Assembly (NCBI GenBank): GCA_038496445.1 | Contig: JALMLS010000255.1 | Coordinates: 1-64,000 of the forward strand | Source of the DNA: Trichosphaerium sp. ATCC 40318 | Lineage: Eukaryota; Protista; Tubulinea | Length of the DNA: 64,000 nt | Direction of reading: 5' to 3' | Shown: one piece after another, positions 1 through 64,000 of the stretch | How positions within the stretch are numbered: position 1 is the stretch's first letter | Layout of the letters: every line of letters starts with the position of its first letter | The notes under the pieces: model-generated | Database searches by the model: none | What the model saw: the letters and a program-made list of their open reading frames with translations, nothing else | Told to the model about the DNA's origin: nothing | Position numbers and translations under genes: made by a program

Positions 1-342
1 TGAATACCACTCTTTATACTCTCCTTCAAGCTCACCATTGACATAGTTACATTTTAATGTCAATGTGTCACGCCACGACTTGGATTCTCCATGTTTTTTA
101 CCACGTGCCCAGTTTACAATACTAAATTGTTCGACTTGCGATTTGCTATACCGTGGTATAATCTCTATTCGTTTCCATTTACCGCTCTTATTAAGCTCAC
201 TATCAAATCTTGTTGTAGTTGCAGCGTGTTTAGACAAGATAGGCCACTTTTTGTACACTTCGAGGTCCAAATCGATAATATCAAGCTGTATCTCTACCGG
301 TAGGCATGATAGTATGCTATCAAGTGATTCTGGAGCGTTCAT
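1..342 (-). CDS. F-box-like + MORN-variant (YwqK-like) repeat protein, 5' part, intact frame, runs off window
   Basis: ATG at 342: MNAPESLDSILSCLPVEIQLDIIDLDLEVYKKWPILSKHAATT...CNYVNGELEGEYKEWYS; no introns in the visible part. Confidence 0.8.
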   Translation of the reverse strand, partial: MNAPESLDSILSCLPVEIQLDIIDLDLEVYKKWPILSKHAATTTRFDSELNKSGKWKRIEIIPRYSKSQVEQFSIVNWARGKKHGESKSWRDTLTLKCNYVNGELEGEYKEWYS

Positions 343-594
343 ATCCTCGTATCGGTGTTTTAATGTTCAAAAACGATATGTCGCTTGAGAGGAGTGTTGT
401 GGCTTAGAATTTTGTATTCAGGCTTACTCCTAGCCGTGTTTGTTCAGTTCAGTTAATTCTGGTACCAGTCAAATAATTGTGTAACACAAAAAATGGACAA
501 AAAGTTTGATTGGCATAAAACGTTCGTTTCCCGTACAAAGCATGAAGGTAAAAGGCTAGAAAACGTTTATTCTAGCCTGTAAACTTTTTGTTGA

Positions 595-1666
595 TTAATT
601 AGGTACAACAATCGAAGCTCTTTGATTATACGGGTTAAGATGTGGATGCTTAAACCAACACTTGTCATCAATATGTCCAATCTTTTTACAGTGATTACAA
701 CGCTTTGTATCAATGTATGTTGGAGTATTAGTTTCGTATTGACCATCTATAGGGTAAGCCAAAGAGTCATTTATAACCATCAAACATCCATCACACATCA
801 TGCGTACTAGATAGACTGTAAACAAAACCAACAACAAACGAGAAAAAAATAAGAAAAAAATAATAAGTGCCGCACGTGCTATCCTTGCAATGTTCCTTGC
901 GTCATCGATTCCTAAAGTAATTTTTTAATGGCAATCCAAATTATTGGTTGTTATAAAGGAACCTGAATGCGGGCTTCCTTGAAACTGCATGCCAAAATCT
1001 CCAAGCATTCTTTCGATGTTACCACGTTTCTTGTTATAGAATGAAGCATTCAACCATCTAATGTTAACCCAACTATCACAATATGAAGGCTTCTTTATAT
1101 TCTTTAATTTACACTCCCTATCCAAGAACCTCCTTAAATCCCATGGCCTAAAAAGTGATCAACTTCAAACAAGATAAACATCAGCAATTTTTTTGAACAA
1201 CCAGAAGATTATCATCTTTTTCATTCATACCCGTCTGTTATGAACGCCCATGAACCTGGAAATTTTTCACGTGTTAGCGTTAACGGAATCATCTGTAAAA
1301 TTGCTAACCCGGAATATGTTTGGCCTGCCACGCATCAAAAAGGTCAACTGCTTCCGATAGAGTTACTCCTTTGTCAACTTGGTCCTTTGGGAACCATTAA
1401 CGGTTTCGTTCGTATTTATGCAAGTTATTACGCACCTGTGTAATGCCTGTAAGCTCTGTACAAAATTCTGTGAGCTTAGGATTTATATTTGGTTTTACAA
1501 ACACTCTGAAGCTTTCAGGCAATACACGGTAATTAGCGGCGTCTATTACAACTACTGGGAACTCTATTATTTCATTTTGGTATGAACGTGGAAAATAACG
1601 CTCGCAAGTAGCTTCAAAGTCAAGAACACAATAGTACTGGTACGGTTGTACTACATGGAACGACAT
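595..1666 (-). CDS. ERI1-family DEDDh 3'-5' exoribonuclease with C-terminal CCHC zinc knuckle (copy 1)
   Basis: VLDFEATCE, EIIEFP, FCTELTGITQ, TDGPWDL, HSGIDDARNIA motifs across 5 GT-AG introns; C-terminal CNHCKKIGHIDDKC. Confidence 0.92.
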
Positions 1667-2119
1667 TTCAACTTTAGTGGCTAAGGCATAGCTGATAGTT
1701 TCACTGAAGTGCTGTCGTACGTTTAGCCAGAGCAACTCTGCCGCGTATAAATTGCCCAATACTACGCGTCACATGCACGAGCACCTCTGGCCGGTATAAC
1801 TGAGTACTTTAGTTGCCAGTTGTCATATTTGTACCACGAAAAAGTTTCACATGAACCGGTACAACTTGCAATATAAAACATGGGTTCGCGTATTTATCAC
1901 AAAAAAAGTACAACGTGGTTAATTCCATTCACTTAAGTTGTAATCTATGGCAGCTTAAGGCTTTTTTTCATTCCGACCTCATCAACGAATCCACAGGTGC
2001 GTTGTGGTTTAATTTATGAAAGTATTAGCTACTTCGAAGCTTATAAATGGATCGTCTTGCTCTATTTTATCCTTACCGTACTCATAGGTGGCTTACTTAT
2101 ACACCAACGGCAAACTTTG

Positions 2120-3817
2120 ATGAAAATGACTGATTTTACCTCCACCAACAAGATTAAATGCAAAGCTTACTTCCACGACGACATTAGAGTATTTTACTTC
2201 CCTCGCGACTCCTTCGATGCACTTCGAAATAATATTCTCGAAGCGTACGGCTTATACGGGCAAGACATCCGTATAAAATATGAGGATGACGAACAGGAGA
2301 AAGTAACGATGGTGTGGTGCGTATAAACCAGATTTCTACCACTTTCCCCCGTTCTGATCTCCTAACAACCCTCATAGCCTCACAGATCTTCACATTGCGT
2401 TGAGTCATAAAAAACCTCTTCGTGTTTGGGTTTATTGTGGCACAAGCTCGTCGAATACTCTACAACAGAAGGATAACAATGCTCTTTCTAGGAAGGCAGT
2501 AGAAAGCTTAATTGCAGCTGATACGGTAGAATCTACCGTTTCGGAAAAACGGCACACTCCAAAACCCAAAAGCCCGCTCATCAAGTACGTATAGAACCCG
2601 TAAACAACCAACACGCTATAAAACCAAGTTTTCTCTACGAATTCCACGCGCCTTTTTATTTTTTTCTGTCAACATCTATAGACCTCATATCCTTACCATT
2701 GTATCTCTATAGGCAAGAGAAACAACGCTTACATGTCCAAATGAAAAAAGAAAGCGTTGGAAAAAAGCCCAACAAAAAACTCTTGCAGAAACGAGTAGTA
2801 TTGGCTGAATTAGCCTCTCGTGGTATTTTGAGTGGTAAGGGATGTGTTAATGTACAAAGAGGTAAAAAAGGCCGCGGAGGTTGGATAAACCGCGGAAATA
2901 ATATAAAAGCTTCGTCCTTTGGTGGTTCAGGGTCAAAGCATGGTTTTGGGGCGCGATTAGTTGCGCATGCAACCATACAGAATAATACTGAGATTTCTGC
3001 TGGATGCGATTTTGTTAAGACCTGGAAGGTCCAAAACATTTGCTCAAAGAGTTGGCCACAAGGTACACAAAAAAATTGCAAATTGCAATTTTTTCTTTTA
3101 CAACAGACACGTGAATGTGATTGTTATTGTCAAAAAAGATCGTTGGAGTTTTCAACAAAAACGTGCACAGATAGTTCAATTGTTTTTTGAATTTTTTTTT
3201 TTGGATTTTTTTGACTTGGGATTTTTTAGGCACAACACTGTTACTTGTTAGCAGTTATAATAATTTATCTGCTCCTCAGGAGATCCCTCTTTTAAGGAGG
3301 TTAATCCTGGGCAGGAAATCTTAGTCAGCGTTAACCTACGCGCGCCAGAGGGTACGTTTTTAGACCGCGGTCAAAAAGTTGAGCCGAAACAGCCTTTTCA
3401 CTGAAAAATTGTTGTTGGCGTGCGCCTTACATTCATGGGTTTCTTTTGCCCGTTGGAGCGTGTATTTTTTTGTATGCAAGTTGTTAACTTCTCCTTGTAG
3501 TACCTGGTACCTATAATGCGTTCTTTCGCCTTTCGGGTAATGGAAGCAGATTTGGGCCGCGCCTTGGTGTTAAAATAATAAGCGTCGGTAACGATGCTGA
3601 CGAGATGACAGAATCATTCTCTAGTGATTATGAGGTTGAGGATTATTGTAATAATGGATTCTCTTATCCTTTTTACGCTCGAGAAATGGAACAACTTTAT
3701 GAAATGGGTTTTCAAAAGAACAAAGAGACCCTTAATCTTCTTACAAAGCATGGTGGTAATGTAAACTTGGTTGTGCGTAATTTTTTTAATCAAAGAAGCT
3801 CAATGATGGTTATGTAA
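2120..3817 (+). CDS. NBR1-like selective autophagy receptor (PB1 - FW/NBR1-like - UBA), copy 1; 1-nt frameshift near 3295
   Basis: PB1 (IKCKAYFHDDIRVF...IKYEDDEQEKVTM), FW domain (FVKTWKVQN...WPQGT...SVNLRAPE...FGPRL), UBA (QLYEMGF...LLTKHGGNVNLVV). Reads aaggagg where copy 2 has aagggagg. Confidence 0.85.
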
Positions 3818-3917
3818 CAATGATACACTGTGTTGTAAATAAAATAAAAAATCTGAAAAAAATCCAAACTACACAACTAGTAACTCTTCTCGGACAATCA
3901 CTTTATATTGCCGTAGT

Positions 3918-4330
3918 AAAGGTGGTCATAGTCCTGTCACAACTAAACCAAAAAGTATTATCCTTTGGCAAAGAAACTGGGACCGATTTTTTGTGATTTT
4001 AACGCAAAATTATATGTCACATTTTGAACAACTATGGAAGTAGTATTGACACTATCTGCTTCTTTTTGTTTTGTCTGCTATAACCGGTATATAGCCACTA
4101 AGTATCACGTCTGACAAAGTAGAGGGTTCCGTGGGTGTTCATGATTGAGGGTGCGGAAGATCAGCATTTTTTTTTATGAAAGCGAAATAGGGTAGAAGAT
4201 AAAGAATTCGAACAGGATAGATTAGTACATCTGACCATAATGCATCATGCATTTTGAAAATGGTACAATGTGAATTACCAAGATAGCGTTTATTCCATGA
4301 TTTATTTTATAAGAGCACTTTGAAACGTAA
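3918..4330 (+). pseudogene. Decayed PH-domain-like gene fragment (mirror copy about 13200-13610, - strand)
   Basis: KGGHS...WQRNWDRFFVILTQNYMSHFEQ, KVEGSVGVHD and YFIRA resemble PH-domain strands; interrupted by stops that differ between the two arms. Confidence 0.35.
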
Positions 4331-4867
4331 GTTCTGTCAACCGGTTTTTCATGAAAAATGCGTTGTATTGTACAAGGCTCTACAGTTTTTACTGCCATTC
4401 AGGTTATGTATGTAGGTTACGATTTAGTTTGTTTTGATCTAGCGAAGGTTCTCCTTCGGAGATGTATTGTCTTTGATCAGAAAAAAACTGTCATTTGGGT
4501 TTTTCGGACCATTTGGCTAGCATTTGTTTGTCTGCATTTATTTTCGCTTGAAACAACGTTATTGGAAGTAAAATGACTGTTAAGTACTCAGATTTTACTT
4601 GCTTGCACGTGCTCAAAGCAACTCACAATAACTAATAGTAAACTCACTAACAAGGTGAGTGAGGAAAATAGACCAATGCATACAAGACAGTGAATCTACG
4701 TGAACGTCGTTCTGACAAGGATTTAAACACCTCACCGAAAACAGAATAGTAATTTAGAAACAACATTTCGAGAATTTACTTTGTGTTGTTTACACGTGAT
4801 TAATAAAAAAATGGCAAGTGTTTACCATTTTAAATTTTATTTGAACATCAGAAATAGAGATCTTTTT

Positions 4868-5782
4868 TTACTCCTTCAATTCACCGCAATCATCGATAGT
4901 AATGGTTTTTTTAGTCTTACCATGTTTGCTTCCAAGTCTATAAAGGAAAAATCGTTAATTAAACGAACCTCAAAACAGCAGTACGCTGCAAAAGAAAGAA
5001 GAAACAAAAAAAAACCAAAAAAAACCGTCCAAACTGGATCTTTTTTTTTTCTCATCTCAGCGTGTCAATGAGGATCACGTACTTTTCGATGGCTTCTACA
5101 ACCTCCATGCCCTTCGTTACTTTACCAAAAACAACGTGTTTCCCATCAAGCCATTCAGTCTTAACAGTACAGATAAAGAACTGAGATCCGTTGGTGTTAG
5201 GTCCAGCGTTAGCCATAGATAGTGTTCCTGGTCCTGTATGCGTCAATTCAAAGTTCTCATCTTCGAACTTGTTGCCGTAGATGGATACACCGCCTAGGGA
5301 GGGTATTTTAGAGTTTTGGAGACATGGAAACATTTTTTTGTTTAAATATCAGTATTAGTCGTTATTTACCGGTGCCGTTGCCTTTGGTGAAGTCACCACC
5401 TTGTAACATAAACTGTGGGATAACCTAAAGGGAGTTTTAGATAAATCTTGATAAGATTAATTTCTTACACGATGAAACTTGGATCCCTTGTAGTGTAGCT
5501 TCTTGCCGCTCTTTGTGACACCCTTTTCGCCTGTTGTAAAAAAAATTAGAACGTAAAGATACAAAAAGACATCACAAACGCGATCGGAAGGTACAAGTAA
5601 CGTACCGGTGCATAGGCAGCGGAAATTTTCAGCAGTCTTTGGAACAACGTCGGCAAACAACTATAAAACGTTGTAAATCATGATTATAGCGTTGTTTATG
5701 AACTTACTTCCATCTCGATTCTGCCTAGGGCTTTTCGGCCGACTTTAACATCAAAAAATACCTTTGGATTAGATTCTGCCAT
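4868..5782 (-). CDS. Cyclophilin A-type peptidyl-prolyl isomerase (copy 1)
   Basis: Six exons splice to [12 protein letters not shown]...[17 protein letters not shown]...[16 protein letters not shown]...[18 protein letters not shown]...[10 protein letters not shown]...IDDCGELKE*. Confidence 0.97.
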
Positions 5783-6855
5783 TGTGTGAAGGACTGAAAT
5801 ACGAAAATAAGATCGTTGACGTCAACAAGCTGATTTTGTTGCCATTTTTTTTTCTCACCAGAAAATCTCCGTCAAGGCAAGATGCTTCACTCACGCTGTG
5901 ACAACAACATCACTTCAACAGTATAACAATACTCAATCAAAAATTAACCCGATAGTGTCCAACCACTGTGAAGGATTTTTGTAACTACCCGCACGTGATT
6001 TAGCTTCCATGTATTCTAAGAATTTTAAAGGTGCAAGTTTCAATTTATTTACATAACACCAACTAGACCTCCTGTGGCAATACCTCTTGCAACGTTAACA
6101 ACAAGTGAAGATATAGCAATTTCTACAAGGTTGTTAGTAAAGGCACAAGTTCTCTTGGGTTTTAAACTCGTCTACTAACGCCTATGAATCCAAGAGCGTG
6201 AATATGCAACTTAGTTTTATGATAATTTATGCAATATGGTAGCGGATTGTTAGCACTCACCCGTTGTGAGGTACATAACTGGTTTGGAATAGATAACGTT
6301 CTCGTGACATTGTACTTTTTAATGCTAATACATACGACGTTTAGGTTAGCACGTGGAGTAGATCCTGTGCAGCGAGGGAATTGTAAGTTACAATGTATGC
6401 AAAATCTGAAAAAAAGTGAGTTTTCTGGACACCTGAAAGAAAATGCGAAATATACCTCCCTGTTTTCTGAACTACCACAAAAAATATTTGGTTTACTACT
6501 TTGATTAGATAGATCATAGGAAGCCCTAATACGGTTTTACATACAAACCATAGGTACCACTTTTTTTTTGTTTTCAAACGTCACGGACTTAAAACTTAAC
6601 AGATTGTCAATTCTAGTGGGGAGCGGCTACTAAACAAACACAGCCTTCCGTATTAAACCTTGAAACCTACTATGTTTAAATTCAATATAAAGAAAAAAAC
6701 AAAGTCAAGGATGGAAGCGGTAGGACTGTGTGGCCATGGATACGTGATTCTTCGAATTTCAATGCGGTGTTATTGTCACCAAGATTGAAAACGTTAATCC
6801 GTTTCAATGTTTCTCGAGGAAGAGTACAGCAACGAGGTAGTCTTAGAAGTGCATG

Positions 6856-7233
6856 GGCATTTTCAAGACGACAAAATGAAAGACCTCTCCTTCCTCTTGG
6901 CCAATCACTAAATCTTTCCAAAGAGGACTGTGGGGCTCCGAATGGAGTCAATCTGCGGTTCCAATACCCACATCAAGCTTGCGTGGCCTGACACGCCTAG
7001 TGTGGAATCACATTAGGCATAAACCCAGCGCAAGACAAAATACACGTGCCGCGATCTCCCCTTTTTTGTTTTGGTACCGATTCAATTCTACAAGGGCATT
7101 CTCAAGACGACAAAATGAAAGACCAATACCCACATCAAGCTTGCGGGGCCTGACACGCCTAGTGTGGAATCACATTAGGTATTAACCCAGCGCAAGACAA
7201 AAATACACGTGCCGCGATCTCCCCTTTTTTGTT
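6856..7233. repeat. Local direct duplications: about 110 bp (6961-7070 / 7122-7233) and 31 bp (6856-6884 / 7094-7123); mirrored at 10326-10703
   Basis: ccaatacccacatcaagcttgcg...gccgcgatctcccctttttt occurs twice; gggcatt(t/c)tcaagacgacaaaatgaaagacc occurs twice. Confidence 0.9.
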
Positions 7234-8389
7234 GCAAAAGAAAAATACTATGGTGTTATTTTTACCATGTGATTTCTCACCAACAAATAGCGGTACATTG
7301 TCTTTGTTACCTTGACGGAAGAAGACAGTTAGTTTTGTTTATACAGTTCTCATTGTTTGTGTAGCTTTTGTAAGCGAACTTCCACTCAATGCTGAAGATA
7401 TAGACAGATACCTAATATAATTCAGATCAGGCACTGCATTACAAATCACTGTTATATTTATATTACTGTTGCTGGAAAATGGAGGAAAGGAATTAGAATC
7501 AATTGTTGAGCATAAATTAAAAAGTAAGAAGTTTGAGTTTTCAAAATCGTTTTCATAAACGCCTTAAAGTGTCATGCTACCGAACAAACATAAAGATGTT
7601 AAATAACAATAATAAAACCAGTTAATGTTTGGTGAACAAACAAAAAAACAAAACAGACTATAAATAGGTGGCTTTTTCTTGTGTTGTTTTTCCATACAAG
7701 AATTTGCTAGACTGAAAAGTCAGTACTTAATTGTTTCAGAATTTTTATGAGCTGTTCAGTGTCGGCATTTGTAACTAATGATATTTTCCCCTTAACAGCC
7801 AGCACAACTGCTTCATAAAGGAAGAGATACGACTTTTTATATCCAAAAGCAGCTTCTCCAACAGCAATCATTAGTTTTAGATGTTTAACGTTCAATAAAT
7901 AAAGTTCGTATTTATACCAAAATAGAGCCGTGCCAGGTCCGCAAACTTTTTGGAAATTATTTTTTGTCCAAAGGTAGAGATGACATCTACATTATCTTGA
8001 TTTAGCTACAGGAGAAAAGTACAAGCTAAACCATAGTGGAAAGTTACGCTGTCTTTAAACAACCGAAAGCACAAACACAAACACTCAGTGTGCTATGATC
8101 TACCTTAATTTCTACTCTTCGGCATAAGAAAGTGCTAACTTTTTTTTCAAGGAAGACAAGGGTGATGGAGAAGTGTACACATATATACCTTACCTTCAAG
8201 AACGTGACTATCATTTGCACTGAACTACTTGTTTGTATTAGTGCGTAATCGTCACAAGATAGACAGTAGTAGAATTGGCTGGTTGTACATTGAAACATAA
8301 ACAAAGCTGTGGTACACAAAAGCTGTCAAGTACGTTTATTCAATGACTACTGAGGGTTTTTTTACGCCATTACCTTTACGAGAGTAGAT

Positions 8390-9464
8390 TTAGACGCATT
8401 TTCTATGGATAAGAGATGCACCACACTCGTCATATTCTTCTTTTCTTATACACATATCACCAAAAGTAGGAAGGTCAGCAAGGATAGATCCTCCAATCCA
8501 AGCTGAATGTTTTCTCTCTGGTGGAGCAACAATCTTTACCTTGACATCAGAAGGAGAAGCCATAGTATATAACTCCTTATGTAAACGCTGATCAATACCT
8601 TCAAACATTGTGTTTCCACCAGATAGTATAACATTACCATACATCTGCCTACGTATATCAGAGTCACACATCATAATTGACTTGTTTATCAGTTCATGTA
8701 TTCCACGTGATTCTAATCCAATCAAAGAAGGGTTGAACAGAGCTTCTTTAATGTCACACAATATCAAGTTTTTGTTCCGTTTTGAAAGAGCCACCATTTT
8801 CATTGAGCATCGTCCTTAAGTATTTTTCTAGATCATAACCACCCATGGATACATGTGATATACCATGAGTAACAGCGTATCCTTCGTATATTGGTACAGC
8901 ATGGGTACACCAAAGCCAGAATCGAGAACAATACCTCCAACAAAAAGTCAACAAAAAAACTTTGGGTTATCGATACAATCAGAAGCTTGTACTGTTGCAT
9001 ACCAGTTGTTCGTCCAGAAGCGAATAAAGAGAGTACTTCAGATGTTAATAAGTACATTGCAGGTGTTTTAAAAGTCTCAAACATGATTTCAGTCATTTTC
9101 TCTCTGATTAAAGCAAGTCAGAAAAAAGTGAAGAAAAAGCAGAAAAATTGTACCTGCTAGATTTTGGATTTAGTGGGATTCAGTGAGGAGAACAGGGTGA
9201 TCCTCTGGCTTAGCACGTAGTTCGTTTTTGAAGGTATGGTTCCACGTCCTTTGCATTTCATCCATGTCGGTTACAACGCCATGATTTATTGGCCTTGTCA
9301 ATACCGTTTTACCATGTGTAGATTGTGCTTCGTAGCCAATGAACGCGCTGCCAGTGGTATCTGACGGATAGCGACCTACAACTGATGGAAAGACAGCTCG
9401 CGGAGCATCTTCTCCTGAGAAACCGGCTTTTATCATCCCAGATCCATTATCTATAATGATAGCT
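8390..9464 (-). pseudogene. Divergent actin, frameshifted and with a roughly 45-codon internal deletion; sits in the inverted-repeat spacer
   Basis: [80 protein letters not shown]. Frame breaks near 9175, 8908 and 8757; DIKE joins directly to ALFNPS. First exon unresolved. Confidence 0.85.
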
Positions 9465-10499
9465 ATTGCGTGAAGTATTTAGAGCGAATAACGAAGAAAA
9501 ATAAGCCGGTATTTAATTTAACTCCTTTTAAATTTGATCAAAGTGCTATTTTACGCGTTAAAACGTATTTGACATGCAATAGAGACAGCTTTGATGTTGT
9601 TCTAAAAAAAAACACAAAAAACAATCATTTCTTCATTTTGTGGCGTACTTGTACATTTCATGTTTATAAAAAACTGCTGTTTACTGTTGGAGTAGCTGCT
9701 TTTTGGATATAAAAAAGTCGTATCTCTTCCTTTATGAAGCAGTTGTGCTGGCTGTTAAGGGGAAAATATCATTAGTTACAATGCCGACACTGAACAGCTC
9801 ATAAAAATTCTGAAACAATTAAGTACGTGACTTTTCAGTCTAGCAAATTCTTGTACATGGAAAAACAACACAAGAAAAAGCCACCTATTTATAGTCTGTT
9901 TTGTATGTTTGTTTGTTCACCAAACATTAACTGGCTTTATTAGGTTGTTATTTAACATCTTTATGTTTGTTCGGTAGCATGACACTTTAAGGCGTTTATG
10001 AAAACGATTTTGAAAACACTCAAACTTCTTACTTTTTAATTTATGATACTCAACAATTGATTCTAATTCCTTTCCTCCATTTTCCAGCAACAGTAATATA
10101 AATATAACAGTGATTTGTAATGCAGTGCCTGATCTGAATTATATTAGGTATCTGTCTATATCTTCAGCATTGAGCGGAAGTTCGCTTACAAAAGCTACAC
10201 AAACAATGAGAACTGTATAAACAAAACTAACTGTCTTCTTCCGTCAAGGTAACAAAGACAATGTACCGCTATTTGTTGGTGAGAAATCACATGGTAAAAA
10301 TAACACCATAGTATTTTTCTTTTGCAACAAAAAAGGGGAGATCGCGGCACGTGTATTTTTGTCTTGCGCTGGGTTAATACCTAATGTGATTCCACACTAG
10401 GCGTGTCAGGCCCCGCAAGCTTGATGTGGGTATTGGTCTTTCATTTTGTCGTCTTGAGAATGCCCTTGTAGAATTGAATCGGTACCAAAACAAAAAAGG

Positions 10500-10877
10500 G
10501 GAGATCGCGGCACGTGTATTTTGTCTTGCGCTGGGTTTATGCCTAATGTGATTCCACACTAGGCGTGTCAGGCCACGCAAGCTTGATGTGGGTATTGGAA
10601 CCGCAGATTGACTCCATTCGGAGCCCCACAGTCCTCTTTGGAAAGATTTAGTGATTGGCCAAGAGGAAGGAGAGGTCTTTCATTTTGTCGTCTTGAAAAT
10701 GCCCATGCACTTCTAAGACTACCTCGTTGCTGTACTCTTCCTCGAGAAACATTGAAACGGATTAACGTTTTCAATCTTGGTGACAATAACACCGCATTGA
10801 AATTCGAAGAATCACGTATCCATGGCCACACAGTCCTACCGCTTCCATCCTTGACTTTGTTTTTTTCTTTATATTGA
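10500..10877 (+). pseudogene. Intronless decayed reading frame, possibly the C-terminus of an NCLDV-type major capsid protein (mirror 6682-7059, - strand)
   Basis: One frame with two stops (TAG 10560, TGA 10584): ...FMPNVIPH*ACQATQA*CGYW...TPFG...GLSFCRLENAHALLRL...RINVFNLGDNNTALKF. Resemblance judged by eye only. Confidence 0.25.
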
Positions 10878-11776
10878 ATTTAAACATAGTAGGTTTCAAG
10901 GTTTAATACGGAAGGCTGTGTTTGTTTAGTAGCCGCTCCCCACTAGAATTGACAATCTGTTAAGTTTTAAGTCCGTGACGTTTGAAAACAAAAAAAAAGT
11001 GGTACCTATGGTTTGTATGTAAAACCGTATTAGGGCTTCCTATGATCTATCTAATCAAAGTAGTAAACCAAATATTTTTTGTGGTAGTTCAGAAAACAGG
11101 GAGGTATATTTCGCATTTTCTTTCAGGTGTCCAGAAAACTCACTTTTTTTCAGATTTTACATACATTGTAACTTACAATTCCCTCGCTGCACAGGATCTA
11201 CTCCACGTGCTAACCTAAACGTCGTATGTATTAGCATTAAAAAGTACAATGTCACGAGAACGTTATCTATTCCAAACCAGTTATGTACCTCACAACGGGT
11301 GAGTGCTAACAATCCGCTACCATATTGCATAAATTATCATAAAACTAAGTTGCATATTCACGCTCTTGGATTCATAGGCGTTAGTAGACGAGTTTAAAAC
11401 CCAAGAGAACTTGTGCCTTTACTAACAACCTTGTAGAAATTGCTATATCTTCACTTGTTGTTAACGTTGCAAGAGGTATTGCCACAGGAGGTCTAGTTGG
11501 TGTTATGTAAATAAATTGAAACTTGCACCTTTAAAATTCTTAGAATACATGGAAGCTAAATCACGTGCGGGTAGTTACAAAAATCCTTCACAGTGGTTGG
11601 ACACTATCGGGTTAATTTTTGATTGAGTATTGTTATACTGTTGAAGTGATGTTGTTGTCACAGCGTGAGTGAAGCATCTTGCCTTGACGGAGATTTTCTG
11701 GTGAGAAAAAAAAATGGCAACAAAATCAGCTTGTTGACGTCAACGATCTTATTTTCGTATTTCAGTCCTTCACACA

Positions 11777-12681
11777 ATGGCAGAATCTAATCCAAAGGTA
11801 TTTTTTGATGTTAAAGTCGGCCGAAAAGCCCTAGGCAGAATCGAGATGGAAGTAAGTTCATAAACAACGCTATAATCATGATTTACAACGTTTTATAGTT
11901 GTTTGCCGACGTTGTTCCAAAGACTGCTGAAAATTTCCGCTGCCTATGCACCGGTACGTTACTTGTACCTTCCGATCGCGTTTGTGATGTCTTTTTGTAT
12001 CTTTACGTTCTAATTTTTTTTACAACAGGCGAAAAGGGTGTCACAAAGAGCGGCAAGAAGCTACACTACAAGGGATCCAAGTTTCATCGTGTAAGAAATT
12101 AATCTTATCAAGATTTATCTAAAACTCCCTTTAGGTTATCCCACAGTTTATGTTACAAGGTGGTGACTTCACCAAAGGCAACGGCACCGGTAAATAACGA
12201 CTAATACTGATATTTAAACAAAAAAATGTTTCCATGTCTCCAAAACTCTAAAATACCCTCCCTAGGCGGTGTATCCATCTACGGCAACAAGTTCGAAGAT
12301 GAGAACTTTGAATTGACGCATACAGGACCAGGAACACTATCTATGGCTAACGCTGGACCTAACACCAACGGATCTCAGTTCTTTATCTGTACTGTTAAGA
12401 CTGAATGGCTTGATGGGAAACACGTTGTTTTTGGTAAAGTAACGAAGGGCATGGAGGTTGTAGAAGCCATCGAAAAGTACGTGATCCTCATTGACACGCT
12501 GAGATGAGAAAAAAAAAGATCCAGACGGTTTTTTTTTTTTTTTTTTTCTTCTTTCTTTTGCAGCGTACTGCTGTTTTGAGGTTCGTTTAATTAACGATTT
12601 TTCCTTTATAGACTTGGAAGCAAACATGGTAAGACTAAAAAAACCATTACTATCGATGATTGCGGTGAATTGAAGGAGTAA
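11777..12681 (+). CDS. Cyclophilin A-type peptidyl-prolyl isomerase (copy 2)
   Basis: Same six-exon structure as copy 1; five GT-AG introns read directly. Confidence 0.97.
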
Positions 12682-13710
12682 AAAAAGATCTCTATTTCTG
12701 ATGTTCAAATAAAATTTAAAATGGTACACTTGTTTTTTATTAATCACGTGTAAACACAAAGTAAATTCTCGAAATGTTGTTTCTAAATTACTATTCTGTT
12801 TTCGGTGAGGTGTTTAAATCCTTGTCAAAACGACGTTCACGTAGATTCACTGTCTTGTATGCATTGGTCATTTTCCTCACTCACCTTGTTAGTGAGTTTA
12901 CTATTAGTTATTGTGAGTTGCTTTGAGCACGTGCAAGCAAAGTAAAATCTGAGCTGTGAGCACTTAACAGCCATTTACTTCCAATAACATTGTTTCAAGC
13001 GAAAAGAAATGCATGTAAACAAATACTAGGTCCGAAAACCCAAATGACAGTGTTTTTTCTGATCAACGATACATCTCCTTCGCTAGATTGAAAGAAACTA
13101 AATCATTATGGAGGCACATACCCTTGATGGCAGTAAAAACGGTAGAGCCTTGTACAACACAACGCATGATTAATTTTCATGAAACAAGACCTTGACGTTT
13201 CAATGTGCTCTTATAAAATAAATCATGGAATAAACGCTATCTGTGGGGTAATTCACATTGTACCCTTTTTCAAAATGCATGATGCATTCTGGTCAGATCG
13301 TACTAATCTATCCTGTTCAAATTCTTTATCTTCTACCCAATTTCGCTTTCATAAAAAAAAATGCTGACCTTCCGCACCCGCAATCATGAACACCCACGGA
13401 ACCCTCTACTTTGGCAGACGTGATACTTAGTGGCTATATACCGGTTATAGCAGACAAAACAAAAAGAAGCAGATAGTGTCAATACTACTTCCATAGTTGT
13501 TCAAAATGTGACATATAATTTTGCGTTAAAATCACAAAAAATCGGTCCCAGTTTCTTTGCCAAAGGATAATACTTTTTGGTTTAGTTGTGACAGGACTAT
13601 GACCACCTTTACTACGGCAATATAAAGTGATTGTCCGAGAAGAGTTACTAGTTGTGTAGTTTGGATTTTTTTCAGATTTTTTATTTTATTTACAACACAG
13701 TGTATCATTG

Positions 13711-15407
13711 TTACATAACCATCATTGAGCTTCTTTGATTAAAAAAATTACGCACAACCAAGTTTACATTACCACCATGCTTTGTAAGAAGATTAAGGGT
13801 CTCTTTGTTCTTTTGAAAACCCATTTCATAAAGTTGTTCCATTTCTCGAGCGTAAAAAGGATAAGAGAATCCATTATTACAATAATCCTCAACCTCATAA
13901 TCACTAGAGAATGATTCTGTCATCTCGTCAGCATCGTTACCGACGCTTATTATTTTAACACCAAGGCGCGGCCCAAATCTGCTTCCATTACCCGAAAGGC
14001 GAAAGAACGCATTATAGGTACCAGGTACTACAAGGAGAAGTTAACAACTTGCATACAAAAAAATACACGCTCCAACGGGCAAAAGAAACCCATGAATGTA
14101 AGGCGCACGCCAACAACAATTTTTCAGTGAAAAGGCTGTTTCGGCTCAACTTTTTGACCGCGGTCTAAAAACGTACCCTCTGGCGCGCGTAGGTTAACGC
14201 TGACTAAGATTTCCTGCCCAGGATTAACCTCCCTTAAAAGAGGGATCTCCTGAGGAGCAGATAAATTATTATAACTGCTAACAAGTAACAGTGTTGTGCC
14301 TAAAAAATCCCAAGTCAAAAAAATCCAAAAAAAAAAATTCAAAAAACAATTGAACTATCTGTGCACGTTTTTGTTGAAAACTCCAACGATCTTTTTTGAC
14401 AATAACAATCACATTCACGTGTCTGTTGTAAGAAAAAATTGCAATTTGCAATTTTTTTGTGTACCTTGTGGCCAACTCTTTGAGCAAATGTTTTGGACCT
14501 TCCAGGTCTTAACAAAATCGCATCCAGCAGAAATCTCAGTATTATTCTGTATGGTTGCATGCGCAACTAATCGCGCCCCAAAACCATGCTTTGACCCTGA
14601 ACCACCAAAGGACGAAGCTTTTATATTATTTCCGCGGTTTATCCAACCTCCGCGGCCTTTTTTACCTCTTTGTACATTAACACATCCCTTACCACTCAAA
14701 ATACCACGAGAGGCTAATTCAGCCAATACTACTCGTTTCTGCAAGAGTTTTTTGTTGGGCTTTTTTCCAACGCTTTCTTTTTTCATTTGGACATGTAAGC
14801 GTTGTTTCTCTTGCCTATAGAGATACAATGGTAAGGATATGAGGTCTATAGATGTTGACAGAAAAAAATAAAAAGGCGCGTGGAATTCGTAGAGAAAACT
14901 TGGTTTTATAGCGTGTTGGTTGTTTACGGGTTCTATACGTACTTGATGAGCGGGCTTTTGGGTTTTGGAGTGTGCCGTTTTTCCGAAACGGTAGATTCTA
15001 CCGTATCAGCTGCAATTAAGCTTTCTACTGCCTTCCTAGAAAGAGCATTGTTATCCTTCTGTTGTAGAGTATTCGACGAGCTTGTGCCACAATAAACCCA
15101 AACACGAAGAGGTTTTTTATGACTCAACGCAATGTGAAGATCTGTGAGGCTATGAGGGTTGTTAGGAGATCAGAACGGGGGAAAGTGGTAGAAATCTGGT
15201 TTATACGCACCACACCATCGTTACTTTCTCCTGTTCGTCATCCTCATATTTTATACGGATGTCTTGCCCGTATAAGCCGTACGCTTCGAGAATATTATTT
15301 CGAAGTGCATCGAAGGAGTCGCGAGGGAAGTAAAATACTCTAATGTCGTCGTGGAAGTAAGCTTTGCATTTAATCTTGTTGGTGGAGGTAAAATCAGTCA
15401 TTTTCAT
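13711..15407 (-). CDS. NBR1-like receptor (PB1 - FW - UBA), copy 2, frame intact
   Basis: Mirror of 2120-3817; the FW exon reads through IPLLREVNPGQEILVSVNLRAPE. Confidence 0.88.
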
Positions 15408-15860
15408 CAAAGTTTGCCGTTGGTGTATAAGTAAGCCACCTATGAGTACGGTAAGGATAAAATAGAGCAAGACGATCCATTTATAAGCTTCGAAGTAGCT
15501 AATACTTTCATAAAATAAACCACAACGCACCTGTGGATTCGTTGATGAGGTCGGAATGAAAAAAAGCCTTAAGCTGCCATAGATTACAACTTAAGTGAAT
15601 GGAATTAACCACGTTGTACTTTTTTTGTGATAAATACGCGAACCCATGTTTTATATTGCAAGTTGTACCGGTTCATGTGAAACTTTTTCGTGGTACAAAT
15701 ATGACAACTGGCAACTAAAGTACTCAGTTATACCGGCCAGAGGTGCTCGTGCATGTGACGCGTAGTATTGGGCAATTTATACGCGGCAGAGTTGCTCTGG
15801 CTAAACGTACGACAGCACTTCAGTGAAACTATCAGCTATGCCTTAGCCACTAAAGTTGAA

Positions 15861-16930
15861 ATGTCGTTCCATGTAGTACAACCGTACCAGTACTATTGTG
15901 TTCTTGACTTTGAAGCTACTTGCGAGCGTTATTTTCCACGTTCATACCAAAATGAAATAATAGAGTTCCCAGTAGTTGTAATAGACGCCGCTAATTACCG
16001 TGTATTGCCTGAAAGCTTCAGAGTGTTTGTAAAACCAAATATAAATCCTAAGCTCACAGAATTTTGTACAGAGCTTACAGGCATTACACAGGTGCGTAAT
16101 AACTTGCATAAATACGAACGAAACCGTTAATGGTTCCCAAAGGACCAAGTTGACAAAGGAGTAACTCTATCGGAAGCAGTTGACCTTTTTGATGCGTGGC
16201 AGGCCAAACATATTCCGGGTTAGCAATTTTACAGATGATTCCGTTAACGCTAACACGTGAAAAATTTCCAGGTTCATGGGCGTTCATAACAGACGGGTAT
16301 GAATGAAAAAGATGATAATCTTCTGGTTGTTCAAAAAAAATTGCTGATGTTTATCTTGTTTGAAGTTGATCACTTTTTAGGCCATGGGATTTAAGGAGGT
16401 TCTTGGATAGGGAGTGTAAATTAAAGAATATAAAGAAGCCTTCATATTGTGATAGTTGGGTTAACATTAGATGGTTGAATGCTTCATTCTATAACAAGAA
16501 ACGTGGTAACATCGAAAGAATGCTTGGAGATTTTGGCATGCAGTTTCAAGGAAGCCCGCATTCAGGTTCCTTTATAACAACCAATAATTTGGATGGCCAT
16601 TAAAAAACTACTTTAGGAATCGATGACGCAAGGAACATTGCAAGGATAGCACGTGCGACACTTATTATTTTTTTTCTTATTTTTTTCTTGTTTGTGGTTG
16701 TTTTTTTTACGGTCTATCTAGTACGCATGATGTGTGATGGATGTTTGATGGTTATTAATGACTCTTTGGCTTACCCTATAGATGGTCAATACGAAACTAA
16801 TACTCCAACATACATTGATACAAAGCGTTGTAATCACTGTAAAAAGATTGGACATATTGATGACAAGTGTTGGTTTAAGCATCCACATCTTAACCCGTAT
16901 AATCAAAGAGCTTCGATTGTACCTAATTAA
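15861..16930 (+). CDS. ERI1-family exoribonuclease with CCHC knuckle (copy 2)
   Basis: Mirror of 595-1666; ends SIVPN* versus SIVVPN* in copy 1. Confidence 0.92.
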
Positions 16931-17180
16931 TCAACAAAAAGTCTACAGGCTAGAATAAACATTTTCTAGCCTTTTACCTTCATGCTTTGTACGGGAAACG
17001 AACGTTTTATGCCAATCAAACTTTTGTCCATTTTTTGTGTTACACAATTATTTGACTGGTACCAGAATTAACTGAACTGAACAAACACGGTAGGAGTAAG
17101 CCTGAATACAAAATTCTAAGCCACAACACTCCACTCAAGCGACACAACGTTTTTCAATATTAAAACACCGATCCGCGGAT

Positions 17181-18081
17181 ATGAGCGCTCCAGAATCACT
17201 TGATAGCATACTATCATACCTACCGGTAGAGATACAGCTTGATATTATCGATTTTGTCTAAACACGCTGCAACTACAACAAGATTTGATAGTGAGCTTAA
17301 TAAGAGCGGTAAATGGAAACGAATAGAGATTATACCACGCTATAGCAAATCGCCAGTCGAACAATTTAGTATTGTAAACTGGGCACGTGGTAAAAAACAT
17401 GGAGAATCCAAGTCGTGGCGTGACACATTGACATTAAAATGTAACTATGTCAATGGTGAGCTTGAAGGAGAGTATAAAGAGTGGTATTCAGATGGATCAT
17501 TTAATAATGATGGTGAGTTAGAAGGAGAGTCGAATGGTAGTAAATTGTGTAAGCAATGTTATTATGTCAATGGTAAGCTTGAAGGAGTGAGAAAAGAATG
17601 GTTTCAGGATGGTACTCTAGAGCTGCATTGCCATTATGTATTTGGTAGACTGGAAGGAGAATATAAAAGGTGGTTTGAGGCAGGTCAATTGGAGTGCAGT
17701 GGTAGCTTTGTTTGTAGAAAAAGAACAGGAGTGTGGCGGTTTTGGTATGATAATGGCCAACTGAAAGAGCATGCTAATTATGTCAATGATGTAAAAGAAG
17801 GAGCATATCAATGTTGGTATAAGAATGGACAGTTATGGGAACAGGTTACCAATGATGGAGCGTATATGCGTTGGTATGAAAATGGTCAAGCAAGAGAACA
17901 GTTTTTTTATAATAGTAATGGTCACCAAGAAGGAGAGTATAAGGAATGGCATAGCAATGGCCAGTTGAGGAAGAAATGTTATTTCGTCAAAGGTAGATTT
18001 CATGGAGAATATAAAAGATGGAGTAAAACAGGCTTCCTGATTGTACACCATAAATACGTTGATGGTATGCAATTGAAGTAA
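17181..18081 (+). pseudogene. F-box-like + MORN-variant/YwqK repeat gene, copy 2, frameshifted by a 32-bp deletion near 17254
   Basis: ATG 17181 gives MSAPESLDSILSYLPVEIQLDIIDFV*. The downstream frame has about 8 repeats of the YVNGKLEG.YKEWY.NGQL type. Intronless. Confidence 0.82.
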
Positions 18082-18222
18082 TTAAAACAAGGCATATGCT
18101 TTGCAATATGGACCATAGATTCTATGTTGAGCCAACTACCAAACAACCAGACTCGGCCGGAAGTTTAGATATAATAAACATTATTTTTAGCTTGAAGGTG
18201 ACTAGTGTTTATTGTAGGTCAT

Positions 18223-19481
18223 TTAAAAGTTACGACGTCTAATTGCCTGTGGAGAGTTTTGAGTTAGCATTCCCGAGCCAATATCAATCTCTAAGCCATC
18301 GGTTGCCTAGAAAAACCAGGAGTCAGTACTTGGAACTGATATAAAAGTTGTTTTTGTTGTCAACACATACAGTTCTGCGAATGACATCAACTACTGTTCT
18401 TGCTGCTGATACTGGGAGGTACTCTGTACGATAAACAGTGGAGGTACATGTTGAGTTACTGCAAAAGGACTTGAAACAAAAAAAAGTGAGTCGTTAGCTA
18501 CAATCAACATGTGTACATTTTGGGCAGTTTCTCCAAAGTTTGCGTTTAGGACTTGTTTTCCAGCTTGATTGTAGAAAATGATGAAGAAATGATCCTCATT
18601 TAGTCCCATCTGATATCCGCTAACGTCTTTCATACATCCTGTAGGACACGTGGCTTCAACAGCGATTTTGGACGAAGACTCAATTGAAGCTCCAACTTTT
18701 GGAGATTTGAAAGCTAAATCGGACTCAAAAGGCAACTGTTGAACTAAGGTATGGCTAACAACGCCTGTGGCAGGGAATACGTTTACATAGGTGAGCGCCT
18801 GAGTGCTATCATCGAGTATAGCCATGTAGGCTTCGAGAACTTCAATGTATTTTGATTCGTATCTTATCGCTTCAGAACACGTGGTGACGCCATTACAGTA
18901 CGCCTAAAGAAGTGTGAGGTAATATTATTCGATTTTAAGACGTACTGGAGGTAGTTTGGTGTTGTTGGGGTAAAAGTCTACATTGTATACAAGGCCATAC
19001 GAAGGATCAGGCACACTTTGTATTTCTGTATAGAACCCAAGTTAGAAAGTTCATTGCGACATTTCTCAACGGATTGTCATGTCACAAATCAAACTATAAA
19101 ACGGTTTGCAGGGCTTTTTAGCGCGTAACAAAGAGGCATAGGAATACGACAAAAAGAAGAAAAGGGTAGTCAAGAAAAAGGCCTCTTAAAAAATCAGGAA
19201 GAATTGGAGTGTTTTTGCTTTTGAGGGAGGAAGTTATTGTAGCACGTGCGTTTAAAAAGTTGGAGTTGAGGAAGACCTGTAGCGAAGTTTCTGCCTAGCT
19301 TGTAGTGTGTAGCAATGTTAAACTGTTATAAAGTGTTAGCGAACACGTCGTGATGAACAAAATAAAAACCAATGATTTACTAGTTCTTACGTACACAGAC
19401 TGGAGAGAAATTGCATAGATCAGCGTGTACTGAAACGAAAAGAAGACATAGAGCAAAGAGAAGAATCTTATGTGGTGTCAT
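18223..19481 (-). CDS. Secreted protein of unknown function
   Basis: Signal peptide MTPHKILLFALCLLFVSVHA; six exons splice in frame via GT-AG to ...QNSPQAIRRRNF*. Confidence 0.75.
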
Positions 19482-20778
19482 GGTGATGTGATACCTAAAT
19501 TAACCTGTTTTCTTATCTGACTTAACTAAAAAGGTGAGCCAAAGAAATGTGTCCATGATTCTTTACACTATATTAGTATAAAATGTGCAACGGTTATAAG
19601 TATGTAAAGATGTTTAATAGGACAAAAGTCTACATCGGTTCAAGGCCAAATGTGACTAATTAATTCTATCAGAAAAAGCCACTTTGTTTCTAACCAAAAT
19701 GTAGTATGTCGTTACAGGAATCAAATACCAAATCTATGATTGATGCTTTACTTAAATCATCCTTAACAAAGATTTTAAAATGCCTTGCTATTGATTTAAG
19801 GTCAGCGATGGTGAATTTGCGATTACTTCTTCGTCAAGGCCGTACGCGTGTTTCCCTTAATGCCAGTAAGAATTTAAAGTACAAAACTTGCATTGTTAAC
19901 ACAAGCCATCACTAAGCACCTTGGCTCGCTATTGCACCCAATACAAGATATTTTATTTCTTTAGCGGGTAGCACCCGTATACTGCGGTACAATGAGTTTG
20001 CAAGCAGTTGCATCCAAAGAATTGCTTGTTCGGTTTAGTTGTACTACGAATTGTTGTTGGGTATTAACGCGCCATAGAGCATGCTACCACGGAAAGAACA
20101 CAAATTTAGAAAAATATGCTTCTTGTTGCTTGGTCTGATAATTCACAACAGTATTGTCGTTCCACCATTTTAGTAATATAACCCCATGTACTTAGCCTGT
20201 ATGGACTAAAACAAACACACAAGGACATTATCGAGTCTCGCTTATAGCCACCTCCAATTCAAATACTAGTATTGGCCTGTATTTAAACGATGGACCACTA
20301 TTGATCCCATGACAAGTAAGTAGCCTGCTGACACAAGAGAAGCCAAGAAAACTACTAATTGGTATGCCAGGTAAATAGATCCAAACTCTAAAAAAGCGAG
20401 GATAATACCACCTGTGGTAGAATTTGTTGAACTCAGTATATTCAAAGCAGTTCCTCAAAGGTTAGTTTTACAATAGAAAAGAAAGGATATGTATCAAGTG
20501 GAAAATTACAAGCTTAACAATATAGTGAGAATAGGCATGTAATGTGATGGTAATTTACCTCTACAACAAAAGTATATCAAGATGAGAAAAAAAGAAGAAA
20601 GTGTCAACAAGCTCCTTTACAGACTTGGTTAGTTTCGTGTTCAAAGTAACTTATTAAAAGTGATCAATAATTGCTTTGGGCTCGTTAAGGCTGCACTAGA
20701 CTGATTCAATCTTGGGCAAGCCAACTGCTATTTATTGAATTTGTAAAACTAATGATTACTTGTTGTGATTACCTCTAG

Positions 20779-23700
20779 CTACAACACTATCTCCGAGTCT
20801 GAGTCGTTTGTTTCATCTAGTTGTGTATCATTTTCTTTTTCTTGCTTGTATTCCTTCAGCTCCTTTTGTAGTTTATCGATAGTTCCTCGCAACTCTTGCA
20901 TTGTAGTTGTCAATGCATTGAATTTTTTTGCATTTTCTTCTTGTTGTTTCTTCAGTTTCTTTCTTAGTTTGTCGTTGGTTGCTTGCAACTTTTGTATTGC
21001 TGAAGTTGTTTCTGTATCATCTGGTGGTTTTTTTGCACTTTCTTTTTTTTTGTATTTCTTTAGTCGCTTTCGAAGTTTGCCATTGGTTGATTTCAACATT
21101 TGTATCATTGTGGTTGTTGCTGCATTGGATTGTTTCACACTTTCTTCTTGTTCCTCGTATTTCTTCAGTTTCTCTTGTAGTGTATCATTGGTCGCTTGTA
21201 ACTCTTGCATTGTTGTCATTGTTTGCGATATATTTGATAATGTTGTTCTTTTATCGCTTTGTCTATCATAGAGAGAAAGTTGTTCTTTTGAAAGTGTCAT
21301 GAAATACATTCTTGGAATGAGAATTGATAAGATGGAGATGAAAGGTCCAAGAATAAGACACGATGAACGAAGAATAAACGCAACTGAACGATTGTTACTT
21401 CCAAACACCTACACAAGTACTAAGCATATATTTATTAAATACAATAAGTGGTACCTGAACGATGATGAAGATGATGATAAAGAATGTGAGAGTGTAAACT
21501 GCAAATCCAATTGATCTATTCAAAACAAGTCAATATTACACTATCTAGTCTATCGTACCTTGATTCGTTGTAAAGAACAGCTTTCAATCTCCATATTCTG
21601 TACACCCAATAAATACCGTACAACAATACACATGCATTGAAAGCAAGGAGTATTGACAAGAACACAGCATCTGTTGTTGTGTTTGAACAATCATAGTAGT
21701 CATCAGATAGAATGTGTGGTGTTGACACTTCCTCGTATTCAGCTTTCGATGGACTCACACCTGTCCATATAGCCAATATCAGCACTTCGGTGGCAACAAT
21801 ACCAGTGACGATTGGAAGGATCATCCTGTTGGTGACTGTTTTGACTGCCAAACGTTTTTCAAAAAATATTTGACCAATTCTGTAAATACGAGCAAACATT
21901 GCTCCATATGCCAGCTATCACGTGTTAGTCAATGAAAAAAGTAACATTTATGGCTACTACAAAACGCAAAATTATGACTTCACTTACGCCAAAACCGACT
22001 CCAAGAAGCCATCTCACAACATTACAATGCAAATCATCAGTGTGAAGTGTCCAAAAGAAGACAGTCGCATACATGAATATTGTTCCAATCTAAACAATAA
22101 CAATGAGTGAGCAATTGGCATAGATTTAGGAACATACAAGAGCAAGTACAACGAACAAAGGTTGTGATGCACGCATTGCCCGATGTTTGCGGTATATCAA
22201 TACCCACGGAATGAGACAAAGAGTGATGAATATGAGAACGCTGACCAAACAAAGCATCACAAGCTCGCTTGTTTGTTCTTGAAATACAAATAAAGTGAGA
22301 ATAAATGAAGAAAAAGAGAAACGAAATAAGAAAATAAAAAGAACGTACTGTACCATCCAAATGTAGTGTGACGTTCATTCCATTTTGGAACTGGATATAC
22401 GAGCTCTGTAGTTACAGCATAAAGAGGGGCAACAATTTTTTGATTGTGATCATCTCCATATTGATACACCAATCGATTCCTTCCGCTATTCTGACCAAAT
22501 CTATCAAAAGTAACCTCTCCATAAAACCCAGTGATCTCCATTGCAGCAATTGTCTCTTGAATTGTTTCACTATCAAAGGTACTAAAATAAAAATAAGCAA
22601 CATGTGATTGTCACGTGATCTATAAAAAAAGAAGTCTATTTTTGTCGTACTTTGCTGTTTCGTAGGCGTGCTGAATAATGTATCCTGAAACGTAACCCGC
22701 GGCACCAATCATAGTAGGATCTTCTCCAAATCGTTGTTTATACTTGTTGTTGAATATCATTGGTGATGCGATTGTTCCATTGCTCACAAAATGATAGAAA
22801 TTGGTCATGTCGTTTTCGTCATGGAATTCAGTGTTAAGGTTTTTATCCCACTACAAATGAGTTATTCAAATAAAATAAAATAAGAAGAGTGTATTACAAA
22901 AAATCCACTGGACAAGGTATACTTTAAATCATCGCTAATGTCACTGTCGCGATCAATACACACAGGTGAAAATGTATATGCCTGTAATGCAAAGTTAGGT
23001 TACAGAATTGACAGTTTATACAGTAAAACGCATAAGAAATAATTCACACCTTTGCATTAAAGTCAAGCTCTTTTGAAGCACTCATAAAATGTTTACAAAT
23101 GATAGATCCTTCTACCAATACAATATCTAAAGTCTGGTAAGTGTTTGGTAGACGTTCTCATAGTATTTAGAAATGTGTACCTGGTTTGTGTTCCTGTTTT
23201 TTGAGTTCTTTGACCACTGATTTCATTGTTGTGGATATAAAGGTCATGTTGGCTGGAATACGTTGCTCGTATATAACTGTCAGATTAAAAAACGGCATAG
23301 ATTTAAATACTTCTCCTATTAAACGATCGAAATTTTCTAAGCATAGGATTTGGTGAGCAAGTAAGACACAACTGATCGGATTTCTTTTAAAGCTGAGACA
23401 TTTTTATTTTGGGCTAAGTGACTGTAGTAGCCTAGAAAACTCAAAATTGGCAGTACCTGGCCATATAACGGCTACAGTGCGGGCACCATGACTAGCCAAC
23501 AAACCAAGAGATTCTGTGTAAACCTTTGTATATGGTGCAAGTAATCCGAAATAGTATTTATACTTTCTTCCTAAAGGCACAGTACATGGAGGGTCTAATC
23601 TTTCATCACATATATTATAACCAGGAGATTTAATTTGTGCTATAACAATAAATACCAAACACAAATCCTTTGGCTACAGCAGAGTATCCAAAACACGCTC

Positions 23701-24367
23701 CACACAAAAAGGTGAGACTCAAGTACGTATTATGATACTCTGCTAATACAAACCAAAAACGTACGTAGTATTGCGTTGATTTTATGTTCATTTGTTACAT
23801 AATTAAAAAAGCCTGTCCCAAAAGCTGGCTACACGCACCAATAAGTAAGTGATAAACATTTTATACAACAACAGCCGTATTTCGGCTGCTAGTCATATCA
23901 CACACGAGGATTAGGGTAAAGAAGACAACGCACCAACAATACAAAATCAACACCTTGCTCTAAAAACTTTTTTGTGCCATTTTCCCAGACCACCTTCGGG
24001 ACAATCGAGGCTAGGTGAGGCATTAGGTACAGCCAGTCAGGTAAATAGAACTTTTGCATACATCCTTGTTCAAATTCAAAACGTAAAAGTTCTACTTTGT
24101 GACTAGTTTCATTGATAGTAATACCGCCGCGAGCATTGACCTGGTAAATTAAAAAAAGTGTCAATACAATCGCAGAAAGCTCAGATAAAAAATTACTTCG
24201 TCTTGCCACATTTGATGACCCTGTAGTACAAGTCTGTCTCCGTCCACTGTTTTGTTGCCTTCTACTGCGGATATAACACCAATGCGTATTACACGGTCAT
24301 GGGACCACGTGATAACTATAAATATAACCAACAATAGTTGTAAAATAGTTATTATTGCTTGTCTCAT
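20779..24367 (-). CDS. Class C (GABA-B/Grl-like) GPCR: periplasmic-binding-protein-type ectodomain, 7TM, repeated coiled-coil tail
   Basis: Signal peptide, VIRIGVI, VNARGGITIN, TGFYGEVTFD; TM motifs RASQPLF, YGAMFARIYRI, YNESRSIGFAVY, LIPRMY. Confidence 0.9.
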
Positions 24368-25528
24368 GTTGACACCGTTTTATTTGTGGATATGACTTGA
24401 ATAGAAACGTTAAGTAGCGAGGAGTGTAATTTCTGAAAGTTATTATGACGTACAGCAAGCGAAGAAGGCGGGTACAGGTATTTTTCGCAGTACTCTTTTC
24501 TGACAAAATAAAACAACACGAACAATTTTTCGAACAATTTTTTCGAACAAACAAGTTGAACAAAGCTTCATTTTATAGTTGTAGCGTAAAGTAAGTTGAA
24601 ACTTGTTCGAAAAAATATGACTGTCCACAAAAATAGACCAAAAACCACACAAGTGGATTCTTTGCCTTCCCAGTTTAATTCAACACATTTATACTATGGG
24701 ACAGCAAACGCAAGCTATTATAGACGCTGTTCACTTTCGGTTAGGCCCGTCGCTTTGCACGGGACAAGAAACCGACCTTCAGTCATAGAGTTGATCGCTA
24801 AACGGCTATAGCCAGTTAGCCGCTTAAGTTTTTGGGACCGGCTATAACCAGCTAAGAAAAAATAAGGGAAAACTCAACCGTCTTTTTGCTTGATACTAGG
24901 CTTTGTATCTATGTCTCGAACACAAACGAATTTCAAAGCCATTGAGAGCATGTAGAACTTAAAAAACGCATGTGGTGCCATTGTACAACACCAACAAAAT
25001 CGCACATTTTTAAATGGTTTAGCCAAATACAGATTTTGCTGAGTTGCTTAGCCGGGACTGGACCACGATCACTTCTATTCACCAATTGTCATGACGTTGA
25101 TATTAATACATGATTAGTTTCAAAATCCACTTGAGTGGATTTTGGTCATATTTTGCGGACAATTGTATGTTAATGAACAATTCGTTTCGAACAAGCCTTG
25201 TAGGCTTGGTTTACTAAATCCAAGAGCGCTATTTCAACATTGAGAGTACAATAGGAGGAACCTATAGCAATGTTGGAAAAGATGTATCCGTCTACAATAG
25301 TTGTGGGCATTGTCGTAAGGAAACAAAAAAAATCCCCAAAACTTGTGAAATTTCGCAGAATTGTTCAGTCTTTTTAGAAATAAAATCATTCTTGTAGTAA
25401 ATCCACGTTTTATAATCCATACTCTATTTATTTCCTTGCGTTTTCTATAAATGGAAAGTAAAAAAGCGTGGCGGAACACAGCACGCTCTTTTCTTACTGT
25501 TAATAAGCATTACGTCATCAAGAAAGCA

Positions 25529-27342
25529 ATGTTTGCTGTCAAAATAAGTTTAGTGGTTTCTTTGTTGTTGGTTTGTTTGGTACAGTGTGAAGGTTAGGTT
25601 TTGACGTTCTAATCGTCATCTTATTCTTCAAGCGTAGGCAGTGATATAGGTACTATTCAGTCTGTATACCTTCAAGAAGACTTTCTTTTAACATGGCAAA
25701 TAATGGGAGAATAGTACGTCAAAAGTAGTTTAATGTACGCCTTATGATAACTAACTATCGTTCTGTAGCATTTCTATAAGCGTCACAAGTACAAAAGTAA
25801 GCCACATTTTCCTTTCTGATGTTTTTTTTTTTCGTTGCCTTAACACGTGGTTGTAGTTAGGTTGGATTGCTATTGGGTGGCATAACCCAGGAGAATTTAA
25901 TAGTATGGCAAATACAGATATCACAACTGCAACTTTCGATAAGTCTGGGAAGGTAAGAGACTTATGAAAGCGAAATACGCTTACATATTCTATTTAGCTT
26001 GCTAGTGTCGACGATAGATACTACCCTGGTCCTAGCGGAGGAGGTTTTCCATTACTGGATACCGAACAGGTTTGAAATAAGAGCAAACAATCACGTTGTC
26101 TTACAACGAAACTTAGGGTGGTACAAATGATATTGTCTCTTTTTCTGGATATCAAGCAACAAATCCTCCGCTATCAAAGTTCACCTTTCTTAAAAAACTA
26201 GAAACAGGTGATAAGATGGATATACCTGTTTCTAACAATTCATACCCGCACGTGATTTCTTTCGACATAACGCTTTCACAGCATTTTTTAAATCAACTGT
26301 TTTTTTTGAATGTTTCTAACTCCTTTATAGTGTTATTTATGCATGGGGAGATTCAAATGATTTCGGATACCATGGACCGAATGCGGGTACGGGTCTTAAC
26401 ACTAAAGGTTTTTCCTTAAAGTTCTTGGACTAACGATTGTAGGATCGTCTAAAACTGCTTTAAATTTCTTGTCTGGAGGAAAAGGAGCTCCTGTATTAAA
26501 GGATCCAATGGCAATATATCGTCAATTGCATGCTTTGTTAATGTTTGCAGCGTACGTGACTGTTTGTTTTAACTCACTTACTGAACGTATACAGGTTCGG
26601 TGTCTTGATATTTGCTGGCGCTTTTATAGCTCGTTTTATGAAGGCTTACAGATGGTGGTTCCCACTTCATATTGCTGTCCAAGTCACAGGTTCAAGTGCA
26701 ATACTTTCAAATGAATTACTAATACCTTGAAGCGCTGTGTTCTTCTCTGGTCGCTTTTTCTTTTGCCGTGTATTTGGTTCAAGAAAGTAGTGTACGTCGT
26801 AGTGTCTTTATGTTTGAACACTGAATAACTCCGTTCAGGGAGCACACTTTACAAAGATACACCACTGGTTTGGTCTAGCAGCTATGATTTTGATGAGTAT
26901 GTCTCCTTTCCTCGGCTGGTTATCGGACATGCTATGGAATCCAAGTAGAACCAAAATACCAATATGGCCAGATAAACTACACTGTACAAGTTACCGTTCA
27001 AAACTTCTCTTTTAACTTTTTACAAATAGGGTGGGTAGGAAGACTAACAATGGTTTTGGGCGTTGTCGCCATTTTCCTTGGGATGTGGATTATGGTTAAC
27101 AAGTTCTTAAGTACGATTGAATATGTCAGTGCGCGATAACAACTTATTGGATTTTTTAGTGATTCTGTTTGGTGTTCTTGTTGCTTTCTATGTATTTGTA
27201 CTGTGCTACGTCTCAGTATATAAGCGTGTTAAAGGCGATCTTGTGAGGTTTGTGGGCTATCTTTTCTCAAGAATTATGCCTAACTCTTTATGGTAGTGAA
27301 GATGTTCATAAACCTTTGATAATTAACCACGATGAAAGATAG
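25529..27342 (+). CDS. DOMON + cytochrome b561 domain protein (ferric-chelate reductase-like)
   Basis: Signal peptide; DOMON (GWIAIGW, SMANTDI, VIYAWGD...YHG); b561 histidines (QLHALLM, WFPLHIAVQ, IHHWFG, KLHWWVGR). Contains one GC-AG intron. Confidence 0.88.
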
Positions 27343-27585
27343 CTATAAGAGTACAGCAAGTCAAAAAAAAAAAACCAACTGTTGTATAAACGAAAGAAAA
27401 CTTCTGTATTTTTTTTAGCTTATCACGTGTTTGTTTTACCTTCTCACAAAGTCAAGAGAATAGCCTGGATTCACTCAAGCGCTAACTTTACTTTTGAAAC
27501 TCTGACACTAATATCTCAGAGCGTATCAACGCCTGTAACGTACTACGTGTTTAGAAGGTACCTTTACAGGCTCAAGTTATTATTG

Positions 27586-30398
27586 CTACATTACGCTGCA
27601 TTTCTTTTTATCGGACGGTAGTGTATTTTGTATAATATCTCTTTGTCTTTTCTTTAGTATCCCATGGATACAAATAGCACGGCACAAATTATCAACATTA
27701 AAACCAGTCGTAGAACTATTTTTTGGTAAAGAAAAGGTTAGAATTCAAAACTATTTTAGTGTTCATCAACTCACCTTATCTCAAAAAACATAGCTCCTTT
27801 TCTTTTAGCTATTACAATACCTTCTTCAAAGCTTACTTCTCTATCTTTACTCCTATCCACATTATTCCTAAAGCAAAGGTCAACAGTGTGATAGCAACTT
27901 CAAAAAATCAAAATTAGAATTTGTTGAAGTGCCTATTCTCGGCGATCATGTAAGTGCTCAGTCACTTAATGTTGACCTCCAAAAAAGTTTACACGTACCC
28001 CACTACAATGTAAAGACAATTTGGCTCTGCTTTATGCTTCATTGCTAAGTTGTATATGACAGCATCCACAGTACGCTTGTTTGTAATATCATACATGAGT
28101 ATTAAAAAATCTTTTATGTAAAACCGTGAGGTGTAGCCAAGTGGAGTATGAGCCAGCGTTACATTAGTTTGTATTGTAACATTATAGAATGTCCTATTCT
28201 CAGACATAAAAAGTTTTCTTCTTAGAAGTTGTTTTCCTAGGCACGTGATTAAATATTGAAGAAAAAAAGCAGAATTTTTTTTTTCTGGTACCAGTGTCTT
28301 TATTGCCAATAATGAAACCCATAAGTTTGTAATTCGTAGTAAAATCTAAATTCTTAGCGATTTGAACGAATGTTTCACGAACAAGGTTGTGATCAGTGTT
28401 GCTAGGAGACCATCTAAAACAATTTTTTATTCAAAAACAGAAATCAAGAGAAATGATATTTTGTACCGCCTTGTCAACGCCACTCTGGCATTTTGCTTCC
28501 AATTTATTCCGTCATTACTACGTTCATCCATAGGAATCAAATCAATATTGTCGTTATCACCTTGAGTACGTGTAAATGTTAGCTAGGTAACTGTTCTCAA
28601 AAAGAGTTGTAAATGTATAAGAAACGCACAGTTTAAGAAAAGTGCTTTCCATAGCATGCTGTCTTGGCTTTACAATGCAATATATGTTAGTGGCTCAAGG
28701 TTATTTCGGTAGATTGCTACCTTACTGAATTCAAAAGCTTACAAGTACATGAGATGCTACAAAGTTCTGAGTAATCCAAGGTTTTGAAACAGTGAAACAA
28801 AATCTCATTTGGCATATCCAATACTGCACAATCAGAACGTGAATCTTCATTTCTCTCTAGTAAATAACTGTTAACTCAACACCCATTTTAACGAGGTCAG
28901 TCAAGGGAAAACGATTAAGCATACCTTTTGAGAACGTATAAACATCTAAAGTGTTTGCGGAGGTTTCTGAAGGAGAAGCTCGTTAGCCGTCACAACAAGA
29001 CTTGTATGACTTGGTACCAATACTATATATAGTCCCCATACATGAGCATCCAATTGAGCCATTTATATCACCAGGATAGAAAGGAGAAGAGAATACAGAC
29101 CAACTGTCGTTATCTAGTTTTCTTGTTTAACAAGAATACTTTTTGTCACAGAAAATAATGTGCTACGCACCTAGATTATAAGCCATTGTTTTATGCCCTT
29201 CTTCTGCGCTAGGGTTTATATTTTCTCCATAGAATATCATGTAATTTTTATACACAAACGTATTGTGGTGCGTAAAATACTATTGACTTTTTAAGACAAC
29301 AAACTTTGGAACTTAATTTTGTTGACTTACCTTTGGCACTTCTTTTACCGGAGTCCACTCGTAATCGTCTGCACGGTATGTATATATTTTAAGAAGATTG
29401 TCAGAATCATTCGTAGACCCTCCTACCAGAAACCTACAAACAAAGATACAAGTCAGAAAAAAAAAAGCCTGGAATCTCAGTTTTTTCTTACAAACAACGG
29501 TTATAAATTGCTGCATTGGAGAGTAATGGACTTGGTTTTTCTACTTTAAGAAACACTACTTCCTTACGAAACGATTCTAGGGTTCATATTAGAGCTAAAC
29601 GTAACCCTGGCGACTCTAAAAACATGGCTGCTGTAAATTCTTGATTTTGTTTGATGGTAAGCTCTTCCAGTCAACGTACTCAAGTCTGATATCCAAATAT
29701 CGTTCACTTGGTCTTTGCGATTTTTATTGTCGTCTGGATTTGATAGTAACATCAGAAGATCGCTGAAAACCCTTAGCAACAACCAAAAAAAAAAAAAGGG
29801 AGACAAATGAATCCAGAAAAAAAAAGATTACCTGGCCATAGAAGCTGAAGTAACGTGCTCACTAAGAGGCATTGCATCCACATTAATACTTGCTTTTATT
29901 CTCCAACACTTATTGACTATAAAAATAAACTGTTAGCACCACCACGTTCTTTTATTTCTTTGAAATAAATATGGCACGTGCTTGTATCAAAACAATGAAT
30001 GGCTCCTTGAGGTGTTGTTGTTTTCGCCTTCTTTGTCTTTGAACTGACAACTACGTCTTTGCATTCATAAAACAATATCATGTCACCCCAAACTACAGCA
30101 GGTGCAGTGACTGATAGCTGACATGACGAAAAATCGTATTTTTGTTGATTTTGAGTATCTGAACGGTAAAACGATTAAACTGACTGTAAGCTATACGACA
30201 GTAGTCTCACATACCCAAATTGACCATGTAGCAGCTTGTTATGGAATCATCGTCATCGTTTAAACTACAAAATACATATAACTCGTTTTTGATCACTATG
30301 CTGTTTATATTACGCTCTACAATTGGTATTGGAGATAAATCAAGTCTACAACGCTTGCTCCATTTAAAGCCGTCCCAATCCGTAAATTCTTGGCTCAT
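27586..30398 (-). CDS. Kelch repeats + F-box + degenerate Ras/Rab-like GTPase domain + CaaX
   Basis: Kelch-like (LYVF, FLVGG...YEW), F-box (LDMPNEILFHCFKTLDYSELCSISC), G-domain (IIGNKDTGKQ, LMYDIT, VVGNNVD, REVSFEEG, FFEISS), ends KKKCSVM*. Confidence 0.8.
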
Positions 30399-30660
30399 TT
30401 TACGCTTGCTTACCTATTAATGCGTTTTTGCTTACTTTCAACTGACTTGCTTAATTGCCATTAAGTTTGTCTTCAACATCATTCCAAATTCGAATGATTA
30501 GATGACTGTCTCCTCATCCTCTTTGGAATCGAATACTAACCATTTGTACAATCTGCTTAAGCAATGTTATTCGAAAAGAGGCTTGCAGTTTCGAACGCCA
30601 TATTCGTTTACCACGTGTCAACTTTGCTAAATACAATTTTGTTTTATTTTTTTTTTAAAT

Positions 30661-33600
30661 CTATACAACAGAAAGGCTTTGTGACTCGTCTGAAAAAGTG
30701 TCACTATCACCACGAAAAAGCTTAGGTCCAGACTCAGGGTTGAATCTCTAAAATAAAAGTTATTAAGGGTTGATTTCTGTTACAGTTTTAGAAAAATAGA
30801 CGGCGAAAAAAAAAGGCTTTTTGGCGAGTTGGTTGAGCCGTTGCGTACTGTTATATTATTTGATATCGGCGATGATTTAGGACGCTTCTTTATACTATCT
30901 CGTAAGCTGTTCATGACATTTGAAAATTTTGCAAGTTCAGGTTGACTAGTGCTAAGCCTGTAAAAAAAAGTTAAGATCATTTGTTGTTTTGGATTTTTTG
31001 GTTTTCTTTGAAAACAAACCTTAGTGCACCGAATCTGTCTGCTGGTGTTATTTTTATGTTACCAGTGTTACCCATTGTCTTTGATTTAGGTACTTCTTCT
31101 GGTTTTACATCTTCTTCAAATAAAATATCTGCGTATCTTATCATGAAGCAAACAAGAGAATTCGCTTTTACTGCGTTTTCTGTTTCTTTCTTTAATATCT
31201 CTAAGTCTATTGTATCTTCCACAACGCAATCTCCTCCAGCCAAGCTCTCATTACATCTAATAAGACTCTGACCGCACATTCTGCCTAGTAAAGGTAAGAA
31301 GAGAACAACAAAACCAAACAAAAAGGCACTCAAAACAATATTCGTTCGACAATGACAAAAACATTTATGTCGTACATGGTTTCGCAATAAACATTTGAAT
31401 TAAAAAGGAAATTACGTTAAACACGTGAGAAAATGTCTTTAAAGAATCTGCTTGATTTTGAACAAAAACTGGTTCTTCTTGTGGCGCGGGTTGATTGCAA
31501 CTTTTGTTTTAAATCACGTGCGAAAAAAAACCTGTTTGTAAATTGTATTGCTTTCAACGTACCCATATTTTCTGCTGACATCCTATTGTGTTGTGATTGT
31601 GAAACTACCTTTAATGCCATTTTTAATACTGCTTTCAGTAGATTATGGCTGTGTATTGGAATATCATCAACCAACGTTTTTAATTCTGAAGCTAATGTAC
31701 GAAGTTCATTTGATGTATGTAAGTTTTGTTGTACATCTAGATTAGATTTATCAAGATCAAGCTTAGTCTCCAGAGCAATTATTTTATCTAAAACAAACCC
31801 ACGTGTTAGCAAGTAGTAAATAAGAAGGAGACTAGATAGTCTTCGAAAAGCAGCGATAAAAAAAACGCGGATAACATGTCATCTATTTAGAGCGTACCTG
31901 CAAATACAATAAAGCGTCCGTAGCGCTCAAAAGTCATTAATGGATTAGGTAACTCATGTAAAAACAGTTTGATTATATCAGCCGCAGTACAAACTTGATC
32001 AACCGTCCAATTTAAAGGTTCTAAAACAGCATAAGGACAACCAAACACTTTTAACATCTCGTTTTAAAAAAAGGTACAACTAAATTAAGATCTCACTACT
32101 TACGTACCATGTGCGTTTATCCTTCGTCTATACTCTATATTAAAGAAGTTAGGTTAGTGTACAGAATGATAATAAAAATATCTGTTGTACCAAGTATATC
32201 TGCTGCATTTGCTGGAACTCTGAACAGTCCATCTTCAGTACAATTATTTTTGACAAAATCGAATGTTTCCTTCATAAATATAGGTATCTTTAACTCGGGA
32301 TGTACAAAACGTTGATTGAACATAATAGTATTTATATCTACTCCAAATAAACAGTGATCTTGCAATATACCCTGACACTACATAAGAACAGACAACCAAT
32401 AAAAAAAGGTACGAAGAAAATTGAACACCAATGTTCAAAACACTGTTACGTACCTCTTTGATTTGTACATCCCGTATGTTCCGTTGTTCGAATATTTGTT
32501 CGTCAATCATAGGCTTACCTTAAATTACAACGTAAGTTTTATAGAAGGGCGTGATAGCAGATGTTATAATATTTACCTGCGTCGACTATAACGGCATTCT
32601 TGAGGTTATCTTTTGCTTCTTGGATTGTCTTTTGATCAGCCCCAAATACGATACAGCAAAGCCAACATTCAGGCTCTCCTTTTTTTCCTTTACCCATACG
32701 GTTTGCTAAATCAGAAAATCTCTCCTTCTCATGAGATTTACTGTACAAAACAGTTAAAAAACCAGAATGCTGTTTAACTATTTTTTGTGTTTTTTTTTCG
32801 AAATCGCGTTACGCTTACCTCTTGTTATCAAAAGCGTCGGAGTATAAGAATATTTTTAGATCAACATGGTGATTATATAGTTGTTGAGCAAACTCTTTTC
32901 CTACTTTCTAAACACAAATCACGTGAGTAACTTATGAATTTCGTTGAAAATATTATTTTTGTGTTAACAACATTTTTAACACAAACTCAAGTCCTTACCG
33001 TGCATAGATCACAGGCTCTGAATATAGCAGTGCCAGATGTTGACTTTAACCTATTTTTATGTTACAATCGAAATAGAATTGAGTAAAATAAGTAGGGGCG
33101 AGCTAACCTTTCAAGCCATTTTAAAATACTATCTAGAATTGTATCGTTCACAATACAAGGAGATCTTAAGAGTGCTGGTACTGCAGCAAATCCAACAAAA
33201 GCGACAAATAATATATCGTTAGGATTAGATTGCAATGCTATCCGCATCTTTGTAACTTGACTCCTGAGCGTAATAGAGTTAAAATCTCGTTTTGATATAA
33301 GTTCGCATTTTTTGAAAAAAAAAAGTCCAAAAAATTACCTTATACTGCGTATCGCCTTTTCAAATCTCTTCACGCCTTGATGAGATGCTTTCATGGATTT
33401 ACTTAAATCCAAGCAAAATATATCCAACTTTATCACAGCCACATCAGGCTACACGTGTACATTAACAAAAAAACAATTGCGCTAGTTTTTTTTGAAAAGG
33501 GAAAAAAAAGAAACATCCCAAACTGCACTGAAATTTCAGGCAGTACACCTTAATAGTAAAACCTGGTATCATCATACGATTGCGTAATATTCAATAAAGC

Positions 33601-34448
33601 GTACCAGATCAATTATTTTGAATTGTTTTGCGTTAAAAGGTCTTATGCGTTTAACTTTGCTTGCCAAGAATTTTGTAACTTCCGGATCTTCTCGTATGCT
33701 CGGTACTGCGAAAACCTATGTTATATCACGTGATCAATAACTTGTGGAGTTATAAAATAAAAGTATTGTTACGTTCGAACTAAACGATGTAAAATAACTC
33801 CGTCACGTGAAAGCACGTGGTGTCGTTTCGTTTTAAAGGGTTTTCAGATTTTTTAATTTATCTGTTTTCGTTTTTTGGATCTATCCGAAAGACATTGTAC
33901 CTCCCGTAGACTAAACTCTATTTTAACGCGACGGTTCTCTGCCTCGTGATTATCACCAGCTTTACCAGTAACGTGTGGAAATTCGGAAAAAACAACCATT
34001 GGGTACTCTTTACGAACCTAAAAAGAAGCAAGGTAATTAGGAAAAACAATAAAAGACATAAACACCTTTACGGTTTTTTTACATACCAGCTTGAATAGTT
34101 TTGCAAGATTTTTATCTTTAACATGCTTAAACGTCCATAGCTGATCTCTGAATTGTAATGTAACCGTATAGAACGTCTATATACCGAAATAATGAGAAGA
34201 AAGCAAAACACTTACATACAATTTTTTTTTTTGGTTTTTTTTTCTCTCGAATTTGTGGATTTAAAGCGTACAGACTTGTTAATTTGCATTATTCCTCGTT
34301 TTGGTACGTCAACTCTGAACTCTGTTGTAAAGTAGTCTACGATGAATTCTTTCTTTACAGGCAGGTATGGTAGCTCAGTATCGCTTGTTTCAATAAAAGA
34401 TTCTGTGTCTTTTTCCATAGCGAGTGGGTAACTAGCTGCCTTCGCCAT
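30661..34448 (-). CDS. PX-like + VWA + RhoGAP protein
   Basis: RhoGAP (LFGVDI, EDGLFRVPAN, IKLFLHELPNPLM, NRMSAENM); VWA (FCLDLSKSM, SGTAIFRA, IFLYSDAFDN); N-terminal PX-like region (FYTVTL...FP...RRVKIE...FL). Confidence 0.82.
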
Positions 34449-34834
34449 ATGTGTAGCTAAAAAACCTTTTTGTCTAAAGTAGCTTATTCCTCCTCAAATG
34501 GTGTTTAGTTCGGGTTGGTGCGTTTAATGAAATCACGTGCTTAACTCTACTTTCGACGTTTTAAGCAGTTACTGCAAACCACAAAGCGGCTGAATCGGGA
34601 GAAAACCGTATGAACTACACTCGAAACAAAGCTCATGGACTAGCGACGCACGTGCACTTTTTTAAAGGCTTCACAAAAGAAAATCTTTGCTTATGGCGTA
34701 TAGATTCTGATAGAATGTCTTGTTGTAGCTATTGTTATGAGGAGGGTTACCATATTTATAGGAACAATCTGTTGGAACGCAGACATTACTTTTTTGGAAC
34801 GGTCATAAACCGCTAACAGAGATAAGCATGGTAT

Positions 34835-35752
34835 TTAACTTGTGTTTTTTTTTATTCTTGTGAAAGCGACTGCAACAATTATGGTTCCTGATACTTTATC
34901 TTTCTTTCTATAACGTGATTGTAACGTCAATGCTATTTCAGGAGCCTGAGCAAGAGCCATAGCAAGTACTTGATCTTTGTGTATAGTATTATCGGCAATA
35001 GGAATGCTATCTTCATTTTTCTTCAACATGTCTTGTATGTCAATATAAGCTTCTCCCATAAAATCATCTATCATGAAGTCATCATCCCTATAAATAACAC
35101 AAGACCGTTAATCGAAAGTATTCAATTCACACACTACTAATTACACTAAAATTAGTAAACTAACACGTGATAAGAAACGACAAAATTAATAGCTGAAGAC
35201 TTTACTTTTGTTTCAACTTTGGCATTTGCAAAGCCGAATTTGACTCTAGAAACTAGTCTAAGATGGTTCTAGTTATACTAGTCTACGTACCAAACTTCAA
35301 ACTTTATAAATTTTTCATCATTGTACTCTGTGTTTGCCTTTTCTCGCCATTTTGGGTTTATATTTTTTTTAATAACTTTCGTTTTGAGAAATGGTTTTTT
35401 AATAGGCTTATCTTTAGCATAATAATGTACCAGTCCTACTTTCGCATACGGATCAGCACATCCAAATAAATCAGAAACAACCAACTTGCTTCCAGAGTGA
35501 ATCTTTACGCATAGAAACGTGTAATCTGCATAAAAAAATTATATTAACATTGACAGTTTAATCTTTTGTGTTTAATTTTACATTTACATTAAACGTACAA
35601 GAATCACTTTGCGTATCGTCTGTAATTACTGTGGTAGTACCGAGACTCGTATTTAGTTCAATAGCAGCCGATATAGACATAGTTCCAGGGTCGTATTGAG
35701 CAATTGGTTGAGATGCGACTCTCGCAAGGTTCAGCGCACGAGTTTTTGACAT
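34835..35752 (-). CDS. C2 domain protein
   Basis: SDLFGCADPYAKV, KTKVIKKNINPKW, FEVWDDDFMIDDFMGEAYI. Confidence 0.9.
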
Positions 35753-36234
35753 TGTAGTTTTTAACGGAATGTTATTCCAGTTGTTTAATACCCAACAGCG
35801 TTCGGGTAATTGAATCTAGGCGCAGGTGTGGCTATTATTGGAATTGTAAATTGTGATTAAGCAAAGTTTATAAATAAATCACGTGCTTGAATATTTGCGA
35901 TGAATTTTCGCATTTCTGCTATCTAGGAGACAAGTTATGCAACGGAATAGATACAGTGCAGCAAAATGAATAGAGAGCTATAAGCAGTTCCCATGTGGGT
36001 TTACCCAACTGCAGTTGTGTGTGAAGGTAAAGTATTCACGTAATAAAATTCGCATTCCTTTCTTCTTTGGTAGGATAGAATGTACCGTACCTGATAAAAG
36101 GGAACATTAATGCAGCTTATCAAGCTTCTGAGATGCTATCTTAATACGTTACACGCCTGATATGGGTATGGATATAGTGTAAAAAGGTATAAAAGCCATC
36201 TTACTGTACACATTGAAGAAAAAACCGTTGGGTT

Positions 36235-37899
36235 TTATTTTTTGATTTTTCTGACTTTCTTTTTTAATTGAGAAGTGTTGCTAATCTTCTTGCGTTTCTG
36301 ATCATTCCTACCTTTTTGTTTTACCCACCAAGATGATATCTGACCATGAACTCTCTTATAATCAAGAACATGCGGGCACGGCTCATCAATACGTGGCTGA
36401 TGTTGATGTTCCGGAGACTTACAGACTTCACAAACACAAGAACGGCAAGTATAAGTCAAACAATAAGGACATAGATCACTATTTGACCCAAAACTTGGAG
36501 AAACACGTGACAACCTACCATTACCATTAATATGAGTAAGTTGCTTTGTAGTGATATCTCCATGTATGGTAGGTTTCTTAGATTTTGTTGGAGCCCACCA
36601 GTAGTTAGTCGAAACACTGAAAGTGTCGCTCACAACAGTGTGAATCTTCAAAAAAAAAAGGTAAGAGAGTCATTTTTGTTTCGTTTATTTGTGTACCCAG
36701 CCTGCTGGTATGTATAGAACATCTCCTGGATTAAGTGTTGTGGCTATAGGCATACCCATTGATATATCTGAATACTTGGTTGACACCAAAGATTCGTTGG
36801 TGATATTCATTTTTGTTTGTCTTTCGTTTTCATGACCAAGTGGGTGCAAGTGAAGGTACTTTTCATCTTCTGGTCTTTGAGAATATGTCAGTGCTATATT
36901 TTACTCTCTTATACGTACTTCCACATTAACACTCGCTTTTTTCCATAGAGCTGGAGTAACAGTCCATCAGAGAGGTCATAGTGAGGTGGTGTGATACATC
37001 CAGCGCCTGATATCCAAATACGTTGTACAAATGGCTCTGGTTTGAGATTGTTGGAAAGGATGTACTCCTCAGGACCCTTAACGCGATCACATATGTAATT
37101 CTTAAAACTATCTATAGCCTCTTGATATATATAGCAAGTATTGCTGGACTGCATACGTTGGAAAGCCTGTTCGAAGTCAGTACAAAAAAAATCACATCAG
37201 CTTTAACTCTACCTCGTTTAGTGTAACTGTTTTGAGTAGTGACTCAACGTTTTTACCTCCTTGGAACTGCCCAATTTCTGATTCATATATCTTTACTTTA
37301 GTACCACCTCCTATGTGCTTCAAAAGCTCAGCTGGAGAGAAGTACGTTTCAAGAGATTTTCTCATTTTTTTAGCAAGTTCTTTCGACATATTTGATACTG
37401 CATTGTTCTCTTCCATTCTACGCTGCATGGTATACGGTTTATTCGCATTAGCTTTCTGAATATCTGCAACAATAGCTGGACCATCAAAATCGCTATCAAC
37501 CCACTTATCATCTTGTCACGAAATGTTAAAAGGACATGGTAAAAAATACTAAGTCAGAACTTCATACCAACTTTAACAGTAAGCAAACACGTTTGGAAAA
37601 TAACAGGTATGCTTTCGCTCTGAGTATTTAAAACGTGCGTGGGAGGTTTATGTTGCCCAGAACGCCTTGTTGCTTCAGTTGCGAAGGTGTACGAAGGTAT
37701 CTGAATAAGACTATTAACAGAACCATTTTAACGCGGAAAGTACCTTTCCAGATATACTATTGGCGATAGTACTGCACCAGGGTCCATTTTTATATTCTTC
37801 TAGCGCCTTCGATCCATAATTACTTATTGGCTTACCACCAGTCATCTGTTCAGCCTTCGCTTGCCATGTATTGAATGTTGGCGAAGCTTGAGCTGCCAT
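36235..37899 (-). CDS. JmjC/cupin-like 2-oxoglutarate Fe(II) oxygenase with Cys/His-rich C-terminus
   Basis: IWISGAGCITPPHYD, QLYGKKRVLMW, LNPGDVLYIPAGWIHTV, SVSTNYWW; HxD...H triad intact. Confidence 0.9.
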
Positions 37900-38175
37900 G
37901 ATTAAATAGATTAGAAATACAGGCTATGGACTTAAGTCTGCGTTGTTGCCACATTCAGAGAAATGTTTTGATCAAACTGCTGTTCATAGTGAACTTCAGA
38001 TACTATAGACAAACAAGCGGCAATACACGTGTTTCAAAATTTATTTTGTTTGCTGTATTGTACATTTCAAAGTTTACCAAGATGTAAGGCATTTTTGTTT
38101 CATTGTTTGTGATGTCCTTTACGAGTATTGTGTGGTTCTAGCGAAATTGATCCGGAAGCATCAATACTTAAAGAG

Positions 38176-38890
38176 TTATATTCTTACACGGGGTGGTCTC
38201 GGATGCATATATCTGTACATCTATAATCGAAAATCAAAAAAGAATCCACGTGTTGAAATAAAAAATTGTTTTTTCTAAACACCTTCAATTGTTCAAGACT
38301 CAATGATTTCTGTATAATGTACTTACAGATACTCCTGCAATTTTAATAACTTTGAAGTGAACACCTCTGCAATCAGACATTTTATGACCAGAGACAAGCA
38401 CTTCATCCTGAAACCGAAGTAAGACAAGATCTGAAAAATGCAAAAGTACAAAAAAAAAAGTTGGAAGCTTTTGAGAATTATCAAGTACGTTTTCATAAAT
38501 GTAACTCAGGCTGCCATCACCCGGAACAAGTGCAACTATATCTACACCATTTTTAATGAGCCTAACATGAACACACTTTCGTAATCCTGAATTTGGTCTT
38601 TTTGGTACAACTCCTCTGTTGAAAACGTGTTAGTCGGTGTTACAGTGCTTTCAAGACGCACATTTTCCTTATGACAATACCTTTAGCCATAGAAGCGCCT
38701 TGGAAAGGATGATGTTTCAATTTTGAAAACAAAACGCGCTGTTTACGCTTTTTAAGGCCCCAGCGGTGCGAAACATGTCGCTTCCTGTTATTCCTAGCTG
38801 CTTTTATGCCTTTGGCACCTTTTCTTCTATTTAAAAGCAGTTAGAATGTGAACAATGCACTCTGCTATTGCTATCGAGTCCGTACCCCAT
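38176..38890 (-). CDS. RPS23-like: Highly divergent 40S ribosomal protein S23 (uS12) homolog
   Basis: Hand-spliced: [13 protein letters not shown]...[86 protein letters not shown]|[14 protein letters not shown]. Last intron less certain. Confidence 0.9.
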
Positions 38891-39278
38891 TGTATTAATC
38901 TTACAAATTTAAACTAATTAATTCAGTTGAAGTTGAGAATAACAGTTTAACGTTATCTGAATTCGGCACACTTTGTACAGTTGTTGTTTCACATAACAAT
39001 GTGCCCTAAACGAGTTTGACAAGCATAAGACAGCATGTTAAATCGATCTTGCGACTAAGGCAGAAAATGTTCTGGATATTGCAAGAATGTTAGAGGTAGA
39101 AGAGACTTTCGTTGTAGTTTATCACAAACTATCAATTCAGTAATATCAGACCTTTTTGCCATTGTTCATTAATAGGGTATCCTTTTTCGCTGTCTTTATG
39201 AATTATCTTAAAAAGGCAAACTGTTCCAGAAAGAAAAAGGAATCACAGTAGAAAGTATTTGTTTTATCAAAGACATTA

Positions 39279-40609
39279 TTACATTCGATCAACACATACA
39301 CTTTGAGGTATTGCAATACGTTTAAGACAATTAATAGGTTTACGAGTTGTGTCTTGTATAGGCATTTCACAATCAGGATTAATCAAAGCATTGCCATCGT
39401 TATTAATACAGCTTCACAGAAATGAATGAGATTTTGTTATGAAAAAAGCTGATAAAACTTACGTGTCCATGCCATCTCCTCCCCCAAGCGTAGGCATCCC
39501 ATCTCCGCCTTGGAATCCATTTGCAGTCACCATGTCATCTCCGTCACCTCCTTGAACTTGTCCTGGTACACGAGCTAAACCTAGTGTGAAGTATTAGCTA
39601 TCCGCCTGCTGTTTCTACAAAATTATTTCTGGAGTACCTGATACGAATCTATTGGCCACAATAACATCGTTGTCTGTTCCACCAGCTACTGTCCCAAAAG
39701 AAGCATCTTCTGCATATATCATATCATTACCAGGACCTCCTTGAAGATAAAGGGTAAGAACGGTCCATCATTTCTTTGGTTTACCCGAAACAAAGTCGGA
39801 ATAGCTATCAAAAAGTGACAAGCAGTCATCGCCTCCTTGACCATTTAGTATTCCCATACTAGATGCTCTATTATTGGAAGACGTTACGTAAAAGCAATCG
39901 TTTCCATTCCCTGTTCTCAGGTCGCTGAAACTGCAAAGTATTAAAAACCAAAAAGAAATCAACAAAGTGTACTCATCAGGTCCATCTGCTATTCCACATC
40001 CTCCCTCGATAATAATAGTATCCGCCCCAGCTCTAAACTGACAATCTGCGACTTCAGAGTCGATCAAATGCATGCAATTATCTCCACCATCTGAAATATA
40101 TTAATCATGTGACTTTTAGTAAAAAACTGTCGAAACATTTGAACCTGATAAAATGTTGCCTTCTATTGTTGACTCTTCTACAAAGAAACAGTCATCTCCT
40201 GTACCTAAATCGACCATTCCCCTTACAATGCTCCCTCTAACAAGCACGCAATTAGGGTTATTATCACCAGTCAGTGTCGTAACATCATTAAGACCATCGA
40301 TTACGTTACAAGCGCCAACAGTCACTAAAACAAAATAACGAAAAGATACAACTAAAGGAAAACGTTCCTGGACCACCAGTTGTTATAACAGGGCAAGCTG
40401 TAGGATTTGTAAAATCACAAGCCTCGCAAGCGGTACATTCACACCCGCAAGTAGGATTAGGTTCTCTTGCGGGCGTGGTGGGTATGTATCCATTACAAAG
40501 AATCGATACTATAAAATAAAATTAGTGATCACATGGAATAACGCTTCAGTTGTTATATCGCACGTGATAGTATTGTTAAAAATGAGGTAAAATAAATTGG
40601 ATTAGTCAT
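39279..40609 (-). CDS. Secreted Cys-rich protein with RTX/hemolysin-type Ca-binding repeats
   Basis: Hydrophobic N-terminus; repeats LGTGDDC, TGNGNDC, GQGGDDCL, GGPGNDMI, GGTDNDVI, GGDGDDMV, GGDGMDTC; about 7 introns; TATATAAAA about 105 nt upstream. Confidence 0.85.
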
Positions 40610-41050
40610 TGCTGATGGACTGTTGCTTGTAAAGTGTACAATCTGGGCAAACAGATTCACATACAAACCAACTTTTTGATCTTCGGTATTTGTTTGTAAC
40701 ACTCCGTAGGATTTTATATACGCGTGGAGGTATCGGAAACAACAGTAAGAAGTAGTTTAAGAGATACTCCTTTGTTCGTCCGAAAAAGCCGTGGCGGAAA
40801 CATGTAAACAGGAGCCCGGTTTTCCAATAGTGAAATAACATGGGTCTAGCTCAAATAATAGCTTTTGGTTGCGCACTATTACATTTTCACCACCTCTAAA
40901 GAGGCAGTTACGTAGTACTGTGCGACTGTTGGCTTGATGCAATTACCTTCAACAAATCCTACACATGCGTCACATAAATGGCTTTTTTGGTAAAGCACGT
41001 GGCTTAAGTTAACACCACGATCTTAAAGTTAATGTCTCACTTGCTTAACA

Positions 41051-41830
41051 ATGCAACAACTTCTCCTGATATCATTGGTTCTATTTGCCTCCCTTTGTTT
41101 TGCAGAGGTATGCACTCTGTTCGGTAATCCAACATGCGCATGCTACAAGAACAAACACTGCAGGGCTAGTACGTCAAAAGCACTCAAATGAACCTGAGCT
41201 TTATTTCAACCGGCATAACATTGCCCCACGCTTATAAAATGCTAAAAACAATTAGATCACGCTTGTTTGGTTCCTAGTTGTAACGAAGACGCTTGTGGGT
41301 TCCCTAGGATATGTTTCTGCGAAGAGGTAAAAGTTTTTGAAGTATTTACAGTCTTTACACCACTCAGTAATGTCAACGGCATTGACACTGTTCGTAGATT
41401 AAATTTTCAAATGGTCAACCTACAAACACTTCAGACTGCTCTCCAGTAGATAAAGGACCATGTGATGACTGCGGTAATCAATCTAAGCCAATCCTTACAC
41501 CAAAATCTGTACGCGGTGAAGAACTTCGAACTACTTTTCTTAAAGGTTGTTTTGGAAACTTTTCCAAAACCATTTCGCGTCACGTGCCTCAAAACGGCGC
41601 GAAAAAAGGCCCAAAATTCTCTTCACCCGTTGCCATTTACTTATGTGGTTTTTTTAAAGATTCTTATCTGGGAATACTCCACTCTTGATGCTGAAGGTCT
41701 TGAGTACCGCCTTGAACGCCTTGGATTAGAATTGATAGGAAGCCGCGCTGAACAAGTAAATCGTCTTGTAGAATGGACTATAGAGAATGAAAAACAATTG
41801 TTTGGCCATTACATCCAACTGGATGAATAA
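41051..41830 (+). CDS. Small gene with signal peptide and possible SAP-like last exon; splicing unresolved
   Basis: MQQLLLISLVLFASLCFAE|gtatgc; last segment YSTLDAEGLEYRLERLGLELIGSRAEQVNRL. I could not join the exons in one frame. Confidence 0.35.
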
Positions 41831-42043
41831 ATACTACGACTTCGTTTACTTTTGACTAAAATGTTTTTTTTTGGATGTAAACTCACACCACTTTCTCATT
41901 TGGGCAGCTAAGCTCGGTAAGCTATAATACCTTCATAAAGCTCCCCTCACCATGTATATTGATTTGTTAGTATGCTGGGTTGGTTACTTAACGGTTCTTC
42001 TCAAGTCACGTGAAAATTACAATTAATTAAAAACAGTGTCACT

Positions 42044-45000
42044 ATGAGACAAACTAGAACTTGTATTTTACAACTATTGGCTGTATTCATAATAACCACG
42101 TTGTCCCAAGAGCCTGTATTGCGGATTGGATCCGTATATATAAACGATGGATTTTTAGCTTCATCACAAAACAGTATAGCACAGGGCCTACAGATGTGGC
42201 AAGAAGAAGTAATTTTCGTACCTTCTACACGTGTGTAGCTAACCATTTTATTACTTTTTTACAGGTCAATGTTCGCGGTGGTATTAATATAAACGGCACT
42301 AAACACCATGTTGAAATAATAAGAGTTGGAGTTCGTAAGCGGAGTTCAACAAAAGGCATAGTTATTTCATTAATATAACTTTAGCACAGTTTCCAACTAA
42401 TGCCTCTATAAATGGTACAATGGAGCTGATAAAAAAGGGCGTTGATTTCATACTATTGGTGCGTTGTGTGCCGCCACGTAGCAGAAAATTACTCCGGAAC
42501 TCCATTTTATACTTTATCGTATTTTATTCTTCTAGTTTTGTAGTAGCTGATGTATTGTAGCCAACAACATCTGAAGTCGGAGAACTAAGTGCTATTGTCG
42601 CTAATGATCACAAAATCAATTCAATACTACGCACGTGATTTTCGGAGCTTACAACTTTTTTCGATTTTTGCCTGAAATTTTAGTAGCTATTGACTTCATA
42701 CTACTTAACACTGCGTAAAACGTTGCCAACGGGCACCGAGCTATTGTTGAGTGTATTTCTATTTTGTATTTATTTTGTACATTAGCATCAAGTGGCGCAC
42801 CTTCTGTGTATATATGCGATGGAGCGTTAAGACCGCCGTGTGCGGTTCCGTTCGGAAGAAGGTTTAAATACACTGTTGGATTGACTCTACCAAGTGTAAA
42901 GTACTACACAGAATCTCTTAATTTGTTGGCAAGTCATGATGCACGCACTGTAGCAATCATATGGGAAGGTACCTGCAAACTAAAGTGCTCGCCAAAAACA
43001 ATGACATTACTTAGATTTATTGCTTTCGAATGCTGTGATTGAAGGAGCATTGAGATCTATTGCATTTCTAAATCTAAAAGTTGTTTACAAGCGAAAAATA
43101 CCCTTTATTGGATCACCAGCATTAAGAAAAAGTAAAATGCGATCCATAGTTGAAGAAGTAAAAGAAACCAAACCAGGTACTTTTTTTTTAATCTATGTTG
43201 ATGGAGCTAAAGAAGGTGAACCCTAGATATCGTAGTTATGGCAACGATTTTCTCTTGTGTAGATTTCATGGCAGCTTCAAAGGAACTTGATTTTAATGCA
43301 AAGGTACGTAATTGTACAAGCTTTTCTCCATTCTTTCTTATATTTTTTTTTGAAAGGCATACTTAGTTTCCGCTCAATGTATTGCACGGCTTCCTCGAGA
43401 CCTTGGTAATGATTCAAAGTATATATTAAGCGGTGGATTTATTGTGCGTTTATATATTTTAAATACAAGGGCGTTTAGAAGACGTTTAATACTCGTTGTA
43501 GTGGGACGAAAGATTGAGAACTGATTTATATGACGAAAACGATATGACAAATTTCCATCATTTTGTGAGCAATGGAACAATCGCATCACCATCGATATTC
43601 AATAGTAAGTATGAAGAAAAGTTTGGACATAATCCACGTACTGCTGGCGCTCAAGGATATGTATCTGGATACGTTATTCAATACGCTTATGAAACCGCAA
43701 AGTACGATAAAAATAGACTCTTTTTGTATTTTAATCACGTGACGATCACATGATTTAATATTCATTTTAGTACATTCGACAGTGACACAATACAAACAGT
43801 GATTGATGCGATGGACATCACTGGATTTTATGGAGAAGTTACTTTTGATAGGTTTGGTCAGAATCTTGGAAGAAATGGATTGACATATCAAGTTGGAGAT
43901 GATCTCAATCTTGAGATTGTTGCTCCTCTTTTCGCTGTTACTGCACACTTCGTATATCCAGTTCCAAAATGGAATGAACGTCAAACAACTTTTGGATGGT
44001 ACAGTACGTATCATTATATTGTCTTATTTCGTTTCTCTTTTCTTCATTTATTCTCACTTTATTTGTATTTCAAGAACAAACAAGCGAGCTTGTGATGCTT
44101 TGTTTGGTCAGTATTGTCATATTCATCACTCTTTGTCTCATGTTATGGGTATTGATATATCACGACCACAGGGTGATACGTGCATCACAACCTTTGTTCG
44201 TTGTACTTACTCTGGTAAGCGCTCATAAATATCTGTTTGATGATACTCACACTTGTTTATTAGATTGGAACAATATTCATGTATGCGACAGTCTTCTTTT
44301 GGACACTTCACACTGATGATGTTCATTGTAATATTGTGAGATGGCTTCTTGCAATCGGTTTTGGCGTAAGTAATTACTTCTTAAAATATAATGATAAACG
44401 TGATTAACACGTGATAGCTGACATATGGAGCAATGTTTGCTCGTATATACAGAATTGGTCAAATATTTCTTGAAAAAAGTTTGGAAGTATTCAAAGTCAC
44501 TAACATGATGATCGTGCCAATTGTTACTGGTATTGTTGCCATTGAAGTACTGATATTGTCTATATGGACAGGCGTGAGTCCATCAAGAGCTGAACGTGAA
44601 GAAGTCGCACCATTCATTCTATCAGATGACTACTTTGATTGTACAAACACAACCACAGATGTAGTGTTCATGTCGATACTCCTTGTGTTCAATGCATGTG
44701 TATTGTTGTACGGTATTTATTGGGTATACAGAATATGGAGATTGAAAGCTGTTCTTTACAATGAATCAAGGTACGATAGACTAGATAGTGTAATATTGAC
44801 TTGTTTTGAAATAGATCAATTGGATTCGCAGTTTACACTCTCACATTCTTTATCATTATCTTGATCATCATCCAAGTACCGCTTACCTTAGCAAACATTA
44901 ATTGCTTATTACTGGATTAGGTGTTTGGGAGTAGCAATCGTTCAGTTGCGTTTATTCTTTTAAATCTGCCTTGTTGTCTTTTTGTGAATGTAGTTTGGTA

Positions 45001-45067
45001 CCAGCTCTTTCCATTAGCGATACTCTCTGTATTCGCTATGTTTTTGTTTTTGTCATCCCACAGTTGA
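42044..45067 (+). CDS. Class C GPCR paralog, homology breaks off at TM7 (truncated copy)
   Basis: Same exon structure as 20779-24367; similarity stops after VFGSSNRSVAFIL (about 44960), then an unrelated 35-codon tail to TGA. Confidence 0.82.
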
Positions 45068-45157
45068 CATATCCTTATCTTATTGATATCCATTATTTTG
45101 TAGCAGTTAATAAATTACACAGCTAGTGATATTAGACAACATACGTTACACCACAAA

Positions 45158-47861
45158 TTATTGGGCGGCTCCTGCAAACAATACTTGTGATGCCTCAGAC
45201 GAAGGATCTTGAGTAGTAGAGTATGTCACTTAAAAAGGGGGTTTAACAACAAACACAGTGCAAGCATTGTCAGCTAAGGTATAAAAAACACGTGAAGGGT
45301 AAAGCCTCCATATTAGTGATTTAACTCTAGTCAACAAGTCATAAAATGAAAGTGATTAGAATTGTCACATGATACAATCTTACAGCATCGAATCAATAAT
45401 GTATTATGTCACTACAACTTGACTGAATTCTCAACTGGAGCTTCTTTTACCTCAGTTTGCCACAGAGTGTAAGGTAAAATAGATTGCCTCAACTTGGGTA
45501 CTATCAAAATGACAACAAGAATAATTATAATCTACAAAGCACAACTGAGTGGATAAACAGAATAAGAAGATGACGTACCAAGGAAAGAACACCAAATGTA
45601 ATACCTAACACCATACCAACATTTGGTGAAGTTTCTCTTCTGTCGTTGCAATATTCAGATGCAGAAGTTACAACAAATATTCTATGTGATAATGTTAGGT
45701 TAAAGTTATGAGTTGTATGTGAGGACTATACGATGATAGAGTTTGTTCAATCTGTGCCAATACACATTCTGGTGATATGAGTGTAACACTACCATTTATA
45801 CAGCCGCTGTTACTTTGGATTATTTCTCTTCTCATAGCGCCAGTTGTTGTAGAGTTAATGATGACTGTTGTGTTAGGTAATATTGAGATGCATCCTAAAT
45901 CGTTGTATCAATCTGAATTAATGATGGAATGTACCTTCAACTATGATAGAGCCGCTTTCTGTTATTGTAATTGTCCCTTGGATAACAAAATCACCAGGAA
46001 TCGATATGTCGCTGTCCACAATTGATGGTAGAAGAACAATTGCTGGAGCTTCAGTAGGTGTAGTAGGAAATTCAATTGGTGCCATAGACGGCAGAGTCCC
46101 ATTCATTGATACCATTGTAGGTACAGTTGGTGCATCTACAACTGAAACAAATAGTCAATACATATAGTCACATAGTTAATATCTTACAAGAAAGAGAACT
46201 TCCTTCCTGACAGGTCACTATTCGAGATATAAAAACTTGACTTGATTTGGAATAAAAAAAAAAAACTTGTACCACACCATTCATTTCACAAGTTGCGAAT
46301 AAAGCGCTGGAATTATAATATGTTCCACAACTGAAACTATTAGGTGTTGAAAAACACTGAAATACATTTCCATTGGCGCCTAAAAAGTTAAGTGTATCCA
46401 TGTTAAAAATATTATTCGTTGATTACTTACCACTTGCAAACGTGGTATTTCTATGTCCAGTAAAGATTGTAAATACTCATATATTTGTAAGGCAAGCAAA
46501 CAATCACATACCTTATTGTGATATTAAAACCACCACCCACCAATGCAGGTGAACTTAGAATAGTTGAGGTACGTTTACTAAATGTGATCAATAGCAAGAT
46601 TATTATGACAAGGGTGCTCTCTTACATGCATATATTGTCTTTAAACACACAAGAGTCTATCAGAGCAGCGGGAAATTTACTTGAGTCGAACAATAGCACA
46701 GCTCCAACTATCGGGATTAGTTGTAAACTGGATAATCAAGAAGTGTACCATTACATGTTTCTTCAGATGGTTCAAACTCTTGTGCACTATTCCCAATAAA
46801 CGTCGAGTTCAAAATCCGAACATCATCATTTGTTCCTATAGCCACTGTTGAAGTGGTAAAAGCTGCACCAAAAGCTACAAAAAGATAAACATAAATCACT
46901 TCGGAGCTATTTACCAAGGTTCGTCATATTATTGTACTCAAATGAACAAGACTTGATAACAAGCTACATAAAATAAGATATAAGAGATGCAAAACAACTG
47001 AATTTAAGCACTTTTTGTATCCGTTCCAAAGTAGCAATCCCTCCAACTACACGTTGTAAATAAAAATAAGCTTGAAATTTGTATTATGTCTGCATCCACA
47101 AAAACGTTTTTGCTTTGCGGCAAAAAAGCCGAAAATTGTGCGAGTTTCTGTCATTTAGACGTTGTCTTTTTACAAAGAAAACTCGCACTGTTTTCGGCTT
47201 TTTTGCCTCTCACTCACAGCCTCCTGAAACGCATGCACACAGTCGAACTTGGCTCTTTTACGCATGCAAAGCCATACAGAGGCGGAAACGTTTAAGTACA
47301 AGTCGACATGCCTAATAACACCCATAAACTGTAGTTAACAAGTTCACTTGGTCAGTTGTAGGTACAGTAATATACCCAACTCATACTAACAACAGCATGC
47401 TAAAGTACCAGTACTAGTTGTATGATTCCCAGTTCTACTATTCTCTAAGAAACCACAGTTTTCTATGTGCACTGTTTCTCCTCCGTCTATCCGTATTCCT
47501 ATGAGCTGGGATAATCTATCGGTATGTATATGTGTAAACAATGAATTCTCAATCAATACTCGGTTTCTATGGTCTGATAGTTAGCTGAACAAAAGTACTG
47601 TAAGATTTTCTTACCTTCCAAAAAGTATTATGAGTGCGTCTTTCCCAGTTACCACCATGTTGCTAAAACAAATAAGCTAAACTGCAAGTGTTAATACAAC
47701 CATGTGATACTTACTCAACAGAAACGTTGTCAAAACTGTTCAATGTCAAGGAACAATCCTGTAGAGTAAATCCCGATAATGCTATGTTTATGACTGATCC
47801 TTCTAGAGTAGACGCACCGCCAATGGTGTGGCATGTCACAGATACATCTCTTAAGCCTATG
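45158..47861 (-). CDS. Type I membrane protein with parallel beta-helix-like ectodomain and Pro/Thr linker; 5' end unresolved
   Basis: Repeats VHIENCGFLEN, IKSCSFEYN, ILNSTFIGNSA, IDSCVFKDN; PTTPTEAP linker; TM GMVLGITFGVLSL...IIIILVVILIVPKLR; ends FAGAAQ*. Confidence 0.7.
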
Positions 47862-48986
47862 CTACATTATAGAAACCTAAGGCAAGCTGAAATAAAATTG
47901 ACCCAAGTGAATAATTTTTTGAAACTAAAAACTGCAGTCACACGAGTCTTTGTTTACATGCGGGATGGGCATTAATGCAAACCAGCGTTTATAACCAATA
48001 AACTGCCGTTGGAAGATGGGTGATTTAAGGAAAAGGCTTAACTGGTAGCTAGAGTCAATCTGTTTTGTAAAAAATTGCGTGCCCGTTTTGGGTGAATTTT
48101 AGCTCAAACTTAAAAATACATTCCGCGTTTAGTATCACGTGAAGACTTTACGCAAAGTGTTAACTTGATAGTCATCCTTATGAACATTGCTCTGTTGTAT
48201 TTCCTCAGGACTGCCGGCTGAATATTGTTTACAATTCGCTTGTACTTCCAGAGATCCGTTTGGTAGCTAGGACGCCAGATGTTTTGTCTTCCATTTTTAA
48301 CATGATTCAGCCCGTGTCTCTAGGAAACATTAGAAATTGTACATAAACAGTTTGTTACAGTATGAGGATAACATGTGACCTGGTAAAGTCTTTTGAAGCA
48401 TTACTTCAATTCTCAGTTTTTGTTCTCACGTGCTATCCGTTTCCAAAATACCCCTTGCAGCGCGAGCTGAGTGAAAAGTGCTTGCGTTCTGGAACGCAAA
48501 AAAACCAAGCATGGATTGTCGTTTACGTAATACCAATAGCTGTTTTACTTATCTCAAACGCCAAAAGCACGTACTATAAATAAGAAGACGTAGTTGCCAT
48601 GAGATAACAACAAATACTGAAAAAAAAACAAGCTTACTCATTGGGTACAATACCGGAGTTACTTTGGAAGCAATATTCGGTTATACTACGCTTTAAATCT
48701 CCCTGTAAACTACAAATCGACTTGTTTTTGCACTAAAAAAAAAACACGTGCACAAATTGCTCTACAAATGTTTTACAACATGTATTTTAGCATGTGAGAT
48801 GAATGTAGAGACGGAATGTCGCTTTTGTGACACTATTGATTACCCAAGTCTAAAAAAAGCTCTAAAAGGTCCAATACTGGAGTCTAGAGTGTATGTTATT
48901 GTTATTTATGTTCGATTTTGGTTTTAAATTTCCGACTTAACTTTGGAGCTCATTTATGCGATCTTCTGCCTGAGTGACTGGCAATT

Positions 48987-52223
<3,237 letters not shown>

Positions 52224-52446
52224 GGAGATGTACAATAGTGTAAAGTACCGCGGGCAAAAGGGTGGTTTCTTGAACGTGTAAATTTGTAAACAATTTTCCC
52301 TCGTAAAAAGCTTTTTTATAACCTCACCGTGACTTATTGTTTTTACTTTTTTAACACGTGCCTTTCAATCATAAATTGATTTATTAAGCTTATGTAATTC
52401 AATTATAATTATAATTAATACTGGTTGCTATTGTAAAACAACGCTA

Positions 52447-52521
52447 TGAACATGCTGGGGATTAGAACCCAGGTCCTTTCACTTGTTGGGTGAATGTGAT
52501 AACCAAATACACCACATGAAC
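52447..52521 (-). pseudogene. Degenerate tRNA-Val(AAC)-like sequence
   Basis: GTTCATGTGGTGTATTTGGTTATCACATTCACCCAACAAGTGAAAGGACCTGGGTTCTAATCCCCAGCATGTTCA: anticodon stem TTCAC/GTGAA with AAC, T-stem CTGGG/CCCAG; but C33, a TTCTA T-loop and two acceptor-stem mismatches. Confidence 0.8.
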
Positions 52522-52949
52522 ATAAAGGGGTCTTACTTCAGATACACAAAGCTTTAAGTCCTTATTTATTTAGAGCAGTAACACTCTTTGCCTGGTTGTT
52601 GGAATTCAAACACAGCAGAATACAACGCTAGAATAACATAATAGCACTGCGGTAACTTTGCTGTAGCTGGTATCCATCAGAGAAAACAGAAGGAATTCCG
52701 TAAGGTACAGCTAAGTGGACGTTACCCCACAGAACCCACCTAGCCAGTACCACCAATTGAACTTTATTGATTGTATGAAGATGAACTTCATTATACAATA
52801 CACTAAAGATAAACTAACCATTGTACAACAGTTGTAGCCAAATCAATAGGTCAAAGAAGCAGTACTTTCATCTACCAAATCTAACAACGAGAGTGTTTTA
52901 AACTATTCAATTAGACTTTGCAATAAACTGAGTTATTTATTTGTTATGA

Positions 52950-54223
52950 TTAAAAACATTTTCTATGAACAAGACTTGGACCATATTCATCATATTCTTC
53001 ATCAGACATAGCAGATTTTAAGTACAAATTACTTTGTATTTGGCCACTTCCTAAAATAGATCCACCAACCCAAGCAGCAATACTTCTTTTCTGAGGTTTT
53101 ATAGTCTTAACATTAATAGTACAAGGAGCTATATTCATTAAATCATATTGTAAACGATAACCAAAACCAGGAATCATAGAGGAACCACCAGTAATAACAA
53201 TATCACGATAAAAAGGAGTCCAAAGGGAAATGTCACATTTCTTAATTCCTTCTTGTACTATCTCAGCTAATTTGCTTTTTTCTTCAACACCTTCAATAAG
53301 ACTAGGATTGAATAAAACCTCAGGACAAGTATATTGTTCCTTAGATAAAACAAAAGAGTATCCATTCATATCATATTTCAACTCTTTTTCCAATTTCTTA
53401 CTTTCGAATGGAATTCCTGGATCCAAACAACAAACAGACTCTTTCATTGTATTATAGCTTTCAAATGAAGGAATGAAAGGCTTATCTGAGGATACTCTTT
53501 GTGGCTCTGGAGCTATTTTCATAAGATACTCTGTTACATCCTTACCTCCTACTTTGATGCAGTATGACGCGTGTTTTATTACTTTAGATTCATATGTATA
53601 CGTTATGTAAGTAACATCATAATTTGATTGAACTACACAACCCTCTGTTCGTCCAGTTGCAAATAATGCAAGTACAGGACGTGGCATGAGAAGTAAGTGA
53701 GGTGTTTTGTATTTTTCGAACATAATCTCTGTTGTCTTCTCTCTAGACGTTCATTTCATTAGCGGTTTGTTGTTAAAAGATGCTGTTACCTGTTTTCGCT
53801 TGGGTTCATTGGCGCTTCTGTGAGAATAACTCCTTTCTCTTCAGGGGATGCACAAGCACCTTCATACATAGCATAACGCCATATCTCATCAATAGCATCG
53901 AAATCGGTTATGTGGCCGTATTTTACTGGGTATTTCAACTCCAATACGTCTCGTAGCTTTTGGGCTTCGTTTCCAACGTATGAGCGAGTTTTTGCGTTCG
54001 TTTTACCTTGATCGGATTTCGCTTTACCCCAAACCGTTGGAAACGTAGTAAATGGCTCATCAGAACCCGCAATACCCGCTCTGCACGTCCTGGAGCCAGT
54101 ATCAATTACAATGGGATCTAATTATGGGTTATACAACTCCGACATTAACCATCACTCAGCGAATGGCGCTAGGTACTAAACAACTCTAACTAGGTTTCTT
54201 CACTTACAATCGTCTTCAGACAT
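52950..54223 (-). CDS. Divergent actin-related protein
   Basis: PIVIDTGSRTCRAG, LKYPVKYG, LTEAPMNP, ITGGSSMIPG, AWVGGSILG, YGPSLVHRKCF*; 2 introns; second phosphate loop altered (VVQSNYDVT). Confidence 0.92.
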
Positions 54224-54923
54224 TTAGAAACTAGGTGTTTGTGATTAGAAAGCACAGTCGTACTACACAAGACTCTTGTCAAAGCGATAAGCAACGTTCA
54301 GTTTATTCTGGTACAGTCAGAGCTGTTCAACAAAGTCCATTTACAGTTGGATCTCACATAAAGTCAGTATTGAGTGAAGGTGCGTTTAAGGCAGAAAGAT
54401 AGATAAGGCAATGTTTCAAAGGGCAATAGCAGGCTATGCAGTGTCGTTTATTCGCTTCTCAATCTTCTACGCGAAAACCAAACGTTAAAGGTGCTCATCA
54501 ACTTCAAAAGACGGCTATACTAGATCAGAGGATACTCAGTTAATGACATCGGCAAGATGGCGGAATCGTTCTGTGGCTGTAATCTAGACGCTAATGTATT
54601 GAAGCCTGCAAAGGCCATAAAGTTCACAAATGGCTTACCAAATAATTCATAGGGGAGGTTATCCAATGTGGAAGCCATCTAGTAGAAAGAGAAAAATCGA
54701 TTAGAGTCTTACTGTTGCCAGCTGAGGGTTACCTAGTTGATGTTTTGATAATTGACAATGAAGCATCTGGTATTGCATCTCTCATAAAACTCGAAAAATT
54801 GCAACACAAAAACATCTCAAATTCAGTAAAAGTAACTTTATTAAAAGGTGTACAGAAAAAAAGTTCAGACTATTGTATCTTCCACGTTATTGACCATAAC
54901 CAGAAATAGAGACAAACAAAAAC

Positions 54924-56173
54924 CTACTCCAAGTAGAAAGGAAATATGTATCCATGCCAGATGATGCCAGTGCCGGAAGGAGAACGTTTAGAGCCAGGAG
55001 TTTCACCTTCAGAGTATTTTTCTGGACGGCCCATTTGTAGAACTGACTCGATTGAAGCTACAAGAGCACTGGATGCTGGTGTTGGAGGCTTGGTATCTGC
55101 TTCTGTATCTGCAGGGCATAAAGAGTGTTGAACGAAATTGTACCAGTCCTTACAAAGTGAATAATGATGGGCACGTGCGATCAAAGTTGGTTCAGCTCTG
55201 CAGTCGTACACAAGCACTTCGATGCTGGTCCATTCGGTGTCGTATGCGTTGTTGTCGTTCTGAGGGTCATCTACCGTTGATTCGAATAGCCAAGGTTCAG
55301 CAGCACCAAGCTTGGTCGAAAGCAACGCTCTTAGTTTCGGTAACAGAGCTGACTTCAAAGAATCCGTCAAACCTTCAATATTCTTGCATTGTGAAGTCGG
55401 TAGTGGCTTCGTTGATGATCCATCCCAGTTCGCAAACTCCTGGCAAGTAGCTGTACCGCTTTTCAAGTCGAAAGCGTGCTTGATGATGTGCATATCGCAG
55501 TTGCCACCAGGGAATCTATCCAAAGCTCGATGATAAATGTCAATCTTAAACGGCAGTTTCTCTTCGTTGTTGTTGGCCAAAACAGCGAGCACAGCATCCT
55601 TATCTGTAACCTGAGATACAACCTTTGGTCTTGGATGTTCGTTGAGCTCCGTTCTCCAACGTGCACGATTGTTCGAGCAACTCTTTGACGTCATTCTTTT
55701 TGCGAACTTGACGGATTCTTTTGGGTCTGTAAAGCCTAGTTTCGCTCCAATCTTGTGCCAGAAGCTTGTTTTCTCTTCTTCAGTAGCGTTGCTGTTGGGT
55801 ACGGTATCTCCATCAGTGTTTTCCAAGTACGTCTTGAGTTCTCGCTTAAAATCGTCGTATGTGCCAATATTCTCGTCGTGATCGGTTTTTACGGTGTAAG
55901 TTGCGCCGTCAGTGAGTTTGACGCGTTTTTCATCCCATTCGCCTCAAAGCCATCTGGACGCTTAAAGACAAGGCCAGACTTCTCAATACGAAGAAAAACA
56001 GTGCCATCGGGACTTGAGTTGTCGTATGTCACCTTTACAACTTGACCAGGTTGAACAGGCGTCCTTAGTGCACTTGTCAGAGAAGAACAACCATCTGGGA
56101 GTTCAGTAATACGCATCACGTCATAGCCTCCGACTTGTTCTTTCTGGGTAGTGTTATTGATGTAGTACGACAT
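54924..56173 (-). CDS. Intronless hypothetical protein (about 415 aa if a 1-nt frameshift near 55942 is corrected)
   Basis: ORFs 55889-56200 and 54924-55826 join if gaggc is read as gagggc (...DGFEGEWDEKRVKL...); visibly more GC-rich than neighbours. Confidence 0.65.
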
Positions 56174-56691
56174 GAGGTGCTGTTGAGGAAGTAATGACAA
56201 GCTGTTTTGTGATTAATATATTACAAGTTTGTGCACTAAACGTGTTTCTTCTAATTGTTGTGAATGTTCTTCGAATGACAGTTACTGGAAATGCTCTAAC
56301 TGTACAGTGTAATTTTGCAAGAAATTTGCGAGTTTTCGATTTTTATGAAAATTATTGTGACATGTCGTAGCAGTCGCAAAATAGTTTTATCGTACTGGTG
56401 CTCACGCACAAGAGGCTTTCCATTGTTTACGTGTACATCAGTCTTCTCACTGCGAATATTGAGCATTTTGAATTGATACTGGGTTAAATATTATTTTCGA
56501 AGTTTGAGAACACTATGTGGAAGGGGCAACAGGAGGATACGTGTAGCGACGAGAGTATACAGAGACCACTTTGAATAGCACCGAAACAAACAATCAGGAC
56601 CGCCCTAACTTACAGGCTTGCTTCTACAATACCAACAACAGGCGCTCTATAAAAGAATGTCAAAGCAAAACATTTTTGGCTTTATTTTATC

Positions 56692-59600
56692 TTATTTCTT
56701 ATCGTCCTTAAGTGACTGAACTATTGATTCCAGCTCTTGTAAACGATTGAGTAACCTTTAAATAATAAGTAAACAAGCATTACACTTGAGAGAATAAACT
56801 ATTTTCAAGAATGACATACCCTTTGTAGTCAGTACTTGTGTTGTCGGGACCAAGCTCTTCTTGTTGTACAGTATCATTTGTTATCGTTGTATTTTCACTT
56901 ACCTTATCATCTGAAATGCGTTGTATAATATGATGTCTATCAGTATACATCAACACTATCCCATTGACCCAAAATCCGACATTCTTTACACCTAGAAAAC
57001 AACCGATTTTTTAACAACAGTTTCTACTTTCTTGTGGACGATTTCAGCAAAAGGTTGCAATAAAATACAAAAAAAAAGTCAATATAACGTACCAGCAACA
57101 TTACCAATGCGCTCAGGTACTCTTTGACAATCACCCCAACGCCACACTAGTAAAAAATTTAGAAGTGCGAAAAAAACAAGAACCTTGTCAACAAATGGCT
57201 TTTTTTTAAAGCTCACCATGTCCTTGATTAGACAAAGCTACGCATGTATCACGTCTAGCGAATATATTTGTTATTTTTTCACCAATCTCTAAATTAAGAA
57301 GTATCACGTGTGAGCATACAACTCCAATTTTTTTCCCAAAAGGCATTGGAGCGTTTTGTTCTTGTGAAAGATTTGCAGAAGCGAGTGTGCAATTACCAAG
57401 TTGACCTTTCTCATTGTTTCCAAAAGTATAAACAGAACCGTCTTGGCAAAGGAGGGCAGCAAATTCTACACCACAAGCCGACTTGATGATTTTCTTTCCA
57501 GGAATGCAAAATTTACTAAACTCGATGTATTCTTTGTTTTCTTCCTCTTTGTCATCTTCATTGGGAGTGTGATTAAACATTCGTCCATGGAAGTAAGCAC
57601 TGCCTATTACCAGTTGTTGTTTACATATTAGTTTCTTTGTTGTAGTTCCGTACCTTCTTTTGTGACAGCAATACAGTTGTAAGGTCCTGCAGATATGTGA
57701 ATAAATCTAAGGTGGCTGACTCTATCTGTAGTTGATGAAAGCAGTGTTGGGTAAGGTTGATAATGGAATGCAGTTCGTTCTTTGCTTTCAATATCATGGT
57801 GCATTTGACCCCAAATATAAAGCTCGCCTACAACCGAACATGTCAAATCAAAAAGTGAACAAAAAATGATTTGTTGGTACCTTCAACTGACAGAGCAACA
57901 ACAAAGTACTCTCCGCAAGAAAAATCATTTATAGGTGTACCAATGAGAGACTGTTACATGTATTAGAATAATATGAAACAAAAGTAAACTGAGAATCCAT
58001 ATAAAAAGCAAAAAAAAAAATCTAGCGTACATGAACAAGTCTTGGTGTTGACGCTTTTTCAAATCCTGCATGCCCAAGTCCTCCTGTCTTATTTGTACCC
58101 TAGTTGTGTAAGTAAATACTTTGTGATGTGATAGTAGGTTCGTACAAAGGTATAGAGGGTTGCATTTGATGTTAGCAACACATAAATTGTAGTGCCATTT
58201 AAGAAAGTTGAATTACCAACTTTTACAACACCTTGAACTGGTGCTGTTTTGAATTTAATTGCGTTACCCCAGAAGAATGCTTTTCCTCTTGTGTTACAAG
58301 TCAATGTCATACTATGTGTTAATCGTGCAAGCTGCCTTGTTGGATTCCAAGGCATATTCCTTGTAAAGCAGATTAGTAATTAGCTTTTTTGTGTTGCTGT
58401 CGTACACTGATGTATCAATCTGGGCAAAAGAGGATATACAGCCCTTGGTCTTATTCTTTAGCAGTGATATCATACCACCTCTATTCCTTAAACTACCATC
58501 ATGAACTCTACAGTCGCTGAGGTTTACATCTATTCTTATAAAAGTTGGTGGAATAATTTTGTCTAAAGTAAAAGTTAGGAAACTATTTTGTTGTAGTTGT
58601 CATTGCTCACCTTCAGCGTATATAGCAGTAACTCGTTCACAACAATATACATAGTCTTCAAAATTATCTGTAATATAAGTATAAGTCAAATGGTATACCA
58701 TAGTGCTCTAATAGCTGAGAAAAGTCTAAACAACGTTACCTATGTTCAAGGATATTGTTTTTGTTTTTGGTGTGACTTGTACTTCGACCTTAGTATTGCC
58801 TTGATGGAATTGTATTTTTGTGTCTTTATCATAGAATACTTTAAATACAAGAGTATTACCACGTTTAACATGTGGAGGACCACTCACACTATTTCTTGAT
58901 GTAATTTCCATTAAGTGTGCTTCTTTAATACAAAACCAAGTCTTTGAAACATGCATTGACGTTTTTCCGAAATAGTTGCTCACTATGAAGCAAAGTAAGT
59001 TAATACCAGTGTTTATACTAACAGTGTAATATAGTGTGTAAAATATTGAATATCAAACATAATTTACAAGAGAGTTTGGGATGAAACAAAGAGAAACTGA
59101 AACAACATAAAAAAGGATTTTCTTTTTGGACAAGTTACTCCTTTTTGTTCAAGTTTTCTTAGCATACATTCTGTGCCATTCTTGTTTTATATTTGAAAAC
59201 TCACGTGAGAGTAAAATAGGCTAGTCATTTGGAGAAAAAACCAAAAGTTGAAGTTATGTTTTCAAAAGAAAAAGAAATCGTCGTACAGTTTTGTATCCAT
59301 GCTTGGACTTCTTTACTTTGTAATGATTTCTCACCATCAACTATGACATCCTTGTGCTTTCCATAATTTTTAGCATAAGCGAAATTACTGCTTTCTTTCA
59401 TAAAGGCATTATAGTAAATAATTGGTATAGGCACTTGGGTCTTAAACACGGCGCTAACTCCAAATCAGTCAAAAAGTTAGAAAAAAAAAAAAGGATTACA
59501 TTCGACTATCAACATCTCCAATGAAAGGATAGTGTTGGAATGCCTTAGCAAATTTTTCATAACTAATAATAATGACGTTAGATTAAAAGTAAAAAAAAAC

Positions 59601-62600
59601 ACGTTCGAACGCACAGTTCAGAGAAATTTAAGGTCCTCTGAGACTTATGATGTATGAGTGCCAGCGTATTTATTATCAACATTTCAATAATATCTCGGCT
59701 AAGAAAAGTTAGCAGAGGATTTTGTATTCATCTTTATCTCATTCAAACAGCCTCTTATGTTACCTTGATTCTGAGGCTCCTCGTTCGACACCAAATTGTG
59801 CTTGACTTAACCACTTAATTGCTTCTTCAAGCATCTAAAAAAATGACTAAGCTGAAAGGTAATTCTCTCATTGTTCTACTTACTTGTCCTTTGTAGTGTG
59901 CTAAACCTTTTAATGTACAGTACCGTGTGTATATACTAATAGGTACTTCGTTATCAGCAGGTGCTATATTAATGTGATTTAGTATTTTATCACAAGCAGA
60001 GAACAGCTCAGTAGCTGAAGGATCCTTCAACATGCAATCTTGTAAAGCAAGTGATAATAATCTTCCAGCTCTACTAATATGGACGTTATCTCTACTTTCT
60101 TTTTCTTCTCCTATCTTTGGTCCTTTTACTGTAGCTTCAATAGAAGTTATATCATCAGTTTCAAAAGGCTCAGCTACTTCAAAAAGCTTCGGATTATCGA
60201 GCAATGCAGCTTTTTTTTTTGGAGATAATGTTATCCCAATTTGCTTCTCCAAAGCCTAGAACAAAAGAGCTTCAGTTTAAATGACAGTTTATATTAGATA
60301 TATTTAACAGTTAACCTTTGTTGGGAGTTTAGTTTGAGGAGAGCATGATTTGCTTATTTCTGAGTGTGTTTTGTTTTTTGAAAAGAAAAAAGCTTGAAAC
60401 TCTTCTAGTTTTGTATTGTTTGTACAAACAAAATTAATGTTGTCTACTTTCTTACCATTAATAGTACATGCTTGTTAATATTACTCCTCAAATCGTAGTT
60501 ATCCTTAACTTCACGTGCTTTCAATGGAGCACCAACCTTTTTTTGTTAGCCGAAATAAACTTGAAAAAAAAAAGACATACTAGAGAGTACTTTAGAAGAA
60601 TCTGAACTCTGATAACCTTTGTCCATAAAACGTCTGCAGCATTATGAAATCCAAATACAAGATTTAATACACTAACTATCTTTCTAATAGATTCATTATC
60701 ACTCATATCTTGTTGAGACCTTAATTGTCTCAATGCATAATTCTTAATACATCGTGCGGACATCTCGGCAAGCATGATGCTGTTAAAAAAGTAAGCATGG
60801 CGCAGTTAAATACACATGATTGTAATGACAGTCTGTACAAGCTCATGTGCACGAGAGATTCAAGTTATGGGTACAGGTTTCGTTATAGGAGGAATCACAT
60901 GAGACACTGCACTTAGTAATACATTTTCACTTTGAGCTGAAAGAAGAAAATATCGTTTTGTTGTAAGCGTACCCTTCGGTTTGTTCTAAATCAATACGAG
61001 ATCTAAGGATACCAATGTGTCTAAGGTTTATGCCATACGAGTGCATTTGTTCAACTAATTCATCACTTGAAGAAATGACAACACTACGGTCTTGTATTTT
61101 ACTTGCCAACCTGCAAAACTATGTTTAGTATATTTGTCAAAAGCACGTTGGTCATTGTTTACGTACTCTCCAATCTTGTCTTGGCGCATATTGTTTGTTG
61201 CTTCAATGATTTCAGGATTGTTCGTATCTTTCTCCAATTTACCAAAGTTTGAGCACTACAACAAGGTTGGAATAACCAAAAGATCGAAGAGAAAAAAAAA
61301 ATTCACAAAATGGTGCCATGTGTAATACATACAGCATCAGAACTTAATGGCTTGCTAAATCCTTGAACAAGTTCAGGTCTTAATTGATAAAATAAAGACC
61401 TCCCGCTTAGCCTATGAGCGGTTAGCATGGATGCTTTCTCGTTCGAAAAATGTATTAATAGTAAATACCCGTATACAACCCATACTGTTCCATGAACCTT
61501 GCGTTGTGCTATTATGGACACTATTTCGTTTAACTCGTCCTTTGGATCTATGGGAAGTCAGGTAAGGGTATAGGGTAAGCTGAAGTAATACGTACTGTTG
61601 TCACCAATGATGACACCTTCTGGTATCTTTATTACTGGTCTTTCTTTCATTAGTGACTTAATTGTCCTAGAAAGCACGTGAATATAAGAAAAAAGTAAGC
61701 TGATGTATCTTACGACATATGAACATCGAATGTATGTGTTAAACCATCTGCTGAAGCGCGAATGACTTAAACAAAAGCCTGTTAGTTAAAAAAACTATCA
61801 ACAATTGTTAGTTGTAGTGCGCACTTGGAAAGTAACCACTAAAGTATTCTGGTGGAAATATACGTGCTGTATCTAGTACATAAAAGCAGTTATCACTACC
61901 TTTATGAACCTCAATATCACAAGGAGCTGCTATAGTAACATTATTTGCTACAAGATGTTCTTTGATATTAAGATGAACAGCACAAGCTTTCATAAGTTCA
62001 TCAACTTGTTTATCACATGCGCATGTTTTACCGGAATCATCTAACACGTTGAGTTAATAATAATCTTCTTTAACAATAGTCACGTACTTGATCCGTACAC
62101 AAGTGTAGAATTACTTTGTATTGGAAGCACTGGAGCAGCTAAAAGGCGGTATCCTCTGAAATGTTATCAGACAAATGTGGCATTTTTTCTTGTTTTTTTC
62201 TTACTTATAATCAATAGTAATGAGTAGTGGTACTCGAAGTTTCTTCAATTTAGAATTCTTTAGTACCACCTTTCTATACGCTTCTAACCCGTGAAGCTCT
62301 AAATTCGCTTTTTGTTCAAATGTCAGACAGGGAAATCTTTTAATTAATAAAATCGTACAAACTTTTTTTGCAAACTCATCGCTTCCATAAAGACCGTGGT
62401 TATCAATACAGAATTTAAAAAATATACCGTCTACCTAATAAAATAGTTTAATAGAATGTATTTATGCGATAAAATGGCATACAATATATTTCTCACCACC
62501 AGCAATACCACCTAATCAAAAACTTAAAATGAAATAAAGTTCTTTGAACCTTACCAATTTTAACAGGTTGTATGGTTCTTGAATGCATTGGTAATTTACA

Positions 62601-63098
62601 TTCGTTGATTATACGGCGACCTATGCCAGTGGCCTTTGCTGTAAAGTCTTTCACAATAGACGTTATATCACTGAACTGTGAATTATCAACAGCACGTTGA
62701 AACTTTTCGTTCCATTTCGGATCCATAGCTAAGAAATTAGCATTTTGCTAGCTTATTTTCTGGTGGTGTTACAAAACACACGCACTGTTGATATCCTTCA
62801 ATTCAGGCTCCTTTATATCAATTAATTCCTCAGGTTTATCCATTTCATCACTATGTGGTGTCACTGCGCCGTATATTAAATCAGCTTCATCAGTGTTCAC
62901 ATCAATATAAATAGAAGCTTCATCTTCCTCTTCAGAATTTGCATCGTAGGCCGTTGCTAGTCCATACACAGTGTCTGAACTATGTGCGTATTGTGGATAG
63001 CCCGCAGTACCTTCGTAGGCGTAAGGGTCGCCCAACTTTGGTGCCGTATACGCGTATGAATTCATTGAACCTTCCGCGTAAGAGTATTCTGAACTCAT
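56692..63098 (-). CDS. CLU (clustered mitochondria)-domain protein with helical region and C-terminal RCC1 repeats, probably one multi-exon gene
   Basis: CLU motifs (GGIAGGEKY, IDYRGYRL, DIEVHKGSD..FYVLDTARIFPP, LRPELV, MHSYGINLRHIG, EMSARCIKN); RCC1 motifs (ACGVEFAALL..DGSVYTFGNNEKGQLG, GELYIWG). Continuity across 58360-59200 not fully verified. Confidence 0.75.
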
Positions 63099-63459
63099 TC
63101 TGGCAATATACATCTGAAGAAACCAAATTAGGATGAAACGGCTACTATTCGCTTATACGTTTGTGCTCTCGTCGGTCAGTACTGTACTTAACTGGCTAGC
63201 GCCCTTTTCGTCATTTTGATCATTCTCGTACACCCAAGGCATCAAAAACCAATTATACAGACCTGTTTTTGGCCCTTTACGCTTGCGAGGCTTTCTGGGC
63301 GGAATAAATCGCATTATTAAATAGATTAGCGCCCAAAGACTTTATTATCAAACAACGAAGCGCAACAACTCGCTCAGTGGTAACACCGACAACCGTTTGT
63401 GTTTTAGGCCTAGTTAAGTGGTATTTTTTAAGTTAGTCCGATTTTGGAGTGTGAAACTA

Positions 63460-63780
63460 TCTCATTACTACAATCGCAACCGGATTTAGAGAGAGCAACC
63501 TTGATGTACCCTAATGAAGCATATATTAATGCCAGAAACTGCTCACTTATCGATATTTTCGCTGTGAAATTCGGCAAGAGCATTCTCTAAGTAAATGCAA
63601 AGTCATGGTCTGCCAGGATAGAATGACTTGGAAGAGATAAACACTTACTCGTGTATTGCGTTAGAGCCACCGAGACGTTGATCTTCCTCCAAACCGCGGT
63701 CCTGTTCTCTCTGTTGTTCATACAAAAGCCCTTCATAAAACTCTTCAAAATAGAACAGAAACTCGATATCGAGCTTTTAA
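63460..63780 (-). CDS. Possible 3' exons of a gene starting further right
   Basis: ELDIEFLFYFEEFYEGLLYEQQREQDRGLEEDQR...|gtaagt followed by further GT-AG-bounded short segments; no recognisable domain. Confidence 0.3.
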
Positions 63781-64000
63781 ACTAAATTTCGTATTTAGAA
63801 AGTGACAAGCTACCGTATCGAGGCCACGCTGAGAGGTTTCTAAAACAGGTTTGCCACCATATTATTGTTTGGATTGCTATTGTTCGAATTGCATGTTGTA
63901 CTCCATGAGTTGTAAATGAACAAAGTACATGTACTAGTAGCTTTGAACAACACCACAGTAGAGCTGTTACATTTGCAGTTTAGCAATAAATGAGATCAAG

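Follow-up and report, generated by a model that had tools for sequence, protein, structure and literature searches.

In this study, we have demonstrated that no word other than the palindromic hexamer CACGTG is strongly over-represented in a 64-kb stretch of Trichosphaerium sp. DNA (the window), that CACGTG is spread evenly through non-coding DNA at approximately 12 times its expected frequency, and that within introns it is found preferentially just before the 3' splice site. We tentatively postulate, with rather less than even confidence, that CACGTG functions on DNA, as the site of a mark or of a sequence-specific factor that binds as a dimer, and that selection would keep it, with a preference for positions just upstream of exon starts.

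Over-representation of an exact palindrome

The window (GC content, 37.1%) contains 66 exact matches to CACGTG, in agreement with the 60 to 70 that an earlier sequence-only reading had counted by eye. That reading had assumed a GC content of about one-third and 5 to 6 expected sites; its claim of an excess holds, but its baseline was too low, since the order-0 expectation is 7.5 and dinucleotide-preserving shuffles of the window gave a mean of 10.0 sites (SD, 2.7; maximum, 18), with none of 100 shuffles reaching 66. The Markov-background count that it had proposed was run on the window and gave expectations of 7.5, 9.8, 11.0, and 15.7 for orders 0 to 3, respectively. Because 66 sites stand against an order-3 expectation of 15.7, the excess survives the ACGT/tetranucleotide control under which, it had been suggested, the signal might disappear. 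The excess is 4.2-fold over order 3 and 1.8-fold over order 4, whose expectation of 37 already includes the pentamers of the motif itself. With the motif masked from the background, non-coding DNA contained 42 sites against 3.35 expected (12.5-fold).

It could be argued that these counts are an artefact of composition or repeats, produced by an ACGT-rich donor consensus, duplicated DNA, or a dispersed repeat family. The GTACGT donor consensus does raise ACGT counts, ten sites are mirror copies within a recent inverted duplication (1-8700 versus 10046-17490; 99 to 100% identical), and two further pairs lie within an older paralogous gene pair. However, the excess over orders 3 and 4 is unaccounted for by such effects, the 56 independent sites amount to approximately 6 times the order-2 expectation, and the unique part of the window has 55 sites where about 9 are expected. 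Furthermore, an all-against-all comparison of the ±60-nt flanks of the sites revealed no dispersed repeat or MITE carrying CACGTG, a single 16-nt identity being the sole match besides the known duplications. The Markov controls, the unique-part count, and the flank comparison refute this explanation, to which we give almost no credence.

The enrichment is confined to the exact word. In non-coding DNA, the one-mismatch neighbors of CACGTG together occurred at 1.16 times, or approximately at, expectation, with TACGTG at 1.34 times and CATGTG/CACATG at 1.79 times. The palindrome stops at 6 bp, with no extension outside CACGTG; statistically, one flank is independent of the other, and both half-sites favor A at the second flanking base and disfavor C at the first. 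Such identical, independent half-site preferences are what two identical monomers would give. The observed/expected ratio for CpG was 0.8 to 1.03 across all compartments, which indicates that there has been no strong CpG decay.

Distribution of CACGTG across genes and their flanks

The 56 independent sites comprise 10 exonic sites, 19 intronic sites, 4 sites on donor junctions, and 23 sites (41%) that are intergenic or unannotated. Their density was 1.85/kb upstream of ATG codons, 1.72/kb downstream of stop codons, and 1.68/kb in introns, so that promoters did not stand out from the rest of the non-coding DNA; non-coding compartments were at approximately 12 times expectation and exons at approximately 2.7 times. 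In the 6 kb mapped with RNA, all four intergenic sites fell outside transcript contigs, where the evidence consists of Logan contigs from four runs and absence from a contig does not exclude unstable transcripts. Two of these four sites closely precede mapped 5' ends of transcripts and have an identical 13-mer, AAGCACGTGATTT: one (34530) is on the upstream side of gene 30661-34448, which is RNA confirmed, and the other (35876) precedes a cDNA 5' end that belongs to gene 34835-35752. The features discussed here are listed below.

Table 1. CACGTG-containing features of the window (a slash marks a splice junction)
Feature	Position	Strand	Context
CACGTG	16254..16259	+	12 nt before 3' splice site, predicted intron 16219-16271; mirror copy 1268
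CAC/GTG across predicted donor	16650..16655	+	intron 16653-16721; mirror copy 873
ctaaCACGTGatag/	21919..21924	-	3' end of predicted intron 21915-21987; conserved at paralog site 44408
Mid-intron CACGTG, conserved block ATCACGTGACrATCACATG	22612..22617	-	block common with paralog site 43736; rest of intron diverged
ccttaaCACGTGgttgtag/	25844..25849	+	7 nt before predicted 3' splice site, intron 25797-25856
GCACGTGATTT	26248..26258	+	start of predicted GC-AG intron 26248-26330
ttaatCACGTGcctag/	28242..28247	-	5 nt before predicted 3' splice site, intron 28237-28291
Two mid-intron CACGTG (31422, 31515)	31422..31520	-	RNA-confirmed 278-nt intron 31285-31562
CACGTG (gctaaCACGTGggtttgttttag/)	31800..31805	-	12 nt before 3' splice site, RNA-confirmed intron 31788-31897
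CACGTG	32920..32925	-	12 nt before 3' splice site, RNA-confirmed intron 32908-32998
CACGTG (CACGTGtag/)	33452..33457	-	3 nt before 3' splice site, RNA-confirmed intron 33449-33604
Three CACGTG (33727, 33804, 33814)	33727..33819	-	intron 33716-33900
CACGTG in aaGCACGTGATTT	34530..34540	-	ends 8 nt upstream of adapter-marked cDNA 5' end 34525
Intergenic CACGTG	34649..34654	.	bin of zero transcript depth, all four runs
CACGTG in aaGCACGTGATTT	35876..35886	-	ends 21 nt upstream of adapter-marked cDNA 5' end 35858
GCACGTGATTT	42631..42641	+	probable GC-AG donor; paralog gene 20779-24367 has GTACGT donor there
Paralogous copy of 22612 conserved intronic block	43736..43741	+	paralog alignment
ttaaCACGTGatag/	44408..44413	+	3' end of predicted intron 44366-44417; paralog of 21919
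CACGTGctttctag/	61675..61680	-	8 nt before predicted 3' splice site, intron 61667-61713

Within introns, most of whose coordinates are predictions of our own simple gene model, 10 of the 19 independent sites end 3 to 12 nt before the 3' splice site (baseline, 15%; permutation P = 1.4e-4), and the remaining 9 fall elsewhere in the intron. Of the 16 RNA-confirmed introns, the model recovered 13 in a leave-out test; one of the model's predictions proved false. When RNA-confirmed introns alone were considered, 4 of 8 sites ended in the same zone (P = 1.2e-3). One-mismatch variants had no positional bias (3 of 29 in the zone). Relative to a branch-point-like yTnAy pentamer, the hot-spot sites start anywhere from a 1-nt overlap to 3 nt after it; five read yTAAC-ACGTG, and TAA directly adjoined CACGTG 6 to 7 times against about 4 expected, which is not clearly above chance. 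In the intron with three copies (33716-33900), the site at 33727 lies 11 nt upstream of the 3' splice site, and removal of this intron leaves a 730-aa reading frame open; the site at 31515 lies within a copy of the 11-mer GCACGTGATTT. Both of the intronic sites that could be aligned between paralogs are conserved, in introns whose aligned columns are 63% identical, and one of the two is inside a 20-nt conserved block.

These data bear on several proposals of the sequence-only reading. Its eight quoted intronic examples were all located, those at 31800 and 32920 in RNA-confirmed introns and the other six in predicted introns, of which 21919 and 44408 are also backed by paralog alignment. The bias that it had suggested seeking in the distance to the 3' splice site was found. 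The tie to splice signals was borne out in this respect, but not as a property of the motif as a whole, given the intergenic or unannotated share and the equal density outside introns. Only approximately 16 of 155 independent introns (5 of the 16 RNA-confirmed introns) carry CACGTG, approximately 90% are without it, and approximately 6% have it in the branch-point/3' splice-site position; CACGTG is therefore not an extended branch-site signal of this lineage, as had been proposed. A general spliceosomal intron signal was likewise rejected, on the basis of the same intron count and the 23 of 56 sites that are intergenic or unannotated. The alternative proposal, of a DNA-level or methylation-related mark placed at introns, fits the distribution better than does a branch-site signal, except that the sites are not confined to introns.

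As had also been noted, donors are overlapped by a small number of sites; some of these donors are of the GC-AG type and have the sequence GCACGTG. The two GC-AG donors share the 11-mer GCACGTGATTT, and it appears that GC-AG donors exist only as GCACGTG. The donor consensus, GTACGT, is unusual, with C at position +4 in 54% of donors. The site at 41581 is similar to that at 16650, with CAC/GTG across the donor.

Possible readers of the motif

We postulate that CACGTG works chiefly through DNA, as the exact recognition site of a factor that would bind as a symmetric dimer; candidate readers would be a protein of the bHLH-Zip or bZIP type or a palindrome-specific DNA-modifying enzyme. Selection would keep approximately one site per kb in all non-coding DNA, with a lower level tolerated in exons, and within introns the motif would be preferentially retained in the short spacer between the branch point and the 3' splice site. 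Taken together, this spacer preference and the sites located 8 and 21 nt upstream of two mapped transcript starts suggest a tendency for CACGTG to be placed immediately before exon starts, which may reflect a chromatin or cotranscriptional role. The 1.8-fold enrichment of CATGTG/CACATG in non-coding DNA agrees with selected sites decaying by mutation, not with conversion toward the motif. However, a promoter-type factor predicts a higher density upstream than downstream of genes, and the densities are equal; no regulon known to us comes close to a density of one site per kb; and this explanation offers no ready reason for a hot spot 3 to 12 nt before the 3' splice site. No CACGTG-binding protein or modifying enzyme is encoded within the 64-kb window.

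The hot spot might be accounted for more directly if CACGUG were an RNA-level splicing element, read after the branch point by a spliceosomal RNA or RNA-binding protein and modulating 3' splice site use in a subset of introns. Canonical U2 snRNA (..CAAGUGUAGUA) pairs through ..CAAGU-GUAGUA with CUAAC-ACUUG, and canonical U1 snRNA has the sequence AUACUUACCU. It can be envisioned that an extended U2-branch helix accommodates introns that read CUAAC-ACGUG and that the donor copies, GCACGUG, are U1 related. The significant bias in all introns and in RNA-confirmed introns, its absence from one-mismatch variants, the closeness to yTnAy pentamers (starts at -1 to +3), the five yTAAC-ACGTG sites, and the shared sequence of the two GC-AG donors are consistent with this proposal, and the GTACGT consensus suggests that the spliceosomal RNAs of the lineage may have changed. 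Nevertheless, we consider an RNA-level element unlikely: most introns do without CACGTG, the intergenic sites, on both the 5' and 3' sides of genes, are as dense as those in introns, the four in the RNA-mapped region lie outside transcripts, exons are enriched too, and a perfect palindrome is not needed for an RNA signal. In addition, the variable register misfits a single fixed base-pairing scheme, and the adjoining TAA does not clearly exceed chance. The 64-kb window contains no snRNA gene.

The even density over non-coding compartments, with exons lower yet still raised, and the enrichment of the exact word alone would also be expected from a generative drive without function, in which biased repair or gene conversion turns near-cognates into CACGTG and selection clears only constrained positions. 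The GC-AG donors are suggestive in this regard, since GCACGTG stands where GTACGTn is usual, as if a T-to-C change at +2 had generated the motif while sacrificing the canonical GT. However, near-cognates are not depleted in non-coding DNA, they do not share the hot spot, which is thus not a precursor effect, and paralogs that have diverged still share intronic sites. We know of no such sequence-biased drive in eukaryotes, and we regard this explanation as quite improbable.

A more speculative variant of the DNA-level proposal, and in our judgment a long shot, is that CACGTG serves as a genome-wide self or chromatin mark that is read by a domesticated palindrome-specific binding or modifying system, with the exon-start sites acting as barriers. 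Sites at transcription starts and 3' splice sites would then position nucleosomes or pause the polymerase. If so, a DNA mark would be linked to exon definition, a kind of mark that is undescribed in eukaryotes.

Comparison with known systems and significance

CACGTG is the E-box/G-box, which is bound by bHLH-Zip factors (Cbf1, USF, TFE, and Myc-Max) and by plant G-box bZIPs. The sites described here are reminiscent of these elements in their palindromic hexamer, exact-word recognition, and independent half-site flank preferences, as for a homodimer, and in the two copies that closely precede mapped 5' ends of transcripts. They differ in being equally dense in introns and in 5' and 3' flanks, with an added hot spot at the 3' splice site; known E-box/G-box sites are, to our knowledge, concentrated in promoters and not enriched 12-fold across a whole genome. 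As a short exact word present about once per kb irrespective of gene anatomy, with unenriched variants, CACGTG resembles Chi (GCTGGTGG) and the DNA uptake sequences of Neisseria and Haemophilus. Unlike CACGTG, those words are prokaryotic, oriented or nonpalindromic, and tied to RecBCD or DNA uptake, and we know of nothing comparable in a eukaryotic nucleus; our analysis of the window revealed no machinery of this kind.

In Trichomonas and Giardia, the fused branch-point/3' splice-site motif (ACTAACACACAG) likewise has the branch point CTAAC followed directly by AC.. and a nearby AG, as does ctaaCACGTGatag at 21919 and 44408; however, that motif is found in essentially every intron, whereas CACGTG is in position in few introns and is equally common outside them. 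Very-short-patch repair (CCWGG in Escherichia coli) provides a further parallel, in which, again, one exact palindromic word containing a methylatable C occurs in excess, but it depletes the deamination neighbors, which are enriched here. Another amoebozoan, Physarum polycephalum, also has a lineage-specific short motif close to the 3' splice site: the branch-point motif TTTGA, at a fixed short distance (9 to 12 nt) from that site, which has coevolved with the U12 snRNA (Larue et al., bioRxiv 10.1101/2020.10.12.336362). Unlike CACGTG, which is not mentioned in that paper, TTTGA is the mark of introns of the U12 class, with corresponding changes in the U12 snRNA (10.1101/2020.10.12.336362). None of the 16 RNA-confirmed introns of the window had a U12-type donor.

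A full-text literature search found no published account of CACGTG saturation in eukaryotic non-coding DNA. In conclusion, a perfect E-box palindrome occurs throughout the non-coding DNA of a eukaryote at approximately 12 times expectation and at a density equal to that of bacterial uptake- and Chi-type signature words. The system should be easy to test, since it offers one exact hexamer, thousands of natural sites, and GC-AG donors that are apparently GCACGTG only. Whatever reads CACGTG must take part in one of the commonest sequence-specific interactions of this nucleus. With a reader of RNA, the motif would be a new lineage-specific intron element; with a reader of DNA, the hot spot would directly connect exon starts to a factor or mark on the DNA.

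Overrepresentation and exactness of CACGTG

The 64-kb window (37.1% GC) contains 66 copies of the palindromic hexamer CACGTG; 100 dinucleotide-preserving shuffles yielded 10.0 ± 2.7 copies, with a maximum of 18. Markov models of orders 0, 1, 2, 3, and 4 predicted 7.5, 9.8, 11.0, 15.7, and 37.0 sites, respectively, so that the excess claimed by the sequence-only reading survived a tetranucleotide (ACGT) background (order 3); against the order-2 background, CACGTG was the top-ranked hexamer. Once ten mirror copies in a recent inverted duplication were dropped, 56 independent sites were left, and the unique part of the window contained 55 sites versus approximately 9 expected, with all other words far behind. 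A compositional artefact was ruled out, since the excess holds against the order-3 and order-4 models, against the shuffles, and without the duplicated DNA; a dispersed repeat or MITE as the carrier was likewise ruled out, because the flanks of the sites are unrelated. The duplication itself is nearly perfect, with long segments that are 99 to 100% identical (e.g., 5042-7513 versus 10046-12517) and patches of 91 to 97% identity. CCGCGG was the second most overrepresented palindrome, with 10 sites (7 independent) versus 1.5 expected, two of them 18 nt apart within an exon.

Enrichment was limited to the exact hexamer: in noncoding DNA, the nine one-mismatch classes pooled reached 1.16-fold, and CATGTG and CACATG, the products of CpG deamination of CACGTG, reached 1.79-fold. 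The CpG observed/expected ratio was 0.8 to 1.03 across all compartments. That the word is generated by a drive with no function is improbable in our estimation; conversion drive is disfavoured because the neighbours of CACGTG are not depleted and its deamination neighbours are enriched. A longer palindrome or hairpin was ruled out, there being no symmetry past 6 bp. At a given site, the left flank is statistically independent of the right one; C is avoided at the first flanking base on both sides alike, and at the second, A is found 5' of the word in 30 of 56 sites and the mirror T is found 3' in 25 of 56.

Gene models and the distribution of sites

Four public RNA runs were mapped on 30601-36600, where transcript contigs confirmed 16 GT-AG introns in a single gene (the confirmed gene). 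With these introns spliced out, a 730-residue open frame results; the introns are 56 to 278 nt long, with GTACG or GTAAG donors and yTnAy branch points (CTAAC, TTAAC, TTAAT, and CTTAC). The rest of the window was annotated with our own gene finder, which scored coding sequence with a 3-periodic Markov model and splice sites with donor and acceptor weight matrices, treated intron length explicitly, and masked CACGTG in every emission to keep it from biasing its own classification. A conservative setting was used because unconstrained self-training fused genes into chains. When the confirmed gene was withheld from training, 13 of its 16 introns were recovered. Contig Ga0186627_104814 from a public culture metatranscriptome (JGI 3300016894) matches an actin-related gene of the window with 100% identity; it bore out one of our predicted introns and refuted another (54118-54207). 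Therefore, the predicted coordinates are good but not perfect. No transcripts of the GPCR gene or of the gene with the GC-AG donor were found in the JGI contigs. Coordinates are collected in the table.

Coordinates of genes, repeats, and short words in the window
Feature	Position (nt)	Strand	Remark
Inverted duplication	1-8700 and 10046-17490		Centred near 8780
Mirrored genes in duplication	595-1666/15861-18081, 2120-3817/13711-15407, 4868-5782/11777-12681		
Local direct repeat	7043-7211 (mirror 10348-10516)		Unannotated; ~87 nt, 97% identical; two CACGTG 163 nt apart
Paralog pair, inverted	20779-24367 and 42044-44920	- and +	Intron-rich; ~21.5-24.4 kb versus 42.0-44.9 kb
Tested exon of second paralog	44433-44864		Pfam 7tm_3 match (class C GPCR)
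CACGTG in both paralogs	21919/44408		3' end of intron
CACGTG in both paralogs	22612/43736		In 20-nt conserved block also holding CACATG
Confirmed gene	30641-34525	-	
Intergenic CACGTG, RNA-mapped stretch	30612, 34534, 34649, 35880		Outside transcript contigs (4/4); 34649 in a bin of zero depth in all four runs
uS12/RPS23-like ribosomal protein gene	38176-38890	-	Missed by gene finder
Intron-rich genes	48987-52223, 45412-46927, 56692-58956		No CACGTG in introns
Rfam tRNA model match	52447-52521	-	41 bits, above gathering score; may be an unusual tRNA gene
Actin-related gene	52917-54289	-	Transcript with one 45-nt intron, 33-nt 3' UTR, and a stretch of at least 345 nt ahead of called start
Open reading frame	54924-55826		Homology search: three distant matches only
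GCACGTGATTT	26248, 42631		Donors
GCACGTGATTT	31511		Mid-intron
GCACGTGATTT	5991 (mirrored 11558)		Possible GC-AG donor
GCACGTGATTT	34530, 35876		8 and 21 nt upstream of probable cDNA 5' ends
ACCCGCACGTGATTT	5987-6001, 11558-11572, 26244-26258		15-16 nt identity between otherwise unrelated places
CCGCGG	2872, 2890, 3365 (mirrored 14158, 14632, 14650), 17173, 22697, 52248, 63694		

ARAGORN found no tRNA anywhere in the window. The 56 independent CACGTG sites comprise 19 in introns, 10 in exons, 4 at predicted donor junctions, and 23 in intergenic or unannotated DNA, and the densities are 1.68 per kb in introns, 1.33 in unannotated DNA, and 0.37 in exons. With the motif masked from the background, noncoding DNA contained 42 sites versus 3.35 expected (12.5-fold) and exons contained 9 versus 3.35 (2.7-fold). 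At least one of the unannotated sites (38247) is probably intronic, 26 nt upstream of the 3' splice site in the last intron of the uS12/RPS23-like gene, so that the count for introns is a minimum. In the 300 nt before start codons the density was 1.85 per kb, and in the 300 nt after stop codons it was 1.72 per kb; a promoter-only element was ruled out, as the word is equally dense 3' of genes. All eight sites of the confirmed gene are intronic, with none in its 2.25 kb of exons. Clustering in particular genes was unsupported, because, even with one gene carrying eight intronic sites, dispersion over genes was not significant (chi-square, 22; 18 df).

An older paralog pair allowed conservation to be assessed. 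Identity is 76% over exon columns and 63% over aligned intron columns, and the introns occupy conserved positions. Both intronic CACGTG sites in alignable introns are retained, and four other sites are present in only one paralog; therefore, constraint and turnover are both present.

CACGTG at 3' splice sites

In ten of the 19 independent intronic sites, the 3' splice site follows the word at a distance of 3 to 12 nt. This zone accounts for 15% of the hexamer positions available in introns, and placing sites at random within the same introns gives P = 1.4e-4. The bias was also found in RNA-confirmed introns alone (4 of 8 sites, ending 3, 11, 12, and 12 nt before the splice site; P = 1.2e-3), and one-mismatch variants showed none (3 of 29 in the zone). 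Density is approximately 6.7 per kb in this 10-nt zone versus approximately 1 per kb elsewhere in introns. The ten sites start from 1 nt of overlap with to 3 nt past a branch-point-like pentamer, and five of them read yTAAC-ACGTG; TAA abutting the word, considered as branch-point adjacency, was not clearly above chance (6 to 7 observed versus approximately 4 expected). The tie to splice signals postulated by the sequence-only reading is thus borne out as a positional bias but not as a general association, since only approximately 16 of 155 independent introns contain the word at all and 23 of 56 sites are intergenic or unannotated. Pairing of the 5' splice site with the 3'-end motif of the same intron was ruled out, a GTACGT donor being found in 0 of 10 such introns, and no intron had both a CAC/GTG donor and a 3' copy, as an introner or target-site-duplication model would have it.

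An RNA-level splicing element would account for this hot spot; however, it fails to account for the remaining features of the CACGTG distribution, and we consider it unlikely even for the intronic subset. If it took the form of an extended branch helix, U2 would be expected to read ..CACGUGUAGUA and not ..CAAGUGUAGUA; no snRNA gene lies within the window. In placement, CACGTG recalls two known intron motifs, the U12 branch motif of Physarum and, in Trichomonas and Giardia, the fused branch-point/3' splice-site motif; presence in most introns, as would be expected of either kind of motif, is not seen for the word here. Full-text literature searches gave no hit for CACGTG together with Physarum and none of relevance for its combination with Amoebozoa, introns, or branch point, and a term search of a Physarum minor-spliceosome preprint returned no description of it.

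Across the 155 independent introns, donors have the unusual consensus G/GTACGT; position +4 is C in 54% of donors, and position +5 is G in 68%. The most frequent donor hexamer is GTACGT itself, with GTAAGT, GTGCGT, and GTATGT next in order. This consensus is suggestive of a changed U1 or U6 interaction in the lineage, and a U1 reading ..ACGUACCU would account for the GTACGT donors. Both GC-AG introns seen appear to begin with GCACGTGATTT, an 11-mer with six independent occurrences in the window. The donor at 26248 was predicted by the gene model; that at 42631 replaces the GTACGT donor of its paralog at the homologous position, and the acceptor is homologous too. The copy at 5991 may be a further GC-AG donor, in an unannotated plus-strand gene. 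All five copies with known context are in gene-sense orientation, which was not counted as evidence because sense-strand T-richness alone could yield it. Contigs of the 2023 runs end at 34475, 34525, and 35858, running into adapter-like sequence (reverse complement, GTATCAACGCAGAGTACGGG) that we take to be a template-switch adapter; these ends are probably cDNA 5' ends. For the ends at 34525 and 35858, a copy of the 11-mer is followed by TTAA, and the cDNA starts at the first A of this TTAA.

Proposed level of action of CACGTG

Our preferred reading, to which we give somewhat less than an even chance, is that CACGTG acts primarily at the DNA level. This view is based on a density that is the same in introns as 5' and 3' of genes, on the enrichment in exons and the sites outside transcripts, and on the strict palindromy combined with independent, symmetric half-site preferences. 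It leaves the 3' splice-site hot spot unexplained, and the probability remaining after all three readings belongs to explanations that we have not thought of. CACGTG is the classical E-box/G-box word, with the same core and symmetry here but without the concentration in promoters, and in how densely and exactly it occurs, it is reminiscent of bacterial signature words, Chi and uptake sequences among them. Acting at the DNA level, the exact word would be read by a symmetric dimer and maintained by selection. Taken together with the two sites that closely precede transcript starts, the hot spot suggests a preference for positions immediately upstream of exon starts, which would fit a barrier or pausing element.

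Follow-up and report, generated by a model that had tools for sequence, protein, structure and literature searches.

Does an amoeba that possesses an ordinary gene for the ribosomal protein uS12 (RPS23) also maintain a second, strongly divergent one, and if so, for what? Located at the decoding centre, the protein determines how accurately ribosomes translate. To our knowledge, natural uS12 variants are rare and known paralogs of ribosomal proteins hardly differ in their functional loops. The question is raised by a gene of Trichosphaerium sp. ATCC 40318, located in a stretch of 64,000 nucleotides with 37.1% GC (the window, on contig C14).

Three-frame translation of the minus strand over positions 38100-38950, together with placement of exon borders, resolved the locus into a uS12/RPS23-type gene of the cytosolic type with five exons and four introns (Table 1). 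No stop codon and no frameshift interrupts it. All four introns begin with GT and end with AG, the eight splice dinucleotides and the start codon being undamaged, and CTAAC-type branch motifs are present in introns 1 and 2. The ATGGG GTACG layout of the first exon and its donor is common to this gene and the canonical copy on contig C154. At intron 2, the canonical spacing ...IVIRK-I-GVVPK... is restored solely by the chosen pair of donor and acceptor. Retention of intron 3 would add 27 residues and cause no truncation. Intron 4, when left unspliced, stops the frame eight codons on (...VSTLYRNH, TGA at 38302-38300). The least certain piece of the model is exon 5.

Assignment to the family follows from profile and structure searches. 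Pfam PF00164, used with a cut-off of 22.3 bits, matches exon 3 with E 5e-13 (49.2 bits) and exon 4 with E 4.8e-5 (23.5 bits). In the scan of the whole assembly, exon 3 reached 46.5 bits, or 69.5 bits with its in-frame neighbours. Compared with PDB, exon 3 finds cytosolic 40S S23/uS12 chains at E 1e-12, its best matches all being 40S S23/uS12.

Table 1. Positions of the window paralog, its neighbours and the other loci compared with it. Identity means identical residues, window paralog versus canonical copy.
Feature	Contig	Positions	Strand	Length	Identity	Remarks
Window paralog, whole gene	C14	38890-38176	-			uS12/RPS23 type
Exon 1	C14	38886..38890	-	5 nt		ATG + GG, coding micro-exon, then donor GTACGG
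Intron 1	C14	38827..38885	-	59 nt		phase 2, GT..AG, CTAAC branch-like motif; canonical intron matches in position and phase
Exon 2	C14	38662..38826	-	165 nt	29/54	basic N-terminal extension to ...AKGIVIRK; canonical exon 2 equally long
Intron 2	C14	38616..38661	-	46 nt		phase 2; donor GTGCGT, branch-like GACTAAC, acceptor CAG
Exon 3	C14	38489..38615	-	127 nt	26/42	first decoding loop and OB-fold core to ...SLSYIYEN
Intron 3	C14	38408..38488	-	81 nt		phase 0, no in-frame stop
Exon 4	C14	38327..38407	-	81 nt	20/27	second decoding loop, 5 residues below canonical; canonical exon 4 is 96 nt
Intron 4	C14	38221..38326	-	106 nt		phase 0; donor GTAAGT, acceptor TTATAG; canonical counterpart 102 nt, same position
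Exon 5	C14	38176..38220	-	14 codons + TAA	1/14	rewritten basic tail, length as canonical exon 5
Natural ORF	C14	38629-38303	-	109 aa		exon 3, open intron 3 and exon 4
C2-domain exon	C14	35281-35484	-
JmjC/Cupin_8 oxygenase gene	C14	36235-37900	-			downstream of the window paralog
JmjC pieces	C14	36912-37154 and 36688-36849	-			include HxD motif and GDVLYIPAGWVH strand
Cys-rich C-terminal ORF of JmjC gene	C14	36238-36651		138 aa		no Pfam match
Class C (7tm_3) GPCR exons	C14	43799-44861	+			E 1e-12
Canonical RPS23	G000:C154	44676-45489
uS12m (L004-L007)	G000:C89 and G000:C156	8442-8715 and 4879-5152				identical matches on both contigs
Ofd1/Tpa1-type C-terminal domain PF10637	G000:C1	60966-61403				56 bits
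Metagenomic uS12-like gene (P0147/P0151)	L009	5794-5919 + 5980-6111				within 5700-6115; also L010, L011

A six-frame Pfam scan of the whole 70.3-Mb assembly (G000) detected three kinds of uS12 locus: the window gene, a stronger match on C154, and a pair on C89 and C156. Only the first two are cytosolic, by the Pfam scan as well as with exon 2 of the paralog as query, and the C154 gene is the canonical RPS23. All four intron positions and phases are common to the two genes, and their exon lengths are 5/165/127/81/45 nt in the window paralog versus 5/165/127/96/45 nt in the canonical copy. From the matching introns and the near-equal exon lengths, the window gene evidently arose long ago from the amoeba's cytosolic uS12/RPS23 gene by duplication at the DNA level. 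A processed retrocopy is ruled out by four introns at canonical positions and phases. The gene on C89 and C156 carries the bacterial-type loop TPRKPNSAKRK, by which it is evidently a nuclear gene for mitochondrial uS12m. That it occurs twice is probably due to uncollapsed haplotigs or to a recent duplication.

The window paralog and the C154 copy were compared exon by exon, totals being the summed per-exon counts, and 76 of 137 aligned residues are identical. As a measure of constraint we used 75 columns, in each of which 26 eukaryotic uS12 sequences show 90% or more conservation. Of these, 71 are kept in the canonical copy, whereas the paralog keeps 45, has changed 24 and has lost 6 by deletion, decoding-loop positions among these, and so departs from canonical, decoding-competent uS12 in residues that are near-invariant elsewhere. 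Such losses could equally signal lost ribosomal function. Since 71 of the 75 columns are intact on C154, the window gene is not the only RPS23 of an organism in which all are equally divergent.

The changes are greatest in the decoding loops, the basic extension and the core being kept. In the first loop, canonically EAKQPNSAIRK, EAKQ has become VPKR and PNSA has become PNSG, the paralog thus reading KRPNSG where KQPNSA is expected. From the second loop, AGFGRSGHAVGDIPGVRF in the canonical copy, five residues are missing, and the full-length GFGR-GHAVGDIPGVRF loop is absent; the corresponding 15-nt gap in exon 4 is the sole indel of the gene. IPGVRF has turned into CRGVHF, and the 14 C-terminal residues encoded by exon 5 are unrelated to the canonical ones, at random-level similarity (pN 0.77). 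Codon bias is low as well. Conversely, fold family, gene structure and N-terminal start agree with canonical uS12/RPS23 (eS23; PF00164), and so do the P-N-S tip, VP-DG and the KVIK-AGVS strand. The RW motif, GAS-x-AKGIV, the K-x-P-N-S tip, the loop-2 Asp and VPGDG are all kept. The start is near-identical to the canonical MGRKGARGLKAAR, both proteins beginning MGRKGA..., and the basic N-terminal extension, with exon 2 54% identical to its canonical counterpart, is that of a cytosolic eukaryotic protein. Several lineage-specific residues (RKGA-G-KAAR, LSYI-EN, VIK-AGVS) are common to the paralog and the canonical gene of the host.

What the preliminary description of this DNA had observed in the gene agrees, with one correction, with these results, and its interpretation does so in part. 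It had called the gene intact, intron-bearing and not a retrocopy, which the five exons, the open frame and the four GT..AG introns at canonical positions and phases confirm, and highly divergent, which is evident from the counts above. The altered first loop, the shortened second loop and the retention of PNS and PxDG (as VPGDG) were all recovered. The assumption that the gene is a paralog, to be checked by a genome search for a canonical RPS23, is upheld by the copy on C154. Its statement that the termini are rewritten holds for the C-terminus, with one of the last 14 residues identical, and fails for the N-terminus, which is kept.

Both loops recall bacteria. The E. coli-type S12 loop is GGRVKDLPGVRY and the first loop PKKPNSALRK; compared with these, the second loop of the paralog is of bacterial length and its first loop likewise fits PK(R/K)PNS-x-LRK. 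In contrast, its extension, intron positions and core sequence are of the eukaryotic cytosolic type. Because the remaining gene is so clearly eukaryotic, the bacterial-like loops are read as a product of deletion and convergence rather than of descent.

Next, we looked for relatives elsewhere. With the 109-aa ORF as query, HMMER gave 779 matches among 1.84 billion representatives, and the best matches are all canonical uS12 with 50-63% identity. Among the 779, peculiarities resembling those of the paralog were seen only in two, P0147 and P0115. P0147, a predicted protein of 75 aa, comes from a eukaryotic contig of 13.6 kb (k141_1787901) in the ENA metagenome ERZ4903070, and near-identical contigs occur in two further samples (L009, L010 and L011, three ENA metagenomes in all). 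The organism behind L009 is an intron-poor eukaryote with 37% GC.

The L009 gene is intact. Its first loop is GVLPKPPNHGVRK, and its second exon, DQVLLQRRKPGDIPSVKYKVIKVAGV, has a loop short by the same five residues, MAFFT placing the gap in the same columns as in the window paralog. The two genes also agree in the change from A to P before the first-loop Lys, in PN-x-G, in ALVPGDG and in KVIKVAGV, and RWGL stands in frame upstream of the L009 gene where the window paralog has HRWGL and the canonical copy KRWSE. Unlike the window paralog, the L009 gene has no introns 2 and 4, an extension shorter by nine residues, and PNH for PNS. Over exons 3-4 it is identical to the paralog in 38 of 69 positions and to the canonical copy in 39 of 69. 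No synteny was found between the L009 contig and the window. No JmjC gene adjoins the L009 gene, its neighbours being one gene with RCC1 repeats and one NAD-binding gene, and other genes of that contig show only about 40% identity to the sequences they match best in the Trichosphaerium genome.

P0115 (EukProt TRINITY_DN11340_c0_g1_i1.p1) is a full-length divergent uS12 of 146 aa from a Trinity transcriptome. Its loops read SPNYGLRK and GDRVGVQC (GDRVGVQCKV), the second being of full length, and it keeps 54 of the 75 near-invariant columns. As P0115 comes from a transcriptome, one protist or more must express divergent uS12 proteins. Among 5.8 billion proteins no close relative of P0115 was found, and searching with a profile of the divergent sequences yielded no further members, P0115 standing by itself. 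In the databases searched, no close relative of the window paralog was found beyond the L009-type gene and P0115.

Whether these genes share an ancestor is a different matter. The tree of exon 3 unites the window paralog with L009 (UFboot 91) and places P0115 next to this pair (90). That of exon 4 does not join the window paralog to L009; its support values range from 28 to 69, and the window paralog stands weakly beside its own canonical copy (54). When a degenerate DNA pattern encoding PN-x-G-[LV]-RKCV-x-V-[KR]-L was run against JGI metagenomes, 20 loci were obtained, all of them low-GC archaeal S12. These DPANN-like archaeal proteins (L012-L031) all read PNSGIRKCVRVKL...KELTALAP, and PNSG, V-K-L, the acidic residue after GK and A-L are present in them too. 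The occurrence of the same states in archaeal S12 means that several of the seemingly shared derived states are homoplastic and belong to positions changing in parallel. Common ancestry is favoured by the loss of the same five loop residues. We give perhaps even odds to common descent of the window paralog and the L009 gene within one family of short-loop paralogs; their likeness may also be due to long-branch attraction or parallel change.

Comparison of substitution rates speaks for long-lasting constraint. With Nei-Gojobori counts summed over exons, pS between paralog and canonical copy is 0.83 (saturated) and pN is 0.32, falling to 0.21 over exons 3-4 alone. In a neutral simulation, canonical coding pieces evolved with the base composition of the window and 137 codons were scored for stops. 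With 22% nucleotide divergence, 1.3% of the runs ended free of stops; the share fell to 0.4% with 30% divergence and to 0.08% with 44%, which is the divergence observed between the paralog and the canonical copy. The GC content is 0.40 in the exons of the paralog versus 0.33 in its introns. Low pN against saturated pS, the rarity of open frames under neutrality, the single 15-nt indel and the GC contrast together point firmly to purifying selection on the window paralog over most of its history. The L009, L010 and L011 contigs show only two differences in 1.3 kb, too few for a population dN/dS.

Selection in the past might nevertheless have ceased, and a recent loss of constraint may be compatible with these data. 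The gene would then be an unprocessed duplicate, now silent or recently freed from constraint, that is, a young pseudogene with its frame still open. Several traits are in line with this explanation: 30 of the 75 conserved columns are lost, five residues are gone from a decoding loop, exon 5 is at random similarity to its counterpart, and, according to the first reading, the ORF track does not include the gene. Codon usage is AT-rich and weakly biased, and GC3 is 0.30, the canonical copy having 0.44, a difference that speaks for no more than low expression. A word-index protein search gave no match to the 109-aa ORF; however, the 96-aa canonical exon-2 ORF remained without a match too. The collection evidently lacks the spliced ribosomal proteins of Trichosphaerium, canonical RPS23 included, so the blank means nothing for expression. 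What speaks against a silent duplicate is that none of the stops, frameshifts and broken splice sites of an unprocessed pseudogene is present and pN is far under the saturated pS, that neutral trajectories leave an open frame in at most 1.3% of cases, that even the start codon, the 5-nt micro-exon and its donor are undamaged, and that another eukaryote (L009) has a comparable gene in intact form. As only a recent loss would fit, we consider silence of the gene rather unlikely, while taking it seriously.

As the preliminary description had stated, a JmjC gene adjoins the paralog on the same strand, with pieces recognized within 36688-37154. Single exons of this gene match TYW5, NO66/MINA53, FIH and JMJD5, in each case too weakly for a subfamily to be assigned. 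The JmjC-only group includes hydroxylases of the ribosome and of translation factors. Since no JmjC gene is found at the related L009 locus, the adjacency in the window is probably a coincidence, a possibility that had been raised from the start. The canonical uS12 prolyl hydroxylase is another enzyme: Tpa1/OGFOD1-type enzymes hydroxylate the proline of the P-N-S tip in canonical uS12. On account of the PF10637 match on C1, the Trichosphaerium genome probably encodes it.

This bears on the possibility that the paralog is an expressed uS12-like protein without a role in decoding, such as a placeholder in pre-40S particles, a decoy or regulator of the prolyl hydroxylase, or an extraribosomal RNA binder. 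The tip proline is kept while its neighbours change, an Ofd1/Tpa1-type domain is encoded in the genome, and alteration is greatest in the decoding loops with the basic extension and the core preserved, all of which speaks for such a role. A decoy, however, would have no evident need to keep the whole rRNA-threading extension. We know of no precedent for a uS12 assembly placeholder, and full-text literature searches for one yielded none. We consider a non-decoding role of this sort unlikely.

Retargeting of a cytosolic-type uS12 to the mitochondrial or another organellar ribosome, which the preliminary description had also proposed, fares much worse. In other lineages, cytosolic paralogs did replace organellar ribosomal proteins, plant mitochondrial uS8 being an example (cited in bioRxiv 10.64898/2026.10.06.756942). 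In Trichosphaerium, however, a separate bacterial-type uS12m is encoded on C89 and C156, the window paralog is itself not bacterial in sequence, and its MGRKGA... start is nearly that of the cytosolic copy, with no presequence added. We regard retargeting as very improbable. Least credible of all is a foreign gene, from a giant virus or another source: extensive gene transfer from giant viruses into Trichosphaerium has been reported (PMC10521059), but all four intron positions and the lineage-specific residues are common with the host canonical gene, a scan of IMG/VR yielded no viral relative, and nothing viral-looking lies near it, its neighbours being ordinary eukaryotic genes (JmjC, C2, class C GPCR).

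The explanation we prefer, with a probability of roughly 0.45, is that the window gene is an old duplicate kept by purifying selection and that its product most likely continues to sit at the uS12 site in part of the 40S subunits. The duplication of the cytosolic uS12/RPS23 gene at the DNA level long ago, and the strong divergence of the copy under constraint, are shown by the data or nearly so. Since the extension that threads into rRNA, the OB-fold core, the loop-2 Asp and the K-x-P-N-S tip have all been retained, binding at the uS12 site is suggested, putatively in 40S subunits that are in the minority or form under certain conditions. With its first loop changed and its second loop cut to the length seen in bacteria, the paralog would make different contacts at the decoding centre of such subunits, and these contacts might tune accuracy or interaction with factors. 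Incorporation into the 40S subunit and an effect on decoding are what we infer from sequence only.

A wider proposal may be built on the maintained second uS12. The window gene, the L009 gene and perhaps P0115 might represent an old conserved protist family of second uS12 proteins without the archaeal/eukaryotic loop-2 insertion. During certain life stages or under certain stresses, this family would build 40S subunits of a class of their own, changed in decoding fidelity or in their interaction with factors. The life cycle of Trichosphaerium is complex and multi-stage. We hold this extension to be distinctly doubtful.

How does the gene compare with known duplicates? Pairs such as yeast RPS23A/B, the plant ribosomal-protein families and vertebrate RPL3L, RPL22L1, RPS27L and RPL39L range, as far as we know, from identical to roughly 70-95% identical, with functional loops untouched. 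The window paralog resembles them in that the genome has retained two genes for one core ribosomal protein. Unlike them, it is about 55% identical to its partner and altered exactly in the decoding loops, and its expression is putative. Ribosomal-protein paralogs and the idea of specialised ribosomes are already well known, proposals of specialised ribosomes commonly starting from such paralogs (reviews PMC6467006, PMC10093926). In full-text literature searches, no uS12 paralog equally divergent and altered exactly in its decoding loops was encountered.

The meaning of the locus thus depends on which explanation applies. If the window gene is silent, it is merely an unusually well-preserved old duplicate. 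If it is a maintained second uS12 with a remodelled decoding surface, ribosome heterogeneity would have a natural example, open to experimental test, at the very place where fidelity is decided.
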